DNA from: a virus
Length of the DNA stretch: 64,000 nt
Reading direction: 5' to 3' (one strand)
IMG/VR virus record: IMGVR_UViG_3300037264_006630
Span: 96,001 to 160,000 of that record
A model generated the notes under the pieces. The model saw only the letters and a list, made by a program, of their open reading frames with translations, had not been told where the DNA came from and did no database searches. Each line of letters begins with the position of its first letter. Position 1 is the stretch's first letter. Both the position numbers and the translations under genes were made by a program. Of the stretch, positions 1 through 64,000 are shown in pieces.

Positions 1-127
1 CGGGCGGACAGACGTTCATGTCGAAGAGGATGCGCGAGAGCCAGGTGGAGAGGGAGCGCAGGTCGTCCACCGACGGGGAGGTGAAGGGCGGCCCCGGGAA
101 CGCGATCACGCCGTCGTCAGGTTTCAT
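1..127 (-). CDS. Hypothetical protein, 3' end outside window (MKPDDGVIAF...)
   Basis: ATG at 127 lies 7 nt after the -10 box of the sigma70-type promoter at 123-163; frame open to the window edge. Confidence 0.55.
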   Translation of the reverse strand, partial: MKPDDGVIAFPGPPFTSPSVDDLRSLSTWLSRILFDMNVCPP

Positions 128-163
128 ACACACCATGATGCGCACGAAGTTGGGCGTGGTCAA
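123..163 (-). promoter_or_regulatory. sigma70-type promoter S1 with overlapping operator
   Basis: TTGACC-N17-CATCAT-N7-ATG; operator TTCGTGCG-N10-TGTATGAA at 123-148. Confidence 0.75.
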
Positions 164-848
164 GCGGGTTGGGCGAGCGAGCGCAGGGCTTCGAGGAAGG
201 GGACGAGGTGCTCGTTGTGCATGAGGGGGAGGGAACTGTCTATCGAATCGGCGCCGACGGCGCCGGCCCAGCGAACCCGATCGGGCGGACCGACGCGGCC
301 GATGTGGCACGGCAGCCCGCGTGCGTGCGCGAACCGGACCCAGGCGGCGCCGGTCTCGAGCTTCCACGCGGTGTCGCCCCGACGAAGACCCCGCCGTAGC
401 ACTGCTCGTCGATCGCCGCACCCACCTCGTCCTCGGTCATGCCGTTCTGGACGGCGACGTAGGCCGGGACGCGCGGATCGATGTCATCGCGCCAGTAGGC
501 CGAGAAGGCGAGCGATGCGGCTCCGGCGGCGACCATGTCCGGGACCACGATGAAGGCTGGCGGCGGCACCGGCGCGGTCTCGGGGTAGTCGAGGTGGATG
601 GCGATCCGGCGCATGTCGAACCGCGAGGGCATGATCGCCGCGGACGCCTCGCCGAGCGGCTGGCCGGCGGCACACCAGTCGGCGTAGGTCCGGCAGTCGT
701 GGAACCAGCCGTGCTCGGTGCGGCGCGGGTTCATCTCGCCGCGCTGGGTGCATTCCCCGATGCTGGCGTCGGCGAGCTGGCGGACCATCTCGGGCACGCG
801 GCGCCGAGGGTTCCAGCGGGTCTGGCCGACGTAGGCTTGGAGGGTCAC
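160..848 (-). pseudogene. TGT/DpdA-like (tRNA-guanine transglycosylase fold) protein split by a 1-nt deletion
   Basis: ORFs 240-848 and 160-402 join into one protein (VPDMV, VAVQNG, FVGGDTAWK, HIGRV, GADSIDSS) if one G is added to the G4 run at 377-380; may be a sequencing indel. Confidence 0.55.
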
Positions 849-1030
849 GAAACGTGCTCGTCCGCGGTCGCGAGGATGAGGTTCGGGACTCCATCGGCGA
901 ACACGTACTCGCGGATCTCGCGGGTCTTGGTGCGACGGATGAGCCGGCCCTTGATGCCGTGCTCTCGGGCGAAGGCCAGCGCCTGGGCAGCGGTGCCATG
1001 GGTGAAGTCGGGCAGGTTCGCGGTGGTCAT
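845..1030 (-). CDS. Small hypothetical protein
   Basis: Stop overlaps GTG start of the next gene; GC3-rich codons. Confidence 0.6.
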   Translation of the reverse strand: MTTANLPDFTHGTAAQALAFAREHGIKGRLIRRTKTREIREYVFADGVPNLILATADEHVS

Positions 1031-1061
1031 GCTCTGGAAGAGATGCACGTCGAGGGCCACT

Positions 1062-1991
1062 TCACGCGCTCGGTGAGGTGTGCGAAGCAGCGGCGGGGCC
1101 GGGCTCGAGGTAGCCGCAGCCGGCCGCCTTGGTCGCGCGTACCGCCCGGCCGCAGACCTTGCAGGGCTTGCGGTCGCGCTGCGGGGTGTAGGGCGTGGCG
1201 ACCCAGCGATCGAGCGGCGTGCCGGTCTGGGTCTTCGAGTTGTAGGCCATGATCGAGAGCTTGCGGCCGTTCTTCGCGGTGGGCGGCTTGTCGGCCTCGA
1301 GCTTGACGACCCGGGCAAACTGCTCGGGCAGGTCGACGGCGAAGCGCTGCCAGTCGCCCTTGGTGCCGTAGGGGCAGAACACGCAGGCGGACTTGCGCGG
1401 AACCGGGAAGCCGGCGCGCCGCACGAGATCCTCGCACGCGCAACGGCAGAGGCCGCGCTCGATCAGCGGGAAGCGGTTGCGGCGGATCGCGCCGCCCGGC
1501 CGGCGGCGGCGACGGCCGCCCGCGTTCGGATCCTTGTCTGCGCGGGATTCCTCGCCGCGCTCGAACCCGATCCAGACCTCGACCTCTTGGCCGGGGTACC
1601 GATCGTCGAGCCAGCTCTCGAAGCGCTCGACCTTGGCGACGGTGGTGCAGATCCGGTTCGGCCCGGCCATCGGGATCTGCTTCCGCGCGCGCAGCCACGC
1701 GAACAGGCTGCGCGCGTCGCGGACCGGGTAGTTGCTGTGGTCGATGCACACGAACTCGATCCCGTGGCGCGCGCACAGCGGCCGCACCACCTCGTCGATG
1801 TGGCGGTAGGTGCCGGGCCACTCGCCTGGATCGTCGGGGTGGCCGACGTCGATGAACACCACGACGTCGATCCGCTCGCCGCGCGCGATGCCCTCGACGA
1901 GCATGGCGAAGCTGTCGAGGCCACCGCCGAGCGAGAGCACGACGGGGCGGCGCCGGAGCCCCAGGTCGACGGTGAAGTCGAGCTGGTTCAC
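1062..1991 (-). CDS. PAPS-reductase-family / PP-loop ATPase protein
   Basis: SLGGGLDS PP-loop, IGFERGEESRA, FPLIERGL, KSACVFCPY; GTG start coupled to upstream stop. Confidence 0.8.
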   Translation of the reverse strand: MNQLDFTVDLGLRRRPVVLSLGGGLDSFAMLVEGIARGERIDVVVFIDVGHPDDPGEWPGTYRHIDEVVRPLCARHGIEFVCIDHSNYPVRDARSLFAWLRARKQIPMAGPNRICTTVAKVERFESWLDDRYPGQEVEVWIGFERGEESRADKDPNAGGRRRRRPGGAIRRNRFPLIERGLCRCACEDLVRRAGFPVPRKSACVFCPYGTKGDWQRFAVDLPEQFARVVKLEADKPPTAKNGRKLSIMAYNSKTQTGTPLDRWVATPYTPQRDRKPCKVCGRAVRATKAAGCGYLEPGPAAASHTSPSA

Positions 1992-2218
1992 GATGTCTCG
2001 TACAACTTGAGCGCGAGCTCGAGCGCTACGCCGCCGCGGGTGCGGTAGGCCGCGAGCACCGCGGACTTGACGGTCGGCCCGGTGCAGTCCTCGCCCCCGC
2101 CGGGGAGCGGGACTACCGGCGCGAGGTCGTGGATCGGACATGGCCCGTGCGGCGGGTGCGAGTGGCACGGGGTCTTGCCGGACCGCGCCATCGAGCAACA
2201 CATGCAGGTGACGATCAC
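1988..2218 (-). CDS. Small Cys/His-rich protein
   Basis: CMCC and C-x-HSH-x-HGPC motifs; overlaps neighbours by GTGA coupling. Confidence 0.55.
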   Translation of the reverse strand: MIVTCMCCSMARSGKTPCHSHPPHGPCPIHDLAPVVPLPGGGEDCTGPTVKSAVLAAYRTRGGVALELALKLYETS

Positions 2219-2634
2219 GACACCGCTCCGAGCTCGCCGCTGGTGTCGTCGACCGCGCCGCGCTTGACCAGCGCGCGGGCGATCTCGATCGGGCCGACCC
2301 AGCGCAGGCAGTAGCGCATCCGCTCGGAGGCGCTCTCGAACCGCACGTCCGTGGTGTTGCCCGGAGCCCACCGGACGATGCCCCAATCGAGATCATCGGT
2401 GCCGTCGTCGATCGCGTTGGGGTTCATGTGGCCGATGGTGACCGGGACTCCGTCATCCGGGTCGATGGCGTGGAGGATGCCGAAGTCCTGAATCTCGGCG
2501 ATCGCCAGACCGGCGATCTTGTGGCGGTCGAGCAGGCGACCCAGGGCGGGGACGCCCGTGTAGAGCTCGCGCTTCATGGCGTCGAGAGTGGGGATCACGG
2601 GGAGGCCAGCGGTGGTGAGGGTGGCGGTGTTCAT
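2215..2634 (-). CDS. Hypothetical protein
   Basis: ATGA-coupled to 2631-2900. Confidence 0.65.
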   Translation of the reverse strand: MNTATLTTAGLPVIPTLDAMKRELYTGVPALGRLLDRHKIAGLAIAEIQDFGILHAIDPDDGVPVTIGHMNPNAIDDGTDDLDWGIVRWAPGNTTDVRFESASERMRYCLRWVGPIEIARALVKRGAVDDTSGELGAVS

Positions 2635-2900
2635 GAGCGGCGGCCCTTCCCGGTCTTCCGGGTCTTGGCGGTGAGGATGGTGTACGCCTCGAGCGGCGTC
2701 AGGCGCGTCCCGTCGGCGGCGATGCAGCGCTCGGCGAGCCAGCGCACGGCGCCGCGCTTGGACTTGAGGGTCTTGCTCTCGACGCCGGTGAGGGCGAGCC
2801 AGCCGGCGTTGGTCTGGGTCATGCCGGTCGACCGGCTCTCGTTGTTGCCGAGGTCTTCGGTGGTGAGGCCGGGCCTGGTCGTGGTCGCCGTCGTGTCCAT
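2631..2900 (-). CDS. Hypothetical protein, first gene of sigma54 unit M1
   Basis: ATG 13 nt after the -12 GC. Confidence 0.7.
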   Translation of the reverse strand: MDTTATTTRPGLTTEDLGNNESRSTGMTQTNAGWLALTGVESKTLKSKRGAVRWLAERCIAADGTRLTPLEAYTILTAKTRKTGKGRRS

Positions 2901-3125
2901 GCCGAGGAGTATTGCACGGCCGGTGCCACTTCACGCGCATCAGCAGACGCACGAACGACGGCCGGCTTCCGTCCGGAGTGTCGTCGGCGACGACACTCGC
3001 TCCGGATTCGGTCGCGGAACCGACGATCCGGAGGCGGATCCACCTGCGACCACGCTGCGTTGGCCGCCGCCTGTCGCCGTGGCCGACACCCCTGTGTCCG
3101 CAACGCCACACTCCCGGCGGGTCAG
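2901..3125 (-). promoter_or_regulatory. sigma54 promoter module M1 (two UAS palindromes, operator, -24/-12)
   Basis: TGGCACCGGCCGTGCA (-24/-12 at 2914-2927); operator 2930-2955; TGT-N11-ACA palindromes at 2978-2996 and 3071-3089. Confidence 0.85.
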
Positions 3126-3403
3126 CCGACGATGACCGGATAGGTGGCGTTGTGCGCGAGACCGTTGTGCCAGGCGGCCTTGGCCCTGGCTGCTTCGAGG
3201 TCCCAGGCCCACGTCTCGACGTTGAACGCGAGCAGGATCGCGGGCGTGTCGGTCGAGACGAAGTAGACCAGGGTGTCCCGGTTGGTGAAGTTGAGGACGT
3301 AGCCGCGCGCGAGCGCCGCGTCCTGGACGGCGGCGCGGCGGGCCTTCTTCGAGCCACGCCGCGGCACGGTGGCGACGGCGGCTCTGATCTCGTCGGCGGT
3401 CAC
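3122..3403 (-). CDS. Hypothetical protein
   Basis: Coupled operon gene. Confidence 0.6.
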   Translation of the reverse strand: MTADEIRAAVATVPRRGSKKARRAAVQDAALARGYVLNFTNRDTLVYFVSTDTPAILLAFNVETWAWDLEAARAKAAWHNGLAHNATYPVIVG

Positions 3404-3723
3404 TTGTCACCCAGGGCGTCGAGCCGGGCAGCCTCGGCCTCGTGGAGTGCGGTGGTGGCGGCGCGGTACGCTGCCAGGGCACGGTCCAGGCGGACGCGCT
3501 CGGGCGGGTGGAAGGCGGAGCGGTCGAAGGTCAGCCGGCTCCGCTGGACCATGGCGATGTCGCCGCCGCGCGACACGCACAGGTAGTGATTGCGCACGTA
3601 TACGCGCGCGCCGATCGACGGCTTGGACCAGCGCCTCGCCGGGAAGCCCTCGGCTGCGAGGGCGGCGACGAGGCGGTCGGCGTGCCCCTCGGCTTCGGCG
3701 AGGTCGGTCTGGACGGGGCTCAC
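3400..3723 (-). CDS. Hypothetical protein
   Basis: GTG start overlapping upstream stop. Confidence 0.6.
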   Translation of the reverse strand: MSPVQTDLAEAEGHADRLVAALAAEGFPARRWSKPSIGARVYVRNHYLCVSRGGDIAMVQRSRLTFDRSAFHPPERVRLDRALAAYRAATTALHEAEAARLDALGDK

Positions 3724-4001
3724 GACATCCCCATCAGGTTCGCGGCCTCGGCGTCGGTGAGGATGATGTCGGTGCCGCAGTCCAGGTAGGCGTGCTTGCC
3801 GGTGCTCGGTTGCCAGCAATAGAGCAGGCGGGCCCCGGTGCGCGTGGTGAACGGGACCTCGGTGCCGCCGCACGCCGGAATCCAGGGGCCCTGCGCCTTG
3901 CGCGCATCGGCCGCGTCGAGCAACTCGACGAGCGTACGCTGGCGCGGTCCGAAAAAGGGGTACGGCTCAATCGGGCGGTCGGGGGTGGCGTCGGTCATCA
4001 T
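3720..4001 (-). CDS. Hypothetical protein (PFTTRTGARLLYCWQPSTGKHAYLD)
   Basis: ATG 14 nt after the -12 GC of M2. Confidence 0.7.
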   Translation of the reverse strand: MMTDATPDRPIEPYPFFGPRQRTLVELLDAADARKAQGPWIPACGGTEVPFTTRTGARLLYCWQPSTGKHAYLDCGTDIILTDAEAANLMGMS

Positions 4002-4056
4002 GGTCGAGATGCTTTGCACGCGGTGTGCCGTTCGTGCGCCTAATGATGTGTACGAT
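4002..4056 (-). promoter_or_regulatory. sigma54 promoter module M2 with operator
   Basis: CGGCACACCGCGTGCA (4016-4029); operator TTCGTGCG-N10-TGTACGAT at 4031-4056. Confidence 0.75.
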
Positions 4057-4484
4057 CAGGCGGCCAGAAGCTCCGCGCTCTCATCGTCCCAGGTGCGCTC
4101 GAGGTCCCACGCCGCCGAGCCGCGGACCCAGGTGTTGCCGCGGTGGTCGGCGCGCGCGGCCAGCGCGGTCACCAGCAGCTCGTGTCGGTCGGCATCCCGC
4201 AGCCGCGCCCGCTCGACCCGACGGCGGATCGTGCGGCGGTTGTCGGCCCGGAAGACCTCGACGGAGCGGATGTACTCCGACATGAAGTCACTCTCGCCGC
4301 GGAGCAGCCGCTCCATCTCGCGCACTGCGGCGCCCGCGGTCGGGAAGCGGCCGGTGGTGATGATCCGGAAGCCGGCGGGAACGACCGCGTAGGAGGTGTC
4401 CCGTAGCCAGGGCCGATCGACCACCGTCACCGCGACGCAGTGGTAGTTGCCGGTCCCGAACCCGGTGGTGATCGAGCCGCTCAC
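4056..4484 (-). CDS. Hypothetical protein
   Basis: GTG coupled to upstream stop. Confidence 0.6.
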   Translation of the reverse strand: MSGSITTGFGTGNYHCVAVTVVDRPWLRDTSYAVVPAGFRIITTGRFPTAGAAVREMERLLRGESDFMSEYIRSVEVFRADNRRTIRRRVERARLRDADRHELLVTALAARADHRGNTWVRGSAAWDLERTWDDESAELLAA

Positions 4485-4858
4485 TTGGCCCGTTCCGCGC
4501 GGAAGCGGCAGTCCCGGGCCCGGTCCGCCCACGAGGTGAGACCGGTCTCCGTCGCCGCCCGATCGAGCCGCGCGGCCAGCGCCACCAGCTCGTCGCGGCT
4601 GGCGCTGTAGTCGCGCCGCGACGCCTGCTCGTACCACTCGTTGACGCCGAGCTCACCCAGGGTCGCCGCGTAGGCCAAGCCCTCGCTGCGGGTGATGACC
4701 TCGCCCCGCTCGTCCCGCAGGAGGTCGCCGAACTCGTCGGTCGTCTCGCTTGGCGCCAGCGCCGCCTCCATCATCGCGGCCCCGTGCCAGTCGGCCGAGG
4801 TGCGGCGCTCGATGTGGAGGGAGCGGAGCTGGGCCAGCGTCAGGAGCGTCGTGGTCAT
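4481..4858 (-). CDS. Hypothetical protein, first gene of M3
   Basis: ATG 13 nt after the -12 GC. Confidence 0.65.
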   Translation of the reverse strand: MTTTLLTLAQLRSLHIERRTSADWHGAAMMEAALAPSETTDEFGDLLRDERGEVITRSEGLAYAATLGELGVNEWYEQASRRDYSASRDELVALAARLDRAATETGLTSWADRARDCRFRAERAK

Positions 4859-4912
4859 GCCTCGATCATAAGCACGCGGCGTGCCGTTCGTGCGCTTGTT
4901 CATGTGCGCGAA
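4859..4912 (-). promoter_or_regulatory. sigma54 promoter module M3 with operator (divergent from M4)
   Basis: CGGCACGCCGCGTGCT (4872-4885); operator 4887-4912. Confidence 0.8.
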
Positions 4913-5027
4913 ATCTGGTCGCAGGTCCGCTGTTCGGGCTCGATCTCCCCTTGATTCATGCCGCCCCACCCCATCTCGAGGCGTGTAGATCCGAGCGGTT
5001 GCATCCCAGGTGTGACGGCGTGGCGCG

Positions 5028-5219
5028 CTGACTGCGGCGGCGACAGGCGCGCGCCAACCCGGCGTGACTGCCAGTCTTTACGCCGCCGGACGCGGCCCCT
5101 ACGGTCGAAATCGTGGCGAGTGTCGTCGGTGGTGACAGGGGCAGCGCCGGCGTGGGTGTGGTGTTTCGTGCGCTTGGACGTGCGCACGAAGTGGCACGTA
5201 GCATGCTCTACATCCAGAC
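5028..5219 (+). promoter_or_regulatory. sigma54 promoter module M4
   Basis: UAS at 5120-5138 and degenerate UAS at 5028-5046; operator TTCGTGCG-N10-CGCACGAA at 5165-5190; TGGCACGTAGCATGCT (GG 5193, GC 5205); ATG 13 nt later. Confidence 0.85.
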
Positions 5220-5762
5220 ATGACCCCGACGACGAGCCCCGACGGCCAGTACCTCTCCACCGCGGACCGTTGCCGCCTTGCCCTCAAGACCGCTGGCTTC
5301 AAGTCCAAGCAGGTCACGGTCCGGTCGGACGGCGGCTCCATCTACGTCACCATCCGGACCGCGGACGTGTCGATCACCGCAGTCACCGCGATCGTCAACG
5401 AGTTCGTGGTGGTCTACCGCGACCACGGCCCCTCGCAGGAGATCCTCACCGGCGGCACCAGCGTCTACACCAAGTACGCCCCGGAGGCGCTGGCCCCGCT
5501 CAAGGCCGAGATCACCGCCATCCTCATGGCGACCCCGGCCCGCATCGCCGTCGCCATCGGCCCGCACCATGCGTACTGGTCGCCGGACTACGGCACGACC
5601 GCAACCCCCGATCGCAACTCGACCATCCACACCACGACCGCGATGGTCGTCGGCTCGCAGATGACGCTGCGCGCCAGCGGCCTGGACTTCGGCGCCGAGC
5701 AGCTCGCCACCGACCTGCTCGCCCGCGGGATCAAGACCCTGGCGCCGGAGGTGACGGCGTGA
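5220..5762 (+). CDS. Hypothetical protein
   Basis: Leaderless start after M4; strong GC3 bias. Confidence 0.75.
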   Translation: MTPTTSPDGQYLSTADRCRLALKTAGFKSKQVTVRSDGGSIYVTIRTADVSITAVTAIVNEFVVVYRDHGPSQEILTGGTSVYTKYAPEALAPLKAEITAILMATPARIAVAIGPHHAYWSPDYGTTATPDRNSTIHTTTAMVVGSQMTLRASGLDFGAEQLATDLLARGIKTLAPEVTA

Positions 5763-5986
5763 TCGCCCAACTCGGCCTCTGCCCCGCGTCCACCGCTCGC
5801 CTCGAGCCGATCGAGGAAGCCTTCCCGCTCTGGTCCACCACCTGGCACAAGGGCGACCTCTGCACCGTCGTCGGTCACGACTCCGAGTCGTACCCGGAGC
5901 CGATGGTCAGGGTCGTCTTCGACGACGGCCGACCGGGGCCCGGCATCTTCAAGCGCACCGAGCTCGGCTACCGGGCGGGGTCGTGA
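5759..5986 (+). CDS. Small hypothetical protein (possible SH3-like barrel)
   Basis: GTGA coupling; KGDLCTVV..VRVVFDDG. Confidence 0.55.
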   Translation: MIAQLGLCPASTARLEPIEEAFPLWSTTWHKGDLCTVVGHDSESYPEPMVRVVFDDGRPGPGIFKRTELGYRAGS

Positions 5987-6330
5987 AGATCACCCTGACC
6001 CTGTGGTCGTGCTGGTGCGGCGACGGCAACCACGACCGCAACGGGTCGACCTGCTCTCGCACCCCTGACGGCTCCACCGTCGCCGTGACGGTGCCCTACG
6101 ATGACGCCCCGCACGCCGAGGCCGATACCGCCTGCCCCGTCTGCAAGGCCCCGGCGCCCATCCTGGTGGCCGGTACGGGCAAGCGGATCGTCAACGATCG
6201 AGAGGTCCACGCCGACGGGTACCACCTCGCCTGCAAGGCTCATCTGGGGCTGCTCGTCGCCAAGCCTGACACCCTGTTCGGACTCGAGGAGGATCGCCGC
6301 GTCCTCCACGGTCGCCCCCGCGTCTACTGA
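5983..6330 (+). CDS. Zn-finger-like hypothetical protein
   Basis: CWC and CPVC...HLAC motifs; coupled start. Confidence 0.65.
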   Translation: MKITLTLWSCWCGDGNHDRNGSTCSRTPDGSTVAVTVPYDDAPHAEADTACPVCKAPAPILVAGTGKRIVNDREVHADGYHLACKAHLGLLVAKPDTLFGLEEDRRVLHGRPRVY

Positions 6331-6331
6331 C

Positions 6332-6360
6332 CTGGCTCGTTCCTCGCAACAAGATCCCGC
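6332..6360 (+). promoter_or_regulatory. sigma54 promoter M5 (core only)
   Basis: TGGCTCGTTCCTCGCA (GG 6334, GC 6346); ATG 13 nt later; no operator or UAS seen. Confidence 0.6.
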
Positions 6361-6921
6361 ATGACCACCGACCCAGCCTCTCTCGTGATCGGCATCCGCT
6401 CCCTCAAGGTCCAGCGCCGGCTCTCCGAGGAGACCCTGTGCTTCTCGGCCACCATCGTGGTCAACGGCAAGGCCGCCGGCGAGGCGACCAACCGGGGCTC
6501 CGGCGGGGCGACCGACATCCACATCAAGTCGCCCGAGCTACGCGAGGCAGCGGGCGCGTGGGCTCAAGCCTACTACGCCAACCCCGCGGCCGACGCCGAC
6601 CCCGAGCGGCGCGAACTGGCCGAGGGCAAGGGCGCCGCGTGGTGTCTCGAGCTCTACATCGACTACCTCGTCTACGCTGAGGACGGGCGCCGCGAGGCCG
6701 AGAAGGAAGCCAAGAAGCTCAAGCAGATCGACGCGAAGAACGGCGCCTTGTTCGCGGCCAAAGGCTTCGGCTGGATGGTGCGGCTCACCGGCGACGGCGT
6801 CATCCGCTGGATTCCCATGCGAGAGGCTGCCGAGCAAGCCAGCGTCGTGGCGCAGACCGTCGCCAAGCACCAGATCGCGACCGTCAAGGAGGTCGTCCTC
6901 CTGTCCACCGCGCCGGTCTGA
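6361..6921 (+). CDS. Conserved phage/plasmid hypothetical protein (SEETLCFSAT..NGK..NRGSGG)
   Basis: Recognisable N-terminal motif of an uncharacterised phage family. Confidence 0.7.
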   Translation: MTTDPASLVIGIRSLKVQRRLSEETLCFSATIVVNGKAAGEATNRGSGGATDIHIKSPELREAAGAWAQAYYANPAADADPERRELAEGKGAAWCLELYIDYLVYAEDGRREAEKEAKKLKQIDAKNGALFAAKGFGWMVRLTGDGVIRWIPMREAAEQASVVAQTVAKHQIATVKEVVLLSTAPV

Positions 6922-7140
6922 CCCGCGGGAGTGTGGCGCTGGGGATACGGGGTGTCAGCCACGACGACAGATGATGGCCAAGTCAACGCAACCGCTGGCT
7001 GGAATGCTCGTCGAGCGCACGGAATCGCCGCGGATCTAGGCCGAGTGTCGTCGCCGACGACACTCCGGACTCGGGTCCCCCGCGTTTCGTGCGCCTGAAC
7101 GTACGCGCGAACCGGCACGCCGACTGCAATACACCTCGAC
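6918..7140 (+). promoter_or_regulatory. sigma54 promoter module M6, colinear homologue of M1
   Basis: UAS at 6952-6970 and 7045-7063; operator 7086-7111; CGGCACGCCGACTGCA (GG 7114, GC 7126); ATG 13 nt later. Confidence 0.85.
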
Positions 7141-7530
7141 ATGCCCACGACGACCAACGAGTTCGAGACGATCACCACGGTCACCAGCGCGGACGGCCTG
7201 ACCACCATCGTCTACCGGCCCCCGAACACCGACAGCGAGCGGGCTCGCCGCGCGATGGCATGCACCCGTCTCAACTGGAACGTCACCCGCAACGCCCCGG
7301 GCGGCTGGGTCACCGCCAACGTCACCGTCTCCACCGCGGGCGCCAAGGGCTTCCGGGTCGGCTGGTGCGGCAACCGCGGCAACGGCTGGGGCAAGAACTA
7401 CGGCCGGTGCTTCAAGCTCGAGGCCGACGCGCTCACCTTCGCCGGCATCAAGGCCAGCCAGATGTTCTCGTGGGCCGAGCGCCAGGAGGGCAAGCCCTCG
7501 CGCCCCATCGTCCTCGCCACCATGCACTGA
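7141..7530 (+). CDS. Hypothetical protein
   Basis: Leaderless start after M6. Confidence 0.7.
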   Translation: MPTTTNEFETITTVTSADGLTTIVYRPPNTDSERARRAMACTRLNWNVTRNAPGGWVTANVTVSTAGAKGFRVGWCGNRGNGWGKNYGRCFKLEADALTFAGIKASQMFSWAERQEGKPSRPIVLATMH

Positions 7531-7543
7531 CCGCCGCTTCCCG

Positions 7544-7583
7544 TTGACCTCGCCAGTTTCGTGCATATCATGGAGTGTATGAA
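7544..7583 (+). promoter_or_regulatory. sigma70-type promoter S2 with operator
   Basis: TTGACC-N16-TATCAT-N7-ATG; operator TTCGTGCA-N10-TGTATGAA at 7558-7583. Confidence 0.75.
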
Positions 7584-8949
7584 CATGACGCCCGACGCCG
7601 TTTACGTCCCCGCGCACGCGCTCGCGTCGATCCGCGCCGCGCTCGACAAGGCCACCAACGCCGACCGCCGCCACGCCACGCGCCTCAACCTCGCGGTTCC
7701 GGCCGCGCCGGTTCTCACCGTCGGTGAGGAGCGCCAGGTCCGCGAGTGCTGCGCCTGCCGCCACCAGGCCACCGACATCACGCAGTGGATGTCGGCCTGC
7801 TGCACCGCGCCGGCCCGCCTGCTCACCCTGGTCCCCGTGACGATCAGCGCGCCGCGCCCGACCTGCGGCGCCTGGGAGTTGCTCGCGGTGGTCGAGCGCC
7901 AGCCGGCCGACTTCGAGGGCAAGCCATCGCCGAACCTCCTGCGCCGCGTCCCCGGCTCGACCGAAGATCTAGATCTCGGGCGCTGGCGCACCGGCGACGC
8001 CACCCACTGCGACCACTGCGACGTGGATCGCCGCCGGAACGAGACCTTCCTGGTGCTCTCGCTCGAGAACGGCGAGATCAAGCAGGTCGGCCGCCAGTGC
8101 CTCGCCGCCTTCCTCGGCGACCAGTCCTACGAGTCGATCATCCGTCGCCTCGCCTGGCGCGAGTTGCTCACCGACGGTGGTGACGACGGCGAGGGCGGGT
8201 ACGGTGGTGGTGGTCGCTGGGGCGAGCCGGCGCCTGACATCGAGACGGTGCTGGCGCTCACCGCGACGGTCATCCGCAACGACGGCTGGCTGTCGAAGAC
8301 CGCCGCGCGCGAGCGCTTCGACGGGATCCGGGCGACCGCGGACCAGGTCTACTCGCTGCTCAACCCGCCGCGCGAGGGTGAGCAGCTCCGCGAGTGGCGC
8401 AAGGAGATCGTCCGCCTGGCCCCGCAGCCGACCGACATGGAGCACGCGACGGCGGCGCTCACCTGGGTTCGCGACATGGCCCCGACCTCGGACTACGACT
8501 GGTCGATCCACACCGCCGGCCGGCTCACCCACGTCGAGCACTTCGGGATCGTCTGTTCGATCGTTCCGGCCTACGACCGCGTGATCGGTCGCGAGATCGA
8601 GAAGCGCACCCGGCGCGCCGCAGTACCGGCCTCGGTCCACGTCGGTGCCGTCGGCGAGAAGCTCTCCGCCACCGGCATCTGCGAGAGCGCCCGCGCCGTT
8701 CCCGGCGACCAGTGGGGCACCCGGACTGTGATCACGATCGTGGCCGCCGATGGCGCGGTGGTGCAGTGGTGGAAGTCCGGGATCGTCGATGAGGTCATCG
8801 CGGGCCGCACCGTCACCATCACCGGCAAGGTGAAGAGCCACGGCCAGTACGACGGCCGCGCGATCACCACTCTCACCCGCTGCAAGCTGGTGGTGCTGCC
8901 CGAGGCAGCGCCCGACTGCGGCGGCGAGCAGACGGCGGTGGCGTCGTGA
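7579..8949 (+). CDS. Phage protein with Zn-binding motifs and C-terminal OB-fold-like domain
   Basis: CCAC and CDHC...KQVGRQCL motifs; C-terminal HVGAVGEK..ITGKVKSHGQYDG..TTLTRCK. Confidence 0.7.
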   Translation: MNMTPDAVYVPAHALASIRAALDKATNADRRHATRLNLAVPAAPVLTVGEERQVRECCACRHQATDITQWMSACCTAPARLLTLVPVTISAPRPTCGAWELLAVVERQPADFEGKPSPNLLRRVPGSTEDLDLGRWRTGDATHCDHCDVDRRRNETFLVLSLENGEIKQVGRQCLAAFLGDQSYESIIRRLAWRELLTDGGDDGEGGYGGGGRWGEPAPDIETVLALTATVIRNDGWLSKTAARERFDGIRATADQVYSLLNPPREGEQLREWRKEIVRLAPQPTDMEHATAALTWVRDMAPTSDYDWSIHTAGRLTHVEHFGIVCSIVPAYDRVIGREIEKRTRRAAVPASVHVGAVGEKLSATGICESARAVPGDQWGTRTVITIVAADGAVVQWWKSGIVDEVIAGRTVTITGKVKSHGQYDGRAITTLTRCKLVVLPEAAPDCGGEQTAVAS

Positions 8950-9188
8950 GCTCGGCCCTGTTGCAGCCGCGAGCCGGCATCATCGTCGTGCGGGTCGGGC
9001 AGCTCGTCGTGGCCGGCAACGACTCCTACCAACTCGTCGCCCTGGGCGGCGTCTACGGCGAGGAGGTGCGGCTCTTGGGCAACAAGCCCTACCGGAAGTC
9101 CCGCGCCAAGCCGCTCGGCTGGCGTCGGACCGCGCCACGTCGGCGCACCTGTCGTCCGTGCCGACAGCCGGATGCCAAGGCCGCGTAG
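8946..9188 (+). CDS. Possible small protein
   Basis: GTGA-coupled ORF; its 3' end overlaps a UAS. Confidence 0.4.
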   Translation: MSSALLQPRAGIIVVRVGQLVVAGNDSYQLVALGGVYGEEVRLLGNKPYRKSRAKPLGWRRTAPRRRTCRPCRQPDAKAA

Positions 9189-9326
9189 CGGCAAGAGATA
9201 CCGTCGTGAATCCACAGAGAACACAGGTTGATCACAGGGCACTGTCGTCGCGGACGACACTCCGGACCGCCGCGCGGGACGAGATCGTGCGCACTTGGAG
9301 GCGCGTGAACTTGGCACCGCTCATGC
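9149..9326 (+). promoter_or_regulatory. sigma54 promoter module M7 (leadered, SD downstream)
   Basis: UAS at 9149-9167 and 9242-9260; operator ATCGTGCG-N10-CGCGTGAA at 9284-9309; TGGCACCGCTCATGCT (GG 9313, GC 9325). Confidence 0.8.
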
Positions 9327-9382
9327 TCTACACCGGGCTGTTCGGTCGTCGAGCCGCCAACGTCTACAGGAGGACACGAGCC

Positions 9383-9883
9383 ATGATCTGGGTACACCGC
9401 GACCTACTGCCACCCGCCGTACATGTCATCGTCTCGGGCTGCACTGCGCGTCACGGCGCTGCGGCCGGTATCGCCACCACGTGGGCATCCCAGATCGTGC
9501 AGCGGCGAGGCGCCGACCCGCAGGCGCACATTTTCGCGGGCATGGCGCCCGACGAGCCCATCACCACGATCGGCGTGGCGCGCGGCGTCTCCGCGACGGC
9601 GGCGGCAGGCCGGGTCGTCACGGTGCTGCCGGGCGAGCGCGACCCCGCCGACCGCTCGTGGCTCCGCGAGCTGGCCGCGATGGCGCCGGCGTCCCCCGTC
9701 GGACTCGCGATCGTCGCGATCGTCGACGCCTGGGATTGGGCGGATCGCACGCCCCACGACACCTGCACCGAGTCCGAGGCGCGGGCGCTGGGCCTGCACA
9801 TCGGCTACCCAGGCGAGCGGCACGTCGCCTACCCGGAGGCGATGGGCGTCCGCCTGATCCCGGACCATCCGCCGCAGTGCTGA
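9383..9883 (+). CDS. Hypothetical protein, weak resemblance to a degenerate DHH phosphoesterase
   Basis: AGGAGG SD; VIVSGC..HGAAAG and IVDAWDW loosely echo DHH-family segments, but catalytic motifs are absent. Confidence 0.55.
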   Translation: MIWVHRDLLPPAVHVIVSGCTARHGAAAGIATTWASQIVQRRGADPQAHIFAGMAPDEPITTIGVARGVSATAAAGRVVTVLPGERDPADRSWLRELAAMAPASPVGLAIVAIVDAWDWADRTPHDTCTESEARALGLHIGYPGERHVAYPEAMGVRLIPDHPPQC

Positions 9884-9911
9884 CCGACCCCGACCCCGAG
9901 GAGATCCTGAC

Positions 9912-10376
9912 ATGAGCTACACCTACACCGTCGCGTCCTACCAGGCCGCTGTCGCGCTGTCGCGGCAGATCGTCGATACCGAGCGTGAGGCAGCCGACGC
10001 CGTCAGCGCCGAGCTCGTGGATGCGACGTACGCGACTCGCTACGCTGACAGCCACGCGCTCTATGCCCGCGTCTCGACGTGGCTCGGCCGGTCGCTCGGC
10101 GCCCGCCCCATGCGCGACACCGTCGACGCGATGGTGCGCGAGGATCCGCGATGCGCCCGCTACGCCGTCGCGCTCGCCGACGCGCGCGAGTTCGCGCGAC
10201 ACAGCGACGCCGACATCGGCAGGGGCGCGCACCTGGCGTACCTGGTCGTGCTCCGACTCGCGCGCCGCAACGCCGCGTGGCAGCCGGTCGCGGATGCGTG
10301 GCCGGATCACCTGCGAGAGCGTGGCCCGGTCGGCGAGCGCGACCCGGGCGCAGGCACCGGACACCGCGAGCGCTGA
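9912..10376 (+). CDS. Hypothetical protein
   Basis: GAGGAG SD. Confidence 0.65.
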   Translation: MSYTYTVASYQAAVALSRQIVDTEREAADAVSAELVDATYATRYADSHALYARVSTWLGRSLGARPMRDTVDAMVREDPRCARYAVALADAREFARHSDADIGRGAHLAYLVVLRLARRNAAWQPVADAWPDHLRERGPVGERDPGAGTGHRER

Positions 10377-10510
10377 CCGGCTATCGACGCCGGCGCGAGG
10401 CTGACGGCCTCGCAGCGCACCACACAGCGGCACCCGCCATCTGGCGCAGGCGCTGAGATCGACATGAGCACACCAGCGCCGGCATGACCGGCGCACGAAA
10501 GGCTACGACC

Positions 10511-10984
10511 ATGAGCACCCTGACCCCGCACCTCGACGCCCTCGCTCGCCTCCCCCGCTCCATCACCGACGGCCTCGCCGCGTGGATGTCCTCCGCGATC
10601 CGCGAGGCCGCGCAGGACGCCGACTACGACGAGGCGCCCGCCGACGTCGGCACCGCCTGCCGCGAGATCGCCGCGAGCATCACGACCCCCGACTGCCCCG
10701 TCACGCCGGGCGCCGTCCTCGCCGACCCGTGGCACGCCGCGCGGCTCGTCGTCTGTCGCCGCCTCGCCGCCGAGGGCTACGGGCTGCGCGGCGACGGGTC
10801 CGGCCGTGGCGTCGCCCACGAGTCGGTCATCGCGCAGCACCGGGCCGACGTGCTCGCAGGCTGGCCGGGCGCTCTCGTCGATCTGGCGTGGACCGGGCCG
10901 ACCTGCGCCGAGCGCGGGCCGCAGCAGTGGGAGACGGCGTACCGGATCGTCGAGCGCCCCGACGGCACGGCCGAGATCTCGTGA
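10511..10984 (+). CDS. Hypothetical protein
   Basis: GC3-biased ORF; alternative start 10484. Confidence 0.6.
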   Translation: MSTLTPHLDALARLPRSITDGLAAWMSSAIREAAQDADYDEAPADVGTACREIAASITTPDCPVTPGAVLADPWHAARLVVCRRLAAEGYGLRGDGSGRGVAHESVIAQHRADVLAGWPGALVDLAWTGPTCAERGPQQWETAYRIVERPDGTAEIS

Positions 10985-11169
10985 CCTCCGACGTCGACGC
11001 CCTCGCCATCGCCCGCACCCACCGCATCGACGCCGGCACCCCGGCCGACGAGGGCGAGGCGGCGGACCTGCGGGTCATCGAGCGGATCGCCGCGCTCGAT
11101 CTCGTCGAGCCCGCGCCTGGCTGGATCGATCGCGCCGTCGCGCGGTGGCGCAACACCACCCGCAAGTAG
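10981..11169 (+). CDS. Small hypothetical protein
   Basis: GTGA coupling. Confidence 0.55.
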   Translation: MTSDVDALAIARTHRIDAGTPADEGEAADLRVIERIAALDLVEPAPGWIDRAVARWRNTTRK

Positions 11170-11206
11170 CCATCAACCGTCACCGACAACGACAGGAAAC
11201 CAAACG

Positions 11207-11620
11207 ATGACCACTCAGACCATCGCTCCCGCCCGCCTCTGGCCGTCCTCCGATCACCGCTGGGAGATCCCCGCGCGCCCGTCGTCCAACCCCGACGCGG
11301 CAGTGTACGACATGCTCGTCGACGTCCTCCACGACATCGACCTCATCGCCGCGCAGTGCCCCGACGGCGCCGCGACCGGGTGGCTCGCGCTGCGCACGAC
11401 GGTCCGCGATCGGATCGACGTCGTGGCGCACGCGCCGACCGCGCCGGTGCAGCGCTCGCTCACCAGCGGCGACCGCGTCCGGCGAACCGACGTCGCCGAC
11501 GTGCGCGGCAGGATCACCAGCACCCGCACCAGCGGTGGCGTGTCGTACGCGGTCGTCCGGTACGACGGCGGCATGAACACGGCCGAGTTGCCGACGGCCC
11601 TGTTGGAGCGCGCGTCGTGA
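11207..11620 (+). CDS. Hypothetical protein (C-terminal SH3-like segment)
   Basis: AGGA SD; GDRVRR..GRITS..YAVVRYDGG. Confidence 0.6.
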   Translation: MTTQTIAPARLWPSSDHRWEIPARPSSNPDAAVYDMLVDVLHDIDLIAAQCPDGAATGWLALRTTVRDRIDVVAHAPTAPVQRSLTSGDRVRRTDVADVRGRITSTRTSGGVSYAVVRYDGGMNTAELPTALLERAS

Positions 11621-11991
11621 CGCTGGTGGCACGGACGGAATGGGAGGCGCTCATCCGAGCCGAGGGGATCGATCCGCCGCCGATGGGAGACGGGTTCACG
11701 CGCTGGGCGCCGACGGGCGACCCGGCGCCGGGTGCGCTGTCGCGCCTCGTGTCGACCGGCCTCATCGTGCGCTCGGATGGCACCGCCGTCATGGTCACGG
11801 CGCTGCCGACCATGGAGGACCACGGCATGCTCAAGGCTCACACGGGCGCCGGGGCATTCGCTCGCATGTACCCCGGTCGCGCGACGCCGCTGGACGCGAT
11901 CGGCGCGCTGGGATGGGACGCCTACTGCGAGCTGCTCATCACCGGACCGCCCTCGCGGACGCCGCCGGGTGGCGAACCACGCAAAAAGTAG
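11617..11991 (+). CDS. Hypothetical protein
   Basis: GTGA coupling. Confidence 0.55.
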   Translation: MTLVARTEWEALIRAEGIDPPPMGDGFTRWAPTGDPAPGALSRLVSTGLIVRSDGTAVMVTALPTMEDHGMLKAHTGAGAFARMYPGRATPLDAIGALGWDAYCELLITGPPSRTPPGGEPRKK

Positions 11992-11994
11992 CGG

Positions 11995-12093
11995 GTGTCG
12001 TCGGCGACTACAGGCCGGCGACCACTCCGGAACCAGACTTCGCACACCTGCACGAGCGCACGAACCGGCACACCCCGTGCAGTACCAGGCACC
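11995..12093 (+). promoter_or_regulatory. sigma54 promoter module M8
   Basis: UAS GTGTCGTCGGCGACTACAG at 11995-12013; operator 12039-12064; CGGCACACCCCGTGCA (GG 12067, GC 12079); ATG 13 nt later. Confidence 0.8.
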
Positions 12094-13029
12094 ATGATCA
12101 TCACCGTCCAGTTCGCGTTCACCTGCCGTATCTGTGGTCGTCGCGGTGCAGCGGGGTCGCAGGCCGAGTGGAGCAAGGCCGGGGGCACGGCGCACACGAG
12201 CTGCGCCGCCAAGTCGGCCCCGGCGCCCAAGGCGAAGTCCGCACGCAAGCCGGCTGCCCCGCGCCCGGCACCGCGGGTTCCGCAGGCCGGTGAGATCGAG
12301 ATCTCGCGCAAGGGCGACCGCCACGGCCGCTACACCGTTGGCGAGACGATCTACGCGGCCAAGGTCAACGGCGGTGGTGGCGATGGCCACTACTGGACGG
12401 TGGTCGCCGAGGGCTTCTCGCGCGCGAACGAGGACATGGGTCACTACGACGACTTCTGTTGGGCGACCGTGCGCCCGGCGACCGATGCCGAGGTCGCGCC
12501 GGTGGCGGCGCGCCGCGCGGCGGCGGATGCCGCGAAGTCCGCTGCGGCGGTGGCCGCGGGTGGGATGGTCGCGCTGGCGCGCGTCGGCCAGGCGGTCACC
12601 GAAGGCACCTGCCTGTCGCTGGTGGCCGTCGAGGCGCACCGCGTCGTGATGGCGGGCGCCTCCAAGATCTCGACGGTCAAGGACCGCTCGACCACGACCA
12701 CCTGGTTCCGCACTGTCGACGGTACGCTGGTGCGCGAGTCGCACGGCTACGACGACCATCGCCAGTGCGCGTACATCACGGCCGAGGCGCTGCTCGCGTC
12801 GGTGGCCGCCCAGGTCGACGCGGACGCCGATGACCTGCCGCTGGCCGACTCGCTGCGCAACGTCGCCAGCCGCTACAGCTACCCGGTCCACCGCGCCCGC
12901 GTCTGGCTCGCCGCCTCGCGCGGCGAGACGGTCCCGGTGGAGGTCGTGCCGCCGACCCTCGAGCCGCGCGAGTTGGAGACGGACGCCGATGTCCTGGCGA
13001 TGTCGGCCCAGATGGGAGCCTCCCTGTGA
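12094..13029 (+). CDS. Hypothetical protein with N-terminal Zn knuckle (CRICG...HTSC)
   Basis: Start defined by M8 spacing. Confidence 0.7.
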   Translation: MIITVQFAFTCRICGRRGAAGSQAEWSKAGGTAHTSCAAKSAPAPKAKSARKPAAPRPAPRVPQAGEIEISRKGDRHGRYTVGETIYAAKVNGGGGDGHYWTVVAEGFSRANEDMGHYDDFCWATVRPATDAEVAPVAARRAAADAAKSAAAVAAGGMVALARVGQAVTEGTCLSLVAVEAHRVVMAGASKISTVKDRSTTTTWFRTVDGTLVRESHGYDDHRQCAYITAEALLASVAAQVDADADDLPLADSLRNVASRYSYPVHRARVWLAASRGETVPVEVVPPTLEPRELETDADVLAMSAQMGASL

Positions 13030-13445
13030 CGATCACGGTCGACGACTCCACCGTCCACTGCGGCGCCATCCGGCACCTCTGCGCGACCAAGCGTACCGCA
13101 CAGATCACGGCGGCCACGCTCGCGCTCCGTGACGCTGGGTGGACCGTCGTTGGTCCCGCGTCTGGCCTCGGCTACCGCCGCCCCCTCGCGCTGCCTGGCG
13201 AGCGCATGTGCCAGCCGCTCGACGGGTCGCTCGCTGACCAGCGCGCACAGGGCTTCACCGTGTGGCGCCACGACGGCTCCATCAACCCTGACACCGGTGT
13301 TGGCCCGCGCACCGCCGCGCGAGCGATCACGATCGACGCCTGCGCCGGTCTGCCTCTGCTCGTGACCGAGGAGCGCGGCGATGTCGCCGAGGCGCGCGAG
13401 ATCATCGAGTGGTACATCGGGTCGATCGTGCAGGCCAACCCGTGA
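13026..13445 (+). CDS. Hypothetical protein
   Basis: Coupled operon gene. Confidence 0.6.
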   Translation: MTITVDDSTVHCGAIRHLCATKRTAQITAATLALRDAGWTVVGPASGLGYRRPLALPGERMCQPLDGSLADQRAQGFTVWRHDGSINPDTGVGPRTAARAITIDACAGLPLLVTEERGDVAEAREIIEWYIGSIVQANP

Positions 13446-14032
13446 CCGTCGGCCGCCTCAAGATCCTCCGCATCGAGGTGGATGGGCACTTCCGCGGCTC
13501 GTCGGATGTGCCCCGCCCCTGGGTGGCGCAGATCGACGGGCCGGACGCTCGCTGGGGCCTGGCTCGCACGTTCATTCAGTGCCTGCGCGACTGGCGTGGC
13601 GCTCACCGCGCGAACAGCGGCAACCTCTACGGCGTGGTCGCGGCGTTCCCGCTCCACGACGGCAAGCTCTACGAGGTGTGCCGCCTGCGCGGCAAGTCGA
13701 GCAAGCGCCACGTCGCGCGCGAGTTCTGGCGCGTGGTCGACGGCAAGATGGTCGAGCTCGAGCCGAGCGAGGCGCTCGCTCTTGCCGATGGCTACGATGG
13801 CCCCGCGGTCGAGCACACGGTCGCCGACGGGACCAAGGTGGCGCTCGTCACCGGGCTCGGGACCCCGACGCCGCTCGGGTTCGTGATGGCGGACGGCCGG
13901 CGCCTGTTCCGGCTGCGCGACGGCCACATCCACGAGGTCATGACCGACACCGGCCGCGAGCTCCTCGCGGTGCGAGACGGCGATGTCGCGTCCATCTCGG
14001 ACATGGAGGCGTTGGCGTGGCTGATGCGATGA
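13442..14032 (+). CDS. Hypothetical protein upstream of IbrA-like gene
   Basis: GTGA coupling on both sides. Confidence 0.65.
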   Translation: MTVGRLKILRIEVDGHFRGSSDVPRPWVAQIDGPDARWGLARTFIQCLRDWRGAHRANSGNLYGVVAAFPLHDGKLYEVCRLRGKSSKRHVAREFWRVVDGKMVELEPSEALALADGYDGPAVEHTVADGTKVALVTGLGTPTPLGFVMADGRRLFRLRDGHIHEVMTDTGRELLAVRDGDVASISDMEALAWLMR

Positions 14033-15243
14033 AGCGACCGATCGGGATCGACGTCCTCGCCGCCGCTCGCCAGCGGATCGCGTGGGTGTTCGACGCCTTC
14101 CCGCGGATCTACCTGTCCGGCCCCAGCGGCAAGGACTCGTCGGTGATGATGCACCTGGTCTGCCAGGAGGCGCGTCGCCGCGGTCGGCGGGTGGGCGTGC
14201 TGTTCCTCGATCTCGAGGCGCAGTACCGCCTCACCATCGACCACGTCCGCGACATGTTCGCGCTCTACGCCGACGTGATCGATCCGTTCTGGGTCGCCCT
14301 GCCGCTCAACCTGCGCAACGCGGTGAGCCAGATCGCCCCGTTCTGGACGTGCTGGGATCCTGCGGCCGAGCCGCTCTGGGTGCGGCCCCGGGAGCCGGGC
14401 AGCATCGCCGACCCCGAGCGCTTCCCGTTCTACCGCCACGCGATGGAGTTCGAGGAGTTCGTCGAGGGGTTCGGCAACTGGTACGCGGGCGACGAGGCGT
14501 GCGCGTGCTTCGTCGGCATCCGCGCCAACGAGTCGCTCAACCGCTGGCGGGCGATCGTCCGGCGCCGGAAGTCGCGGCTCGAGGGCCGCGCCTACACCAC
14601 CTGGCGCGGTGACCAGCTCGTGAACGTCTACCCGATCTACGACTGGCGCACCGAGGATATCTGGACCTACGTCGGCCGCGAGCGCGCGGCCTACAACCGC
14701 ATCTACGACGGCATGCACCAGGCCGGGATGTCGATCCACCAGATGCGGATCTGCCAGCCCTACGGGGATGACCAGCGCCGGAGTTTGAACCTTTACCACG
14801 TCCTCGAGCCCCTCACCTGGACCCGCGTCGTCGCGCGCGTGGCCGGCGCCAACCAGGGCGCGCTCTACGCCGGCAAGCGCGGCAACATCCTCGGCAACGG
14901 CAACATCGTGCTGCCCGCCGGCCACACCTGGCAGAGCTTCGTGGAGTTCCTGCTCGCCTCGATGCCGCAGGCCGAGGCAGACAACTACCGCGACAAGATC
15001 GCGGTGTTCATCCAGTGGTGGCGCAACCGGTACGGCCTCGAGATGACCGAGGACGACGACCCCGATCTGGTCGGCACGTACAAGCGCCAGCCGACGTGGA
15101 AGCGGGTGGCCAAGGTCATCCTCAAGAACGACTTTCTCTGCAAGGGTCTGAGCTTCTCGCAGCAACGCAGCGAGCCGAGCTCGTACGACCGGTACAAGAA
15201 GCTGATGCGCGACCGCCGCGCGAGATGGGGCATCTACGCATGA
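14029..15243 (+). CDS. ibrA: IbrA-like PAPS-reductase + DUF3440 protein
   Basis: SGPSGKDSS PP-loop, VGIRANESLNRW, YPIYDWRTEDIW, MRICQPYGDDQR, TW..VVARVAGAN, KNDFLCKGLSF. Confidence 0.85.
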   Translation: MKRPIGIDVLAAARQRIAWVFDAFPRIYLSGPSGKDSSVMMHLVCQEARRRGRRVGVLFLDLEAQYRLTIDHVRDMFALYADVIDPFWVALPLNLRNAVSQIAPFWTCWDPAAEPLWVRPREPGSIADPERFPFYRHAMEFEEFVEGFGNWYAGDEACACFVGIRANESLNRWRAIVRRRKSRLEGRAYTTWRGDQLVNVYPIYDWRTEDIWTYVGRERAAYNRIYDGMHQAGMSIHQMRICQPYGDDQRRSLNLYHVLEPLTWTRVVARVAGANQGALYAGKRGNILGNGNIVLPAGHTWQSFVEFLLASMPQAEADNYRDKIAVFIQWWRNRYGLEMTEDDDPDLVGTYKRQPTWKRVAKVILKNDFLCKGLSFSQQRSEPSSYDRYKKLMRDRRARWGIYA

Positions 15244-15614
15244 CCGACGACAAGGACAAGAACGGCATCCCGCTGGACCTCGTGCGCGCTGCGCGCCGCG
15301 AGGAGTCGCTCCGCGGACGGGTCCACCTGTGCAGCACCCGCCGCGAGCCGCTCCTGGTCGATGGGCAGGTGGTCGGCTTCGTCACTCCGCGCCAGGTCGG
15401 CGACGCCTGGCGGCACGGCCCGATCTACGTGGCCCCGGGCTTCCGCAGTCGGGGACTCGTGGCCGCCTACTACGCCTCCCACCCGGAGCGGATCTGCGTG
15501 GCGTTCGTCGCCGACAGTAACCGCTCGTCGCGGTCTGCGCACGTCGCGGCTGGGTTCGCCAACTGGCGCCGCGGCAAGGACGGCTGGTTCATGCGGCGGG
15601 AGGCGCAGCCGTGA
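15240..15614 (+). CDS. GNAT-fold acetyltransferase-like protein
   Basis: IYVAPGFRSRGL (motif A) and NRSSRSAHVAAGF (motif B). Confidence 0.6.
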   Translation: MTDDKDKNGIPLDLVRAARREESLRGRVHLCSTRREPLLVDGQVVGFVTPRQVGDAWRHGPIYVAPGFRSRGLVAAYYASHPERICVAFVADSNRSSRSAHVAAGFANWRRGKDGWFMRREAQP

Positions 15615-16240
15615 TCGAGGCCCTGACCGAGCAGCTCTGCGCCGAGCTCGCGCAGCTCGACGAGGACGCGCGGATCGACGCACTCAACGCCGTGCGCACC
15701 GCCCTGCACGCGGTGTCGCCGCTGCGCGCCGAGCCGGTCGACCTGGTGCTGTGGGTCCGGGCCGAGCAGGTCCGCGGCAACGACTACAACCCCAACAGCG
15801 TAGCGCCGCCCGAGATGCGGCTCCTCCAGCACAGCGTCCTGGCCAACGGCTTCACCATGCCGATCGTCACCCATGAGATCGACGACGGCGTGACCGAGGT
15901 GGTCGATGGGTTCCACCGCCACCGCATCGGCAAGGACACCCCGGAGATCCGCACGCGCTGTCACGCCCGCCTGCCGGTCACCCGGATCCGCGCCGACCGC
16001 GCCGACACCGGCGCCCGCATCGCCGCCACCATCGAGCACAACCGCGCCCGCGGTGAGCATCAGGTCGGCCGCATGAGCGAGATCGTCCGCATGCTGTACC
16101 AGCAGGGCTGGAGCGAGACGCGGATCATGAAGGAGTTGGGGATGGAGGCCGACGAAGTGTTGCGCCTCAAGCAGATGACCGGGCTCGCTGACCTGTTCGC
16201 GGGCCGTGAATTCTCCGAGGCATGGGAGCCGAACGAATGA
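15611..16240 (+). CDS. ibrB: IbrB-like ParB/Srx-domain protein
   Basis: NDYNPNSVAPPEMRLL, VVDGFHR, RIAATIEHNRARGEH, C-terminal HTH. Confidence 0.85.
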   Translation: MIEALTEQLCAELAQLDEDARIDALNAVRTALHAVSPLRAEPVDLVLWVRAEQVRGNDYNPNSVAPPEMRLLQHSVLANGFTMPIVTHEIDDGVTEVVDGFHRHRIGKDTPEIRTRCHARLPVTRIRADRADTGARIAATIEHNRARGEHQVGRMSEIVRMLYQQGWSETRIMKELGMEADEVLRLKQMTGLADLFAGREFSEAWEPNE

Positions 16241-16461
16241 CCGACCGCATCCGCCACCTCACCGTCCTGCTCGAGCAGGACACCCGCACCGACGATCTCG
16301 AACCGATCATCGCCGCCATCTCCCACATCCGCGGCGTCGCCAAGGTGACGCCCGGCCAGCCGGTGAACATGAGTGACTACATCGCCCGCGAGACCGCCAA
16401 GCGCGAACTCGGCGTGCAGCTCTTGGCGATCGTCTTCCCGAAGCAGGAGCCGCGGTCGTGA
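16237..16461 (+). CDS. Small hypothetical protein
   Basis: ATGA coupling. Confidence 0.6.
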   Translation: MTDRIRHLTVLLEQDTRTDDLEPIIAAISHIRGVAKVTPGQPVNMSDYIARETAKRELGVQLLAIVFPKQEPRS

Positions 16462-16652
16462 GCGGCAAGATCGGAGTCGGTTCAGTGGTCCTCTTGAATG
16501 GCGCCCATTGGACCGTGGAGGAGGTGTTCAACGCGCACGGACACGATGCGGCGCACTTGGTCCGGGACGCGGGCGGCCAGCCGCAGCGTGCGCTGGCCGT
16601 GCCGCTGGATGGGTTGGCCGCCGTCGATGTCGCCGTCCCGGTCAAGGAGTGA
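16458..16652 (+). CDS. Small hypothetical protein (DUF2158-like small barrel)
   Basis: GVGSVVLLNGAHWTVEEV. Confidence 0.5.
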   Translation: MSGKIGVGSVVLLNGAHWTVEEVFNAHGHDAAHLVRDAGGQPQRALAVPLDGLAAVDVAVPVKE

Positions 16653-16654
16653 CC

Positions 16655-16993
16655 ATGCCCGAGCCGATCAGCCTAACCCCGCCGGCCGCCGCCTGCGCCA
16701 TCCTCACCATCACCACCGACCGCGGCACCATCGAGGCGTGGGTCGTCTTCGACGATCTCCACACCGCGCAGGCACGCTTCGTCGAAGCGCCGACCTGGCC
16801 CGAGGCCACGAAGTACATCATGCAGGCGGACGGCAACACCTCCGCGGTCGCGGGTCGCGGGCGCCGCTGGTACGTCGTCCGCGACAGCGGCGAGGTCACG
16901 CCCTGGCACCTGGCCCCGGCCGAGCTCACCTACGCCGCCGACCTGCGCCGCGCCTGCGAGGCCGCGCTGGTCATGAACGGCTCGCACTCGTGA
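16655..16993 (+). CDS. Hypothetical protein
   Basis: AAGGAG SD. Confidence 0.6.
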   Translation: MPEPISLTPPAAACAILTITTDRGTIEAWVVFDDLHTAQARFVEAPTWPEATKYIMQADGNTSAVAGRGRRWYVVRDSGEVTPWHLAPAELTYAADLRRACEAALVMNGSHS

Positions 16994-17011
16994 TGCGCCA
17001 CCTCGTCACGC

Positions 17012-17205
17012 CTGTCGTCGGCGCCGACACCTGCACCGCAAGCCCGCAGGCCGGCACGTCGTTCGAGGGACTGGCGAGATCGCGCACGGTCACCATCCGT
17101 TCCGCGCTGTCGCCGCCAGCGACACCCGGCCCCGATCGCCCCCAGCATCCGCGCCACCTTCCGTCCACCGCCAACCTGGCACCCCTCGTGCTCTACACCT
17201 CCACC
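17012..17205 (+). promoter_or_regulatory. sigma54 promoter module M9
   Basis: UAS at 17012-17030 and 17107-17125; TGGCACCCCTCGTGCT (GG 17178, GC 17190); ATG 14 nt later; operator degenerate. Confidence 0.75.
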
Positions 17206-17364
17206 ATGACCAACGCCTCGACCGACACCAGCACGCCGCCCGCGGAGCCCACGCCCGCTGCCACCGAGCGGCGGCCGAGCCCGCCCTTCCCGTTCATCGA
17301 CATCAGCGGGGCCGCCGAAGCCAGGGCCGCCGTGGGTCAGCCCGTCCCGCCCGGAGTCAACTGA
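17206..17364 (+). CDS. Small Pro-rich protein
   Basis: Leaderless start after M9. Confidence 0.5.
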   Translation: MTNASTDTSTPPAEPTPAATERRPSPPFPFIDISGAAEARAAVGQPVPPGVN

Positions 17365-17365
17365 G

Positions 17366-17635
17366 ATGCCCGAGTCCAAGCCCAAGAAGCTCCGCGCCGA
17401 GGTCGCCGCTCGCGCAGCCCACGGCACCCGCCAGGCCATCCCCGTCATCACCGATGTGGCGCCGGTGCCGAAGCGCCACCTGACCCTGCCGGACGTCGTT
17501 CGCGAGGTCACCCACCGCGGTCGGTTCACGGTGACCCAGATCGCCGGCGCCATCGGCGTCTCGGCCGGGTCAGTCCGGTTCTCTGAGATCGCCACCGAGG
17601 TCGGCAAGGTCCCCGGCTACCGGCCGCTCCGGTAA
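17366..17635 (+). CDS. Small HTH DNA-binding protein
   Basis: FTVTQIAGAIGVSAGSVR helix-turn-helix pattern. Confidence 0.55.
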   Translation: MPESKPKKLRAEVAARAAHGTRQAIPVITDVAPVPKRHLTLPDVVREVTHRGRFTVTQIAGAIGVSAGSVRFSEIATEVGKVPGYRPLR

Positions 17636-17788
17636 CCGCTCCCCGTTCACGCGCTCCAGCCTGGCCTTCCCCAGCGGGCGCCCGGGGCTGTCGATGGGAC
17701 CTCACCTGTCGATAGCACCCCTCACCCGGGTTTGGTAGCTGACCTCGGAGGTCAGACTGGAACGCGCGAGCAGCCAAGGATTACGATC

Positions 17789-18070
17789 ATGCCCACCACC
17801 AAGACCCTCACTCACCCGACGATCCACCTGAACGGCTCCGGCCGCCAGCACCTCCTGGACGGCTACAGCAACGCGCGCGACAAGGTCCGCGAGCTCGAGT
17901 CCGCGCTCATGGCGGCGGCGCCCAACGGCCGCGACTACTACCCGCAGGGCGAGTCCGCGATCGGCCGTGCCATCGCCGAGCACTGCTCGCGCCTGGACCG
18001 CCTCCGGGCGCTCGATGCCGAGTTGGCCGAGCTCCAGCAGGCCGTGGCCGACGCGTCGGGTCGCCGGTGA
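17789..18070 (+). CDS. Conserved phage hypothetical protein (PTIHLNG...APNGRDYYPQG)
   Basis: Recognisable motif of an uncharacterised phage family. Confidence 0.7.
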   Translation: MPTTKTLTHPTIHLNGSGRQHLLDGYSNARDKVRELESALMAAAPNGRDYYPQGESAIGRAIAEHCSRLDRLRALDAELAELQQAVADASGRR

Positions 18071-18273
18071 TGTCGGCCCTGTTCTACCGGCTGCACCAGA
18101 CCGGACGCGGCGCGCGCGACTTCACCGAGCGGTACGAGGCGATCGCGCAGTGGCGGCACGCAACCACCCAGGTGGAGGACGGCGAGAGCACCAGCCTCTA
18201 CGCGGTCCGGGAGAGCAAGAACGAGGAGGAGCTCCTGGCTCACTACCAGCCGGTCCCGCACCGGATGGTGTAG
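18067..18273 (+). CDS. Small hypothetical protein
   Basis: Coupled to upstream stop. Confidence 0.55.
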   Translation: MMSALFYRLHQTGRGARDFTERYEAIAQWRHATTQVEDGESTSLYAVRESKNEEELLAHYQPVPHRMV

Positions 18274-18291
18274 CTATGCAACTTCTGCGGA

Positions 18292-18389
18292 CTGGAGTCG
18301 GCGACGACAGTTGAGCCGCTACTCCGGACCAGCCTTCGCGCACATGAACGTGCGCACGAACGGCACGCCGCGTGCTGTAGTATCCGGGC
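18292..18389 (+). promoter_or_regulatory. sigma54 promoter module M10
   Basis: UAS variant (TGG-N11-ACA) at 18292-18310; operator TTCGCGCA-N10-CGCACGAA at 18335-18360; CGGCACGCCGCGTGCT (GG 18362, GC 18374); ATG 14 nt later. Confidence 0.8.
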
Positions 18390-19544
18390 ATGCAAGCGCT
18401 CCTGAACATCACGACGACGAGGCCCGGCCGCACTGACCGTGGCGTCATCGACGATGACGCGGTTGCGGCGCTGCTCGCCGCCAACGCGCCGGTGGCGATC
18501 GGCGTGTCGGGCGGGAAGGACTCCTGCGCCTGCGCGCTGAAGACCATCGAGCACCTCGACGCGATCGGTCACACCGGCCCCCGCGTCCTGGTCCACAGCG
18601 ACTTGGGCCGGGTGGAGTGGGCGGATTCGGGCCCCACCTGCGAGCGGCTGGCCGCCCACCTCGGCCTCGAGTTGCTGACCGTCCGTCGCGAGGCTGGCGA
18701 CATGATGGACCGCTGGCTCGTCCGCTGGTCCAACAACTGCGAGCGCTACCGCACCCTCCGGTGCGTGAAGAAGATCCTGCCCTGGTCGACGCCGGCCATG
18801 CGGTTTTGCACCAGCGAGATGAAGACCGCCGTCATCTGCCGTGCCCTGGTGGCGCGCTTCCCGGGCCAGACCATCGTGTCGGCCAGCGGCATCCGCCGCG
18901 AGGAGAGCGCCCGACGGAAGAAGGCGCCGATCTCCAAGCCGCAGAAGAAGCTGACCAGCACGACCCGCTGCACCACCGGCCTGGACTGGAACCCGATCCT
19001 CGAGTGGACCAAGACCGACGTGTTCGCCTTCTGCGCTGACCGCGGCTTCGCGATGCACGAGGCGTACGCCACCTACGGGGTGACGCGGGTGAGCTGCGTG
19101 TTCTGCATCATGTCGAGCGCCGACGACCTCGTGGCCTCGGCCGCGTGCCTGGGCAACCAGGACGTCTTCCGCGAGATGGTCGACCTGGAGATTCGCAGCA
19201 CCTTTGCCTTCCAGGGCGGCAAGTGGCTGGCTGATTCTGCACCCCACCTGCTCGACGCCGACCGCCGCGCGGCCCTCGTGGTCGCCAAGGAGCGTGCAGC
19301 CCGGCGAGTGGCGGCGGAGAGCCGGATCCCCAAGCACCTCCTCTTCACCAAGGGCTGGCCCACCGTCATGCCCACCGCGGAAGAGGCGGTGATGCTGTGC
19401 GAGGTTCGCTCCGAGGTGGCCGCGCTGCTCGGCCTCACCATCGAGTACACCGAGCCCGCGGCGCTACTCGGGCGCTACCGCGAGCTGATGGCGATGAACG
19501 CGGCAAAGGTGCAGGTCGATGACGAGGACGACGACGACGCTTGA
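18390..19544 (+). CDS. PAPS-reductase-family protein
   Basis: IGVSGGKDS PP-loop, RFCTSEMK, GIRREESARR, WNPILEW, RVSCVFC. Confidence 0.85.
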   Translation: MQALLNITTTRPGRTDRGVIDDDAVAALLAANAPVAIGVSGGKDSCACALKTIEHLDAIGHTGPRVLVHSDLGRVEWADSGPTCERLAAHLGLELLTVRREAGDMMDRWLVRWSNNCERYRTLRCVKKILPWSTPAMRFCTSEMKTAVICRALVARFPGQTIVSASGIRREESARRKKAPISKPQKKLTSTTRCTTGLDWNPILEWTKTDVFAFCADRGFAMHEAYATYGVTRVSCVFCIMSSADDLVASAACLGNQDVFREMVDLEIRSTFAFQGGKWLADSAPHLLDADRRAALVVAKERAARRVAAESRIPKHLLFTKGWPTVMPTAEEAVMLCEVRSEVAALLGLTIEYTEPAALLGRYRELMAMNAAKVQVDDEDDDDA

Positions 19545-19581
19545 CCATCGCACGTTTCGTGCGTATGGTCGTGTGTATGAA
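19541..19581 (+). promoter_or_regulatory. sigma70-type promoter S3 with operator
   Basis: TTGACC-N17-TATGGT-N7-ATG; operator TTCGTGCG-N10-TGTATGAA at 19556-19581. Confidence 0.75.
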
Positions 19582-20275
19582 CGCAACGCAGTCGCGGAAC
19601 CATCGCGCCGCGGCCCGGGAGATCCGGGACCGCCGGTCCCCCATGCCCAACATTTCGACCGATGATCGCACCCTGGTCACCGCTGCTCGGCGCCCCGTGG
19701 CCACCTGCCCGCCCGGCTACAGCGTGTCGGTCGGCAAGGGCGGGACGTTCCTGCCGTACAGGGGAGACCAGTCGTGGGGCTGGTGCGGTGGCGTTCACCA
19801 GTCCAGGGAGTCCGCCGTGGGCGAAGCCTGGGACCACTACGATCGCCAGGTCACCCCCGTCGATCGGCGCACCGGCATGGTCGAGATCGACGGGGTGTGG
19901 CAGTGCCGTGCCCCCGGCGAGTTCGCGCGCCGCCTGACGCGGAAGGGCGCGGCGTCCTGGCTCGCCAAGCGCGGACTCAACCCCGACGGCACCCCGATCG
20001 CGACGCCCGCCGATACCGAGGCCGCCGCCAAGGTGATGGCCTACGCCGACCGTCACGTCGCCAACCGCGGCCTCAAGCCGACCTTCCCCGCCCTCTGGCC
20101 GTGCGATCGCACGGTGCTGGACGCCTGGCCGGTCGTGGACGTCAACCACCCCAACCCGACCATCAAGACCGAGATCGCCCACTTCACCACCCGCGCGCTC
20201 GCGATGGCCGCCGTTGCCGCGGCCGAGGCGAAGCACGCCGACGTGATCACCGCGCAGCGCGGCCGAGGCGAATGA
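19577..20275 (+). CDS. Hypothetical protein
   Basis: Leaderless ATG within the operator; alternative start 19643. Confidence 0.65.
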   Translation: MNATQSRNHRAAAREIRDRRSPMPNISTDDRTLVTAARRPVATCPPGYSVSVGKGGTFLPYRGDQSWGWCGGVHQSRESAVGEAWDHYDRQVTPVDRRTGMVEIDGVWQCRAPGEFARRLTRKGAASWLAKRGLNPDGTPIATPADTEAAAKVMAYADRHVANRGLKPTFPALWPCDRTVLDAWPVVDVNHPNPTIKTEIAHFTTRALAMAAVAAAEAKHADVITAQRGRGE

Positions 20276-20487
20276 CGCCACCGGTCATAATCGCCGTCGT
20301 GTTCGGCGGGTTGCTCTACACGTTCATCGGTGCGGCCTTGGCGCTGTTCCGGTCCCGCGGCGCAGGGCGCGGCATCTGGGATGGAGCCTTCACGGCTGCC
20401 GTTTGGCCAGTGCTGATCTATCTCGTCTGGATGACCATCGTGATCCGTTGCATCGAGCGCATGTTCGCTTCGACGAAAGGCCGCTGA
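20272..20487 (+). CDS. Small membrane protein
   Basis: Two hydrophobic segments. Confidence 0.6.
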   Translation: MTPPVIIAVVFGGLLYTFIGAALALFRSRGAGRGIWDGAFTAAVWPVLIYLVWMTIVIRCIERMFASTKGR

Positions 20488-20489
20488 CC

Positions 20490-20660
20490 ATGGCACGCAG
20501 AACCAGCATCCAGCCCAAGGACACGCACTGGCCGCCGGCCGGTGTCCGCGACATCCGGCCTGACGACCCGATGAACGCGGGGCCCCTGACCATCCGTCTC
20601 GGCAACCAGTTCGCCGCTGCCTTCGCGAAGATGAAGGCCAAGCAAGGAGCCAGTCAGTGA
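20490..20660 (+). CDS. Small hypothetical protein
   Basis: Fills operon gap; coupled to next gene. Confidence 0.5.
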   Translation: MARRTSIQPKDTHWPPAGVRDIRPDDPMNAGPLTIRLGNQFAAAFAKMKAKQGASQ

Positions 20661-21043
20661 TCACCTACGGCATCATCTACGCCATCGTCGCCGTCGTCGT
20701 GGTGTGCGGTCTCATCCTCGCCACCGACTACACCGTCGACCGGCTCAAGCTCCTGGCCCGCGGCATCCTCTGGCCGGTCACGCTCTTCCAGATCCTCTAC
20801 CTGTTCATCGCGGGCGTCGTCTGGCACCGGCGGATCAGCGGTCCGCACAAGCGTCTCCAGGTCGCCTACGCGGACTGGCAGACCGCCAACGCAAAGACGT
20901 TCGTGCGGCGGTCCTTCCACGAGTTCGTGCGCGACGTGTACTGCCAGCGGCGGATCTCGGGCGCTGTCGATCCGGTCCCGTCCGAGAGCTTGCTGGCCGA
21001 CGCCAAGCGCTGGATCGATCTCGAAGTCAGGCGCCCGAAGTGA
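20657..21043 (+). CDS. Membrane protein
   Basis: Two N-terminal TM segments; AGGAG SD. Confidence 0.6.
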   Translation: MITYGIIYAIVAVVVVCGLILATDYTVDRLKLLARGILWPVTLFQILYLFIAGVVWHRRISGPHKRLQVAYADWQTANAKTFVRRSFHEFVRDVYCQRRISGAVDPVPSESLLADAKRWIDLEVRRPK

Positions 21044-21375
21044 GCGGCATCGTCATCCAGGACCACGTTGGCAAAGACGGCACCCGCTCGGCGCTGATCG
21101 TCGACACCTCGCGCACCGAGGAGTTGGGCGGCCCGGTCATCCTCGCGGCCGTGCCCGAGGCGCAGGTGCTCGGGCTCTACGATGCGATCGGCAAGTGGCT
21201 CTACGTGGAGGTGGTGGTCCAGGAAGTTGGCAACGTGAGGTTGGTCAGGAATGCTCTCGGGCTCTGGGGAGTGCTTGTCAGCAACCCCTACGGTATCTGC
21301 GCCCCCTGTCGCTACGAGACGTCCGAGAGGGTCGCGCGTGAGGAGTTCCATCAGCGGACCAGAGGGACGCCGTGA
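21040..21375 (+). CDS. Hypothetical protein
   Basis: GTGA coupling. Confidence 0.55.
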   Translation: MSGIVIQDHVGKDGTRSALIVDTSRTEELGGPVILAAVPEAQVLGLYDAIGKWLYVEVVVQEVGNVRLVRNALGLWGVLVSNPYGICAPCRYETSERVAREEFHQRTRGTP

Positions 21376-22379
21376 CGCCGCTGATGGAGCGTGCGCTCAT
21401 CGAGCTCGCCGGCCGCGTCGATCCGGCCGTCCGCGGCGTGGTCGCCTTCTCGCTCGGCTTGAAGTCGCGCGCACTGGTGACGCCGTTCTGCAAGCTCGAG
21501 GACGAACGACTGATCGAGCGCACCGGCGACTCTGACCACTGGCGGATCACCGAGAAGGGCCTGGCCTACGCCGTCCACGGCATCGCCGACACCCCGGCGG
21601 GCATCGTCGCGCGCTACCGAGCCCTCGTCGATGCCCGGGAGGCAGTGGTTCCGCCCGTCCGTGATGCGCGCCAGGTCGCCGCCGATGCGCGCCTCGCCGA
21701 TCTCATCGCCGCCGCGGCCCGGGACGGCGACCTGACGGAGACCGACCTCGCGGGCGTCATGGTCGGCCTGCCGATGTCCAGGCTCGGCACCATGGCCGAG
21801 TACATCACCCGCATGGTGATCGAGTTGCGCCGCCGCCGCGAAGCCGTCGCCACCCAGGCGCCAGCGGCGTACCAGGTGGTCGGTGTGGCCGGGAACGAGC
21901 TGCTAACGACCTCGTCCGCGGACACGGCCGCGGCGCGGGTGCGCGATGCGGGACAGGGCGCAACGGTTCGTCCGCTCTACACCGCCGCATCGATCGGTCC
22001 CGACGACTCGCCGCTCATGGAGGAACTGCGCCAGCATCGCGAGCGCGTCGAGGATGCGAGGCTGGGCGCGATCGCGACAGGCACGCCGGAAGGTGTGGGT
22101 CCGGCGGAACCGTGGGACCAAGCCGAGCTCGAAGCGTTCGCCGAAGAGGTGACGCTGCTCGACGGCGTGCAGATGGCGATGTTCAACGGCTCCGCCGTGG
22201 CCAGCCTCGCCTGCGAGGTTCTGCGCAGCCGGCGCGCGCTCTCTGACCCGGCGCTCCAACCGCCGTGGCTACCCGACCTGCTCGCGATGTTCGGCTGGCA
22301 AGGCGGGACGTACAGTCAAGCTCTCGCCGAGGTGCGCCGACTGCGTGCCTTCGAGCTCGCCGCCCCGAAGGGATCCTGA
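21372..22379 (+). CDS. Mosaic hypothetical protein
   Basis: Long GC3-biased coupled ORF. Confidence 0.65.
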   Translation: MTPLMERALIELAGRVDPAVRGVVAFSLGLKSRALVTPFCKLEDERLIERTGDSDHWRITEKGLAYAVHGIADTPAGIVARYRALVDAREAVVPPVRDARQVAADARLADLIAAAARDGDLTETDLAGVMVGLPMSRLGTMAEYITRMVIELRRRREAVATQAPAAYQVVGVAGNELLTTSSADTAAARVRDAGQGATVRPLYTAASIGPDDSPLMEELRQHRERVEDARLGAIATGTPEGVGPAEPWDQAELEAFAEEVTLLDGVQMAMFNGSAVASLACEVLRSRRALSDPALQPPWLPDLLAMFGWQGGTYSQALAEVRRLRAFELAAPKGS

Positions 22380-22381
22380 CC

Positions 22382-23359
22382 ATGCCACCCACCCTGCTCG
22401 AGCTCTACGATCGCCTCATGACGATGGAGGGCACCGACATCCGCAACGAGGTCGCCACCCTGTGCGGGATCATGAGCGGCATCGAGGGCCGGGTGGAGAA
22501 GATGCGGCGCGGCTTCGTGCCGCTCTCCGACCTCGAAGACTGGAAGGAGCGCGCGAGGGAGGCGGGAAGCCGCCACCAGATGTTCGCGTTCGCGCTCGAC
22601 GGCATCGGCAAGATGGTCGGCGTGGCCATCGACCAGGAAGAGGGCTGGACGCACGAGGACATCGACCGGCTGGAGGCCGCGGTGTCGGCGGCGCTCCGTG
22701 ATGCCGGCATCGCCGATGCAGGCGGGATCACTGCGGGCCGACTGGCCGGGGCGTGGGCTCGGATGGAAGGCGACCCGGCGCACGCCGACAAGGACCCGAT
22801 CGATCGGGCCGGCGTGGTGCTGGGCCAGCTCAGACACAAGCCAGCGGCCACGGTCGAGACGCCGACCCAACAGCCGTACGGCTACGTCGTCACCAAGGCC
22901 CGGCCCGGCGCGTCCTTCACGACCAGCAAGGCCATCGCCGATGGGATGGTGAAAGCCCGGGACGGTGCCGAACTCGTCACGGTCTACACGGCGCCGATGC
23001 CGCCGCAGCCGTTCGCTCCGGCCAAGCGCTCCCGGCCGAGCTGCACCAACTGCCTCATCGCCAACCGCGATGACATCGACCACCGCACGGTCGACTGCCC
23101 GCATCAGACCCTCACCGTCCTCGTCGCGCTGGCTTCCCCGGACTTCATTCAGCGCCGGTTCCACGTCCGCTGTCTGATCGGCTCAAGCGACGGCCCTGCC
23201 TTCGCGCGGATCCGCTGCGGACCCAGCGGTGTACTTCAACTCGCGTGGTCCGACTCCCCCACGCGCGAGCCATGCTCCTGGGAGTTGCTCGACTGGACCG
23301 CAGACCTCATCGCCGCCGAGCAGGTCTCCTTCGTCCCGGCTCCGCCGGAGGATGCGTGA
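22382..23359 (+). CDS. Mosaic hypothetical protein with CTNC Zn knuckle
   Basis: N-terminal coiled coil; CTNC..H..VDC. Confidence 0.65.
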   Translation: MPPTLLELYDRLMTMEGTDIRNEVATLCGIMSGIEGRVEKMRRGFVPLSDLEDWKERAREAGSRHQMFAFALDGIGKMVGVAIDQEEGWTHEDIDRLEAAVSAALRDAGIADAGGITAGRLAGAWARMEGDPAHADKDPIDRAGVVLGQLRHKPAATVETPTQQPYGYVVTKARPGASFTTSKAIADGMVKARDGAELVTVYTAPMPPQPFAPAKRSRPSCTNCLIANRDDIDHRTVDCPHQTLTVLVALASPDFIQRRFHVRCLIGSSDGPAFARIRCGPSGVLQLAWSDSPTREPCSWELLDWTADLIAAEQVSFVPAPPEDA

Positions 23360-23664
23360 GCGAGGCGCCGCTGGTCGGCGGCGACCTGCACGTCTCCGCG
23401 GTCTGGTACGGCCAGAACACCGAGCGTGCGACCCGCGACGGCATGGTCTCCCTGACGCTGTCGACGCCAATCGGCGATCTGCACCAAGACCTGGGGCCGC
23501 TGTCCGCCGTCTCCTTCGGTCGCGCGCGGTCGATCGCCGACCGGCTGGGGGCGCACTTCGTGGTCCACCACGCGCTGGTCGCACTGGTCACGTCGTGGGG
23601 CTGCGATGTTTCGTGCCCCTGCGCCGACTGCTCGGCCAAGTCTCGGTCCGGCAAGCGTCCTTGA
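23356..23664 (+). CDS. Hypothetical protein
   Basis: GGAGG SD; stop overlaps the -35 box of S4. Confidence 0.55.
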   Translation: MSEAPLVGGDLHVSAVWYGQNTERATRDGMVSLTLSTPIGDLHQDLGPLSAVSFGRARSIADRLGAHFVVHHALVALVTSWGCDVSCPCADCSAKSRSGKRP

Positions 23665-23701
23665 CGCGCCAGACGTTCGCGCGTATCGATATGTGTATGA
23701 A
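23661..23701 (+). promoter_or_regulatory. sigma70-type promoter S4 with operator
   Basis: TTGACG-N17-TATCGA-N7-ATG; operator TTCGCGCG-N10-TGTATGAA at 23676-23701. Confidence 0.7.
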
Positions 23702-23720
23702 CGTTCGGAGCCCCGCATGA
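23697..23720 (+). CDS. 7-aa leader micro-ORF MNVRSPA
   Basis: Leaderless ATG in S4; its TGA overlaps the ATG of the next gene (ATGA). Confidence 0.5.
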   Translation: MNVRSPA

Positions 23721-24166
23721 GCAAGTCCACATCCACCAGCGCCCCCCGCCAGCGCCGCCGCCACGTCACGCCGCCGGGTGCCACCCCGCCGCCCGCCGCG
23801 CCGCGCCGCGCCGCCAAGCCCGCCATCGCGCCGCCGGTCGAGTGGGACCCGAGCCGCACGAGGATGGCCGGCAACAGCCGCATCCAGGTGCCGGCGACCG
23901 ACGAGCAGAAGACGCTGCTCAAGCGCGCCGCCGACGCGGCCGGCTTCGGCAACGTCCGCGCCACCGGCGGCATGGGCGCCTACATCGCCAACCGCGTCCT
24001 GGTGGTCGCCGCCGCCGAGCTGGCCGGCGAGGCGCCGCTGGTCCTGGGGGCCAAGGTCGCCGCCGACGCCAAGGCTCTCGCCGCCGCCGAGGGCTGCACC
24101 TCGGACGATCTCATCGCCAAGTCGCTCGATATGCTCCGCGCGGTGCGCGCCTCGGCCTCGCGGTGA
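23717..24166 (+). CDS. Ribbon-helix-helix (DUF1778-like) DNA-binding protein
   Basis: SRIQVPATDEQKTLLKRAADAAG, plus a second RHH-like repeat near the C-terminus. Confidence 0.6.
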   Translation: MSKSTSTSAPRQRRRHVTPPGATPPPAAPRRAAKPAIAPPVEWDPSRTRMAGNSRIQVPATDEQKTLLKRAADAAGFGNVRATGGMGAYIANRVLVVAAAELAGEAPLVLGAKVAADAKALAAAEGCTSDDLIAKSLDMLRAVRASASR

Positions 24167-24774
24167 ACGACGCGCCGGACGACCAGCGGGCGGACAGGGA
24201 TCGGCGCCGCGCCGAGTGCATCCGCCTCAAGGTCTACCGGCGCACCGCGAGCGAGATCGATCTGGCTTGGCTCGCCCGCTGGGAGGTCAGCGCCACGGCC
24301 CGGCGCCCTCGGCACTCGCGCCCGCCGGTGGACATCGAGCCGGTGGTGAAGACGATCTGCCGCGACCACGGCGTGACGCTGGACGAGCTCCGCGAGAAAG
24401 GGCGGGCCCGTCGCCCCGAGGTCAAGCTGGCTCGGCGGCTTTTGGTACGGGCCCTCAACCTAGCTGGCAGCACGCCATCACAGATTGGCGAGGTGCTCGG
24501 GCGACCGGGGCCGATCGCGTCCAAGATGATCGGGAGGGCCAAGCATGCCGCGGGGCTCATCGACGACCGAGCCAATGCTCTCCTCATCGATGCGCGCGGT
24601 GCGGCGGCCGGCGAGGTGGTGATGCTGCCTGTCGTGGTGGGGTCGGAGGCGTGGTGCTACCTGGACCGGCTGGCCGAGATCGAGGAGATCACCGGTGCGG
24701 CGATCGCGAAGGCTGCCCTCCGCGCCGGGCTCGGTCTGCGGACGCGCACCGACCATGCCGTGGGGGCCGAGTAA
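24163..24774 (+). CDS. DnaA C-terminal-like HTH DNA-binding protein (candidate late regulator)
   Basis: VVKTICRDHGVTLDELR..R..VKLARRLL...STPSQIGEVLGR resembles the Bac_DnaA_C/TrpR-like HTH. Confidence 0.6.
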   Translation: MNDAPDDQRADRDRRRAECIRLKVYRRTASEIDLAWLARWEVSATARRPRHSRPPVDIEPVVKTICRDHGVTLDELREKGRARRPEVKLARRLLVRALNLAGSTPSQIGEVLGRPGPIASKMIGRAKHAAGLIDDRANALLIDARGAAAGEVVMLPVVVGSEAWCYLDRLAEIEEITGAAIAKAALRAGLGLRTRTDHAVGAE

Positions 24775-24780
24775 ACAGCG

Positions 24781-24813
24781 ACCTTGCGTTGCGGGTGACG
24801 CCCGGAACATCCT
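24781..24813 (+). promoter_or_regulatory. Late-type promoter L1
   Basis: ACCTTGCGT-N18-CATCCT; ATG 7 nt later. Confidence 0.55.
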
Positions 24814-24820
24814 GCCTGGC

Positions 24821-25243
24821 ATGGGCTCTCCCGTCGTTCACCGCAAGCGGAACTTCGCCACGAAGTCGATCGAGGAAGTGGCGTTCGATGTGATGTTCCG
24901 CGGGTTCCGCTGCACGAGCTGCGGCAACCCCAGGCCCTGCATCCGCATCCAGATGTTCTGCGCGATCGACGACCTGCCGCCGGTCTGGAAGGTCGCGGTG
25001 GAGCGGATGAAAGCGGCCGGCGAGCTGCGCACCGTGAACCTCAAGACGAGCGACCCGAACAAGCCCAAGCCCGGCATCCGGGTGGGTGAGGCGTACGCCT
25101 GCCATTCCTGCAAGCGCGAGCTCGAGATCGCGGCGGCCAGGGCGCCGAGCTTCTACGTGGTGGCGATCGATCGGCAGGAGCAGACGGCGGGCGCGCAGGT
25201 CCAGGGCGGGCTGATCCTGCTCCCCTCCCACGCCGGGGGGTGA
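24821..25243 (+). CDS. Zn-finger protein (CTSC...CHSC)
   Basis: Two CxxC pairs. Confidence 0.7.
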   Translation: MGSPVVHRKRNFATKSIEEVAFDVMFRGFRCTSCGNPRPCIRIQMFCAIDDLPPVWKVAVERMKAAGELRTVNLKTSDPNKPKPGIRVGEAYACHSCKRELEIAAARAPSFYVVAIDRQEQTAGAQVQGGLILLPSHAGG

Positions 25244-25246
25244 GGC

Positions 25247-26695
25247 GTGGACCTCAAGCGCTACCTCGCGATCCTCCGCGAGCAACGGCACCGGCTGGAG
25301 GTGATGGCGAGGGTCCAGGGGGTGGTGCCGCTCCGGGGGGTCTACGACGCGCTGCTCGCCACCATCGCCAAGGGGTCAGGCGGCGGGAAGATGGACCGAG
25401 GCCAGCAGATTGAGATCATGCAGCGCGCGCGGCAGGCGATGTCGCGGTTCGTCCGCTCCGGCGCCGACGTGCTCAACATCGCCGCGGCCCACGTCGTCAC
25501 CGCCACCGCCGGGCAGGCGTTCGGCGTGATGTCGGCGCTCGAGCGGGACCGGACAGGACGACCGCTGATCATGTCCGACCGTGCCCGCGACGCGATCGCG
25601 TCGGCAGGGCCCAAGCCCGGAACGCTCATCGGCGCGCACCAGCGCAGCCTCGCCAGGTACGGCGCCCACGTCGTCACCCGGATCGACGAGCAGGTGAGTG
25701 CCGGGCTGGCGCTGGGGGAGACGCACACCGAGGTCATCGACCGGGTGATGGGAGCAGCCGACCTCGAGTGGTACCAGGCCGACCGCATCGCGCGCACCGA
25801 GCTTTCCTACGCCGGCAACAGCGCGGCGCGCGCGGCGATCGGCAAGGAGCACGAGATCCTGGGCGATGTGTACTCGCAGTGGACCGAGAACGCCGACGAG
25901 GACGGGCGACCGCTGGACGACATCGTGTGCGTCGACTCGCTGGCGCTGCACGGTCAGATCGCCGGGCCCGGTCAACTCTTCGTCATGCCGCCTACCTCGG
26001 TCTACCCGGACGCTCGTGGGCGCACCGAGGTCCCCCTCAAGATGATCGGCATGACCTGGGCCCATCCGCCAAACCGTCCGAACGACCGCTCCGTGATCGG
26101 ACCCTGGCGTCCGCATTGGGCGACCCCAGGTTGGCGCTGGGAGGAAGAGGCCCGCATCGACAAGCGGAAGTCGCTCGAGGATGCCGAGCCGGGACAGGAA
26201 GAGCCGGCGAGCGAAGAAGACCTGGCCGCCGCGCGCCGGGTGCAGGTGCAGTCGGCCAAGGCGTTGGCGCAGACCCAGGGCGAGGCACCGCGTGGACTCA
26301 GTGGGCGTCCGCGCCAGCCGCCGGACGCTCCGGCTGTCCCGGGCGCCGCGCCGCGCCGCGCATCGGTCGCGGCTCCAGTCGTCGCTCCGCCCGGCGGCGG
26401 ACGATCGGCTCCTCCGGCCCGGACGATTCCCGCTGCCACGCCAGGTGCGCGGCCTACGCTGCTCCCGGCGCCGACCATCGCCGAAGGTCGCGCCCGCGCC
26501 TTGGAGTCGACGGGCACGCCGCAACAGCGCGCGCAGGAGTTCCTCCTGGATCGCGCCAAGCGGCGAGACTCCGCAGACGAGGCAATGCGGACGATCGACA
26601 AGATCGTGGCAGACGCGGCCTCTGCCGCCGCCAAGGATATGCCACCTCCGAAGCCATCACGGCCGCATCCCAAGCCGCCCAAGAAGGGCAAGTAG
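25247..26695 (+). CDS. MuF/SPP1-gp7-like head morphogenesis protein with Pro/Ala-rich C-terminal tail
   Basis: QADRIARTELSYAGN and HPPNRPNDRS motifs. Confidence 0.75.
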   Translation: MDLKRYLAILREQRHRLEVMARVQGVVPLRGVYDALLATIAKGSGGGKMDRGQQIEIMQRARQAMSRFVRSGADVLNIAAAHVVTATAGQAFGVMSALERDRTGRPLIMSDRARDAIASAGPKPGTLIGAHQRSLARYGAHVVTRIDEQVSAGLALGETHTEVIDRVMGAADLEWYQADRIARTELSYAGNSAARAAIGKEHEILGDVYSQWTENADEDGRPLDDIVCVDSLALHGQIAGPGQLFVMPPTSVYPDARGRTEVPLKMIGMTWAHPPNRPNDRSVIGPWRPHWATPGWRWEEEARIDKRKSLEDAEPGQEEPASEEDLAAARRVQVQSAKALAQTQGEAPRGLSGRPRQPPDAPAVPGAAPRRASVAAPVVAPPGGGRSAPPARTIPAATPGARPTLLPAPTIAEGRARALESTGTPQQRAQEFLLDRAKRRDSADEAMRTIDKIVADAASAAAKDMPPPKPSRPHPKPPKKGK

Positions 26696-26714
26696 ACCAC
26701 GCTCCGCACACTTG

Positions 26715-26747
26715 ACCTTGCGCGCGCTTCTGCGCGCTCGGCATCCT
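26715..26747 (+). promoter_or_regulatory. Late-type promoter L2
   Basis: ACCTTGCGC-N18-CATCCT. Confidence 0.55.
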
Positions 26748-26774
26748 CCGGCGCAAGTAGGAGGATTGCCACCC

Positions 26775-27122
26775 ATGTTCCCCGCCGCATCGCCCATCGC
26801 GAGCCCCCTGATCGGGGGTGACCCCGCCGTCACTCCGGTCGCAGCCCCCCTGCCCGAGCCCGCCGCCGCCTGGTCGGAGGCCGCCGCGCAGGCGGTGAAG
26901 GACCACGCCGCCCTCATCGCGTCGGTCACCTCCGCGCTCGAGAACGCCGAGGAGAGCGACTTCTGCGAGAAGCCCGACGAGGATCTCATGAAGGCCGCGC
27001 TCGTCACCCTCACCGGCATGACCGCCGATCTGGCCAAGGTCGTCGAGGCAGCGAAGGTCGCCGTCGAGGACGAAGCCGAGGCCGCCGAGCAGGCTGCCGC
27101 GGAAGCCGCTCCCCCGGGCTGA
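26775..27122 (+). CDS. Acidic helical hypothetical protein
   Basis: AGGAGGA SD. Confidence 0.7.
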   Translation: MFPAASPIASPLIGGDPAVTPVAAPLPEPAAAWSEAAAQAVKDHAALIASVTSALENAEESDFCEKPDEDLMKAALVTLTGMTADLAKVVEAAKVAVEDEAEAAEQAAAEAAPPG

Positions 27123-27124
27123 CC

Positions 27125-27508
27125 ATGGCCGACCTCGCCGACATCGCGCTTTGCGTCACCGCCGCTCGAGCCGTCACCTCGACGAGCCTGAGCGGTAGTC
27201 ATGCGAAGTACGAGGCCACCGAGGCGTTCGACCGCATCGAGACGCGCACCATCGACCTCGAAACCGACAGCCCCGAGAGCGTGGCCTTCGGTGATCTTCC
27301 GTCGGCGGCGCTCGTCATGCTCCAGTCTCCCGGGGGCAAGGTTCGCGCCCGCCTGACCTCGGCCGATGGGACCTTGCAGTCGGTCCCCGTCGACCCGGTG
27401 GCGTTCATCCTCTCCCTCACCGTCCCCATCACCGCCATCGACCTGACCCGGGTTGCCGGGTCTCCCACCGTCCGTGTCAGCGCCACCCTCGGCGCGCCAA
27501 CTGTCTGA
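27125..27508 (+). CDS. Putative virion protein
   Basis: Beta-rich; located in head module. Confidence 0.6.
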   Translation: MADLADIALCVTAARAVTSTSLSGSHAKYEATEAFDRIETRTIDLETDSPESVAFGDLPSAALVMLQSPGGKVRARLTSADGTLQSVPVDPVAFILSLTVPITAIDLTRVAGSPTVRVSATLGAPTV

Positions 27509-27526
27509 CCTCACAGGAGCCCCGCC

Positions 27527-27970
27527 ATGCCGACCGAGTTCACCGTCACGTCCGCCCTCGAGCAGCTCAACCCCAACTACCTCGCGGACGCGCTCCGCAG
27601 GCTCCACATCGGGCTCCGCGAGGCCGGCGTCAAGGTGGCGGTCGCCGCCAGCGTGCAGACCCCGGCGGTCGGCCGCGGCACGATCGAGAGCCCCAAGGTC
27701 ACCGTGGCCACCGTCGTGGCGACCTTCGACCCGCCGATCGCGGCGGTGAAGGCGCTGCGCGTCACCTCGGGCGCGGCGACCGGCGGTCGCATCCTGCTCG
27801 ATGCCGCCGGCACCGCCGCGCAGATCGGCACCTCCGGCGTGTACGCGGCCGTCATCTCCGACGACGGCTCGACGATCACGTTCGAGGCCACCATCACCGG
27901 CTTCGTGATCTCGTACATCCCGCGCCTGTCGGCGGCCGACCTCGCCGCCAAGTTCTACCCCCTGACCTGA
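27527..27970 (+). CDS. Putative head decoration/virion protein
   Basis: AGGAG SD; head module. Confidence 0.6.
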   Translation: MPTEFTVTSALEQLNPNYLADALRRLHIGLREAGVKVAVAASVQTPAVGRGTIESPKVTVATVVATFDPPIAAVKALRVTSGAATGGRILLDAAGTAAQIGTSGVYAAVISDDGSTITFEATITGFVISYIPRLSAADLAAKFYPLT

Positions 27971-28133
27971 TCGCTTCGGCGACTGGTCAGCGGTTCGACG
28001 CCGCACTCACCCCGAACACGTCAACCCTTCACCCCTGAACCGTCCGCTTCACCCACAGTCGTCTCGCTGTCTACGCTCACGCGAACAACGGCGGAACAAT
28101 CAGTTGGAAGAAACGGGACCCTGAAAGGCAAGC

Positions 28134-29270
28134 ATGACGGTCGCAGCCAACGCCACGGACCCTCCAGCCCAGCCTGCCCCGCCGCCACCGGCGAGTGCGG
28201 CCACGGCCGATCCCCCATCGCCAGTGGCCGCGCCCATCCCGCCCGAGAGCCAGCCCCAGGTCGTCTTCGAGGTCCCGCCCGTCTCGCCGGTTGTCCCGGC
28301 AGTCGTGGTGGCGCCCGCGCCGACCGAGGTGACGCCACCGCCCCAAGTCGTCCCGCCTCCCACGCCATCGCCCGAGTCGCCCCCGGTCACTGCGGTTCCC
28401 GCCGCTCCCGATCCGGATCTCGACGAAGACGACGTGAAGGAGGGCGCGGTCGCCAAGGGCGATGTCCTGACCGTCCCCCGCAAGTCGTTCAACGGACGCA
28501 TGTCGCGCGAGCGCCGCAAGGGACGCGAGGCCGCCGAAGAGAAGCTCCTCCAGCCAGTGCTGGCCGCGGGGTTCACCTCCTTCGCCGACGTTCTCGAGCA
28601 CGCCACGAAGTACAAGCAGCAACAGGCCAAGGCCAAGGAGATCCCCGTGACCGTTCCCGCAGTCGTTCCCATCCCCGATCCCGCGGCCATCGCCGCGACC
28701 ACCCAGCCGCCGGGCACGCCGCCGCCCCTGATCGCGCCCCCCCCGAGCGGTCAGCCGCCGGGCGACGGTCGCACCCTGTCGGCCGAGGAGCGCAAGAGCC
28801 AGCGGATGGCGCGCCAGCAGGCGGCGCAGGCCGAGGCCGATCGCAAGGCCGCGGTCGAGCGGTCCAACGCCGAAGTCGCCGCGGCCAAGGCCGAGACGGA
28901 CCGCATCAAGGCGCGGACCACGATCGGCTACAAGCTGGCCGCCGAGCGCCCGGTCGACATCGAGTTCGCGCTCGCGCGCTACGACACCCACGTCGCCACC
29001 CTGGACGACGCCGGCAAGGCGGCGCTCGCCACCACCGACGGCTGGAACAAGTGGATGGCCGACTTCAAGAAGGCCAACCCGTTCCTCTTCGCCTCGCCAG
29101 CGCCGACGCAGGTCCCGGCCACCACCGGCCCCGTCGTCATCCCGCCCCCGGCCCCCGGCCCCGCCGCGGTCGGCGCGGTCGCGGGCGACGGTGCCAAGAT
29201 CGACGCGCGCACCATGACCCCGGCGGCGTACGCGCAGCTCAAGCAGCAACGCGGCCTGGCCGCACGCTGA
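28134..29270 (+). CDS. Capsid scaffolding protein
   Basis: Pro-rich ends, central coiled coil, KKANPFLF motif; directly upstream of the capsid gene. Confidence 0.7.
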   Translation: MTVAANATDPPAQPAPPPPASAATADPPSPVAAPIPPESQPQVVFEVPPVSPVVPAVVVAPAPTEVTPPPQVVPPPTPSPESPPVTAVPAAPDPDLDEDDVKEGAVAKGDVLTVPRKSFNGRMSRERRKGREAAEEKLLQPVLAAGFTSFADVLEHATKYKQQQAKAKEIPVTVPAVVPIPDPAAIAATTQPPGTPPPLIAPPPSGQPPGDGRTLSAEERKSQRMARQQAAQAEADRKAAVERSNAEVAAAKAETDRIKARTTIGYKLAAERPVDIEFALARYDTHVATLDDAGKAALATTDGWNKWMADFKKANPFLFASPAPTQVPATTGPVVIPPPAPGPAAVGAVAGDGAKIDARTMTPAAYAQLKQQRGLAAR

Positions 29271-29274
29271 CCCG

Positions 29275-29307
29275 ACCTTGCGCGCGGTGATTTCGCGCTC
29301 GTAGCCT
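29275..29307 (+). promoter_or_regulatory. Late-type promoter L3
   Basis: ACCTTGCGC-N18-TAGCCT upstream of the capsid gene. Confidence 0.55.
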
Positions 29308-29344
29308 TTCTCGCACCACCTCTCTTCACCTCCCGGAGAACCCC

Positions 29345-30772
29345 ATGAGCATCCTCGACACGCCGTACTACCGCTCGCTGGTGCAGGACAACCTGATCAT
29401 CGCCGAGTTCCAGTTGGCCCTCTTCCCCCTCCTCCAGTTCCGGGACGAGGCGCTGCCCGAGGCGTGGGGCGAGAACACCGGCGACACCAAGATCTTCACC
29501 GCCAACGGCCTGCTCCCGACGCGGACCGCGCCGATCCGGCAGGGTGACGAGCCGCCCGTGGCCAACTACGGCCGCGAGCAGTGGGCGGTGACCCAGCAGG
29601 CGTACGGCACGTCGATCGACACCAACGTGCCGACCGCGACCCAGGCGGCGGTGAACCTGCTCCTCCAGGACATCAAGGAGCTCGGCCGGGCGGCGGGCCG
29701 TTCGATCAACCAGATCGCGCGCAACGTGATGTACAACGCGGCGCTCTCCGGCCACACCGTCTGCTACGGCGGCTCGGGCGGTTCGACGGTCACCATCCCG
29801 GTGCTCCGCCTGAACGGCCTCACCCGCGCCCGGCGCCCCGACCTCGCGGCCGGCTCGCCCGTCCGCTACGACACGGTGTCGGTGAGCAACCCGCTCCCGA
29901 TCAGGTGGGGCGCGACCCTGTCCACCACCGCGCTCGTGGTCGGCTACACCCCGACCTTCACGGGCGACGAGATCGGGCCCGGCACCATCACGCTGGCCGT
30001 GGCGGCGTCCATCGCCGACCGCGACCCGATCGTGGCGGACACCGCGACCTGGATCCGGCGCTCCGGCGGCGGCAACTCGGTCGACTCGCTGTCGACCTCG
30101 GACCTGCTCACGTTCGCCGACCTGCGCGAGGCCCTGGCCCGCCTCGGCAACATGAACATCCCGCGCCACGCGGACGGCTACTACCACGGCCACTTCGACT
30201 CGATCTCGAGCAACCAGATCTTCTCGGACACCGAGTGGCGGCAGCTCACGGAGACCCGGGTCGACGGCATCCAGTACCAGGAGCACGCCATCGGGCAGAA
30301 GCTCAACACGGTCTGGTACAAGAACGAGGAGTCGCCGACCCCGTACACCGTCAACCTGCCCAACGGCCAGACCGACGGCACGGCCGGCGACCAGTTCCGC
30401 CCGACCGTGGACAACTTCGCGGGCGAGCTCTACTCGAACGGCGACCCGGCCTCCGGTGTGGCGGTCCACCGCACCCTCATCACCGGCGGCGAGGGCCTCC
30501 GGGAGTACTACGTCGACCAGGACGCGTACATCACCGAGGCCGGCACCACCGGCAAGATCTCGGACTGCCCGCTGGTCACCGCGGGCGCGGTGCAGATGGC
30601 GACTACCAACGCGCACATCAAGCTCATCCAGCGCGCGCCGCTCGATCGCCGCCAGCAGACGGTGTCGAACACCTGGAGCTACGACGGCGCGTTCGTCGAG
30701 CGCACGGACGGCGCGTCGGGCGATGGTCGCTACTTCAAGCGCGTCGCCGTGGTCGAGCACGGTCGCCCCTGA
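29345..30772 (+). CDS. Major capsid protein, N4-gp56-like HK97 fold
   Basis: GDTKIF..GLL...P..QGDEP, QQAYGTSID, LGRAAGRSINQIAR pattern. Confidence 0.85.
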   Translation: MSILDTPYYRSLVQDNLIIAEFQLALFPLLQFRDEALPEAWGENTGDTKIFTANGLLPTRTAPIRQGDEPPVANYGREQWAVTQQAYGTSIDTNVPTATQAAVNLLLQDIKELGRAAGRSINQIARNVMYNAALSGHTVCYGGSGGSTVTIPVLRLNGLTRARRPDLAAGSPVRYDTVSVSNPLPIRWGATLSTTALVVGYTPTFTGDEIGPGTITLAVAASIADRDPIVADTATWIRRSGGGNSVDSLSTSDLLTFADLREALARLGNMNIPRHADGYYHGHFDSISSNQIFSDTEWRQLTETRVDGIQYQEHAIGQKLNTVWYKNEESPTPYTVNLPNGQTDGTAGDQFRPTVDNFAGELYSNGDPASGVAVHRTLITGGEGLREYYVDQDAYITEAGTTGKISDCPLVTAGAVQMATTNAHIKLIQRAPLDRRQQTVSNTWSYDGAFVERTDGASGDGRYFKRVAVVEHGRP

Positions 30773-30803
30773 TCGCTGACCGCTGAGTCCGGTCGACCTG
30801 GAG

Positions 30804-30854
30804 AACATCCCGGGGAGTGGGTCGCACCGAGTCCCATCCACCCCGGGATGTTTT
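30804..30854 (+). terminator. Hairpin plus T-tract after the capsid gene
   Basis: 12-bp perfect inverted repeat AACATCCCGGGG/CCCCGGGATGTT followed by TT. Confidence 0.6.
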
Positions 30855-30870
30855 GCGTCCAGAGGTCCCC

Positions 30871-31773
30871 ATGGTCCACGATCCGATCTTCTCCCCCGGC
30901 GCTCTCCCCGTCTCGACGGCGCTCACCGGCGACCCCAGCGTGGACGCCATCCACACCGCGACCGAGAACGCGCGTCTCGCCGAGATGATGGCAGCGGCCC
31001 GCATCTTCGCGACGTCCGACATGGTGATCGCGTCGCCGTACGGCATGATGTCGCCGGGCGCGCTGCGCACGCTGGTCGAGAGCGTCGGGTTCCGGCACCA
31101 ATCCTACGACGACCTCGAGCTCCGGCGGCTCATGGTGTACGTCGATGCTCGCCAGGTCCAGGCGGGCAAGCGGCCGTACGCGATCAAGGAGACCCAGCGC
31201 CAGTCCCACGCCGCGCCGGCGGCGCCGGTGAGGATCCCGCAGCTCCCGCGGTCGGCCTCGAACGAGTGGGAGGTGACCGAGCTCCACAACCGGGTGTGCA
31301 TCCCGGGCGGGGTCTACACCTGGCGCAAGGGTCTCATCGTCAAGCTCGCCGAGCTCGGCGAGGTCACCCTGCGCTCGGTCGTCGAGCAGGGCGTGAAGCT
31401 CAAGGCGTACCCCGAGGAGATGCCGCGGCGCACCTGTTCGACCTGCGACACGAGCTGGCCGGCGGACCTGCCGAACGGCGCCTCCTGCCCGATGTGCTTC
31501 CTCAACGAGCGCGGCGAGGACACGCGGCTCCGCGCTGTGGCCGAGCGCCTGGAAGCGATGGTCGGCTGGGCGCTCGCCGTGGGCGCGCCGCCGCTGGACG
31601 GCGACGGGACGTGGAGCGGTCAGCCGACCCCGGACCCCGGCAAGCTCGAGGTTCCCAAGACGATCGCGGCCCCGGTCGTGGAGTCGGTGGCCGACCCGCT
31701 GGCGGCCACGACCGAAGGTGCCGCCGAGTCGGAGCCGGTCGGCGGCAAGAAGCGCGCGAAGAAGGACGGCTGA
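30871..31773 (+). CDS. Hypothetical protein with Zn ribbon (CSTC...CPMC)
   Basis: Between capsid and adaptor genes; GAGG SD. Confidence 0.7.
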   Translation: MVHDPIFSPGALPVSTALTGDPSVDAIHTATENARLAEMMAAARIFATSDMVIASPYGMMSPGALRTLVESVGFRHQSYDDLELRRLMVYVDARQVQAGKRPYAIKETQRQSHAAPAAPVRIPQLPRSASNEWEVTELHNRVCIPGGVYTWRKGLIVKLAELGEVTLRSVVEQGVKLKAYPEEMPRRTCSTCDTSWPADLPNGASCPMCFLNERGEDTRLRAVAERLEAMVGWALAVGAPPLDGDGTWSGQPTPDPGKLEVPKTIAAPVVESVADPLAATTEGAAESEPVGGKKRAKKDG

Positions 31774-31776
31774 TCC

Positions 31777-32181
31777 GTGGCGGCGCTCTCGGCTGCGGAC
31801 AAGGCCCGGGTGCGCTATCACCTGGGATACCAGGCCGCCATGCCGGGCATGGGGTTCACGTTCGGCGTGCCGATCCTGTCGGCGCCGCACTACATCTTCG
31901 AGAGCGCGGTCCAGCACCTCATCGCCGAGAACGTGCCACAGGTCATCCGGCTGCTCGACACTCTCGACTGCATCGAACAGAAGATGATGGCGAGCGCGAC
32001 TGCCGGGTATCCTGCGATCCGAGCCGAGGACGTGGAGCCAAACCTCGACGAGGGCGAGACGATGGAGCGCGAGTACGTGCGCTGGGCGAACCGTCTGGCC
32101 GACATCTTGGGCTGCCCGCTCTCGCCGTGGGCCGAGCGGTTCAAGCGATCCTCCAGCATCGGCAACGTCCGCGTCCGGTGA
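31777..32181 (+). CDS. Head-tail adaptor
   Basis: Size, position and LSAADKARVRYHLGY N-terminus. Confidence 0.65.
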   Translation: MAALSAADKARVRYHLGYQAAMPGMGFTFGVPILSAPHYIFESAVQHLIAENVPQVIRLLDTLDCIEQKMMASATAGYPAIRAEDVEPNLDEGETMEREYVRWANRLADILGCPLSPWAERFKRSSSIGNVRVR

Positions 32182-32185
32182 ACCC

Positions 32186-32728
32186 ATGACCCAGCCCTGC
32201 CAGTGCGCCGCTCTCTGCCTGTGCCCGGCGCGCTTCCGGGCCGCGGGCGACATCAACTGCCGGCTGTCGGCGGTGATGGACCGCGCCCGCGATGTGGCAG
32301 CGCAGCTCGGCCTGCGGCCCTACCGGGTGTCGTTCGTCCACGTTCGGTGGACCGGCCGCGTGCGGGGTGACGGCTCCGAGGAGGTGGTCACCCAGCGGGA
32401 CATCCTGCCGGCGCCCAAGGTCTCCGACCTGTCCGGCCTGACGCGCGAGCTCACGCCGTCCCAGATCGACGAGGCCGGGACCCTCCTGCTCACCAAGATC
32501 AGCGCGGCCTACACCGAGGATCAGATCCTCTGCCGCCCGGCGTCCGGCAAGCCGCTCCCGCCGAACGAGGCCATCTACTACGAGATCCAACTCGGCACCG
32601 GCGGCGAGCGGCGGCGCATGGTGCCCGTGGGCGGCGGCGCCCCGACCCTCAAGGCGGTGGAGGGATGGACGATCGCGGTCACGCTGCAAGCTGGTGCGCG
32701 CGGTCGCAGCGGCGCGAACCGGCCGTGA
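32186..32728 (+). CDS. Head closure / head-tail connector
   Basis: Synteny; beta-rich. Confidence 0.55.
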   Translation: MTQPCQCAALCLCPARFRAAGDINCRLSAVMDRARDVAAQLGLRPYRVSFVHVRWTGRVRGDGSEEVVTQRDILPAPKVSDLSGLTRELTPSQIDEAGTLLLTKISAAYTEDQILCRPASGKPLPPNEAIYYEIQLGTGGERRRMVPVGGGAPTLKAVEGWTIAVTLQAGARGRSGANRP

Positions 32729-33243
32729 CCGTCCAGCGGTTCACGGTCGAGCAGTGGGTGGGCTACCACACCCACCTCGGCGAGCGGATGCACCGGGCGG
32801 CGGTCCGCGGGTTGGCCAACGCGTCGGTGAAGATCATCGCGCTCCTGGTCGAGCGCACGCGCGCGGCCGACCCGGCCAGTCCAGGTGGAGCGTTCGGGGC
32901 GACCGACACCAACACCTTCCTGCGGGCCTGGCACGTCGTCCCCGACGGCATGGGCCTGCGCATCTACAACTCCATGCCCTACGCGGGCGTGATCGAGTAC
33001 GGGCGGCGGCCGGGCAGCAAGCAGCCGCCCAAGGAGCCGATCGAGCGGTGGCTCATGAGCCGCGGCGGCATGACGGCGAGCAAGGCCAGGGCGACGGCGT
33101 GGGTGGTCGCGCGCGCCATCGGCATCCGTGGTCTCCGAGGGAGGCACATCTTGACCGCGCCGGAGGCAACCGCGCAGATTGTCGACATTGTGGAGACCTC
33201 GATCAACGACGAGATCGCGCGTGAAATCGGCAGGCCAAGGTGA
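32725..33243 (+). CDS. HK97 gp10-like tail completion protein
   Basis: NSMPYAGVIEYGRRPG, IGIRG motifs. Confidence 0.7.
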   Translation: MTVQRFTVEQWVGYHTHLGERMHRAAVRGLANASVKIIALLVERTRAADPASPGGAFGATDTNTFLRAWHVVPDGMGLRIYNSMPYAGVIEYGRRPGSKQPPKEPIERWLMSRGGMTASKARATAWVVARAIGIRGLRGRHILTAPEATAQIVDIVETSINDEIAREIGRPR

Positions 33244-34025
33244 GCGTCGACTGCGACACCGACGCGGAAGACCGCGTCCCGGTGGATGCCGGGCTCGGCC
33301 TGGACCCGACGCCGGAAGAGGTCACCACTTGGCTGGTGGATCCGGAGAGCGATGAGCCGGGCGCCGAGTGGTCGCTGCGGTGCGACAACTCGGTCCACGG
33401 CGCGGTGGTGCGCGGGCTGGTCCAGTACGTCTGGACCGTCGGGAGCCGTGCGCTGGGCCGCATCCTGCGCTTCAACCGGGTGATGGGTGAGCACGCCGAC
33501 ACCGGCGACGAGCGCGTGGACTACCCGGTCGCGGTCGTGATGGGCGAGCAGGGCGAAGGCCGGTACGCCTCGCCAGCGCGCAACCCAACCATCGTCACTG
33601 CCGCTTCCCCGGCGCAACGCGCCATGACCTCGCCGGGGATCGTCGCCAACCCGCGGCAACCGGTACGGTTCACCGAGCCCGGATCAGGCGACATCCTGGG
33701 GCTGTCCTGGGCCTCGGTCTACACCTTCGAGCAGCTCCTGGTGAGCATCACCTGCGGCTCGAAGCCCGAGCGCGACGCGATGGCCAAGGCCATGGAGGAC
33801 GCCAGCAATCCGCACGTCTCGTCCGGCGGCGTCCATCTGCGGCTGGGGCACTACTACGGCGCGGTGGCCGTCTACACCCTCCAGTCCCAGGTCCGTCCCG
33901 ACTCGCCAGCCGACGCTGCTTCCGACGCCTGGGTGGCGACCTTTCGCTACCGCGTCGAGTGCCCGACTATCCGCGCACACCGCATCGCCAGCGCCGATCC
34001 GCGCGCGCAGGTCTCCGTCACCTGA
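33240..34025 (+). CDS. Tail terminator-like protein
   Basis: Synteny before sheath. Confidence 0.55.
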   Translation: MSVDCDTDAEDRVPVDAGLGLDPTPEEVTTWLVDPESDEPGAEWSLRCDNSVHGAVVRGLVQYVWTVGSRALGRILRFNRVMGEHADTGDERVDYPVAVVMGEQGEGRYASPARNPTIVTAASPAQRAMTSPGIVANPRQPVRFTEPGSGDILGLSWASVYTFEQLLVSITCGSKPERDAMAKAMEDASNPHVSSGGVHLRLGHYYGAVAVYTLQSQVRPDSPADAASDAWVATFRYRVECPTIRAHRIASADPRAQVSVT

Positions 34026-34052
34026 TCCTCGATCTCCTCCAAGGAGCCCCTC

Positions 34053-36077
34053 ATGTCGTTCCTGTCTCGCTATCCCAACATGCCGTCGAACGACGTGCTC
34101 TCCGAGATCGAGGGCGTCGTCATCATCGACGGCACCGTGGCTGGGACGCCCCGCGGCGCCTCCACCGGCGTGGCCGCGTGCGTCGGCGAGTTCACCGACT
34201 GCACCTACGGCGTCGCCATCGACGCCAACGGCGTGGTCACCACCAGCCCGCGGCCCGTCGAGATCGAGGGCGGCGACTTCGAGGAGCTCGTTGGTGGCTG
34301 GGACGAGACGATCGGCGAGTTCGGCGGCGATGGTGGGTCCGGCTTCCTCGCGTGCAAGAACAAGACGTTCGCGCGGCTCCTGGTCGTGCCGACCAACATC
34401 GCCAGCTCGCAGGGCGTGCGCCTGTACCGCGAGCTCCCCACCAACCGCAGCGCGACCGACCCGACCCCGGTGGTCGAGATCTCGGGCGTCACCATCCGCG
34501 CTGGCACCGAGTTCAAGAGCGGCAACAACCGCGTCCGCCTCGCGGCGTCGGTGACCTTCCTCGGTTCGGCCGAGTACACCTCCGGCGTGGACGGCGCGAT
34601 GACCGCGGCCGGCGCCCCGGCGGCGTTCCAGACCTTCAACTCGGCGGGCGGCCTCTTCACTACGTTCATCCGCCCCGACGGCAAGACCGGCGTCAAGGTC
34701 GGCGACATCTTGGTCCTGGGCGTGGTCGGCGGCGCTGGCGCGCTGGGCGCCAACGCGTACACCCTCCGCGTTCGCTCGGTCACCGGCGCCACGGCGCTCG
34801 TGGTCGAGAAGCTCGACGGAACCACCTTCGACTGGACCACCGGCACCGCGCAGCCGTGGCGCCTGTACGCGGGTGCGGTCGCGGACACCGGCCTGGAGAC
34901 CCACGTCGGCACCCAGGCCGGCTACAAGATCCCGGCCCGCCCGCTCGACGCCACCATCGCGATCAACACCACCCTCACCCCCACCGTCCAGGCCGACCCG
35001 ACCGCGCCCACCGCGGACAATTGGGCCCCGCTGTCCGGGCTCAAGCTGCGGTCGGCGACGGTCACCGGCATCGTCTACACCGCGACGGTGCAGGGCGTGA
35101 ACGCGGTGAACGACGCGACGATCGACGCGCTCTACACGCTCGCCATCGCGGCGCTGCTCGAGGACAACGACCCGGTCAACCAGGTGACGACCATCTGGGC
35201 GGCGCGCTCGTCGCAGGGCATCCGCGACCAGCTCTCGTCCGCGGTCCGCAAGCGCTACGGCAACGGCCGCGGCATGCAGGCCCACTACTCGCCGGCGCTC
35301 GACGTGGTCTCCAAGACCGTGGCCCTGTCGAACACCTACCCCGGCGTCGGCGCCCTGCGATCGCGCGAGATGGCGTTCAACTGGCCGGGCGTGAAGACCT
35401 TCCTCAAGGAGGCGGTTGGCTTCTCGGTGAAGCGCGCCGACGGGACCTTCACGACGGACGGTCAGCTCGACACCACCTCGGACGGCTGGGCCGTGTCGGT
35501 GGCGTCGAGCCTGCCCCCGGAGAAGAACCCGGGCGAGGAGAGCGACGCGGTGCAGTCGGTGCTGGCGCCGTGGATCTCGCTCCAGACCGGCGTGGGCCCC
35601 GGCCTCGATCGCGGCTTCTACAAGCGCGCCAAGGCGCTCGGCATGATGGCGCCGCGTATCAGCCGGTCGAACGGCGGGCGCATCCTCAACTACTTCGAGA
35701 GCGGCGTCACGGCGTCGATCAACGCGGCCAACGGCGAGACGGAGTACCGCGAGCGCCGGTTCTCCTTCTACGTGCAGGACTCGATGGCGGCGATCGTGGC
35801 GCCGTTCTCCAAGCAGGAGCTCACCAAGAAGCTCCAGGGCGACATGGTGTCGGCGGTCGCCGAGTGGCTCCAGGTGCTCAAGGACGACGGCCGTTGCGTG
35901 GACTTCACCATCGACGCGATCAGCGGCAACAACGCCAAGCTCAGGAAGCTGGGCATCTACGTGATCAAGGTCGTGGTCGAGATGAACTCCGACCTCCGAG
36001 TGGCGGTGCTCGACACCCGGGTGGGCGTGGGCGCCCTGCCCTCCACCGAGGTGTCGTTCAACCAGCGCGCGGCCTGA
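34053..36077 (+). CDS. Contractile tail sheath protein
   Basis: N-terminal GVVIIDG..TGVAACVGEF; C-terminal RERRFSFYVQDSM..LQVLK..F.ID..N. Confidence 0.85.
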   Translation: MSFLSRYPNMPSNDVLSEIEGVVIIDGTVAGTPRGASTGVAACVGEFTDCTYGVAIDANGVVTTSPRPVEIEGGDFEELVGGWDETIGEFGGDGGSGFLACKNKTFARLLVVPTNIASSQGVRLYRELPTNRSATDPTPVVEISGVTIRAGTEFKSGNNRVRLAASVTFLGSAEYTSGVDGAMTAAGAPAAFQTFNSAGGLFTTFIRPDGKTGVKVGDILVLGVVGGAGALGANAYTLRVRSVTGATALVVEKLDGTTFDWTTGTAQPWRLYAGAVADTGLETHVGTQAGYKIPARPLDATIAINTTLTPTVQADPTAPTADNWAPLSGLKLRSATVTGIVYTATVQGVNAVNDATIDALYTLAIAALLEDNDPVNQVTTIWAARSSQGIRDQLSSAVRKRYGNGRGMQAHYSPALDVVSKTVALSNTYPGVGALRSREMAFNWPGVKTFLKEAVGFSVKRADGTFTTDGQLDTTSDGWAVSVASSLPPEKNPGEESDAVQSVLAPWISLQTGVGPGLDRGFYKRAKALGMMAPRISRSNGGRILNYFESGVTASINAANGETEYRERRFSFYVQDSMAAIVAPFSKQELTKKLQGDMVSAVAEWLQVLKDDGRCVDFTIDAISGNNAKLRKLGIYVIKVVVEMNSDLRVAVLDTRVGVGALPSTEVSFNQRAA

Positions 36078-36078
36078 G

Positions 36079-36111
36079 TCCTTGCGCGGCGGCGCCGCGC
36101 CCCTGTAGATC
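36079..36111 (+). promoter_or_regulatory. Late-type promoter L4
   Basis: TCCTTGCGC-N18-TAGATC upstream of the tube gene. Confidence 0.5.
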
Positions 36112-36281
36112 GAAGCATCGAAGCACGCCGCCGGGGACGTCCCGCGGTGCGCGCCTCACCACCCCGCCATGCGGGCCAGGGATAGGGCGCGGAAGGCAAG
36201 CCGGAACATCCGGCCCCTCCCGCGCCCTTCGTCGTTTCGGCCACCGCTCTCTGCCTCCCCACCCACCGAAGGATCCGCCTC

Positions 36282-36722
36282 ATGTCGACTCCCTTGATCA
36301 TCGGACAGGACAACGTGCTCTCGGTGCAGATCGACAGCGTGGTCTACCAGTCGCTGGCTATCACCAGCTCGGAGATCACCTACAAGCTCTCCCGCAAGGA
36401 GACCGGGATCCTGGGCACCAACACCATGCGGATCGACGAGGTGTTCGTGGGCATCGAGGGGAGCCTGGAGGTCAAGATCGGCGACCCGGACATGTTCCAG
36501 ATCATCAACATCATCCGCGACCGCGCGCAGCGCCGCGCGCCGCCGTACCCGCGGGTGACGCTCAAGAGCGAGTTCACCTTCCCCGCCGACAACCGCCGCG
36601 CGCTCATCGTGATCCCGGACCTCAAGTTCGGTGACATCCCGATCACGACCGGCGCCCGCGAGGAACACGCCACGATCAAGCTCTCGTACGGCGCCGAGCA
36701 GGCGCCCATCTACTTCATCTGA
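36282..36722 (+). CDS. Tail tube protein
   Basis: 146 aa beta-rich protein after the sheath. Confidence 0.75.
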   Translation: MSTPLIIGQDNVLSVQIDSVVYQSLAITSSEITYKLSRKETGILGTNTMRIDEVFVGIEGSLEVKIGDPDMFQIINIIRDRAQRRAPPYPRVTLKSEFTFPADNRRALIVIPDLKFGDIPITTGAREEHATIKLSYGAEQAPIYFI

Positions 36723-36739
36723 ACCGAACCCGAGGTCCC

Positions 36740-37270
36740 ATGCAGCTCGAGAAGCCCGCGCCGTCCGCGCCCGTTGGCCACGCCAGCCTCGCCGATGCCA
36801 CCAGCAACATGCCGCGCCGCACGTACATCGAGTACGAGGTGCCAGCGTCCTGCCCGCTCGACGAGCGTCAGCTCGTCATGGCCGGCGAGCGCTACGCGCT
36901 GCTCGTCGCCACGTTCAAGCTCCCGTCCGTCTTCGAGGAGCGCCGGGTCTTCCAGCGCATCGGCGCCGACATCGACAAGCCGATGATCATCGCGACGGTG
37001 CAGACCACCGAGGCGCTGTCGTTCATCCTCTGCGCGGCGGTGCATGTCGTCCTCGACGCGGACGGCAACCCGCAGGAGAGCTTCGACCCGGACCGGACCA
37101 AGGCGTTCGAGTTCCGGTGCTCGAGCATCGACGGCACCGCCGAGGGCACATTCGCCGCGATGCACCCGGCGATGCGGACCTTGCTCATGATGGGCTACGC
37201 GACGTCGGTGCAAGCCTCGGAGGAGACCGCAGCGCTTTTTCTCAAGAGCCGACGCACGGTCACACGCTGA
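36740..37270 (+). CDS. Tail assembly chaperone
   Basis: Position between tube and tape measure genes. Confidence 0.65.
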   Translation: MQLEKPAPSAPVGHASLADATSNMPRRTYIEYEVPASCPLDERQLVMAGERYALLVATFKLPSVFEERRVFQRIGADIDKPMIIATVQTTEALSFILCAAVHVVLDADGNPQESFDPDRTKAFEFRCSSIDGTAEGTFAAMHPAMRTLLMMGYATSVQASEETAALFLKSRRTVTR

Positions 37271-37275
37271 GAAGT

Positions 37276-37512
37276 GTGCTCGGCCGGAAGCACGTCGGCG
37301 ACGTCGCGAACCTGATCATCGCGAGGCGGCAGAAGGACTGGAAGGGGGTCGCCAAGGCCGAGGAAGAGATCGACGACGCGCTCATGCGCCTGGGACGGTA
37401 CGGCTACCAGGACGTGCCGAAGCTTGAGGAGCTTGAAGTCCACCGCGTCCGCGCCATGCACGACTCGCTCTGCCGCCTACTCGAAGAAGAACACAAGGCC
37501 ACCAAGCACTGA
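37276..37512 (+). CDS. Second tail chaperone segment (-1 frame)
   Basis: Open -1 frame overlapping the chaperone 3' end; lambda G/T-like layout. Confidence 0.55.
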   Translation: MLGRKHVGDVANLIIARRQKDWKGVAKAEEEIDDALMRLGRYGYQDVPKLEELEVHRVRAMHDSLCRLLEEEHKATKH

Positions 37513-37518
37513 CCGACC

Positions 37519-39378
37519 ATGGGCACCCAGACCAATATCATCGAAGAGCACGTCCTCCTCCGCGACGGACAGGCGGTCGGCGCGCTCGATCGGCTCGGGC
37601 ACCGGATCAGCGGCATCGGCCGCGCCTTCGCCGGCATCCGGACGATCGTCGGCGGCGCCGCTGGGCTGGCCGGGCTCTACGGAGTGGCGCACAGCGTGGC
37701 CGGGGTGACCGCTCTCTACGAGAAGGTCGGCCGGCTGCGAGCGGTCACCGGCCTGGCGGCGGCGGACATCCATGGTCTCAACGATGCGATGGAGCTCACC
37801 GGCTCCGAGGCATCCGCGGAGAAGGTGATCACTCGCTTGGCCGCGGTGCAGCAACGCGCGCGCGGCGGTACCAAGGAGGCGCAGAAGCTCCAGGCGTCGC
37901 TCGGTCGCGTCGGCGTCGAGATGAAAGGAGGCGTCAACCAAGCGTTTCTTTCGATGGCGACGGCCGTCCAGAAGGGGAAGCTCGGCATCAACGACATGTC
38001 GCGCACCTTCAAGATCCCGCTGGCGCAGGCCGGGCAGGTGATGAAGACGCTTGAGCAGGGGCCGGATCGTCTCAAGAGGATCATGCAGGAGACGAAGAAC
38101 AGCGCGGACGTGGTCGACGATGCCGCGCTCGCATCGTTCGAGAAGATGCAACAGGGCAAGCGAGAGCTCAAGGACGCCTGGGATGGGCTCGTCGGTACTG
38201 TCCACAAGAAGCTCACGCCGGGGATCACGGACCTGATCAATCGGCTCACCAAGGGACTGGAGAGCGCACAGCCGATCGTCGAGAAGATCGGGACCTTTCT
38301 GGCCGACCACATGGAGTTGGTGGTCAAGAGCGCGAAGCTCTACCTGATGTACTTGGTCGCGGCCAAGGCGGTGGAGGCCGGGACCGGCGGCAAGCAAACC
38401 CTCGGCGGCTTGGCCAAGAACGCGCTGGGCGGCGGCGAGAAGGGCGGTCCACTCAAGGATCTGATGGGCAAGTTGTTCGGCAAGGGCGGCACAGGCGGCG
38501 TGGCCAAGGCGGCGGGCGGCAAGCCTGCGGCGGAGGCGGCCGGCGCGATCGCGGATGCCATCAAGGCCAAGGGCTTGCCGGGGCTGGGCCAAGCCTTCGC
38601 GCAGATCGGACGTCAGGCGGCGACCCGTCGTGCGACCGGCACCATCGCGATGGGCGCCGCGCCGGCCGGCGTCTCCGCGCTGGCGCGGATCGGCCCGATG
38701 GCAGCGCGTCTGTCGTCGCTGCTTCCGGTCCTGCGCATGTTCATGGCGGTGATCGGCCGCATGAGCATCGTCGGTCTGGTGATCGTGACCGTCATCGGGG
38801 TCATCACGGCCATGTACCGGGTCCTGTCGAAGGACATCGGCGGCCACGCCACCCGGTTGAAACAGTTGTTCTCGGACTTCTTCGCGCAGATCAGGGGCGT
38901 TCAGAGTGCGCTCAAGCCGGTCTTCGACGTGGTCAAGAAGATCTTCGGCTTCTGGTTCATGCTGGTCGCCCGCACGATCCTCTACTACGTCGAGTTGTCG
39001 ATGAAGGTCATCAACGGGATGGTCCGGGTGATCATGGCGATCGGCTACTTCATCGGCGAGTTGTTCTCGTCTCCTATCAAGACCGCGCGCAACATGGGCA
39101 AGACCTGGAGCGATGCCTGGTTCAAGGCTGGGCCCGACTCGACCCTCAAGCTCAACCCATTCAGCAAGAAAGAAGAGAAGAAGGCTGACGAGAAGAAGAC
39201 CCCGCCCGGGAACAATCAGGACTTTCGCGGGTCGAAGTTCACGATCAACCAGAACTTCGCAGAAGGATTTGATCCCGGCCGCATCGCGGTGGCGATCACC
39301 GATGACCTCGCCGCCACCGCCGATCGTCGTCGGCAGTCGGGCTTCGCGCCCCTCTACTCGATCCGGAGCCCTGGCTGA
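37519..39378 (+). CDS. Tape measure protein
   Basis: 619 aa Ala/Gly/Lys-rich helical protein with hydrophobic segments. Confidence 0.85.
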   Translation: MGTQTNIIEEHVLLRDGQAVGALDRLGHRISGIGRAFAGIRTIVGGAAGLAGLYGVAHSVAGVTALYEKVGRLRAVTGLAAADIHGLNDAMELTGSEASAEKVITRLAAVQQRARGGTKEAQKLQASLGRVGVEMKGGVNQAFLSMATAVQKGKLGINDMSRTFKIPLAQAGQVMKTLEQGPDRLKRIMQETKNSADVVDDAALASFEKMQQGKRELKDAWDGLVGTVHKKLTPGITDLINRLTKGLESAQPIVEKIGTFLADHMELVVKSAKLYLMYLVAAKAVEAGTGGKQTLGGLAKNALGGGEKGGPLKDLMGKLFGKGGTGGVAKAAGGKPAAEAAGAIADAIKAKGLPGLGQAFAQIGRQAATRRATGTIAMGAAPAGVSALARIGPMAARLSSLLPVLRMFMAVIGRMSIVGLVIVTVIGVITAMYRVLSKDIGGHATRLKQLFSDFFAQIRGVQSALKPVFDVVKKIFGFWFMLVARTILYYVELSMKVINGMVRVIMAIGYFIGELFSSPIKTARNMGKTWSDAWFKAGPDSTLKLNPFSKKEEKKADEKKTPPGNNQDFRGSKFTINQNFAEGFDPGRIAVAITDDLAATADRRRQSGFAPLYSIRSPG

Positions 39379-40559
39379 TGTCCTCGCTCGCGCAAGGGCT
39401 CAGGAAGGACGGTACGCTCATCTCCGGTGGGGCCTCGGACGCGGTCCCCTCGTTCGAGATCCGCGAGATCGTCGGCGGCAACCGGGTCCTCATCCTCCAG
39501 CGCAACGCGATGCCGGAGCCCCCGCTCCGGTTCGGCGTGTCGCACGATCTGGCCGAAACGCGCAGCCTGGGCTCGCCCTACAACACCCAGCAGGCGCTGG
39601 GCGCCAACTGCATGCCGACCACCATCCGCGGCAAGTGGTGCGACGTGTTCCTGTCCCAGGGCGGGGCGGATCTCTCCGAGGCGGGCGAGGAGACCATCGA
39701 CGGCATTTCGTTCATCGTGATCGACAACCGCACCGTGCGCACTGCTCGTGAGGCGTGGGCCGTCGTCGAGGACATGTGCAAGCGGGGCGTCGTGATCCGG
39801 GTGTCGTGGGGCCACCTCGCGCGCATCGGCCGCATCAAGGATGCGACGCCCGACTGGCTCACCCTCCACGACGTGGATTGGGAGATCACGTTCAACTGGA
39901 TCGGCGACGACGAGACGACCGAGGTGAGCCCACCCGCGGTGGTCGACTCGGCGACCGACCTGCGGATCCTGAACGAGGCCACCGACAAGGTCATCGAGGC
40001 CACCAACTACGTCACCAGCGGGATGGACCCGACGGTGATCGAGGTGATCGACACCCGGATCGCCCGCGTGTCCCAGACCATCCTCGATCTCTCCGACCGC
40101 GTGCGCTCGCGCGTGGACGGCGTGACCTCGGCGCTCGACGTGTTCCGCCGTTCGGTTGGCGTCCTGGGCCTGGCCATCGACGAGGCCAAGCTGCTCGGCC
40201 TCGAGATCGACTCGCGGGTGTCGGGGACCTGGCTGGCGAACATCGACTACGAGGACATGAGCAACGTCAAGCCGGCCGACATCCTGTCGATCGTCACCGC
40301 CAACCGGATCGCTGCCACGGCGGCGCGCAACATCGCGCACGAGGCGCTCCATCGTCGGCAGGCCACGTACACCTCCGTCGAGGAGATCGCCGACATCGTC
40401 ATCAGCCGCGAGGGCGAAGACCTCCAGACCATCGCGCTTGCCGTGTGGGGCTCGTCGGACGGCTGGCAGGTGCTGCGCGACTTCAACAACTTCACGGGGG
40501 GGACTCTCACTCCGGGCACGGTCGTGCTCATCCCGCAGCGCGGCACGAGGTCGGGATGA
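39378..40559 (+). CDS. Tube initiator / LysM-containing baseplate protein
   Basis: C-terminal LysM-like GEDLQTIA..WG....W..LRDFN......PG.VVLIP. Confidence 0.7.
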   Translation: MSSLAQGLRKDGTLISGGASDAVPSFEIREIVGGNRVLILQRNAMPEPPLRFGVSHDLAETRSLGSPYNTQQALGANCMPTTIRGKWCDVFLSQGGADLSEAGEETIDGISFIVIDNRTVRTAREAWAVVEDMCKRGVVIRVSWGHLARIGRIKDATPDWLTLHDVDWEITFNWIGDDETTEVSPPAVVDSATDLRILNEATDKVIEATNYVTSGMDPTVIEVIDTRIARVSQTILDLSDRVRSRVDGVTSALDVFRRSVGVLGLAIDEAKLLGLEIDSRVSGTWLANIDYEDMSNVKPADILSIVTANRIAATAARNIAHEALHRRQATYTSVEEIADIVISREGEDLQTIALAVWGSSDGWQVLRDFNNFTGGTLTPGTVVLIPQRGTRSG

Positions 40560-42658
40560 CCACCTACCCCGTCGACACCGGGTACTACCCGAGCTGCGTG
40601 GTCCACTTCACCCTGCGTTTTGACGAGGCGCTCCAGGTGGCGGAGAACGAGGGCGATCTCCAGAAGGCGATCCTGTCGGGCGAGTACGGCCTCCGGCCGG
40701 AGGCGCTGCGCGAGGTGACCGGTCGCGTCGGGGACATCGTCGGCGACCACTACGACCAGAGCGGCGGGTTCACCCGGAACACCAGCACCGGCCGGCGCAC
40801 GGTCACCCAGACCTTCGGGCCGCAGGTCCGCATGGGCGACGTGACCGCGCAGCGCTACGACGCAGACGGCAACCTCGTGACCTCGGCGGTGGTGACGGAG
40901 CACGAGGTTGGTGACGAGGGTGGGCGCTCGCTGTCGCCGCTCACCTTCACCGGCGACAAGTTCACCACCCTCATGAACCTGGTGCCGACCACCGGCAACT
41001 TCGACCTGCCGCACCCGCGTCAGGCGGCGACGTGGTCCCTCACCTTCCCGTACGACACGCTGCCCATCGACCCCCGGCTCCTGCGCGCGGTCGGCGTCGA
41101 GATCCATCTGGGCTGCGTGGACGCGCGCGACTACGGCAACGCGATGGTGGGCGCGCACGGGCGCGACGGTCAGGCGAGCTCGATCCTGCCCACGCGCTCC
41201 GGCCTCGTCGACCCGTTCACCGGCAAGCCGGCGTCGCGCGACTCGACCCTTCTGTTCTACGGGACATGTGACATGTGGGAGGCCGAGCACGCGCCCGGCG
41301 GATCGACGGCGACGCTCACCGGCCGGTCGATCGTGGGCATCCTGCTCGATGGCAAGCCGCCCGTGAACGTGATGGACGAGCTCGACCTCGAGCGCCCGAT
41401 CCACCGCGTGATCGCCGACCTCATCGCCACCATCCCGACCGACAACCGGCTGGCGATCGACGTGGTCACCGACGCCTCCGAGTGGGAAGGCGGCGTGGTG
41501 CCGAGCCCGGGGAACATTACCGGCTACAACACCGCCCGCATCGGGACCAAGACCGGCAAGGTGAAGCAGGGGTCCGGTGCGGCGACCGACCGCATCTCGT
41601 ATTGGGACCTGATCACCAACCTCTGCAACTCGGTCGGTGGCATCCCCCATCTCCAGGGTGCGCAGCTCTGGGTCCGCCCCGGCCGAAGCATCTTCGAGAT
41701 CCAGGCCCGGCCCGGCATCGGCCCGTTCCAGAGCGACCGCATCGCCCCGGACGGCAAGCTCGCGGTGCGCCGGCTGGTGCTCGGCCGCAACGTCGAGAAG
41801 CTCAAGCTGTCGCGCAAGTTCGGCGGCGTCGTCGTCCCGGTGGTGATCGCCTACGGCTTCGACGACCAGGCCCAAGGCGCGGCGCGGCTCATCAGCGGGC
41901 AGTGGCCGCCGGCCGACTCGCCGGAAGCTGGCGCGAAGAAGGAGGGTGACGAGCACCGCATCACGATCGCCGGCATCCGGGACCGGGACCGGCTCATCCA
42001 GATCGCGCGCGACGTGTACGAGGAGATCGGCCGCGGCGAGACGGGGTGCGAGTTCTCGACCGCCACTCTGGCTTCGTTCGGCGGCGACAACGCCGACCCC
42101 GACATGCTGCGCCTCCGCCCCCTCGAGCCGATCGAAGCCACCGTGGACGCAGCGAGGGGGCCGACGCCCATCGTTCACCAGCTCACGATGCAGGCCAACT
42201 CGACGTTCCAGCAGGAGGTCGACGCCCTGCGGTCGCGCATCGGCGACGTGGACGCCGCGCGTGCGATCGTGGCCGCGCGGCGCGGCGCAGTGGTCGGCAT
42301 CCTCGACGCCTTCCGCGTCATCAGCGTCAACTTCTCGCTCTCCGACAAGGGCGTGGCCATCTCGGGGACCTGCCAGAACTACATCGTTTCGCGGCACGGG
42401 TCGTCCGCCGCCGCGGCGCGTGCGAACAAGGGCAAGCCGGACATCAAGACCGCGCGAGCGACCGTGCCCGGCGGCAACCGCCAGAAGAAGGTCCACCAGC
42501 CGACCACCTCCGCGTGGCAGGAGTTCGCCGAGGAATCGCAGAAGAGGGCCGCCAAGACCCTCGCCGATCCTGATGCTCAGTCCGAGCGCCAAATCCGTGA
42601 GGCCGCACGCGCCGCTGACCGCTTCGAGCGTGCCGACCGCAACTCGAGGTTCCAGTGA
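40556..42658 (+). CDS. Baseplate hub (gp27/gpD-like)
   Basis: Size and synteny between LysM and spike genes. Confidence 0.7.
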   Translation: MTTYPVDTGYYPSCVVHFTLRFDEALQVAENEGDLQKAILSGEYGLRPEALREVTGRVGDIVGDHYDQSGGFTRNTSTGRRTVTQTFGPQVRMGDVTAQRYDADGNLVTSAVVTEHEVGDEGGRSLSPLTFTGDKFTTLMNLVPTTGNFDLPHPRQAATWSLTFPYDTLPIDPRLLRAVGVEIHLGCVDARDYGNAMVGAHGRDGQASSILPTRSGLVDPFTGKPASRDSTLLFYGTCDMWEAEHAPGGSTATLTGRSIVGILLDGKPPVNVMDELDLERPIHRVIADLIATIPTDNRLAIDVVTDASEWEGGVVPSPGNITGYNTARIGTKTGKVKQGSGAATDRISYWDLITNLCNSVGGIPHLQGAQLWVRPGRSIFEIQARPGIGPFQSDRIAPDGKLAVRRLVLGRNVEKLKLSRKFGGVVVPVVIAYGFDDQAQGAARLISGQWPPADSPEAGAKKEGDEHRITIAGIRDRDRLIQIARDVYEEIGRGETGCEFSTATLASFGGDNADPDMLRLRPLEPIEATVDAARGPTPIVHQLTMQANSTFQQEVDALRSRIGDVDAARAIVAARRGAVVGILDAFRVISVNFSLSDKGVAISGTCQNYIVSRHGSSAAAARANKGKPDIKTARATVPGGNRQKKVHQPTTSAWQEFAEESQKRAAKTLADPDAQSERQIREAARAADRFERADRNSRFQ

Positions 42659-43242
42659 AGCCCGACGTCCTCAAGATGGGGCTGGCGCAGTCCTTCCCCG
42701 GCATCGACCCACGCATCTTCGTCGCGCTGGCGATCGTCGAAGAGGTGAGCGTCACCCGGGCCGGCGTCAAGGCGGACGTGCGCGTACTTCCGTTCAACGA
42801 GCCCGAGACGGTGATGGTCGGTGCGCCCGGGGCGAACAACGGAAGCGGCCTCTACATCCCGGTCACCCCGGGGCAGATCGTGATCGTTGCCTTCCCCCGC
42901 GGCTCGTCAGATGAAGGCGGGCGCATCATCGGCAGCTCGTGGGACACCGGCGATCCGCCGCCGGCCGCGGCGCTCGATCACCCCGGGGACGTGGCGCTGG
43001 TGGCCGCGGCGGCGACGGCGATCAGGCTGGTCACCACCGCCACCGGCGTGATCGTGATCGCGAGCGGTGGCGCCACGCTCCTCGGTGCCGAGACGGCGAC
43101 GCTGGGCGTGGCCAGGCTCGGTGACACCGTCCAGGTCACCATCCCCATCGGTACGTTCGACATCGGAGGTGTGCCCAACCCCGTCCCGGTCATCGTAACT
43201 GGCACCATCACCAGCGCCAGTGCGAAGGTCAAGACGCTATGA
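42655..43242 (+). CDS. Baseplate spike (gpV/gp45-like)
   Basis: GLYIPVTPGQIVIVAFPRG OB-fold; C-terminal VARLGD..GTITSAS. Confidence 0.8.
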   Translation: MKPDVLKMGLAQSFPGIDPRIFVALAIVEEVSVTRAGVKADVRVLPFNEPETVMVGAPGANNGSGLYIPVTPGQIVIVAFPRGSSDEGGRIIGSSWDTGDPPPAAALDHPGDVALVAAAATAIRLVTTATGVIVIASGGATLLGAETATLGVARLGDTVQVTIPIGTFDIGGVPNPVPVIVTGTITSASAKVKTL

Positions 43243-44063
43243 GCTACGGGACCGCCGGATACGGGACCACGCCTTACGGCGGCGCGGCCGGGGCCATCAC
43301 GATCGCGCGCGCGTGGGCGACCTCGACGCGGACCATCCACGTCGAGACGACCACGCCGGCCAAGGCCGATGATCCGCTCGACCCCGGCGACGCGCTCAAC
43401 CCGGCCACCTGGCTGGTGAACCGGCTCGACACCATGGCCGCGTTCACGCCGAGCGAGGTGATGGCGGCGGGCGGTGATGGGCTCTCGTTCGATGTGACCA
43501 TCCTCGAGTCGTTGGCTTCCCACCTGGTGAGCCACCGCATCGGATCGACCACGCTCCTGTCGCAGCTGGGCGCGCTCATCACCAACCCGTACCAGGCCAC
43601 CTTCACCGGCATGGTCTACACGATCGACCCGATCGAGGCGGTGCAGCGCCGGCCGATCGTGCGCGACCTGGCCAACCCGCCGCGTGGCAACCCCCTCACC
43701 GGCGAACCGGTCTCCGCCATCCTGGTGTCGGGCGGCAACTACGTGGGCGAGATCGACAAGGCCGTCGTGAAGAAGGGGATCATCCGCCGGCTGACCACGC
43801 CCATCGGCTCGATCCGCCACCTGCCCAACTACGGCATCCGCTACACCATCAAGGGCGAGTTCCCGAGCGGCGGTGACCGCGAGGCCCTGCGCGTCGCCAT
43901 CGAGAAGCAGTGCTTGCAGGAGCCGGGTGTGGACAGGGTCCGCGCGGTCATCGCCGCGCTGGGCGCGGGCACCTTCCGCATCGGGGTGGCAGCCAGCATG
44001 ATTGGCGGCCTGGTCACCGTGGCGGTCAAGCGCGAGAGCAGCGGTCGCTTCATCACGATCTGA
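43239..44063 (+). CDS. Baseplate wedge gp25/W-like protein with N-terminal Ig-like domain
   Basis: IIRRLTTP.G...LPNYG...IEKQCLQEPGV. Confidence 0.7.
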   Translation: MSYGTAGYGTTPYGGAAGAITIARAWATSTRTIHVETTTPAKADDPLDPGDALNPATWLVNRLDTMAAFTPSEVMAAGGDGLSFDVTILESLASHLVSHRIGSTTLLSQLGALITNPYQATFTGMVYTIDPIEAVQRRPIVRDLANPPRGNPLTGEPVSAILVSGGNYVGEIDKAVVKKGIIRRLTTPIGSIRHLPNYGIRYTIKGEFPSGGDREALRVAIEKQCLQEPGVDRVRAVIAALGAGTFRIGVAASMIGGLVTVAVKRESSGRFITI

Positions 44064-44073
44064 GGACCCACCC

Positions 44074-45270
44074 ATGGACCTACCCCGCCACGATCAACTG
44101 GTCCGCGTGTACGCCGCCGAGCTCCTCGACGCGAACCCCAACGTCGCGCTCGATGCCGTCCTCCGTGACGGGCTGGACGCCAACCTGCTCGCTCACGGCG
44201 CCGCGGCCATGGGTGACGAGGTCGTCTCGCAGCTCTCCGACGTCGCGCGGAACCTGATCATGGAGACGGCCACCGGCCCCGGTGCCACGCGGCTGGGCCT
44301 CTCACAACACGGGCTTCTCCCCAAGCCAGCGGCGGCGCCGTTCGTCGACCAGTTCTTCTACCGTGCGGGGCTCGCGGCGGTCGTCACCGCGTTCACGATC
44401 CCGGCCGGCACCAAGATCCGATCCGCCGACGGCAAGCAGTACGAGACGGTGCTGGATCTAGCGATCGCCGCCGGCACCACGGTCCCGCAGTCGGTGCGCG
44501 CGCGCTCGACCCTGGCGGGGTCGTCGCAGGCGGTCGCCGCCAACAAGCTGACCTCGATCACGTCGACCATCCCCGGCGCTCCGACCGACCTCATCACGAT
44601 CAACCTCCAGGCGTCGGCCGGCGGCGCCGATGCCGAGCGCGAGGACGACTACAAGAACCGCTGCAAGGCCGAGCCGCGCAGCCGCGCGCGGGGGACCCGG
44701 GACGCGCTGGTGTCCGGGGCCCTGCTCTACCCGGGCGTGGTGAGGGCCACCGCGTTCGAGGGCATCGACTCCAACGGCCGGGCAAACCGGCTGGTGGGCA
44801 TCGTGATCTCGGACCAGTTCGTCGACTCGCTGGTCCGCCAGGGCGTCTCGTTGCCGACCTACGATTCGCAGTCCCAGGCGTTCGCGCGTGTCGTGGAGCG
44901 CTACCTCGACGAGTACCGCGCGTACGGCATCCACGTCTCGGTGATCGTGGCGCAGGTCGCCATGGTGTCGACCACCCTGCGTCTGCGCTTCCGCGCCAAC
45001 GCCAACACCGAGCGGACCAAGCTGGCCGCCGCCGCCACGGTGGTCAACTACGTCAACGCGCTGGCGTCGGGACAGCCCTACGTGCCGAGCGCGATCGTCA
45101 CCGCCCTGCGCGCCGTGAACGGGCTGGATGTGCGCGGCGACGAGATCGAGAACCCGGCCGGGACCATCGTCACGAGCTCGCCCTACCAGGTGCTCCGCAC
45201 CAACCTGTCGCTGGTCCACTTCTCGACTGGCACCGGCACCGAGTCGGCCTTCAACATCATCACCGTCTGA
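44074..45270 (+). CDS. Baseplate J-like protein
   Basis: TIPAGT, GGADAEREDDYKNR, RARGT motifs. Confidence 0.85.
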   Translation: MDLPRHDQLVRVYAAELLDANPNVALDAVLRDGLDANLLAHGAAAMGDEVVSQLSDVARNLIMETATGPGATRLGLSQHGLLPKPAAAPFVDQFFYRAGLAAVVTAFTIPAGTKIRSADGKQYETVLDLAIAAGTTVPQSVRARSTLAGSSQAVAANKLTSITSTIPGAPTDLITINLQASAGGADAEREDDYKNRCKAEPRSRARGTRDALVSGALLYPGVVRATAFEGIDSNGRANRLVGIVISDQFVDSLVRQGVSLPTYDSQSQAFARVVERYLDEYRAYGIHVSVIVAQVAMVSTTLRLRFRANANTERTKLAAAATVVNYVNALASGQPYVPSAIVTALRAVNGLDVRGDEIENPAGTIVTSSPYQVLRTNLSLVHFSTGTGTESAFNIITV

Positions 45271-45272
45271 CC

Positions 45273-46427
45273 ATGGCCCCGCCCACCCCATTCAGTCTCA
45301 CCCAGGAGCAGTTGCTCGCTGTCGCGCGGCGCGCGCTCGGCCCCTACGCCGAGCAGCTCGAGGCGGCCGGCACCGGCGGCTGGGAAATCCTGCGCGCCAA
45401 CGCGGCGATGTTCGCGCGCATCTCGCTGGCGATCGGTCGCTGGGAGCTCGAGGCATCGCCGTCAACCGCAACCGGCCCGGCCCGCGCCACCGTCGCGGTC
45501 ACCTTCAACCGGCCGACCTTCGCGGCGGGCGCGGTCACCGTGAAGGCCGGCACCCTCGTGCGGGCGCGCACCAGCGGGGCGGTCTTCAAGACCCTCACCG
45601 ATGCGGTCTTCGGGGCATCCGCTCTGGGCCCGGTCACCGTGACGGCCGAGGCAGTTGGCGCCTCCGAGGAGTGGAACGTGATGGGCCAGTACGTGGCGCC
45701 GAGCGGCGACGTGCTGCGCGGTGAGATCGACACCATCGATCTGGCGCTCCTCGATCCGCCACTCGGCGACCAGTCGATCACCGTCGAGAACATCCCGAGC
45801 GCCGAGGGCGGACGGGTCGGATTCCTCGACATCCACGGCGCCTCCGTCCTTGTCGAGCGCACGCCGGGCGAGGCCGACGAGCACTACGCCCCGCGCGTGA
45901 TGGCAGTCGCCGATGCGATTTCGCCCAACGCAGTGCGCCGGCAGATCCGACGTTTCTTCGACGGCATCGGCTACACCGAGGCCGACTGGTACCTGGTCGA
46001 GACCTGGGAGCACCGGTTCGCCGCCGTCTACGACGCGCCGCTTGCGTCGTTCACCTACTACCCCGACTACGACCCGTCGTTGTTCGCGTTCGATGACCCG
46101 CGCGACGCGTCGCCCATCCGCAACCGCTGGCTCGACATGCCCAACGCCGAGGCGGCGGCCATCCTCGAGTTCAAGGATCTGTGCTCGGTCCGCGAGCATG
46201 GGTTCGCGATGGACGACCCCGCCAACACCCAGGCCGGGCTCGTCACCGCGCTCGGCTCGCGGGCCACGCCGGCCTTCGACCTCGACGACAACGTGGTCAC
46301 CGCCCGCCATTGCTGTTATGACGGGGGCGACTTCGAGCGCGAGAAGATCCTGCTCCGGCTCTCGGACCTCACCCGCAACATCACCGCGCTCGGCGTCAAC
46401 GTGACGTTCGTCGCCCGAGGAGACTGA
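45273..46427 (+). CDS. Baseplate wedge protein (J/I-like)
   Basis: VTVKAGTLV, EADEHYAPRV; synteny. Confidence 0.7.
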   Translation: MAPPTPFSLTQEQLLAVARRALGPYAEQLEAAGTGGWEILRANAAMFARISLAIGRWELEASPSTATGPARATVAVTFNRPTFAAGAVTVKAGTLVRARTSGAVFKTLTDAVFGASALGPVTVTAEAVGASEEWNVMGQYVAPSGDVLRGEIDTIDLALLDPPLGDQSITVENIPSAEGGRVGFLDIHGASVLVERTPGEADEHYAPRVMAVADAISPNAVRRQIRRFFDGIGYTEADWYLVETWEHRFAAVYDAPLASFTYYPDYDPSLFAFDDPRDASPIRNRWLDMPNAEAAAILEFKDLCSVREHGFAMDDPANTQAGLVTALGSRATPAFDLDDNVVTARHCCYDGGDFEREKILLRLSDLTRNITALGVNVTFVARGD

Positions 46428-46429
46428 CC

Positions 46430-47608
46430 ATGGCTGACCAGGTGTTCGACCGCGCTCCGATTGGCTACCTGGAGAAGCCGATCTCGGACGACTTCAACCG
46501 CGCCCAGAGCCAGTTCGACCGGACGATCCGCGAGGTGGTGATGCAGATCCTGGGCGGGCGGGCGGCCGACACTTCGGAAGCTCTCGCCCCCCAGAACGTG
46601 TGCTGGAACTCCGGGTTCGAGCTCGTGCCGAGCTCGCCGGCCGCGATGACCGTGCAGGTCAACGCGGGTCTGGCATGGCAGTACCTCACCAGCGGAACAG
46701 CCACCGACATCGGCGTGCCGGACCTGATCGGGGTCGACGACCTCGCGACCTACCGACCGCTTCTCTTGACCACGCCCCAGGTCTTCTCGGTGCCGAGTGT
46801 GTCGGTGCCGAACAACCGCATCGACATCATCGAGGTTCGTGCCGACCGGCAACTGATCGACTCGCTGACCCGTCGCCAACTCGACCCGGTCACGGGTAGC
46901 TTCGACCCGCACAACTACTACAAGACGCTGACCCACCTTATCAACGGGCTCACCGGCACGGTGGCGGCGCCGGCCGTTTCCACGGCGCCGATCTCGTACG
47001 TGACCGGGGTTGCCGCGGGGGCGCCCACGGCGCCAACGGTCACCTCCGGCTACTTCAAGCTGGCGGAGATCGTGGTGTCGAACACCACCACCACCATCAC
47101 CGTTGCCGAGATCATCGATCGACGCAAGCTCGCCGCACCGGGTGGAGTGCTCGCCGGCAACTTCCGCCTGCGCGTCCAGTACAACGCCGGCACCCCCATC
47201 TACACCTGGCGGTCGGTGTGCCTGCCGCCCGGGGTGCAGATCGCCGCTGGCATCCAGCCTGGCGCCGCCGCCAACCGGGCGTTCGTTCGGATCTACCTTA
47301 TCGCTGGTGGTGTCACCGAGTTCGCCGGGATCACGAAGGGCACCAACTACGCGGCCTCGCCTTCCGGTCTGCTCGTCTCCGACATGCGGCCGAGCGCCGT
47401 CTCCACGGACTACATCGTGACGGCCGACGCGACGCTCAAGGCGGCGATCCTCGCGGCGACGCCGAGCACGGTGGTCGCCGTTGGCCAGCCGGTCGTCGTC
47501 ATCGACCACAAGTCGACGTACTCCAGTGCGATCGGCGTCTTCGATGCCACGAACTCCTTTCTCGACGACATCGAGATTCAGGGGAACGTCGCGCTCTCTT
47601 ACCTCTGA
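46430..47608 (+). CDS. Tail/baseplate protein
   Basis: GFEL.P..P..MTVQVNAGLA...NNRIDII pattern typical of tail-fibre attachment proteins. Confidence 0.65.
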   Translation: MADQVFDRAPIGYLEKPISDDFNRAQSQFDRTIREVVMQILGGRAADTSEALAPQNVCWNSGFELVPSSPAAMTVQVNAGLAWQYLTSGTATDIGVPDLIGVDDLATYRPLLLTTPQVFSVPSVSVPNNRIDIIEVRADRQLIDSLTRRQLDPVTGSFDPHNYYKTLTHLINGLTGTVAAPAVSTAPISYVTGVAAGAPTAPTVTSGYFKLAEIVVSNTTTTITVAEIIDRRKLAAPGGVLAGNFRLRVQYNAGTPIYTWRSVCLPPGVQIAAGIQPGAAANRAFVRIYLIAGGVTEFAGITKGTNYAASPSGLLVSDMRPSAVSTDYIVTADATLKAAILAATPSTVVAVGQPVVVIDHKSTYSSAIGVFDATNSFLDDIEIQGNVALSYL

Positions 47609-47623
47609 GGGGTGGATCTAGCC

Positions 47624-48121
47624 ATGGGACTCAGCGTCGCTCGCGTCACCTTCAATCTCCGGGTCCAGTGGAACTCGGGGCATCCGCTCTATGCGTTCCG
47701 GCTGTTCGAGTCGGAGAACCTACCGGTGGTCGGCCAGATTGCGGCTGGTCGCATCCCCAAGGTCAGCGACCGCGGACTGGCGGCGATCTACATCGAAGCA
47801 GGGCCGGTGCGGGATGTCGCCTTCAACATCCAGACGATGCCCGGCATCACGGCCCCGACCGGCATCATCTACGGGAACACCCGCCCTCGAGTCGCCGGCA
47901 GTCCCGAGGGCGCCGAGTACGTGATCGCTGCTGACCAGACTCTGCTGGATGAGATCACGCAGACGGCTGCTCCTGCGATGAACCTCGCCCTGGGGCAGCC
48001 AGTCGTCGCCCTCTACCACTATCCGTTCTACTCGGCGGCCAGCCTCACGGTGAACGCGAGCAACGACGATCTGTTCCTGAACGACGTCGAGATCCACGGC
48101 ACCGTCACCCTCGCCTACTGA
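47624..48121 (+). CDS. Paralogue of the C-terminal domain of 46430-47608
   Basis: Shared F.LRVQ.N.G, GQPVV and FL.D.EI.G.V.L.Y motifs. Confidence 0.65.
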   Translation: MGLSVARVTFNLRVQWNSGHPLYAFRLFESENLPVVGQIAAGRIPKVSDRGLAAIYIEAGPVRDVAFNIQTMPGITAPTGIIYGNTRPRVAGSPEGAEYVIAADQTLLDEITQTAAPAMNLALGQPVVALYHYPFYSAASLTVNASNDDLFLNDVEIHGTVTLAY

Positions 48122-48127
48122 GGTCCC

Positions 48128-49378
48128 ATGCCCGCCGCCGTCATCGAGATCAACGCCGTCGCGGTCACGTCTTCGACGTTGCCGCTCAACACGCCTGTGC
48201 AGCTCTCGAACCAGGACATCGGCGGCGAGACCACGTACGCCTGGACCATCCTGAGCCAACCCGACGGCTCGCCGGTCGACGTCCTGTCGAACCCGGCGAT
48301 CGAGAACCCGGTCTTCACCCCGACGCGCGAGGGCAGCTACCTCCTGCGGTTGGTGGTGAACGCGGGCGGCGGGGTGAACGAGAAGATCGGGTACGCGGTG
48401 GTCGGCGTGGTCATGCTGCGGACGCAGCTCCGCATGCCCGCAGGCGGGGAGATCCTCCAGTACAACACCGTGGTCGGCTGGGCGTTCGCGGTGAACAAGT
48501 GGCTGGAGATGCTCGACAAGCTCCGGGGTGACTCCAACGTGGTCATCTGCACGGCGACCGCGGCGATGGGGTTGGGATCGATCGTGCGCTACGCCAGTGC
48601 CACCGACATCATCAAGCCCGGCCTCTACGGGCAGGAGACGGTGATGCGGGCGGCGCTGGCCACGGCGACAACGGTGGCGGCGGTGACGGGCGAGCTCGGC
48701 GTGGTGATCGCGGTGTGCGACGGCACGAGCATCGGCGCCGGCAAGCTCATCCTGGCGCGTCGGTTCGGCATGTCGGAGATCCGGCCGAGCGGCACGCCGA
48801 CTGTCGGCGACTTCGTGCTCATCGACAACCTTGGCGGCCCGAGCCTGCTCTACACCGCCACCGTCCCCCGCATCGTGGGGCGCGTCATCGAGGTGAGCGG
48901 CGGCTTCTACACCTGGGTGATCGAGCCGGGTCACATCCTCGAGCGCCGGCCGACTTCGGCGCTCGAGTTCGAGATCTGGTCTGGCTCATCGTGGACCACG
49001 ATCGGCGGCGGCGCCGGCGCGTCGGGTCCGGCGTTCAACACGACCTCGGGGTCGGCGGCCGGGCTCCACGCGCCGCTCAAGGTCAACCAGGGCGAGGTGC
49101 TCTACGCGGTCACCCTGGACATCGACCAGGACACGGTGAGCACGATCACCGCCCTCCTGTCCCGGGGCAACTACGTCGCGGGCGTCACGCAGTCCGACGC
49201 CATGGTGTCGCCGGCCAGCGCGACCCCGCAGATCTGGAACATCGTTCCGACCGGCGCCCTGGTCCTGCCCGCCGAGCTCACCGCCGACAACGCGTTCTGG
49301 CTGTTCATCTCGACCACCGGCGCCGGCAACAAGATCGTGTCCGGGGCCACCGCCTTCGTGCGGCCCGCCAGCCCCTGA
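48128..49378 (+). CDS. Tail fibre/collar-like protein with PKD-like N-terminus
   Basis: TYAWTILSQPDGS..PVFTP..GSYLLRLVV. Confidence 0.65.
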   Translation: MPAAVIEINAVAVTSSTLPLNTPVQLSNQDIGGETTYAWTILSQPDGSPVDVLSNPAIENPVFTPTREGSYLLRLVVNAGGGVNEKIGYAVVGVVMLRTQLRMPAGGEILQYNTVVGWAFAVNKWLEMLDKLRGDSNVVICTATAAMGLGSIVRYASATDIIKPGLYGQETVMRAALATATTVAAVTGELGVVIAVCDGTSIGAGKLILARRFGMSEIRPSGTPTVGDFVLIDNLGGPSLLYTATVPRIVGRVIEVSGGFYTWVIEPGHILERRPTSALEFEIWSGSSWTTIGGGAGASGPAFNTTSGSAAGLHAPLKVNQGEVLYAVTLDIDQDTVSTITALLSRGNYVAGVTQSDAMVSPASATPQIWNIVPTGALVLPAELTADNAFWLFISTTGAGNKIVSGATAFVRPASP

Positions 49379-49425
49379 TCCTGGGCTTCTGGCGCGGCTT
49401 TCCCGATTCCGGGTAGCTTCGGCGG

Positions 49426-51849
49426 GTGGTAATCCAGATCACCGGCGTGCTCGAGGACGGCGCCCCCGCCGCACAGTGGGTGCCGTTCGACGCGCGCGCG
49501 CCCATCGAGATCCCGTCCGGCATCACGACCACCATCGTCATGCGCCTGGTCACCCGCGCTGGCGTCGCCGTGCGACTGGCCAGCGGCGACCAGTTGCTCC
49601 TGACCGCCCGCGAGTCGACCATCCGGCCGTCGCGGCTCTACTTCACGGCATCCGCCGTGGCGGTCCCCGATCTCGGTCCGGGGATGTACCGGTTCACGAT
49701 CCAGACCGACACCACCAAGTACCTGGGTGGCCTGAACGGCGTCTACGACGTGCGCTTGGTGCGGTCGGGCTACGCCGACTCAGTCATCCCGACCAGCGCC
49801 ATCCGCTTCCCCGGGGTCGCGGCGGCGGCAGTTCCGGCACCGGCGGTGGGCCCGGTCATCCTCGATCTATCGCCGGCCGATCTGGGCCCGTCGGTCCAGT
49901 CGATCCCGACCACGATCGCCGCCGCCAACGCACTCAGCGGCGCCACGTTCACGGAGATCTGGAAGTGCAACGCCACGAGCGGCAACCTCGTCGGCGCGAA
50001 CGGGGCCGTGCTCACGAGTGGGGGGAGCGCCGCCAATCGCTACGCCAAGATGGTGCCAGCGTGGGACGGCACCGACTACACGAGCAGCTACCGCGCGATC
50101 GAATTCGCCGGCACCGACTCGACGGCGCAGAGCTTCGCTGCTTCCAGCGGTGCCGCCTACGGCCTCTCGCAGTCCGTGACGTGGGTGATGGCGGTCCGGC
50201 TTCCTCGAGCGCTCGGTGGTACGCGAGGGATCTTCGGGTGCAAGAGCTCGTCTGACGCGACCGGAGTCGGCTATTGTGCGCAGATGTCGTCGGGCGGCGC
50301 GCCGACGCTGGTGGTCTCCGACGGATCGACGTCGGCGACGGCGCAGACCGTCGGGGTCCTCACCGAGCAAGACGCGCTCGCCAACGGCTCCATCCAGTGG
50401 ATGGCGTTCCAGATGAACCTGACCACTGGCCTCGCCACGGTCATGGCCTATCGGGCCGTCGGCACGCCCGTCGTGATGCCAGCCGGAAGTAAAGTCGCAG
50501 CGACGGCGTGGCGCCTGGGCGGCCAGCCCTACCTCTTCTCTGGCGAGGGTCTCCAGGTGCTGTGGATGGGGGTCCTCCTCGGAACCAACGCCGAAGCCTT
50601 CACGCTCTCGATGTTGAACGCGATGGACAACGTGTGCCGCGCCCCGGCGGCTCTCGCTGGCCACGTCCGCTACTCCTGCCTTGCGCCGATCATCGGTAGC
50701 GACGCCACCGGCGTGCGGGTGCAGATGCTGGCTGGCTCGGCGGTGACGCCGAGCAAGATCGACTTCGCGCACGCCTACGCCGCCGCGGCGACCTCGCCCG
50801 GCAAGATCGGGATCCTCTGCGAGCGAGGCACCACCATCGCCGTCGACAACACGACGACGTTGCAGCGGCGCAACCGGCTGCTCAACAGCGACGACTTCGC
50901 CAACGCGAGTTGGGTGAAGACCAACGTCACGCCCGTTGCTCGAGCTGGCGAGGATCCGGCGGGCTTTCACGGTGCGGCGTCACTCACCGCGTCGGCAGGC
51001 AGCGGCACCGTGACGCAGAACTTCACGGGCACGGCCAGTGAGACGCACACGAACAGCTTCTTCGGGCAGCGCAACCAGGGGACGGACGTCGCAGCTCGAC
51101 TCTCGCTCTACGACGTCACCGGCGCGCCAGTCGAACTGGCCGGCGTCAACATCACGATCGGCGCGCTGCGTGAGCGGTTCGCGATCGAGGTGCCGGCGGC
51201 GACCATCGGCGCCGTGACCGCGCTCCAGTGGCGCCTCACGATCACGACGAGCGGCCACTCCATCTTCGCGTGGGGCGGCCAGGCGCAGATGGGCTGGCTG
51301 GGCAGCTACCAGCCGCAGCGGGCCGCACTGATCAGCGCCGACGACACCGAGTTCTACATCGACAACGCCGCCGGCCAAGCGTTCGATATCGTCGGTGGTC
51401 GCGTCGAGGTGACGTGTACCGGGCACCACGCCACCGTCGACAGCACCGGCTGCTACGTCTTCTCGACGAACACCGGCGCGGCGAATGAGGATCGGTTCGT
51501 CGTCCAGCGGGACGCCCTGCGCTCGACGTATCCGCACGACTCGCAGCACCGCAACGCCGCGGGGACTATCATCGCGCAGATCGCCCGGCCGACCGCGTTC
51601 CACACCGCCGAGATCACCTACGCGCACGAGTGGGACTCGCGCTTGCCGATCATCGGTGAGTCGGTCCGCGCGCTCGACGACGTGGGCGCCGTGCGCTACC
51701 GCAGCGACGCGGCGTCCGTGGTCCATGCAACTACGGCGTGGACGACCGGGTCTGCGGCGGATCGACTGACGCTGGGGATGCGGCATAACAACGTGGCGCA
51801 TCTCGAAGGAATCATCACGGCTGTGCGGACGTACGGGCGGGCGACGTGA
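49426..51849 (+). CDS. Large tail fibre/receptor-binding protein with LamG (ConA-like) domains
   Basis: BppU-like N-terminus (YDVRL); LamG-like beta motifs; NRLLNSDDF..ASW repeat. Confidence 0.7.
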   Translation: MVIQITGVLEDGAPAAQWVPFDARAPIEIPSGITTTIVMRLVTRAGVAVRLASGDQLLLTARESTIRPSRLYFTASAVAVPDLGPGMYRFTIQTDTTKYLGGLNGVYDVRLVRSGYADSVIPTSAIRFPGVAAAAVPAPAVGPVILDLSPADLGPSVQSIPTTIAAANALSGATFTEIWKCNATSGNLVGANGAVLTSGGSAANRYAKMVPAWDGTDYTSSYRAIEFAGTDSTAQSFAASSGAAYGLSQSVTWVMAVRLPRALGGTRGIFGCKSSSDATGVGYCAQMSSGGAPTLVVSDGSTSATAQTVGVLTEQDALANGSIQWMAFQMNLTTGLATVMAYRAVGTPVVMPAGSKVAATAWRLGGQPYLFSGEGLQVLWMGVLLGTNAEAFTLSMLNAMDNVCRAPAALAGHVRYSCLAPIIGSDATGVRVQMLAGSAVTPSKIDFAHAYAAAATSPGKIGILCERGTTIAVDNTTTLQRRNRLLNSDDFANASWVKTNVTPVARAGEDPAGFHGAASLTASAGSGTVTQNFTGTASETHTNSFFGQRNQGTDVAARLSLYDVTGAPVELAGVNITIGALRERFAIEVPAATIGAVTALQWRLTITTSGHSIFAWGGQAQMGWLGSYQPQRAALISADDTEFYIDNAAGQAFDIVGGRVEVTCTGHHATVDSTGCYVFSTNTGAANEDRFVVQRDALRSTYPHDSQHRNAAGTIIAQIARPTAFHTAEITYAHEWDSRLPIIGESVRALDDVGAVRYRSDAASVVHATTAWTTGSAADRLTLGMRHNNVAHLEGIITAVRTYGRAT

Positions 51850-52307
51850 TGCAGCCCACCGCGACCACGGCCTCCACGGGTCAACCGGTCCCGTCGCAGC
51901 ACATCGTCGACAACAACAGCATGGCGGTGACCGGCATGCTCATCGGCGCGATCATCGCGCTGGCGGGCGCCATCGCGGTCCTGTGGCGTCGCAGCGAGCG
52001 CCGTGCCGAGCGCCAACTCAAGGTGGCCGAGGAGACCCGCGAACGCGACGCCAAGGCGGCGGCCGAGGCGCTGGCGCGCGAGGTGGCCCGCACGAACGAA
52101 CTCGCCAGGGAGCTCGCTGCCACCCGCAGGGAGTTCACGTTGGTCCTCGAGAAGCAGCGCGAAGACTTCGGGAAGATGCTGCACGACACCGTGACGCGGC
52201 AAGCCGAGGCCGACCGCACGCGGGACGCCACCATGGCCGACCTGGTCCAGCGTCTCTCGGTCGTCCTGGATGCTGCCCAACGGCGCATGGTACGAGTCAA
52301 GGGATGA
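51849..52307 (+). CDS. Single-TM coiled-coil protein (holin-like)
   Basis: One TM segment then heptad repeats. Confidence 0.55.
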   Translation: MQPTATTASTGQPVPSQHIVDNNSMAVTGMLIGAIIALAGAIAVLWRRSERRAERQLKVAEETRERDAKAAAEALAREVARTNELARELAATRREFTLVLEKQREDFGKMLHDTVTRQAEADRTRDATMADLVQRLSVVLDAAQRRMVRVKG

Positions 52308-52624
52308 TCACCCCCAAGCGACGACTGCCCACGGACCCGCGCGAACGATCCATCGAGCTCGTTCGCCGCTCGGCGTCATCCCCGCAGGTCCCGCCAACCG
52401 GGCTCCCGCCTGACCTCGACGAGATGGTCCGCAAGGGTGAGCGCGAGCGCGCCGTTCTCTACGCTCGCGTGGACGATGTGCTCGACCGCTGCGACCGACT
52501 CGCCGAGTCCATCTCCTCCTCCGGGATCGTGGTCGACCTCATCGACGGCGGCGACGACAACAGCCTGGCCCACTCCATCGAGGGCCTGCACGACGCGCAG
52601 GCCGAGCTCGCCATCCACCACTGA
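52304..52624 (+). CDS. Hypothetical protein
   Basis: ATGA coupling. Confidence 0.55.
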   Translation: MITPKRRLPTDPRERSIELVRRSASSPQVPPTGLPPDLDEMVRKGERERAVLYARVDDVLDRCDRLAESISSSGIVVDLIDGGDDNSLAHSIEGLHDAQAELAIHH

Positions 52625-52638
52625 CCCTCCGAGGCCCC

Positions 52639-53124
52639 GTGAAGTACATCATCCCCTTCCTCTGGGCCGCCGTCTGGCTGTGCCTGCTCGCCTCTTCGGC
52701 CTGTGCGCAGTCCGACGTGGGGACCGACCCCGGATTCCTCGCCGACCTCTACCGCGCGATGGTCCACGGCCAGCTCGGCTGGTGTGCGGGCCTGGCGCTC
52801 ATCGCCATCATCGAGCCGGTCAAGCGACTCCTGCGGACGCGAATCGCCTTCTTCGCAACCAAGGTCGGCGGCACGCTCCTGGCCTTCCTGATGGCGACCG
52901 TCACCGGCTGTGCGCATGCCCTCTCGGCCGGCGCTGCCTGGGACCTTGATCTGGCGAGCGCCATCTTCCTCAACGCGGTGGTCGCCATCGGCGGCTACAC
53001 GGCGATCAAGAAGACCCTGGTGGCGCAGTACCCCTGGCTCGAAAAGATCATCGGGGCCAAGCTCGAGCCTCCGAAGCCAGCGGTCGCGGCCGTCCCGTCC
53101 AACTTCGTTCGGGAGAGCGTCTGA
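52639..53124 (+). CDS. Putative holin (multi-TM)
   Basis: About four hydrophobic helices, basic C-terminus, lysis region. Confidence 0.55.
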   Translation: MKYIIPFLWAAVWLCLLASSACAQSDVGTDPGFLADLYRAMVHGQLGWCAGLALIAIIEPVKRLLRTRIAFFATKVGGTLLAFLMATVTGCAHALSAGAAWDLDLASAIFLNAVVAIGGYTAIKKTLVAQYPWLEKIIGAKLEPPKPAVAAVPSNFVRESV

Positions 53125-53456
53125 TGCCGACCGGAGATCTGCCGACCTGCACCTGCCTCCGGGCGTCCTGGCCGCCCTGGCTCGGGGCGTCGCCGTCCGA
53201 CTGTCCGGTCCACCACCCGCGACACTTCGAGGTCGGCACGGCGCCGCAGGGTCGCCCGGAACCGTTCGTCATCGGCTCGGCCGCTCCGATCTCGACCATG
53301 GGCCCGAGTTGCCTCGCCGTGACCGCGGTGGTCGACCGGATGGAGGCGAGTGCCCGCGGCGGCGCCGTGCCCGAGGTGGCCGCGAGCCTCGAGCAGTGGG
53401 CAGCGGATCTGCGGGTCGCGCTCCGCGAGGGCTTCGGCCCGGGGGACGCATGCTGA
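53124..53456 (+). CDS. Hypothetical protein
   Basis: Coupled ORF. Confidence 0.4.
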   Translation: MPTGDLPTCTCLRASWPPWLGASPSDCPVHHPRHFEVGTAPQGRPEPFVIGSAAPISTMGPSCLAVTAVVDRMEASARGGAVPEVAASLEQWAADLRVALREGFGPGDAC

Positions 53457-53836
53457 CCTGGGTGAGCGCCAAGGTGACCGCCTACCGCAAGCGCGGCTGG
53501 GTCTGGCGTGCCATCGCTGTGGGGCTGGTGGTGCTCACCGTCCTTATCGCCTGGGCGGTCTTGATGTGGAGGCGTCGAGCGCAGGCCGCCCGAGAGCACG
53601 AGTTGTTCGTGGCGCAGGTTGACGCGCGCGAGGCCGCCGAGCTGGCCCGCACGAACGCGGACGACGCACAGGTGGATGTGCTCAAGGAACGCGCCGCGGC
53701 GGCGGCGCGGCGCGAGGATCTGGCCGCTGCGGAAGCCGCGAGCGCACAACTGCGGCATGCAGAGGATCTCATTTCGATCGATCGTATTCGCTCTTGGTCT
53801 GATGTGCCTGACGGCCCACGCCGACCCGGTCTCTGA
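53450..53836 (+). CDS. i-spanin-like protein
   Basis: Basic N-terminus, one TM segment, helical periplasmic domain. Confidence 0.5.
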   Translation: MLTWVSAKVTAYRKRGWVWRAIAVGLVVLTVLIAWAVLMWRRRAQAAREHELFVAQVDAREAAELARTNADDAQVDVLKERAAAAARREDLAAAEAASAQLRHAEDLISIDRIRSWSDVPDGPRRPGL

Positions 53837-54248
53837 CCCGCCGCGGGAGTACGTCCCGGTCAACCTGCCGCAGTGCGAGAAGTACACGATCCCGGGCGTC
53901 GGGACCGTCTGCGGCTACTTCGACGTGGGGTCCTGGAAGGCCGTCTTGCGGGCCGATGCCGCGCTCACGCTGGCGCGCGCACAGGTTGACGCCACGGCCC
54001 GCCAGGCGGCGGCGGCGCACGAGGAGGCGGTAGCGCTCCGCGACGCCCTGGCGCTACGCGAGGCGGCCCTGGACGCGAGCCAGCGCAGCTTGGTGCTCGA
54101 GCGGGCGAACCTCAAGGAGCGAGACTTGATGTACCGCCGAGAGCTTCACCGACCGCGGTGGGGCACCAAGTTGTCCTGGGGCCTCGCGCTGACCGCGACC
54201 GCAGCGGCAGTCGTGCTGGGCGCCGTGGTCTACGTGGACCACCGCTGA
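53757..54248 (+). CDS. Spanin-like exported coiled-coil protein with C-terminal TM
   Basis: Signal peptide, coiled coil, C-terminal hydrophobic segment; overlaps the upstream gene by 80 nt. Confidence 0.5.
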   Translation: MQRISFRSIVFALGLMCLTAHADPVSDPPREYVPVNLPQCEKYTIPGVGTVCGYFDVGSWKAVLRADAALTLARAQVDATARQAAAAHEEAVALRDALALREAALDASQRSLVLERANLKERDLMYRRELHRPRWGTKLSWGLALTATAAAVVLGAVVYVDHR

Positions 54249-54583
54249 TCGGTTGACCTCGGCCGCGAGCAGTGGCATGGTGCCCTCTCCCTGGGTCGCT
54301 ACCAGAAGGGGTCGGCAGAGGCGGGGGTTGCAGCCCGTCCCGCGGCCCTGGGACAATGGCCCGAGGGGCGCGACCTCAGAGCCCGTCGATGTCGGAGTAG
54401 CTACCCGACCGCTCGACGGGTTCGGCACGTCCGGAGTCTTGCCCGTTGGCATCGGCGCCTGATAGGTTGTCGGCATCACACCGCTCGGGCCTCTGCGCAA
54501 GCAAGCTCTACTTCGGGCGGTCTTATGGATGCGGGGGGAGGGAGGGACGTTGCGGCGCACGAGCACCGCGGCGACCCTGGGGT

Positions 54584-55276
54584 ATGCAGACCGATGACAA
54601 GTTGCGCGAGGCTGGCGCTGCGGCGCTGGCCAAGGCGATCGCGCTGTTCAACCTCGACGTGTGGGACCCTCCGATCCGCGACAAAAGGCCGGTCGCCGAG
54701 CGCTGGCGCGACGTCATCACCGACTGCATCGGCGGCGACGGCAAGGGCAACGGGCTCGCGTGGGGGTGGGAGGGTCGCTACGCCGGTGACGGTGACTACG
54801 AGTGGTGCGGCGCGCTCGCCGCGCGGTGCTGGCAGGAGGGCGGGCTCGTGAAGCAGGCGCGCACCGACTCGTGGTCGAGTTGCTACCGGCTCCAGCGGTG
54901 GGCGAGCTACCGCGCCGCGAGCGAGCGGGTACTCAACGCCAAGCCGAGCGTCGGCCCGTACCGGCTGTGCGTCGCGCTCGATGAGCATTCGACGCGGATC
55001 CCCGATGGCGTCGAGGTGCGCCCCGGTGACATCCTCATCGTGGGTGGCGTCGGCACCGGGCCCGGCAAGCACATCACGGTCATCGAGCGCTTCGATGAAG
55101 TTCGCCGCGTCTTCCTCACTCGCGAGGGCAACGGCGGTGGCATCGGCCCCGACGGCAAGCGTCGGCAGGGCATCGTGCGCGGCGAGCGCCCCCTGGGTCT
55201 GCCGAGGGGCGCGGCGGAGCCCACGTACCATGCCCGCTGGCTCGTGCGCCCCGCGCCGAGCGACTTGACGCCGTGA
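54584..55276 (+). CDS. CHAP/NlpC-P60-like peptidoglycan hydrolase (endolysin candidate)
   Basis: YEWCGAL catalytic Cys, PGDILIV, GKHITV His, TREGN. Confidence 0.75.
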   Translation: MQTDDKLREAGAAALAKAIALFNLDVWDPPIRDKRPVAERWRDVITDCIGGDGKGNGLAWGWEGRYAGDGDYEWCGALAARCWQEGGLVKQARTDSWSSCYRLQRWASYRAASERVLNAKPSVGPYRLCVALDEHSTRIPDGVEVRPGDILIVGGVGTGPGKHITVIERFDEVRRVFLTREGNGGGIGPDGKRRQGIVRGERPLGLPRGAAEPTYHARWLVRPAPSDLTP

Positions 55277-55277
55277 C

Positions 55278-55607
55278 CTACCGCGGGTGCTCGCTGCGGG
55301 ACCGGCCGCAGTAGCCGCCACCGGGCGTGGCCAGCGAACAGCCGACGTAGGCACGGTCGCCGCTGGCGTAGCGGTTCTCGCCGGCCGAGAGGTAGCTGTG
55401 GTCGGCCAACGGCGGCGGGACCGGGATGGACGGGGCGGCCGTTGGAGCGATGGCCTGGAGGGCGATGCCCTGCATGTCGATCACCTCCTCACCGCCCTCG
55501 CGATGGAAGGCGTGCTGGTACCCGGCGGCCTCGAGCGCCGCTCGGACCTCGGCGTAGGCGGCCGGGCTGACCGGGAGGATGGCGTAGGTGCGGGTCATGC
55601 GGATCAT
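55278..55607 (-). CDS. Hypothetical protein
   Basis: AAGGAG SD; converges on the endolysin gene. Confidence 0.6.
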   Translation of the reverse strand: MIRMTRTYAILPVSPAAYAEVRAALEAAGYQHAFHREGGEEVIDMQGIALQAIAPTAAPSIPVPPPLADHSYLSAGENRYASGDRAYVGCSLATPGGGYCGRSRSEHPR

Positions 55608-56125
55608 CGTCGGCTCCTTCGCGTGTCGATCATGGTGATGTGGCCCTTGCAGATGGCGTAGAGCGCCCGGTCGATGGCGTATTGAGTGCGAGCCTCGGCC
55701 AACTCGCGGGTGACGGGCAGACCGAGCCAGGCGACGAGGTAGCGGACCTCCTGGCGCCAGCGCCGGCAGTGGCCGATGCGGGATGGCGTCGCTGCGTGGG
55801 CGAGCTCGTGGAGCAGGCTGGCCATCGCATCCCACGGCTCGCTCGCGGGGCCGGCCTGACCGGCGAAGATCTGGATGCACCCGACATCGGCGCGCCGGCC
55901 GTCGCTCATCTCGTTCCAGTGGATGCGGCCGAGCTCCGCGAAGGCGCCCTCTGGATCCGGGAAGGCGATGTGCAAGATCGTCCGCTCGGCGCGTCCATGT
56001 AGCCGAGGCCAGTTGCGAGCCACCCGCCACAGGGCCCGGATGTTCATCCCCCAGACCGTCCGCTGGGTGCGGATGGTCATGCGGTCGAGCGCCGCCGCCA
56101 CGTCCATGGTCGCCGCGGCGCTCAC
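55604..56125 (-). CDS. SprT-like zinc metallopeptidase
   Basis: LLHELAH...GH..RW. Confidence 0.65.
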   Translation of the reverse strand: MSAAATMDVAAALDRMTIRTQRTVWGMNIRALWRVARNWPRLHGRAERTILHIAFPDPEGAFAELGRIHWNEMSDGRRADVGCIQIFAGQAGPASEPWDAMASLLHELAHAATPSRIGHCRRWRQEVRYLVAWLGLPVTRELAEARTQYAIDRALYAICKGHITMIDTRRSRR

Positions 56126-56808
56126 TCGTGGCCCGCGGCGACGCGCTCGGCGCGGATGGGGCAGCCGCGCTTGCGGCAGGCGTCCGCGTCGTCGTGGGCC
56201 ATCGCTCCGCACTTCGCGCGCTCGCACCAGACGTACCCGCCGTCCTCCGACGACGCGAGGTAGTCGTGGCCCCTGGGTACGTCCAGCCGGGCGTCGCCGG
56301 GGTCGATGAACGAGAACAGGTTGATCACCTGCGCTGCCTGCCGCGGCGTCAGGGGCTTCTCGTCGAAGGAGACGCCCTCGCTCTCGCGCCCGCGCATCAC
56401 CTCGTACATGTGCTCCATGCGGTCGCGGTAGTAGCTCTCGGTCCAGCGCTCGGGCGGGACGCGGATCTGCGTGAGGCCGTGCCAGAAGGTCTTGGCGTCC
56501 CGAACCTTCATCCGCTCGGCGGCGCCGGTCGGCTTCTTCTTCTGCCACTCGATGAGGGCATTGTAGAACCAGATGACCCACTGGTTGTGGCGTTGCGCGA
56601 GCTCGCAGAAGACCTTGTCGCTCACCCCGTCGCGCGGGACCGCCGTGTGGCCCCAATGCGGCGTGTCCTGCGTGCGCCAGGTCCGCTCGTACCCCAGGGA
56701 AGCCTCGACGAGCCGGACGTGGTCCTGGCAGCTCTTGACCGTGCCGGCCGGGACGGTCATGGCGCGGGCGATACCGGTCGAGAAATCGAAGAAGACGTGG
56801 TAGCTCAC
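56122..56808 (-). CDS. Hypothetical protein with C-terminal Cys cluster
   Basis: WCERAKCG..CRKRGCP; coupled. Confidence 0.7.
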   Translation of the reverse strand: MSYHVFFDFSTGIARAMTVPAGTVKSCQDHVRLVEASLGYERTWRTQDTPHWGHTAVPRDGVSDKVFCELAQRHNQWVIWFYNALIEWQKKKPTGAAERMKVRDAKTFWHGLTQIRVPPERWTESYYRDRMEHMYEVMRGRESEGVSFDEKPLTPRQAAQVINLFSFIDPGDARLDVPRGHDYLASSEDGGYVWCERAKCGAMAHDDADACRKRGCPIRAERVAAGHE

Positions 56809-57062
56809 GTCGCCTCGGGGTCGGGATCGGCCGAGGCGAGAGCGGGAACGTAGCCCACGAGCTTGCCGAGGTAGTTGAAGCGCCGGGTGAGCCTGAGCAG
56901 GGCGGCCATGATCTTGTCGTACTGCGCCTTGTCCTCGCTGCGGTCGCAGCGCTGCTCGAGCGCGGTCACGGCCTGCGCGATGGTGTCGCCGTCCCGGTTG
57001 AGGTGGATCAGCGCCTTGCGGAGCTTGTCGTCCAGGGCTTGTGACGGCGGTCCGGCGGTCAC
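56805..57062 (-). CDS. Small helical protein
   Basis: Coupled operon gene. Confidence 0.6.
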   Translation of the reverse strand: MTAGPPSQALDDKLRKALIHLNRDGDTIAQAVTALEQRCDRSEDKAQYDKIMAALLRLTRRFNYLGKLVGYVPALASADPDPEAT

Positions 57063-57416
57063 TGCGGACCCTTGCGCTCGGCGTCGCGCACGGCGGCGGC
57101 GAGTTGGGCCGCGGGGCTACGCGCCTTCGCGGCCTTCCGCTCCTTGGCGTGCCTGGCGATGGTGAACAGCGGGGCCATGGGACTGGTCTTGCCCTCCTTG
57201 GCGCGCGGCCACCACCAGTAGAGCGGGTACGAGATGCCGTAGACCGCGATGGCCCACGGGATCGCGAACCACCAGAAGATCGGCGAGTGCGTCGACCGCA
57301 GGTAGATGCACAGCAGGATGCCGGGCCACTCGTCGAGGGCGATGATCAGGCGTTGCTGCAACGATGTGATCGGCGGCGCGGCCGGCGGGTGGTGGTGGTG
57401 ATGATCTGGATCCATG
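57059..57416 (-). CDS. Membrane protein with N-terminal His5 run
   Basis: MDPDHHHHHPP; two TM segments. Confidence 0.6.
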
Positions 57417-57418
57417 CG

Positions 57419-57490
57419 TACCCCGGGCCGGGATCGAACCGACGGCCTGTGCCTGGTAAGGGCCACGCTCTGCCTCTGAGCTACCGGGGC
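57419..57490 (-). tRNA. tRNA-Val(TAC), atypical
   Basis: GCCCCGG/CCGGGGT acceptor stem, D-arm GCTC/GAGC, TTCGATC T-loop, anticodon loop CTTACCA, A73; two anticodon-stem mismatches, C37, no CCA. Confidence 0.7.
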
Positions 57491-57546
57491 GAAGCCACTG
57501 CCGCGGGGGCGGTGGCTGTCTACTCGTTCCTCCAACGGGTCGCCGA

Positions 57547-58446
57547 CTACTCGGTGCGCTTCATGGCGGCCTCCTTGCTCTCGACGGCAGTGGCAAGGCG
57601 AACCCAGCCGGCACAGCGCGGCCCGCCGGTTGCCCAGCACAGGGCGATGTTGCTGCGCACGTCGTAGTCGTTGCCGAGCTTGCCGGCCGTGCCCTCGTCG
57701 AGCATCGCCTGGGTGATGAGCTTGCGGCGGCACTTCGGGCAGACCGTGCCGGCGCGAGCGTGAACCTCGGCCTCGACCTCGGGGGCGCTGGCGCGGAAGT
57801 CGAGAAACGTGTCCCGCATGATCCCGGGCCCGGTCCAGGCGTCGGCCGCGGCCTGGAGCTTCCGATCGATGACCGCCAGCGCGGCCTCGGCGTCATCGAG
57901 CCGGGCGCGCAGGAAGGCCAACTCGTCCAGGCGAGCGGTCTCGCTGGGCGGACCGGAATCGATCGTCCCGGCACCGGGCAGCGGTTCGGCGCCCGCGATC
58001 TCGGCCTGGAGGGCAGCCTGCAACTCGGCCACCGGGTCGTGAACCCCTGCGCTCCCGGACGTCGCGATGGCGAGCATGGCGAGCTCGTGGGCGCTGGGAT
58101 CGTTCACGCCACCAACAGCGGCGACGATGACCTCGATGGCCTCGGCGCCGGCTGCCACGGCACTGGCGAGATGCCCCTCGGAGACGAGGGTGCCGCGCAG
58201 CGACCTCGCCAACGCGGCGGCGCGCGCTGTCGAGGTGAGGGGCTGGACGGTCCACGGCACGCCGTAGCCGGCCCTGTCGAAGAGATCCACCAGATGGTCG
58301 TTGATCTGCTCGGCCAGTCGCCGCAGGTGCTGCAACAGGATCGTCAGGCCCCGGTCCATCCGGGAGCCCGGGGCGATGCGACGCAGAGCCGGGGCGTCGC
58401 CCTCGAGCGCGAGGCGGACCATACCGCCGTCATCGACGTGTTTCAT
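57547..58446 (-). CDS. Hypothetical protein with C-terminal Zn motif
   Basis: Leaderless start in S5; CPKC...C...CAG. Confidence 0.65.
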   Translation of the reverse strand: MKHVDDGGMVRLALEGDAPALRRIAPGSRMDRGLTILLQHLRRLAEQINDHLVDLFDRAGYGVPWTVQPLTSTARAAALARSLRGTLVSEGHLASAVAAGAEAIEVIVAAVGGVNDPSAHELAMLAIATSGSAGVHDPVAELQAALQAEIAGAEPLPGAGTIDSGPPSETARLDELAFLRARLDDAEAALAVIDRKLQAAADAWTGPGIMRDTFLDFRASAPEVEAEVHARAGTVCPKCRRKLITQAMLDEGTAGKLGNDYDVRSNIALCWATGGPRCAGWVRLATAVESKEAAMKRTE

Positions 58447-58483
58447 GCGCCTGAACATACGCACGAACCACCAGCCCCGTCAA
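58442..58483 (-). promoter_or_regulatory. sigma70-type promoter S5 with operator
   Basis: TTGACG-N18-TATGTT-N7-ATG; operator TTCGTGCG-N10-CGCATGAA at 58442-58467. Confidence 0.75.
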
Positions 58484-58487
58484 GCAA

Positions 58488-58703
58488 TCAGCACCGCTCG
58501 CCCCACTCCTCGTCGCTGCAATCGCTGGCCTTGCAGTCGCAGTAGAGCCCGCCACTGCGCAGGATGCAGCACGTCTCGTGGAAGGACGGCGAGCCGTATG
58601 GCCAGCGGTCTGGCGGCACCGGGCGCAGGAGCCGGGCGCTGTTGGCGTTCAGGTCGGATGGGCGAGGGCCGGTCCATGTCGCTCGGTCGCTGATCACCAC
58701 CAC
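58488..58703 (-). CDS. Small Cys-rich protein
   Basis: HETCC..LYCDCKASDC; start uncertain. Confidence 0.45.
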   Translation of the reverse strand: MVVISDRATWTGPRPSDLNANSARLLRPVPPDRWPYGSPSFHETCCILRSGGLYCDCKASDCSDEEWGERC

Positions 58704-58996
58704 CGCCCACGCTCCTCGGCATCCTCTTGGGCGACGAGGAAGGTGTGAAGGCAGTACGCCTCGGTGAACTTCGAGACGACGCGCAGGAAGACGGCGACCG
58801 GGATGGTCTGCGGCACGCCGTTGAGCGCGCCGGTACGGAGGGCGACCGCATCGACCGTGCAGGAGCCGGAGGGCAGGCCACCGGAGCCGCGGACAGCGGG
58901 CGTGAACTGGACCACGGCAGTCCCATCGAAGGCGCCGTCGTAGTGAACGCGAGCCTCCCCGAAGGGCGAGCAGTCGACGACGAGGGTGTGGGACAT
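58694..58996 (-). CDS. Hypothetical protein
   Basis: GGAG SD. Confidence 0.55.
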   Translation of the reverse strand: MSHTLVVDCSPFGEARVHYDGAFDGTAVVQFTPAVRGSGGLPSGSCTVDAVALRTGALNGVPQTIPVAVFLRVVSKFTEAYCLHTFLVAQEDAEERGRWW

Positions 58997-59009
58997 GGCG
59001 GGGCTCCGG

Positions 59010-60167
59010 TCAGGCTGCGAGGTCGGAGACGTCGGGGAACTCGCGATGCGCCACGCCGTCGAGCTCCGGCATCTCGATGAGGCCGCCGGCCTTGAGCCGG
59101 GAGAACTCTCCCATGGAGATGCCGCCGCCGCTGGCGTCGTGCTCGGGCGCCAGGAGGGACCGCTGGTGCCGTTCCTGGCGCTCGGGGCCCTGCGCCTGCT
59201 TGAGCCAGAACGCGGTGCCCGTGTTGCGGCAGGCGTTGCGCAGCGCGCGCAGCCACTCCACGTCGCACGGCCGCGCGTTGGGCCCGCTCTCGCAACCTCC
59301 AATAATCCACGAGATTCCCTCGACGCCGAGCCAGTGGCCGGCGCTGCACTCGCAGTCGTGCTCGCTGCACCACGGTGTTCCATCGTCGGCGAAGGTGATG
59401 TGCTCGGTGCCATCGCCGTAGCCGGAGTCGATGCAGTGCTCGCACCGCATGAGGTCGAGCTCCACCAACCCGAGCAGCGGTTCGCACGACAGGAACCGGA
59501 TCACGGCCGGCGTCCGCAGGAGCTGGGGAACGCGCTTCTCGGCGGTGTCCTGGTTCTCGACGGACGTTCCGATCCACGCGTTCACCAGAGGCCACTCGAT
59601 CTCGGCGGCCTGGGTGATGAACTTCGCGTTGTAGTCCGAGCGCTCGAAGTCGGGCCGCGCGATGCAGGCGTACTCCCAACACACCATCGCGTGCTCGTCG
59701 TAGTCGAGGGCCCGCCCACGCTCCTTCGCGCGCTGGGCGACCTTGGCGTCCAGCCAGGCGAACCACTCCGGCATGCGCGCGGTGCGCTTGGTGAGGAGTT
59801 GAAAGGTGTGCCGGCCGCTCGCCGCCATCACCCCGAAGATCGCGGCGATCTCCTCGTTCGTGATGTCCTCGTGGAACATGTCGGACATCGAGTCGACGAA
59901 GATCTTGCGGGGCTTGGTCCACGCCAGCGGGATCGACAGCCGCTCGGCGACGAACTTGACGACGCCGGTCCAGTGCGGCTTGCCGCCCTTGAGCTCGATC
60001 ACGTCGTCGTAGAGCGTGTTCCCCATGCGCTTGATGCGCAGGGCCTGGCGCTCTGCGTAGCACCAGCGGCATCCTTCGCTCTCGTGCTCGCAGCCGATCG
60101 TAGGGTTCCACGTCTCGCCCTGCGAGCCGTCGTCACCCTGGGTCCACGAGATCTTGGTCTTGGTCAT
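59010..60167 (-). CDS. DUF5131 (phage Gp37/Gp68) radical-SAM-like protein
   Basis: TKISWT..TWNPTIGC..SEGCRWCYAE, IFVDSMSDMFH, FQLLTKR, WIGTSVENQ, RFLSCEPLL, WIIGGCESG. Confidence 0.9.
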   Translation of the reverse strand: MTKTKISWTQGDDGSQGETWNPTIGCEHESEGCRWCYAERQALRIKRMGNTLYDDVIELKGGKPHWTGVVKFVAERLSIPLAWTKPRKIFVDSMSDMFHEDITNEEIAAIFGVMAASGRHTFQLLTKRTARMPEWFAWLDAKVAQRAKERGRALDYDEHAMVCWEYACIARPDFERSDYNAKFITQAAEIEWPLVNAWIGTSVENQDTAEKRVPQLLRTPAVIRFLSCEPLLGLVELDLMRCEHCIDSGYGDGTEHITFADDGTPWCSEHDCECSAGHWLGVEGISWIIGGCESGPNARPCDVEWLRALRNACRNTGTAFWLKQAQGPERQERHQRSLLAPEHDASGGGISMGEFSRLKAGGLIEMPELDGVAHREFPDVSDLAA

Positions 60168-60874
60168 GCGGGCGGTCCTTGGTCGAGCAGGCGGAATGTG
60201 AGCGCGAGGACGACCGGGTTGCTCGCCCACGATGCCGAGGTGTCGACCTCGGAGGTGAACTGGTTGACCCGGGGCCACGGCCGCGGCACTCGCACCCGCC
60301 GTCGTCCGTTCAAGGTGTCCCACAACTCGCCGAACCGCACCACCGGATTGAACGTCTGCGCCGCGTCGGTCCAGGGCTCGATGCCCTCGGCGTAGGCGTC
60401 GGCCTCGCTGATCGAGCGCACCCGCTGGACCCGGAGGTCGGTGAGCTCGAGGCTCATGCGCGAGGCCCACCGCGGCATGAAGCGCGGCGACTTCCAGCGG
60501 GTCCAGACGTGGAAGTTGCCGGGGTCGCGCGGGTCGTGCCCGTCGGCCTTGAACATCATGTAGTGCCGCGACCGTCCGCGCTGCTCCGGGTCGGCGCCGT
60601 TGATGTCCTCGCGCTCGGCGAACGTCTCGCGGACCCACAGGGTCCCGCCAACCGCGCCGAATGGGCTGGTGATCGGGATCGTGGTGGTGCCCCGGGCGTC
60701 TTCGTGAACGAGCCCGCCGTACCCGTCCTTGCCGACCTGCACGGTCCAGTCGAAGCGGTCGAACAGCCTGGCCTCGTGCTCGTTGAGTCGCAGGACGCGG
60801 CGGCTCTGGACCTTGGTCCCGACCCGGATCTTGGGGATGGAGTCGCCGGTGAAGACGATCGGATACTCGGTCAC
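60164..60874 (-). CDS. ASCH/PUA-like phage protein
   Basis: PIVF..KVQSRR, LWVRETF, WKSPRFMPRWASR..LE.TD.RVQR..ISEADA.AEG. Confidence 0.8.
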   Translation of the reverse strand: MTEYPIVFTGDSIPKIRVGTKVQSRRVLRLNEHEARLFDRFDWTVQVGKDGYGGLVHEDARGTTTIPITSPFGAVGGTLWVRETFAEREDINGADPEQRGRSRHYMMFKADGHDPRDPGNFHVWTRWKSPRFMPRWASRMSLELTDLRVQRVRSISEADAYAEGIEPWTDAAQTFNPVVRFGELWDTLNGRRRVRVPRPWPRVNQFTSEVDTSASWASNPVVLALTFRLLDQGPPA

Positions 60875-61092
60875 GGCGACGGTTCCTCGATGGTCATCAG
60901 GTCGGCGACCTTCGCGCGCAACGCCAGCGCCTCGGCGCGCCAGTTGTGCTCCTCGCACAGCCCACCGTACGCGCGCCAGCACAGCGACAGGCAGCGGTCG
61001 CACTCGCAGCCGCCGGGACAGGCGTCGAAGTCGGCCGGGGTCGCATGGGGCTTGTCGCAGCGATGGCAGTTGTCCGGGACGGGCTTGCTCAT
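60871..61092 (-). CDS. Small Cys-rich protein
   Basis: Nine Cys/His ligand candidates; coupled. Confidence 0.6.
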   Translation of the reverse strand: MSKPVPDNCHRCDKPHATPADFDACPGGCECDRCLSLCWRAYGGLCEEHNWRAEALALRAKVADLMTIEEPSP

Positions 61093-61265
61093 GCGGCCTC
61101 GAGATCGTCGGTGTAGAACCAGCGGTGGCGGTTGTTTCCGAGAACGACCAGCCGCTGGCTGGTCGCGGGCGACGTGTCGATGATGACGCCGCGCAGCTTG
61201 CGGGCGTTCTTGGAGCGGACGTAGGCGCCTACGGGCAGATCCTCGGTCGGCTCGGGGCCGGTCAC
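61089..61265 (-). CDS. Small SH3-like protein (58 aa, below ORF-track cut-off)
   Basis: Manual translation MTGPEPTEDLPVGAYVRS...; coupled at both ends. Confidence 0.55.
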   Translation of the reverse strand: MTGPEPTEDLPVGAYVRSKNARKLRGVIIDTSPATSQRLVVLGNNRHRWFYTDDLEAA

Positions 61266-61494
61266 GCCAGCACGCTCCTCGCCCGGACGCGGAGTCCCTG
61301 AATCTCGAGGCGTCGGCAGATCACCAGCACGGTGTCCGCGTGGTCTTGTGCCACCACCTCGGCCGACAGCGGCTCCAACGTGACGATGGCGAAGTCCCGG
61401 AAGTAGAGATCACCTGGCTGACGTAGGCGACCTGGGCAAACCGAGCTCCCATGTACAGGTCAACCACCACGGCGACGATCATGTCCCTGGTCAT
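61262..61494 (-). pseudogene. Small gene with an apparent 1-nt deletion
   Basis: Adding one G near 61410 joins MTRDMIVAVVVDLY..SQV to DLYFRDFAIV..RSVLA, which ends coupled to 61265. Confidence 0.35.
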
Positions 61495-61526
61495 GACCGC
61501 CATCCCGACCGACAGAGCGGACAAGG

Positions 61527-61868
61527 TCAAGGATTCCAGCCCTTCGGTGCCCGCCAACCAGCGGCCAGGGCGGTCGTGGCCCACTCCGGCCAGGGTCGGT
61601 TGGTCGGGTGCTTGTAGGCGGTGTTGGCGACCTTCCGAGCGGTGTCGGCATCCTTCTCCCTGTGCCAGTAGAACCCCGTACGGTCCTTGCCGTCCGGCGT
61701 CACCGTGGCGGCGGCCTCGCTTGCGACGCGGTGGTTTCGGCCAGCGTCATCGCAGGCGTCGCCGAGACAGAGCCCCTCCTCGCGACCATCAGCGCCGTCG
61801 ACCTCCCAGCACACGCGGTGTTGGTAGTGCTCTCCGGCCACCATGTAGACGATCAGACGGTCCGCCAT
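61527..61868 (-). CDS. Hypothetical protein
   Basis: GGAGG SD. Confidence 0.6.
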   Translation of the reverse strand: MADRLIVYMVAGEHYQHRVCWEVDGADGREEGLCLGDACDDAGRNHRVASEAAATVTPDGKDRTGFYWHREKDADTARKVANTAYKHPTNRPWPEWATTALAAGWRAPKGWNP

Positions 61869-62252
61869 GCGGCCTCCAGATACGCGGCGTCCCGGAGCTT
61901 GCCGGACAGGCCGTGCCTGGCGAGCAGGGTGACGATGTCCGTCATGGCTTCCGTGGACGGCACGATCCACGCGAGACGCCGCAGGTGTGCAGGTCGAGTC
62001 CGTGACGCTCGGCTTCGTCGACCAGAGGGTCGATGTGGTGGATGTTGTCCGAGGTCGCCCACAGGTCGATGAGACGTTGATGGATGACCTCGGCCGGTTC
62101 GTCCATCAACTCGACCACAACGCGGTAGCCCAGACCTCCGGCGCTGTGCGCGCAGGTTGTAGACGGCGAGCGTCGGGTACCCGAAGGCGAATGCTTCCGT
62201 GTGCTCGGGCGGGCTCGGCGATGGCTTGGGTGCGGATCGGTGCGCCATCGGA

Positions 62253-62486
62253 TCAGCCTTCATCCGGCGGCGGCGCGAGCTCGCCGGGCGCGAGCTCGCC
62301 GGGCGTGACCACCGACCACCGACCGCCGGTGCTCACGATCCGCCCGGCCTTGCGGAGCCGCAGAACGGTCCGGTCGTACCTGGGCATGCTGAGACCGGTC
62401 ACTTCCTGGATCTTGGCCGCCTTGTCCGCACCGCCCGCGATGGCTTCGCAGACCAGATCCTCGTCCTCTTCGCTTCGCGTTTTCAT
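62253..62486 (-). CDS. Small winged-helix DNA-binding protein
   Basis: AAKIQEVTGLS..RYDRTVLRLRKAGRIV..G.RW. Confidence 0.65.
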   Translation of the reverse strand: MKTRSEEDEDLVCEAIAGGADKAAKIQEVTGLSMPRYDRTVLRLRKAGRIVSTGGRWSVVTPGELAPGELAPPPDEG

Positions 62487-62522
62487 GCGCCTGAACGTAC
62501 GCGCGAACCACGCAGTCGTCAA
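62482..62522 (-). promoter_or_regulatory. sigma70-type promoter S6 with operator
   Basis: TTGACG-N17-TACGTT-N7-ATG; operator TTCGCGCG-N10-CGCATGAA at 62482-62507. Confidence 0.75.
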
Positions 62523-62532
62523 GTGCTCAGGT

Positions 62533-62790
62533 TCATCGCCGGGGGCCGACGTGGTCGCCGTTCACGATCCGGACGAAGTCGGGGAAGTGCAGATAGCCAG
62601 CGACCTCGGGCGGGAACAGAGCGATGAGGGTCTGCGCCGCCGCAGCGACAACGGGCTTGCAGGTGGCGCAGATCCACTCAAGCTCGAGCCCGTTCCGCAC
62701 GTTGGCGATGTGGGTGGCGCCGTGCTCGCGGCCTTCGCGAACACTGCTGAACTCCCCGATCTCGGCCTTGCAGACGATGCAGTGGATCAC
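62533..62790 (-). CDS. Small Zn-binding protein
   Basis: CIVC...H...CATC. Confidence 0.6.
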   Translation of the reverse strand: MIHCIVCKAEIGEFSSVREGREHGATHIANVRNGLELEWICATCKPVVAAAAQTLIALFPPEVAGYLHFPDFVRIVNGDHVGPRR

Positions 62791-63041
62791 GCGGTCCTCC
62801 TGGCGGCCTTCGCCAACTCGGCGAGCCGCAGCCGGTGGTACTCAGCCTCGGTGATGGTGCTGACCTGGAGGTCGCGGGAGCCGAGGCTGTGGCCGCAGGG
62901 CGTGATGATGATCGGACGCGACATGCCGTAGGGGATGAAGTCGTAGAAGTAGACCCGACCGCAGCCCTTCGCGCGACAGCGCATGAACCGGCGCTTCATG
63001 CCGCGGCGGATCGGCGGCACCTTCGCCTTGGCGGCGGTCAT
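62787..63041 (-). CDS. Small Zn-binding protein
   Basis: CRAKGC...PCGH. Confidence 0.6.
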   Translation of the reverse strand: MTAAKAKVPPIRRGMKRRFMRCRAKGCGRVYFYDFIPYGMSRPIIITPCGHSLGSRDLQVSTITEAEYHRLRLAELAKAARRTA

Positions 63042-63535
63042 CGGTCGAGACCCACGTCCACGCCGTCGACCAGGATCATGGCCGGGCAGTCGAGGTCGTC
63101 GGGAGTGAGCGAGTAGGGCAGCCAGTCCTTCTCCTTGTCGAGGTAGTCGAGCCCCGAGACGTAGCGGATGACCAGCGTGGGGTCGGCGCTCTCAGGCGGC
63201 GCCTTGTACCAGAACCGGATCGGCTTGCCCTGCTGGAGCACCTCGGACCGGCGCAGGGCGCGCGCCACGGTGAGGGGCATCTTGGCCTCGATAGCGGCGA
63301 GGAACTCATCCATCGCCTTGTCGCAGGCTTCGGCGGCGAGGTCCGGGGTGATGAAGCCGTCGCCCTGCTTGACGATGCCGGTACCACCGTCTTGGAGGCT
63401 GCGAGCTTCGTCGGAGAAGAGGTACCAGAGGTGCCGGCCCGGATTGACGATCTCGACCACGCCGCACAGCGGGCCGTAATCGCGCTCCGAGCGTTGGCGC
63501 CAGTGGCCGGTGATGGGCTTCCAACCCGGGTTCAC
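63038..63535 (-). CDS. Hypothetical protein
   Basis: GTGA coupling. Confidence 0.6.
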   Translation of the reverse strand: MNPGWKPITGHWRQRSERDYGPLCGVVEIVNPGRHLWYLFSDEARSLQDGGTGIVKQGDGFITPDLAAEACDKAMDEFLAAIEAKMPLTVARALRRSEVLQQGKPIRFWYKAPPESADPTLVIRYVSGLDYLDKEKDWLPYSLTPDDLDCPAMILVDGVDVGLDR

Positions 63536-64000
63536 GGCGTGACCTCGGACTGCGGCACGCCGTAGTTGCCCTCTTGGATGACGATGGCGCCGGGGTCGCG
63601 CCGCCCGGGGCGCTCGACCCAGACCCGACAGTCCATCTCCACGGCGAGTTGCCGCAGGAGGTCGATGCCCTCGTCCTCGTCGAGCCGCGAGCCGTCGCGG
63701 ACCCACACGTCCCGGAGGCGCGGCGCCTGCCGCATGGCGATCGCGAGCGCGCACCGGAGCTGCTCGGCCTGCGAGGCGTTCGAGAACACGGCCCCGCCGA
63801 GCTTGAGGCCGTCCTCGGTGACCTCCAAGTCCGGCACCGGCATCTCGGCGGCGGCGAGCTGCTCGGCCTTGCTCGCGTCGATGGCCTTGAGCCGCTCGGT
63901 GAGCCGCTCCTGCTCCACGGAGCGATCGCGGATCTCCGCTTCGGCGGCGGCGATCTGACGGTTGGTCGCCGCGGCGGTGGCCTGCCAGCGGCCGTAGTTC
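63532..64000 (-). CDS. SMC/Rad50-like ATPase, C-terminal part (5' end outside window)
   Basis: Coiled coil, signature-like FSNASQAEQ, Walker-B-like VWVRDGSRLD. Confidence 0.75.
   Translation of the reverse strand, partial: NYGRWQATAAATNRQIAAAEAEIRDRSVEQERLTERLKAIDASKAEQLAAAEMPVPDLEVTEDGLKLGGAVFSNASQAEQLRCALAIAMRQAPRLRDVWVRDGSRLDEDEGIDLLRQLAVEMDCRVWVERPGRRDPGAIVIQEGNYGVPQSEVTP

Follow-up and report, generated by a model that had tools for sequence, protein, structure and literature searches.

Nearly all recognisable promoters in the 184,943-bp (~185 kb) genome of an uncultured phage, sigma70-type and sigma54-type alike, carry the same 26-bp palindrome (TTCGYGCR-N10-YGYAYGAA), which suggests that a single DNA-binding protein controls the whole phage gene programme. 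The host is probably a myxobacterium, and the phage, whose genome has 127-bp terminal repeats, looks like a large lytic type. Within the window, that is, the 64-kb stretch of this genome that was analysed, the exact pattern is present at 10 sites (11 strand matches) compared with 0.01 expected from shuffles. If up to two mismatches are allowed, the numbers rise to 16 sites and 30 strand matches (1.2 expected). An earlier, sequence-only reading of the window had reported at least 14 copies; all 14 were recovered, and a site at 1061-1086 is the 15th. The other site beyond that list, at 52071, has two mismatches, matches on one strand only, lies within a virion gene and is probably due to chance. 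No good match was found in the virion block (25-53 kb), as the same reading had claimed for the virion operon. The genome-wide scan it had called for yielded 37 palindromes, every one of them (37/37) at the 5' end of a gene and at a fixed offset. These copies are divided between sigma70-type (class I, n = 24) and sigma54-type (class II, n = 13) promoters.

In class I, a TTGAC -35 box is followed by the palindrome, which extends from about -21 to +5 and covers the -10 box, the start site and a leaderless ATG. The ATG occupies motif positions 22-24 and starts a real ORF in 20 of the 24 cases. Generic sigma70-consensus matches are found at 13 places in the 185 kb, and all 13 coincide with class I sites. 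Since the palindrome is present at every sigma70-like promoter, its presence or absence cannot separate promoter function from operator function. The six class I copies listed for the window are all exact, begin 10-11 nt after the TTGAC box and have TAnnnT at motif positions 9-14. Three are on the minus strand: 123-148 (-35 TTGACC at 163-158, -10 CATCAT; the ATG starts a 176-aa ORF), 58442-58467 (TTGACG-18-TATGTT; 299-aa ORF) and 62482-62507 (ATG of a 77-aa ORF, a winged-helix candidate). On the plus strand, the copy at 7558-7583 (TTGACC-16-TATCAT, score 10/12) heads a 456-aa phrog_2319 gene, that at 19556-19581 (TTGACC-17-TATGGT) provides the ATG of a 232-aa ORF and has an orthologous site in the related phage L167 (L167:4203), and that at 23676-23701 stands at the head of a long gene block running into the virion genes. 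The claim that these six copies cover the -10 box and the start codon needs one amendment: the ATG at 23676 opens a 7-codon mini-ORF, not a real ORF, and the TGA of this mini-ORF overlaps the ATG of the gene at 23717. The span of the class I palindrome corresponds to the classical position for occlusion, the geometry proposed earlier for the sigma70-type units.

In class II, 1-3 nt separate the palindrome from a downstream GGCAC-N6-TGCA-type core (n = 13), eight copies of the window having already been noted to abut the -24 box; the palindrome extends from about -52 to -27, and its centre is ~15 bp upstream of the GG. Altogether, 16 genome sites fit GGC[AC]C-N6-TGC with an ATG 12-14 nt downstream. 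Their GG-N10-GC spacing and a predicted start site ~12 nt downstream point to promoters of the sigma54 type, and 13 of the 16 carry the palindrome. Of the 13 class II copies in the genome, 10 have a proximal upstream site, TGTCGTCG-N-CGACGACA; nine of these sites are centred 44.5-54.5 bp upstream of the palindrome centre. The palindrome lies halfway from the upstream site (about -87) to the core, in the place usually taken by IHF, which agrees with the earlier description. On the minus strand of the window, class II copies are located at 1061-1086 (two mismatches, followed by GGCCC-N6-TGCA; ATG 57 nt from the first palindrome base), 2930-2955 (one mismatch, GGCAC-N6-TGCA 2 nt after, and a perfect TGTCGTCGCCGACGACA site 44.5 bp upstream, centre to centre), 4031-4056 (one mismatch, GGCAC-N6-TGCA 1 nt after; ATG offset 56) and 4887-4912 (exact, GGCAC-N6-TGCT 1 nt after; offset 55). 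The divergent partner of the latter, at 5165-5190 on the plus strand, is exact on both strands (GGCAC-N6-TGCT 2 nt after; offset 56). Further plus-strand copies are those at 7086-7111 (exact, followed by GGCAC-N6-TGCA, with a perfect upstream site 44.5 bp upstream, centre to centre), 9284-9309 (two mismatches, GGCAC-N6-TGCT 3 nt after), 12039-12064 (one mismatch, then GGCAC-N6-TGCA; offset 56) and 18335-18360 (exact, heading a PAPS-reductase-like gene). The ATG offset of 55-57 nt is common to class II except for 9284, where no ATG occurs up to 16 nt from the -12 box; among class II units, a leader and a Shine-Dalgarno sequence are found here alone. A sigma54-type core at 17178-17192 (plus strand; GGCACCCCTCGTGCT, then ATG) has no motif match in the 26 nt upstream; its operon includes an 89-aa helix-turn-helix candidate. 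The phage genome itself encodes neither sigma54 nor an enhancer-binding ATPase (no PF04552, no PF00158). Both Myxococcota MAGs that carry the closest transposase homologue encode sigma54, the host itself being putative.

Across the 37 sites, conservation holds for the half-sites of both classes and does not extend to the centre or the flanks. The consensus, TTCGTGCRC-N8-GCGCACGAA, is symmetric and G+C-rich. No compensatory changes were seen between the two arms, complementary pairs occurring at the independent-column expectation at all 10 of 10 arm positions, so the element is not a hairpin; the lack of covariation fits two half-sites that would be read independently. Moreover, because the start site lies inside the motif in class I and class II copies lie upstream of their promoters, little of the element enters the transcript made from its own promoter. 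The data therefore bear out the earlier idea of one shared, symmetric, DNA-level element that occupies fixed but differing positions in two promoter architectures. The palindrome is also kept, in diverged flanks, in four related phage types known from contigs of other metagenomes (78%, 70% and 67% identity in one protein, and the Hainich groundwater contig L138), which contribute 8 further copies in total. Upstream of the orthologues of the 456-aa gene (the 7558 copy), the flanks are completely diverged and the palindrome is retained; at an orthologous gene in L167, the retained palindrome is surrounded by a class II instead of a class I promoter. The cassette at 18335 aligns with L167 over its whole length. 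In a 48% relative, sigma54-type promoters are kept and the palindrome is absent.

We favour, with a probability of roughly 0.6, the interpretation that the palindrome is the operator of a protein that is probably encoded by the phage and works as a dimer or a tetramer. Each subunit, or pair of subunits, would contact one half-site (TTCGYGCR), and the bound protein would have nearly all recognisable promoters of this phage and of its closest relatives as targets. The ~18 bp between half-site centres found here is unusual for small helix-turn-helix dimers. At class I promoters, a protein sitting on the -10 box, the start site and the leaderless AUG would block RNA polymerase and thus repress transcription. 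At class II promoters, it could either hinder the sigma54 holoenzyme and looping, so that repression would be common to both classes, or bring activator and polymerase into contact by bending the DNA, which would amount to a sigma70-to-sigma54 switch. The more specific proposal that one phage protein performs opposite jobs, occluding sigma70-type leaderless promoters and substituting for IHF at -40 of the sigma54-type ones, appears doubtful. Under this proposal, a bend at -40 would let a host enhancer-binding protein at about -87 fire the sigma54-type promoters, and the phage would time a hand-over from host sigma70 to host sigma54. No phage example of such a hand-over programme was found in the literature searched.

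Candidate regulators in the phage include a 77-aa winged-helix, an 89-aa helix-turn-helix and a 96-aa GerE-type protein, none of which could be linked to the site. The sequence-only reading had proposed four ORFs (62253-62486, 23717-24166, 17366-17635 and 24163-24774) as regulators; none has a Pfam or PHROG match, and overall the candidates are either ORFans or have no link to the palindrome. Only the 77-aa product of 62253-62486 (minus strand), a candidate binder with its own class I promoter, resembles a winged helix among the four. This probable fold is indicated by Atlas feature scores of 0.91-0.93 (the ten best family-bearing matches share a family or clan, mostly winged-helix), by Atlas structure TM values of 0.68-0.74 to IclR/MarR/DprA winged-helix domains and by a weak Pfam match to wHTH-PRTase_assc (E 0.024). 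The predicted model has H-H-H-E-E topology at a pLDDT of only 57, and the protein has zero homologues among 5.8 billion proteins. The basic 89-aa protein (17366-17635, plus strand) is a weak lead as a possible helix-turn-helix regulator, with an Atlas feature score of 0.81 to HTH_3/HTH_23 clusters and a low-confidence model showing three C-terminal helices. Many sites over the phage's own promoters, as in an immunity network, are present (37 copies, all at promoters). Nevertheless, the immunity system suggested earlier is unlikely, given the lytic-looking genome with terminal repeats and no integrase-type family among the strongest Pfam matches listed for 258 phage proteins. The only lysogeny- or maintenance-like find among the matches listed is a 559-aa ParB-like protein.

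It might be argued that no dedicated protein binds the palindrome, which would simply have travelled along with a mobile or duplicated promoter cassette; recombination would spread and homogenise such cassettes, in the manner of the promoter/stem-loop cassettes of T4-type phages, and promoter function together with gene conversion would account for any conservation. Homology among the cassettes is clear and includes the first codons, so common descent or gene conversion explains part of their similarity, and the 37 copies should not be counted as 37 independent events. The argument draws further strength from class II cassettes being alike from the upstream site into the first codons, from the mosaic gene order in the relative L167/L168, where cassettes occur at module boundaries, and from the presence of the palindrome at every sigma70-like promoter. 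We nonetheless regard this explanation as unlikely. Conservation within the cassettes is far stronger in the half-sites than in the 8-10 bp centre or in the stretch that separates the palindrome from the upstream site, the same half-sites occur in two architectures with different start-site distances, and the orthologues of the 456-aa gene keep the palindrome despite fully diverged flanks. In addition, the left half-site of class I lies within the -35/-10 spacer, for which sigma70 polymerase has no sequence requirement; in particular, we know of no need for TTCGYGCR there.

The alternative that a host protein, such as a nucleoid-associated or global regulator of the myxobacterial host, binds a site adopted by the phage would explain why the phage candidates yielded no binder and why the same site persists in relatives found in different metagenomes. 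It is also in keeping with the apparent reliance of the phage on host sigma54 and a host activator, and exact matches in Myxococcota are about twice as frequent as those of a reversed-pattern control. However, none of the 401 Myxococcota genomes surveyed, a sample outside which the true host may lie, has a multi-copy set: each contains 0-3 exact sites, apart from one genome with six strand matches derived from a repeated element. The inspected matches (12) were mostly in probable genes (about eight in frames of high third-position GC), one was a terminator-like hairpin, and exact sites are absent from both MAGs that carry the closest transposase homologue. These counts argue against a large host regulon, although a host factor with a small one may still be the binder, and the 48% relative, with its sigma54-type promoters devoid of the palindrome, would fit phage-to-phage specificity. 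Taken with these points, binding by a host protein seems quite unlikely.

Very improbable is a role of DNA structure as such, in which Z-DNA- or kink-prone alternating halves, or a cruciform, would let supercoiling tune the promoters. Deviations from the consensus do comprise 57 transitions vs 4 transversions, which preserves purine/pyrimidine alternation, and the longest alternating run averages 9.8 nt vs 5.0 in the background; but the transition count is biased, as the class II set was selected with the Y/R pattern. The missing arm-to-arm covariation is contrary to a cruciform, and Z-DNA would normally call for longer alternating tracts than the 8-10 bp present here. That TTCG/CGAA is invariant at the ends, and GC fixed at positions 7 and 20, suggests that the bases themselves are read. 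An RNA hairpin, acting as a terminator or attenuator of upstream read-through or as a translational element, is likewise very improbable: the whole palindrome would be present in read-through transcripts of upstream operons, but its arms do not covary, no U tract follows, class I transcripts would start at motif position 22 and miss the left arm, and no Rfam family matches.

To our knowledge, one repeated operator controlling many phage operons has been known only at sigma70-type promoters, and hardly any natural phage promoter served by host sigma54 has been described. The operators of phage P1 C1 are 17-bp, asymmetric and confined to sigma70 promoters, and both the repressor gene and the plasmid-prophage lysogeny functions are known. 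As in P1, one site is repeated at many scattered promoters, overlaps core elements and would co-control many operons; unlike in P1, the site is a 26-bp palindrome also found at sigma54-type promoters, and no lysogeny module was seen. Phage phi29 p4, a protein that binds inverted repeats, is a repressor at one set of promoters and an activator at a second; it acts together with p6, from upstream positions, at sigma-A promoters only. Its logic is that of the switch reading, but phi29 involves no sigma54 promoters. PeSLs, reportedly described by Arbiol and colleagues in 2010, are said to be mobile regulatory cassettes of T4-type phages that combine an early sigma70 promoter with a stem-loop. Our cassettes likewise head small accessory modules at mosaic boundaries among relatives, yet their arms do not co-vary and the element is common to two promoter classes. 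CIRCE (TTAGCACTC-N9-GAGTGCTAA), bound by the dimeric winged-helix repressor HrcA at a few heat-shock operons, is similar in having a 9-bp inverted repeat with a ~9-bp spacer over the promoter/start-site region; it differs from TTCGYGCRY-N8, present in tens of copies in the phage. Identity with CIRCE was rejected: the spacer is 8 where CIRCE has 9, and no more than 5 of 9 bases of the published CIRCE consensus are shared.

The stoperators of cluster A mycobacteriophages, recognised by L5 gp71-type repressors, are 13-14-bp, asymmetric, monomer-bound and oriented with transcription, and mostly lie within or between genes rather than at a fixed place in the promoter core (PMC6550527, PMC9283540). 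Both systems have tens of copies of one short site genome-wide, at which a bound protein would obstruct read-through transcription, but the palindrome is symmetric and always embedded in a promoter. IHF sites are located between the upstream activator site and the core in sigma54 promoters (e.g. PMC3897727), and class II copies similarly lie near the apex of the DNA loop between the upstream site and the -24/-12 core. The palindrome is nevertheless not an IHF site: it is symmetric, G+C-rich, abuts the -24 box and also covers the sigma70-type -10 box, whereas the IHF consensus WATCAANNNNTTR is asymmetric and A+T-rich.

The design is compact and modular: a -35 or a -24/-12 box, the common palindrome and a leaderless start are repeated across 185 kb and in relatives. 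It amounts to a small, portable pair of parts, suited to asking how sigma54 transcription responds to a regulator beside the -24 box. If the proposed operator is real, promoter class could be swapped in evolution without loss of control, as at one orthologous gene. And if one protein reads the palindrome, a single factor would set nearly the entire phage transcriptome in its myxobacterial host.

The palindrome TTCGYGCR-N10-YGYAYGAA, a 26-bp element proposed to be the operator of a DNA-binding protein, matches exactly at 10 sites in the window, where 0.01 would be expected. Relaxing the scan to at most two mismatches (≤2) recovered every site listed by the sequence-only reading and an additional sigma54-type copy at 1061; a match at 52071 is probably due to chance. 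Over the whole genome we counted 37 good copies. The repeated palindrome noticed at the outset is confirmed. The copies fall into two classes. In class I (24 copies, 6 of them within the window) the palindrome lies over the -10 box, start site and ATG of sigma70-type promoters. In class II (13 copies, 9 within the window) it adjoins the -24 box of sigma54-type promoters. Positions below are those of the window unless labeled otherwise.

The genome that carries these copies is a single record of 184,943 bp (the window being its bases 96,001-160,000) with a G+C content of 69% and, at its ends, an exact direct terminal repeat of 127 bp. DNA-level searches found no similar cultured phage, and no close relative was found in IMG/VR. 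The major capsid protein (29345-30772) shares 30% identity with its counterpart in Streptomyces phage Kromp, and the window also includes a head-morphogenesis gene, a tape-measure gene and the gene of a Baseplate_J domain protein. The genome also codes for DnaB, the DNA polymerase III beta clamp, several DNA methyltransferases and a ParB-like protein. The sole Rfam match in the window is a tRNA gene (57419-57490, minus strand) amid replication-side genes. An inserted transposon encodes a DDE transposase whose best matches, among the reference genomes searched, are in two Myxococcota MAGs that both encode sigma54, one of Kofleriaceae (65% identity) and one of Polyangia (51%). This agrees with a probable myxobacterial host. 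Neither a sigma54 gene nor an enhancer-binding ATPase gene was found in the phage genome itself.

Class I promoters share a fixed layout. A TTGAC(N) box, present in most copies (the -35 box is weaker in a few), is followed after 10-11 nt by the palindrome, in which positions 9-14 read TAnnnT and positions 22-24 read ATG, 7 nt past the -10 box. This ATG opens a real ORF with high third-position GC in 20 of the 24 copies, so that the respective proteins start with MK or MN. At three copies (23697-23720; genome 5749-5775 and 71366-71398) it opens a mini-ORF of 7-10 codons, and in the two that were read the stop codon overlaps the real start (ATGA or GTGA), an arrangement that resembles coupling of leaderless translation to the downstream gene. 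Class I units are thus predicted to be either leaderless or coupled through a mini-ORF. An independent consensus scanner reported three sigma70-like promoters within 1-20000, all three at class I sites, and extending the same generic sigma70 rule to the full 185 kb gave 13 matches, every one at a class I palindrome. For the 30-kb virion block we recognised no separate promoter type other than the class I site at 23676.

At class II promoters the end of the palindrome is followed after 1-3 nt by GGC[AC]C-N6-TGC[A/T] with the correct GG-N10-GC spacing, and, counted from the first palindrome base, the ATG is 55-57 nt away. The predicted leader is therefore only ~2 nt, except at 9284, where there is a leader with a Shine-Dalgarno sequence. 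Thirteen of the 16 such promoters in the genome have the palindrome; two show no more than a degenerate trace (genome 76528 and window 17178), and at genome 79056 it is absent. Upstream sites of the form TGTCGTCG-N-CGACGACA accompany 10 of the 13 class II copies. The proximal site is centred 44.5-54.5 bp 5' of the palindrome centre in nine copies, and a second site lies 127-140 bp away at several. These sites (2975-2991, 7042-7058 and others) have the sequence GTGTC-N9-GACAC, in many cases with TCCGGAC after it. In Myxococcus, MrpC, a regulator of the CRP family, has been reported to bind GTGTC-N8-GACAC. By analogy with this specificity, the class II ‘enhancer’ could be a CRP-family-type site for an MrpC-like protein instead of a sigma54 activator. 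An antisense sigma70 promoter within the class II copies was considered and rejected, as the -10-like A is mostly missing and the sole -35-like hexamer is at ~20 bp spacing.

Homologues of a 456-aa protein (7579-8949) led to contigs of three more related phage types, with 78%, 70% and 67% identity in this protein, and all three carry the palindrome. Ahead of orthologues of the 456-aa gene the flanks are fully diverged, and the -35 box and palindrome are retained. The promoter is sigma70-type and leaderless in this phage and in two other relatives; in the 78% relative (L167:472-540 against window 7544-7583, alignment A5) the gene is under a class II cassette, in which CC replaces TA, ACG replaces ATG, and further downstream there are an additional -24/-12 box and a new ATG. 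With the palindrome in place in all of them, it evidently survives a change of promoter class. Gene order in two contigs of this relative (L167 and L168) is a mosaic of modules that are up to 37 kb apart here (genome 77206, 96240, 103561 and 113789-116275), and promoter cassettes sit at the module joins examined.

More distant relatives are different. A 48% relative has sigma54-type near-leaderless promoters and no 26-bp palindrome; its contig L175 has its own four-copy repeated promoter, TTGACATCGGCGCG-N9-TAtAgT (1129-1160, 1819-1850, 4189-4220 and 5558-5589), which indicates that the embedded conserved sequence varies by phage lineage. Relatives at 34-36% have neither the palindrome nor such promoters. 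The palindrome is therefore limited to one subclade, as would be expected of phage-specific binding specificity. A metagenome scan returned 34 matches, of which only those on L138 are real, the others being chance or coding; L138 is a 1.8-kb groundwater contig with three class I copies and no other DNA similarity to the phage, and its proteins were found on no other contig. Motif scans of IMG/VR gave single chance matches only. L104, a 163-kb contig, turned out to be unrelated.

Could the palindrome instead be read by a host factor? Each of 401 Myxococcota genomes has 0-3 occurrences of the exact pattern (except one, with six strand matches through a repeated element), about twice as many as for a reversed-pattern control. 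Of 12 matches examined, about eight are in frames with high third-position GC, and thus probably inside genes, and one is a hairpin resembling a terminator, located between convergent genes. Neither of the two MAGs with the nearest transposase has an exact match. The genomes searched do not support a large host regulon; a regulon of few sites may exist, as may one in a host outside this set.

Promoter cassettes are related to each other, first codons included, so the palindrome copies do not represent independent events. Within the cassettes of both classes, information is concentrated at motif positions 1-8 and 19-26; the centre and adjacent DNA carry little, save the TA and ATG of class I. 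Deviations from the consensus over all 37 sites comprise 57 transitions and 4 transversions, and consequently the half-sites stay alternating pyrimidine-purine tracts (mean run 9.8 nt versus 5.0 in the background). This bias could come from recognition of DNA shape or from kinking at flexible steps, and lends a small weight to a reading in which the element acts purely through DNA structure. A hairpin, terminator or cruciform is disfavoured: among the 37 sites, all 10 arm positions have as many complementary pairs as expected of independent columns, with no compensatory changes, the predicted class I transcript begins within the motif and class II copies sit 5' of their own promoter, and no Rfam family matches. 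What the pattern does fit is independent reading of two half-sites.

The sequence-only reading, in which one protein would bind a DNA operator at both promoter classes, is partly supported; none of its four candidate regulators has a Pfam or PHROG match. One candidate binder is a 77-aa putative winged-helix protein (62253-62486), whose ORF immediately follows a class I palindrome, the arrangement expected of an autoregulated repressor. In a protein atlas it falls among winged-helix domains (feature scores 0.91-0.93, structure TM about 0.7), its single-sequence model has, at low confidence, the order H-H-H-E-E, and no homologue was found in 5.8 billion proteins. A perfect 15-nt tandem duplication within this ORF (62272-62301) repeats PGELA in the C-terminal tail. 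An 89-aa basic protein (17366-17635), encoded in one of the few palindrome-free sigma54-type operons, gives a weak helix-turn-helix lead. Single-sequence models of both proteins (pLDDT 57-59) are too poor for a fold search. Two other candidates were rejected. A GerE-type 96-aa protein (genome 67889-68179), encoded in a class I operon, has 51-61% homologues in other phages, and contigs of three of these have no palindrome. Genes of ribbon-helix-helix proteins are in or adjoin the transposon, outside the core phage.

If any protein binds, repression at class I is very likely, as the palindrome would span about -21 to +5, the textbook position for occlusion. At class II it would span about -52 to -27. 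Directly adjoining the -24 box, a bound protein might obstruct the sigma54 holoenzyme. It might instead act like IHF: the site centre (about -40) is roughly halfway from the proximal upstream site (about -87) to the -12 box, and a ~75-bp loop needs a sharp bend. The class II palindrome resembles an IHF site (PMC3897727) in position, although not in sequence. Excluding the forced ATG position, 16% of class II positions deviate from the consensus versus 5% in class I, which would fit weaker binding at class II.

This network is most closely paralleled by the dispersed P1 C1 operators and by stoperators in cluster A mycobacteriophages (PMC6550527, PMC9283540). Unlike the palindrome, both kinds of site are asymmetric, act solely at sigma70 promoters and come from temperate phages. 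The literature searched yielded no natural phage in which sigma54-type promoters form a set, and none with an operator common to the sigma70 and sigma54 classes. The immunity system suggested by the sequence-only reading seems unlikely, since the phage looks lytic, with no integrase among the strong Pfam matches listed for its proteins. Two readings remain: a common repressor of both promoter classes, or a switch that represses class I and helps class II, similar in logic to phi29 p4. For the phage, the role of a temporal regulator would be more natural than that of immunity.

Follow-up and report, generated by a model that had tools for sequence, protein, structure and literature searches.

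Repeated cassettes with a sigma-54-like core and a shared inverted repeat in the genome of a phage probably infecting Myxococcota

Organization of the class B cassettes

The window analyzed here is a stretch of 64,000 nucleotides (positions 96,001 to 160,000) of the virus record IMGVR_UViG_3300037264_006630, a phage genome of 185 kb; positions refer to the window unless the genome is named. About 15 cassettes, designated class B, were detected in the genome. They are about 190 bp long and consist of a single or paired TGT-N11-ACA palindrome, followed by an inverted repeat of 26 bp (IR), a GGCMC-N6-TGCW core resembling a sigma-54 promoter, and an ATG at a fixed distance of 27-28 nt past the GG. 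The initial annotation had listed ten sigma-54 cores in the window. All ten were recovered at their coordinates, and the nine reading GGCAC-N6-TGC, located on the strands given, are members of the cassette, while the tenth is doubtful.

Three of the listed cores are located on the minus strand. The core at 2914..2927 (M1) is preceded by an IR (2930-2955) and two palindromes (2979-2995 and 3072-3088) and is followed by the ATG (2900) of an 89-aa product with a DUF1391 match. The core at 4016..4029 (M2; ATG 4001) has a degenerate IR (4031-4056, 3 mismatches) and no palindrome. The core at 4872..4885 (M3; IR 4887-4912; ATG 4858) is divergent from a plus-strand core at 5193..5206 (M4; IR 5165-5190; ATG 5220), and the palindromes in the 300-bp spacer, proximal 5121-5137 and distal about 5029-5045 as counted from M4, are common to both.

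The remaining cores are on the plus strand. Those at 7114..7127 (M6; IR 7086-7111; palindromes 7046-7062 and 6953-6969; ATG 7141) and 9313..9326 (M7; IR 9284-9309; palindromes 9243-9259 and 9150-9166) each have an IR and two palindromes. M7 is the sole copy with a leader, in which about 70 nt including AGGAGG precede the ATG at 9383, and is the exception among the ten listed sites, nine of which have the ATG 27-28 nt past the GG. The unit behind the core at 12067..12080 (M8; IR 12039-12064; palindrome 11996-12012; ATG 12094) includes an IbrA-like PAPS-reductase/DUF3440 gene (13381-15243). The core at 17178..17191 (M9; ATG 17206) has two exact palindromes (17013-17029 and 17108-17124) and no IR. 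The core at 18362..18375 (M10; IR 18335-18360), with a TGG-variant palindrome at about 18293-18309, precedes a PAPS-reductase-like gene of 384 aa (ATG 18390). The doubtful site at 6334..6347 (M5) reads GGCTC-N6-CGC; it has an ATG at +27, and a stop codon directly before it, with neither an IR nor a palindrome within 1 mismatch. On these sequence features we regard it as a questionable member.

Another cassette, with the variant core GGCCC-N6-TGC, was found on the minus strand at 1045..1058 (GG at 1058; IR 1061-1086), upstream of a 61-aa ORF (ATG 1030). Five further cassettes are located outside the window, at genome positions 72161 (-), 76230 (-), 76528 (+), 77494 (+) and 78603 (+). These six cassettes, the 26-bp IR and the host lineage described below were not part of the initial annotation.

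The palindrome geometry agreed with that annotation. The proximal palindrome is centred at -60 to -64 from the GG in seven window cassettes, and in five of these a distal copy lies 92-95 bp further upstream (exactly 93 bp in M1, M6 and M7). The exact form TGTCG-N7-CGACA, which is a TGT-N11-ACA palindrome, occurs 11 times in the genome versus 0.37 expected, and all 11 copies are upstream of cassettes. These distances are fixed, in phase and enhancer-like, which supports a sigma-54 reading.

Core conservation and enrichment

Sigma-54 promoters have the consensus context YTGGCACG-N4-TTGCW, with the -24 GG and the -12 GC 10 nt apart. All 15 class B cores matched GGC.C-N6-TGCW (GGCAC in 12 of them), with G1, G2, C3, C5, T12, G13, C14 and W15 retained throughout, the GG-N10-GC spacing exact, a Y preceding the GG and a W following the GC. 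In the three GGCCC variants the right half carried no compensatory substitution, and the two halves did not covary. This conservation is that of the asymmetric sigma-54 consensus and not that of a symmetric operator. However, a T at -15 was present in none of the 15 cores, this position being G in 10, C in 3 and A in 2. The preference for G makes the core more palindromic (GCAC-N5-GTGC). Thirteen of the 15 cassettes have a purine 12 nt past the GC; with the GC placed at -12, the start is predicted 2-3 nt upstream of the ATG and not on it.

The class B sites are intergenic, lie on the correct strand for each downstream gene and include two divergent pairs. A consensus scan of window positions 1-20000 together with inspection of hexamers identified no sigma-70 -35/-10 boxes at class B sites, and the same scan recovered only three promoters, all of class A (see below). 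The intergenic location and the fixed start-codon distance support the view that the class B sites behave as promoters.

Enrichment of the core over background was marked in the composite. The bare core was barely enriched in the window (10 versus 4.8 +/- 2.3 expected), and GGCMC-N6-TGC occurred 36 times genome-wide versus 27.7 expected. Compared with 100 Markov-2 simulations, the genome contained the core with an ATG at +27/28 16 times versus 0.6, the core immediately preceded by the 26-bp IR 13 times versus 0.01, and the core with both 12 times versus 0. The composite is far beyond chance.

The inverted repeat and class A promoters

The IR has the sequence TTCRYGCG-N10-CGCRYGAA. It ends 1-2 nt ahead of the GG in eight of the ten listed window sites. 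In 13 cassettes it lies 1-2 nt ahead of the core, starts 27-29 nt ahead of the GG and is centred at about -42.5 from the ATG, and its spacing varies by 1 bp despite diverged flanks. A total of 34 copies within 2 mismatches were detected in the genome. The IR also covers the -10/+1 region of about 22 leaderless sigma-70-type promoters genome-wide, designated class A, and 14 of 15 promoters of the strict form TTGAC-N17-20-TAnnnT-N6-8-ATG carry it.

One class A promoter, at 7544..7590 (+), sits within the class B cluster and drives 7561-8949; it consists of TTGACC, a spacer, TATCAT and a leaderless ATG, and the IR overlies its -10/+1 region. The promoter at 19541..19581 (+) reads TTGACC-N17-TATGGT-N7-ATG (IR 19556-19581), and that at 23661..23701 (+; IR 23676-23701) is upstream of a structural gene block. 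On the minus strand, class A promoters were found at 123..163 (TTGACC at 163; IR 123-148), 58442..58483 (perfect IR, 58442-58467) and 62482..62522 (perfect IR, 62482-62507). Since class A promoters also precede structural genes, they are not simply early promoters.

The best reading of the IR, from its placement, is an operator common to class A and class B promoters, used in two fixed registers. As it is common to both classes, a phage DNA-binding protein would be a main controller, and not a host signal alone.

Candidate regulators in the phage genome

The absence of an AAA+ enhancer-binding protein (bEBP) gene from the window, as first noted, extends to the 185-kb genome, in which there was no PF00158 match in six frames and no GAFTGA-like or ESELFG motif. 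The sole AAA protein of the phage is Cdc48-like. Neither a sigma-54 gene (PF04552 or Sigma54_DBD match) nor a Sigma70_r2 match was detected in the genome. A single small protein with a clear HTH was identified, a stand-alone GerE/LuxR-type protein of 96 aa (genome 67889-68179, minus strand), encoded inside a class A operon and a candidate binder for the IR or the palindromes alike. ParB-family genes are present, and most phage proteins belong to no family, including four of 722-832 aa without Pfam, PHROG or PDB sequence match.

Probable host lineage and relatives

The phage dnaN product showed 70% identity (579 bits) to the copy of one Myxococcota genome and 59-60% identity to those of three other Myxococcota genomes, including one Kofleriaceae. 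Its score against the best clamps of solved structure was about 200 bits, and no other phage clamp exceeded 34% identity to it. A search of 185,579 species genomes for the phage DDE transposase gave two relatives and no more, both from Myxococcota (65% and 51% identity), and the 65%-identical one lies in a Kofleriaceae genome. These two captured genes suggest that the host is probably a myxobacterium, a member of the Myxococcota. An actinobacterial host, which would lack sigma-54, was suspected at first and was dropped on the dnaN and transposase matches.

Sigma-54 (Sigma54_DBD) was encoded in all three candidate host-lineage genomes tested. The search for Sigma54_activat genes proposed earlier found none in the phage but at least 75 in one candidate host-lineage genome and at least 50 in another, so a host activator may serve the cassettes. 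In the closest host-lineage genome, canonical YGGCAC-N5-TTGCW was found 32 times versus 5 in the control, whereas the phage-type GTGCW form was found 38 times versus 52; the TTGCW form alone was enriched.

The IR was not enriched in candidate host genomes. In a set of 401 Myxococcota genomes, and likewise in the five closest genomes, neither the palindrome nor the palindrome-plus-core arrangement was enriched, so no host regulon with this site was found there. Exact motif searches of viral contigs returned chance matches only. The nearest relative found, a phage contig of 184,787 bp, has no cassette motifs and thus gives no comparative support.

Proposed mechanism and alternative explanations

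The leading explanation, to which we give about an even chance, is that class B cassettes are weak sigma-54 promoters of a Myxococcota phage, dependent on a host activator and gated by an IR-binding phage protein. Host RNA polymerase with sigma-54 would bind GGCMC-N6-TGCW, and transcription would start at the ATG or 2-3 nt earlier, giving near-leaderless mRNAs. Promoter opening would require an AAA+ activator and, as the phage has none of its own, this would have to be among the many bEBPs of the host. The phased palindromes, which lie near -87 and -180 relative to the start, may serve this activator, or else an adaptor protein of the phage, as upstream sites. The IR would be bound as an operator by a single dimeric protein of the phage, which at class A promoters must repress. 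At class B promoters it may repress too, acting as a genome-wide off switch, or it may bend or recruit, which would amount to a switch from sigma-70 to sigma-54. We infer the sigma-54 dependence, start sites, binding partners and timing from these arrangements. If this is true, the virus expresses some of its genes by way of the host's sigma-54 machinery.

The core invariants, the absence of sigma-70 boxes, the enrichment of the composite, the purine 12 nt past the GC and the sigma-54 and bEBPs of the candidate host lineage speak for the sigma-54 interpretation first put forward for these sites. Against it stand the lack of a phage bEBP or sigma-54, the missing -15 T, the predicted start 2-3 nt ahead of the ATG and the palindrome that is not enriched in the host lineage. 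The dyad near -42 also counts against it, as class II activators of the sigma-70 polymerase classically bind there.

That position opens the way to another explanation, which we consider unlikely, in which class B promoters are read by a holoenzyme of the sigma-70 family (main host sigma or an ECF sigma) and depend on an activator, an IR-bound phage protein that replaces the -35 box as Mor and C do in phage Mu. The same protein would silence class A from -10/+1, giving an early-to-middle switch without sigma-54. The dyad, held at its distance from core and ATG with 1-bp tolerance in 13 cassettes, fits the class II range of -41.5 to -43.5, and the IR on 14 of 15 strong leaderless sigma-70 promoters and the 96-aa HTH protein encoded in a class A operon would suit such a regulator. 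No bEBP would be needed, the lack of the host-typical -15 T would be of no concern, and T and A are conserved where a TAC-type -10 begins. But the invariant GGC.C and TGCW would then fall unexplained within the spacer. In about 12 of 15 copies the putative -10 (TACAYC) has no T at -7, and it would be separated from the ATG by no more than about 5 nt. An extended -10 register fails because hexamer position 2 is not conserved. M9 retains the core and both palindromes without an IR, and the class A promoters ahead of structural genes do not suit a simple early class.

It is somewhat less probable still that a phage factor of no known family (sigma-like, an RNA polymerase or a polymerase-recruiting adaptor) reads GGCMC-N6-TGCW and that its likeness to sigma-54 is convergent. 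The many phage proteins without family, among them the four of 722-832 aa, leave room for such a factor, and the confinement of the motif to this phage and the more palindromic core produced by the G at -15 would agree with it. Single-subunit polymerase promoters are contiguous through +1, and the bipartite, asymmetric conservation suits a sigma factor more than such a polymerase. The lack of covariation between the core halves and the absence of a Sigma70_r2 match also argue against it, and an unrelated motif would be unlikely to reproduce eight sigma-54 invariants with the spacing exact. Finally, it is very improbable that the cassettes are sites for replication, partition, recombination or nucleoid organization that are intergenic by chance: a ParB-like or architectural protein could use pairs of phased palindromes and an operator repeated across the genome, and ParB-family genes are present, but the fixed ATG distance, the strand-correct orientation and the existence of two divergent pairs are against it, as is the parallel with class A promoters, which have textbook -35/-10 boxes.

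Comparison with known systems

Mor and C activate the middle and late promoters of phage Mu. Like class B sites, these promoters have a dyad near -43, lack a -35 box and are repeated before several phage transcription units. Unlike them, they have a usable sigma-70 -10 box and no GG/GC boxes or upstream palindrome pairs, and the site bound by the Mu activator does not double as an operator of early promoters.

The L5 stoperators and the conserved inverted repeats of phiC31 are genome-wide repeated operators of temperate actinophages. They resemble the IR in being one short operator with dozens of copies across the genome, at or near promoters. The hosts of L5 and phiC31 lack sigma-54, in contrast to the Gram-negative host predicted here, and in the present phage the operator occupies two fixed registers on two promoter classes.

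Well-known enhancer-dependent sigma-54 promoters include glnAp2 (NtrC), nifH (NifA, which recognizes TGT-N10-ACA) and pspA (PspF). They share with class B a GG-N10-GC core with GGCAC and TGCW, the lack of -35/-10 boxes, and upstream dyads located some 80-180 bp ahead of the start and facing the same side of the helix. In Klebsiella nifH, a non-T at -15 makes the promoter weak and strictly dependent on its upstream site, and class B cores likewise have a non-T at -15. Class B differs from known sigma-54 promoters in its 15 copies in a virus, the absence of the activator gene from the element, the predicted near-leaderless mRNAs and the -15 T found in none of 15 cores. It also differs in the second, 26-bp dyad that abuts the -24 box, where usually IHF or nothing is located.

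Single sigma-54-like phage promoters have already been reported, from Pseudomonas phage YuA, with one such promoter (Ceyssens et al., 2008, as cited in PMC10914365), which is a precedent for the sigma-54 reading. An array, a shared operator and paired enhancers are not described in the passage on this promoter, which sets YuA apart from this phage to that extent (PMC10914365). As is proposed for this phage, YuA is reported to use both sigma-70-like and sigma-54-like promoters of its host (PMC10914365).

Anatomy of the class B cassettes

The phage genome, an IMG/VR record, measures 184,943 bp (69% GC) and has a terminal overlap of 127 bp; the window covers its bases 96001-160000. The genome contains 15 copies of a long promoter-like cassette (class B), which form two clusters (72-79 kb and 97-114.4 kb of the genome), and ten of the 15 fall in the window. 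From 5' to 3', the cassette consists of a distal 17-bp palindrome (TGTCG-N7-CGACA), a proximal palindrome, often with the word ACTCCGGAC next to it, a 26-bp inverted repeat (IR, consensus TTCRYGCG-N10-CGCRYGAA), a spacer of 1-2 nt, a sigma-54-like core (consensus GGCMC-N6-TGCW), a conserved T-A(-C) 3-5 nt past the core, and an ATG 27-28 nt after the first G of the core.

The initial annotation described ten cores (M1-M10, in window order) as a sigma-54 promoter array with enhancers of fixed geometry. Nine of them were recovered as GGCAC-N6-TGC with exact position and strand, while the tenth (M5, window 6334) is doubtful, having no GGCAC, TGC, IR or palindrome. A further cassette with its GG at window 1058 on the minus strand was absent from that list. 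The claimed palindrome geometry was confirmed. Proximal palindromes are centred 60-64 bp upstream of the GG, except for a single copy beyond the window at -70, and distal ones lie 92-95 bp further upstream; for M1, M6 and M7 this distance is exactly 93 bp. Both palindromes occupy enhancer-like positions and are about nine helical turns apart.

Single cassettes depart from this plan. M9 (window 17178) keeps the core and both palindromes and has no IR, so the IR is dispensable for the cassette geometry. The word ACTCCGGAC was located at approximately 2990-3000, 7057-7067, 9254-9264, 12025-12035 and 18320-18330 of the window. In M8 (window 12067) and M10 (window 18362) it is shifted by about 13 nt towards the IR with the palindrome position unchanged, and it may therefore be a separate element. 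The only cassette with a real leader (window 9313-9383, about 70 nt) carries an AGGAGG ribosome site, indicating that canonical translation initiation, too, is used by the phage downstream of this core.

Enrichment over chance

The bare core was not convincing by itself. The window contains ten GGCAC-N6-TGC sites, nine of them within 2900-18400, where 4.8 +/- 2.3 were expected, and the genome contains 36 GGCMC-N6-TGC sites against 27.7 expected. The enrichment became convincing for the composite, as judged from 100 Markov-2 simulations of the phage genome. A core with an ATG at +27/28 was observed 16 times (0.6 expected), a core with an IR just upstream (up to three mismatches) 13 times (0.01 expected), and core, IR and ATG together 12 times (0 expected). 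The exact palindrome occurs 11 times in the genome against 0.37 expected, and all 11 copies are upstream of a cassette.

The same operator in leaderless sigma-70-type promoters

Within two mismatches, 34 IR copies were detected genome-wide, and about 22 of these do not adjoin a GGCAC core. The latter are located in sigma-70-type promoters (class A) of the form TTGACN, 17-18 nt, TAnnnT, 7 nt, ATG, which share the operator of class B and had been overlooked in the initial annotation. Class A promoters are leaderless; the IR covers roughly -21 to +5, with the start codon inside its right arm (GCGCATGAA). A strict class A pattern retrieved 15 sites scattered over the genome, including one upstream of the structural gene block, and 14 of them carried the IR. 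The sole IR-free site (genome 180675) heads an operon containing dnaN. The two classes therefore use one dyad operator in different fixed registers: over -10/+1 for class A and from about -55 to -29 for class B.

The IR was not enriched in candidate host genomes. Within one mismatch, about 25 copies were found in the 185-kb phage genome versus 1-12 per host genome of 5-9 Mb, with 0-6 for a reversed-pattern control. The IR-binding protein is therefore most likely phage-encoded. The only clear candidate, for the IR and the palindromes alike, is a predicted 96-aa HTH protein of the GerE/LuxR type that stands alone (genome 67889-68179, minus strand; E 6.5e-12) and belongs to the operon behind the class A promoter at genome 71394 (minus strand). 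No convincing DNA-binding family was recognized among the small proteins encoded by the class B units and behind the IR-free promoter. Next to the GerE/LuxR protein (genome 67889-69766, minus strand) is one of 510 aa that weakly matches GHKL ATPases.

Host lineage

Whether sigma-54 can be involved turns on the host. An actinobacterial host was first considered because of the GC content, the leaderless TTGACN/TAnnnT promoters and the nearest capsid, which is that of Streptomyces phage Kromp (30%). Actinobacteria do not possess sigma-54, so such a host would exclude it. This host was rejected, since no WhiB gene was found in the phage and its dnaN is related to those of Myxococcota.

The phage carries two transposase genes. 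The DDE_Tnp_1 transposase with a SWIM finger (genome 18177-19403) has only two relatives among 185,579 species (one genome each), from Kofleriaceae (65% identity) and Polyangia (51%), and its best matches on plasmids reached only 25% identity. The IS605-type TnpB (genome 50001-51137) showed about 40% identity everywhere and gave no host-specific signal. Against the beta-clamp encoded by dnaN (genome 181117-182220), the chromosomal copy in one Myxococcota genome showed 70% identity (579 bits) and three others, including the Kofleriaceae one, 59-60%; the rest of the phylum reached 33-45%. Clamps of other phages were at most 34% identical. The best solved clamps scored about 200 bits and others 168, 130 and 101; from their PDB codes we take these to be Pseudomonas, E. 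coli, M. tuberculosis and Deinococcus, respectively. No match to the phage capsid protein was found in 301 Myxococcota genomes. The kinship of the two captured genes, together with the lack of WhiB, suggests that the host is probably a myxobacterium of the Polyangia/Kofleriaceae kind.

Sigma-54 is encoded in all three candidate host-lineage genomes tested, and two of these have Sigma54_activat genes in large number, one at least 75 and the other at least 50. In the Myxococcota genome with the closest dnaN, the canonical promoter YGGCAC-N5-TTGCW occurs 32 times versus five in the reversed control. The phage-type GTGCW form was unenriched there (38 versus 52 in the control).

Candidate sigma factors for the class B cassettes

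All 15 cores display GGC.C and TGCW with the exact GG-N10-GC spacing, a pyrimidine before the GG and A/T after the GC. As a sequence pattern, this is the asymmetric sigma-54 consensus. Three variant cores read GGCCC and their right halves are not correspondingly altered, evidence against a symmetric GCAC/GTGC operator. A purine is found 12 nt past the GC in 13 of the 15 cassettes; initiation there would give leaders of 2-3 nt, in agreement with the leaderless habit of this phage. A sigma-70 scan of the class B sites found nothing. T at -15 is absent from all 15 cores, as it also is in Klebsiella nifH.

The phage has no PF04552 match to sigma-54. The initial annotation had reported that the window encodes no AAA+ activator of sigma-54 (bEBP), and this extends to the whole genome, where neither a PF00158 match nor a GAFTGA-like motif in six frames was found; the one AAA protein of the phage resembles Cdc48. 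The palindrome, with or without the core, was unenriched in 401 Myxococcota genomes and in the five closest ones; such counts would miss a small activator regulon. No host regulon that the phage might copy was found for either the palindrome or the IR.

We consider it about an even call that the class B cassettes are weak sigma-54 promoters driven by a host bEBP through the upstream palindromes, with a phage protein on the IR at the edge of the holoenzyme. The non-T at -15 would cause poor holoenzyme binding and strict dependence on a factor bound upstream. The phased palindromes would bind the host bEBP or a phage adaptor, the ATPase for promoter opening would be supplied by the host bEBP, and the IR-bound protein would contact the upstream edge of the holoenzyme.

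The IR dyad of class B is centred near -42, the classic position of a class II activator of sigma-70 polymerase, as in the Mor- and C-dependent promoters of phage Mu. The IR protein could accordingly activate a sigma-70-family holoenzyme, but GGC.C/TGCW would then be invariant inside a supposed spacer and the T at -7 is missing, and we regard this explanation as unlikely. A phage factor of an unknown family might instead read the core. Four orphan proteins of 722-832 aa with no PDB or Atlas match could provide it, but no Sigma70_r2 was found in the phage, and we judge this rather improbable. That the cassettes are not promoters at all seems very improbable.

Genes behind the cassettes

The class B products are mostly small proteins of no known family. 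The recognizable ones include a DUF1391 protein and a member of phrog_2319, which also has its own class A promoter. Class B units further encode an IbrA-like PAPS-reductase with DUF3440 (window 13381-15243), near it a weak ParB_N protein, possibly IbrB-like (window 15611-16240), and a second PAPS-reductase-like protein (window 18390-19544). Together they could form a module for DNA modification or one of the 'co-activator of prophage expression' type. Outside the window, the recognizable class B products include a fusion of a DUF6094 methyltransferase with an SNF2 helicase. The recognizable products fit accessory or DNA-modification genes.

A possible switch between two holoenzymes

At class A promoters, repression is the only role that the IR protein could have. 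If it also represses class B, it would act as a genome-wide off switch; if it assists there, it would switch expression from sigma-70 to sigma-54. Under a speculative and on balance doubtful extension of the second option, one phage protein on one operator would turn off the roughly 22 leaderless sigma-70 promoters in the infected cell and bring about 15 sigma-54 promoters into use. It would block -10/+1 at class A, and at class B it would abut the -24 box of deliberately weak cores without the -15 T, helping a hijacked host bEBP at the phased palindromes. This would be a viral sigma-70-to-sigma-54 programme with neither a viral sigma factor nor a viral AAA+ activator.

Known phage expression programmes use host sigma-70, phage sigma factors, phage polymerases or sigma-appropriation, and to our knowledge phage use of sigma-54 has been reported as isolated promoters only. 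The early promoters or the CIR of phiC31 offer a possible analogy for repeated phage operators. A literature search of limited coverage retrieved no phage sigma-54 regulon of such size, no myxophage sigma-54 promoter and no operator common to sigma-54-type and sigma-70-type promoters. One sigma-54-like promoter is reported for Pseudomonas phage YuA (PMC10914365).

If the sigma-54 reading is right, a viral regulon of 15 promoters lacking a viral activator would couple a block of accessory and DNA-modification genes to a signalling ATPase of the host, and genomes of this phylum encode 50-100 such activators each. The shared operator would coordinate two polymerase holoenzymes compactly. The cassette would also be a ready-made, testable part, a strictly activator-dependent and leaderless expression unit. 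Even if sigma-54 is wrong, one operator in two fixed registers serving two promoter classes is a clean regulatory design that merits dissection.

Relatives and other phage genes

The exact cassette pattern gave 14 single matches in viral contigs, all attributable to chance and none with cassette context. A search with the PAPS-reductase detected nine related loci, and the IR, the palindrome and an enriched core were absent from all of them. The nearest relative fetched among them is a contig of 184,787 bp with a PAPS-reductase homologue of 60% identity.

With 70% identity to a chromosomal copy, the phage dnaN was apparently acquired from the host fairly recently. Among the second-half proteins scanned, one matched DnaB_N and DnaB_C and one LAGLIDADG_3. 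Assuming that these matches belong to it, the open frame of 1589 codons at genome 175222-179991 is taken to be a replicative helicase with one or more inteins. A 335-aa protein (genome 13420-14427) has the PCRF domain of class I release factors as its only domain. The gene of a Mom-family DNA-modification protein (genome 87742-88794) is immediately preceded by a class A promoter with operator (genome 87484), both perfect.
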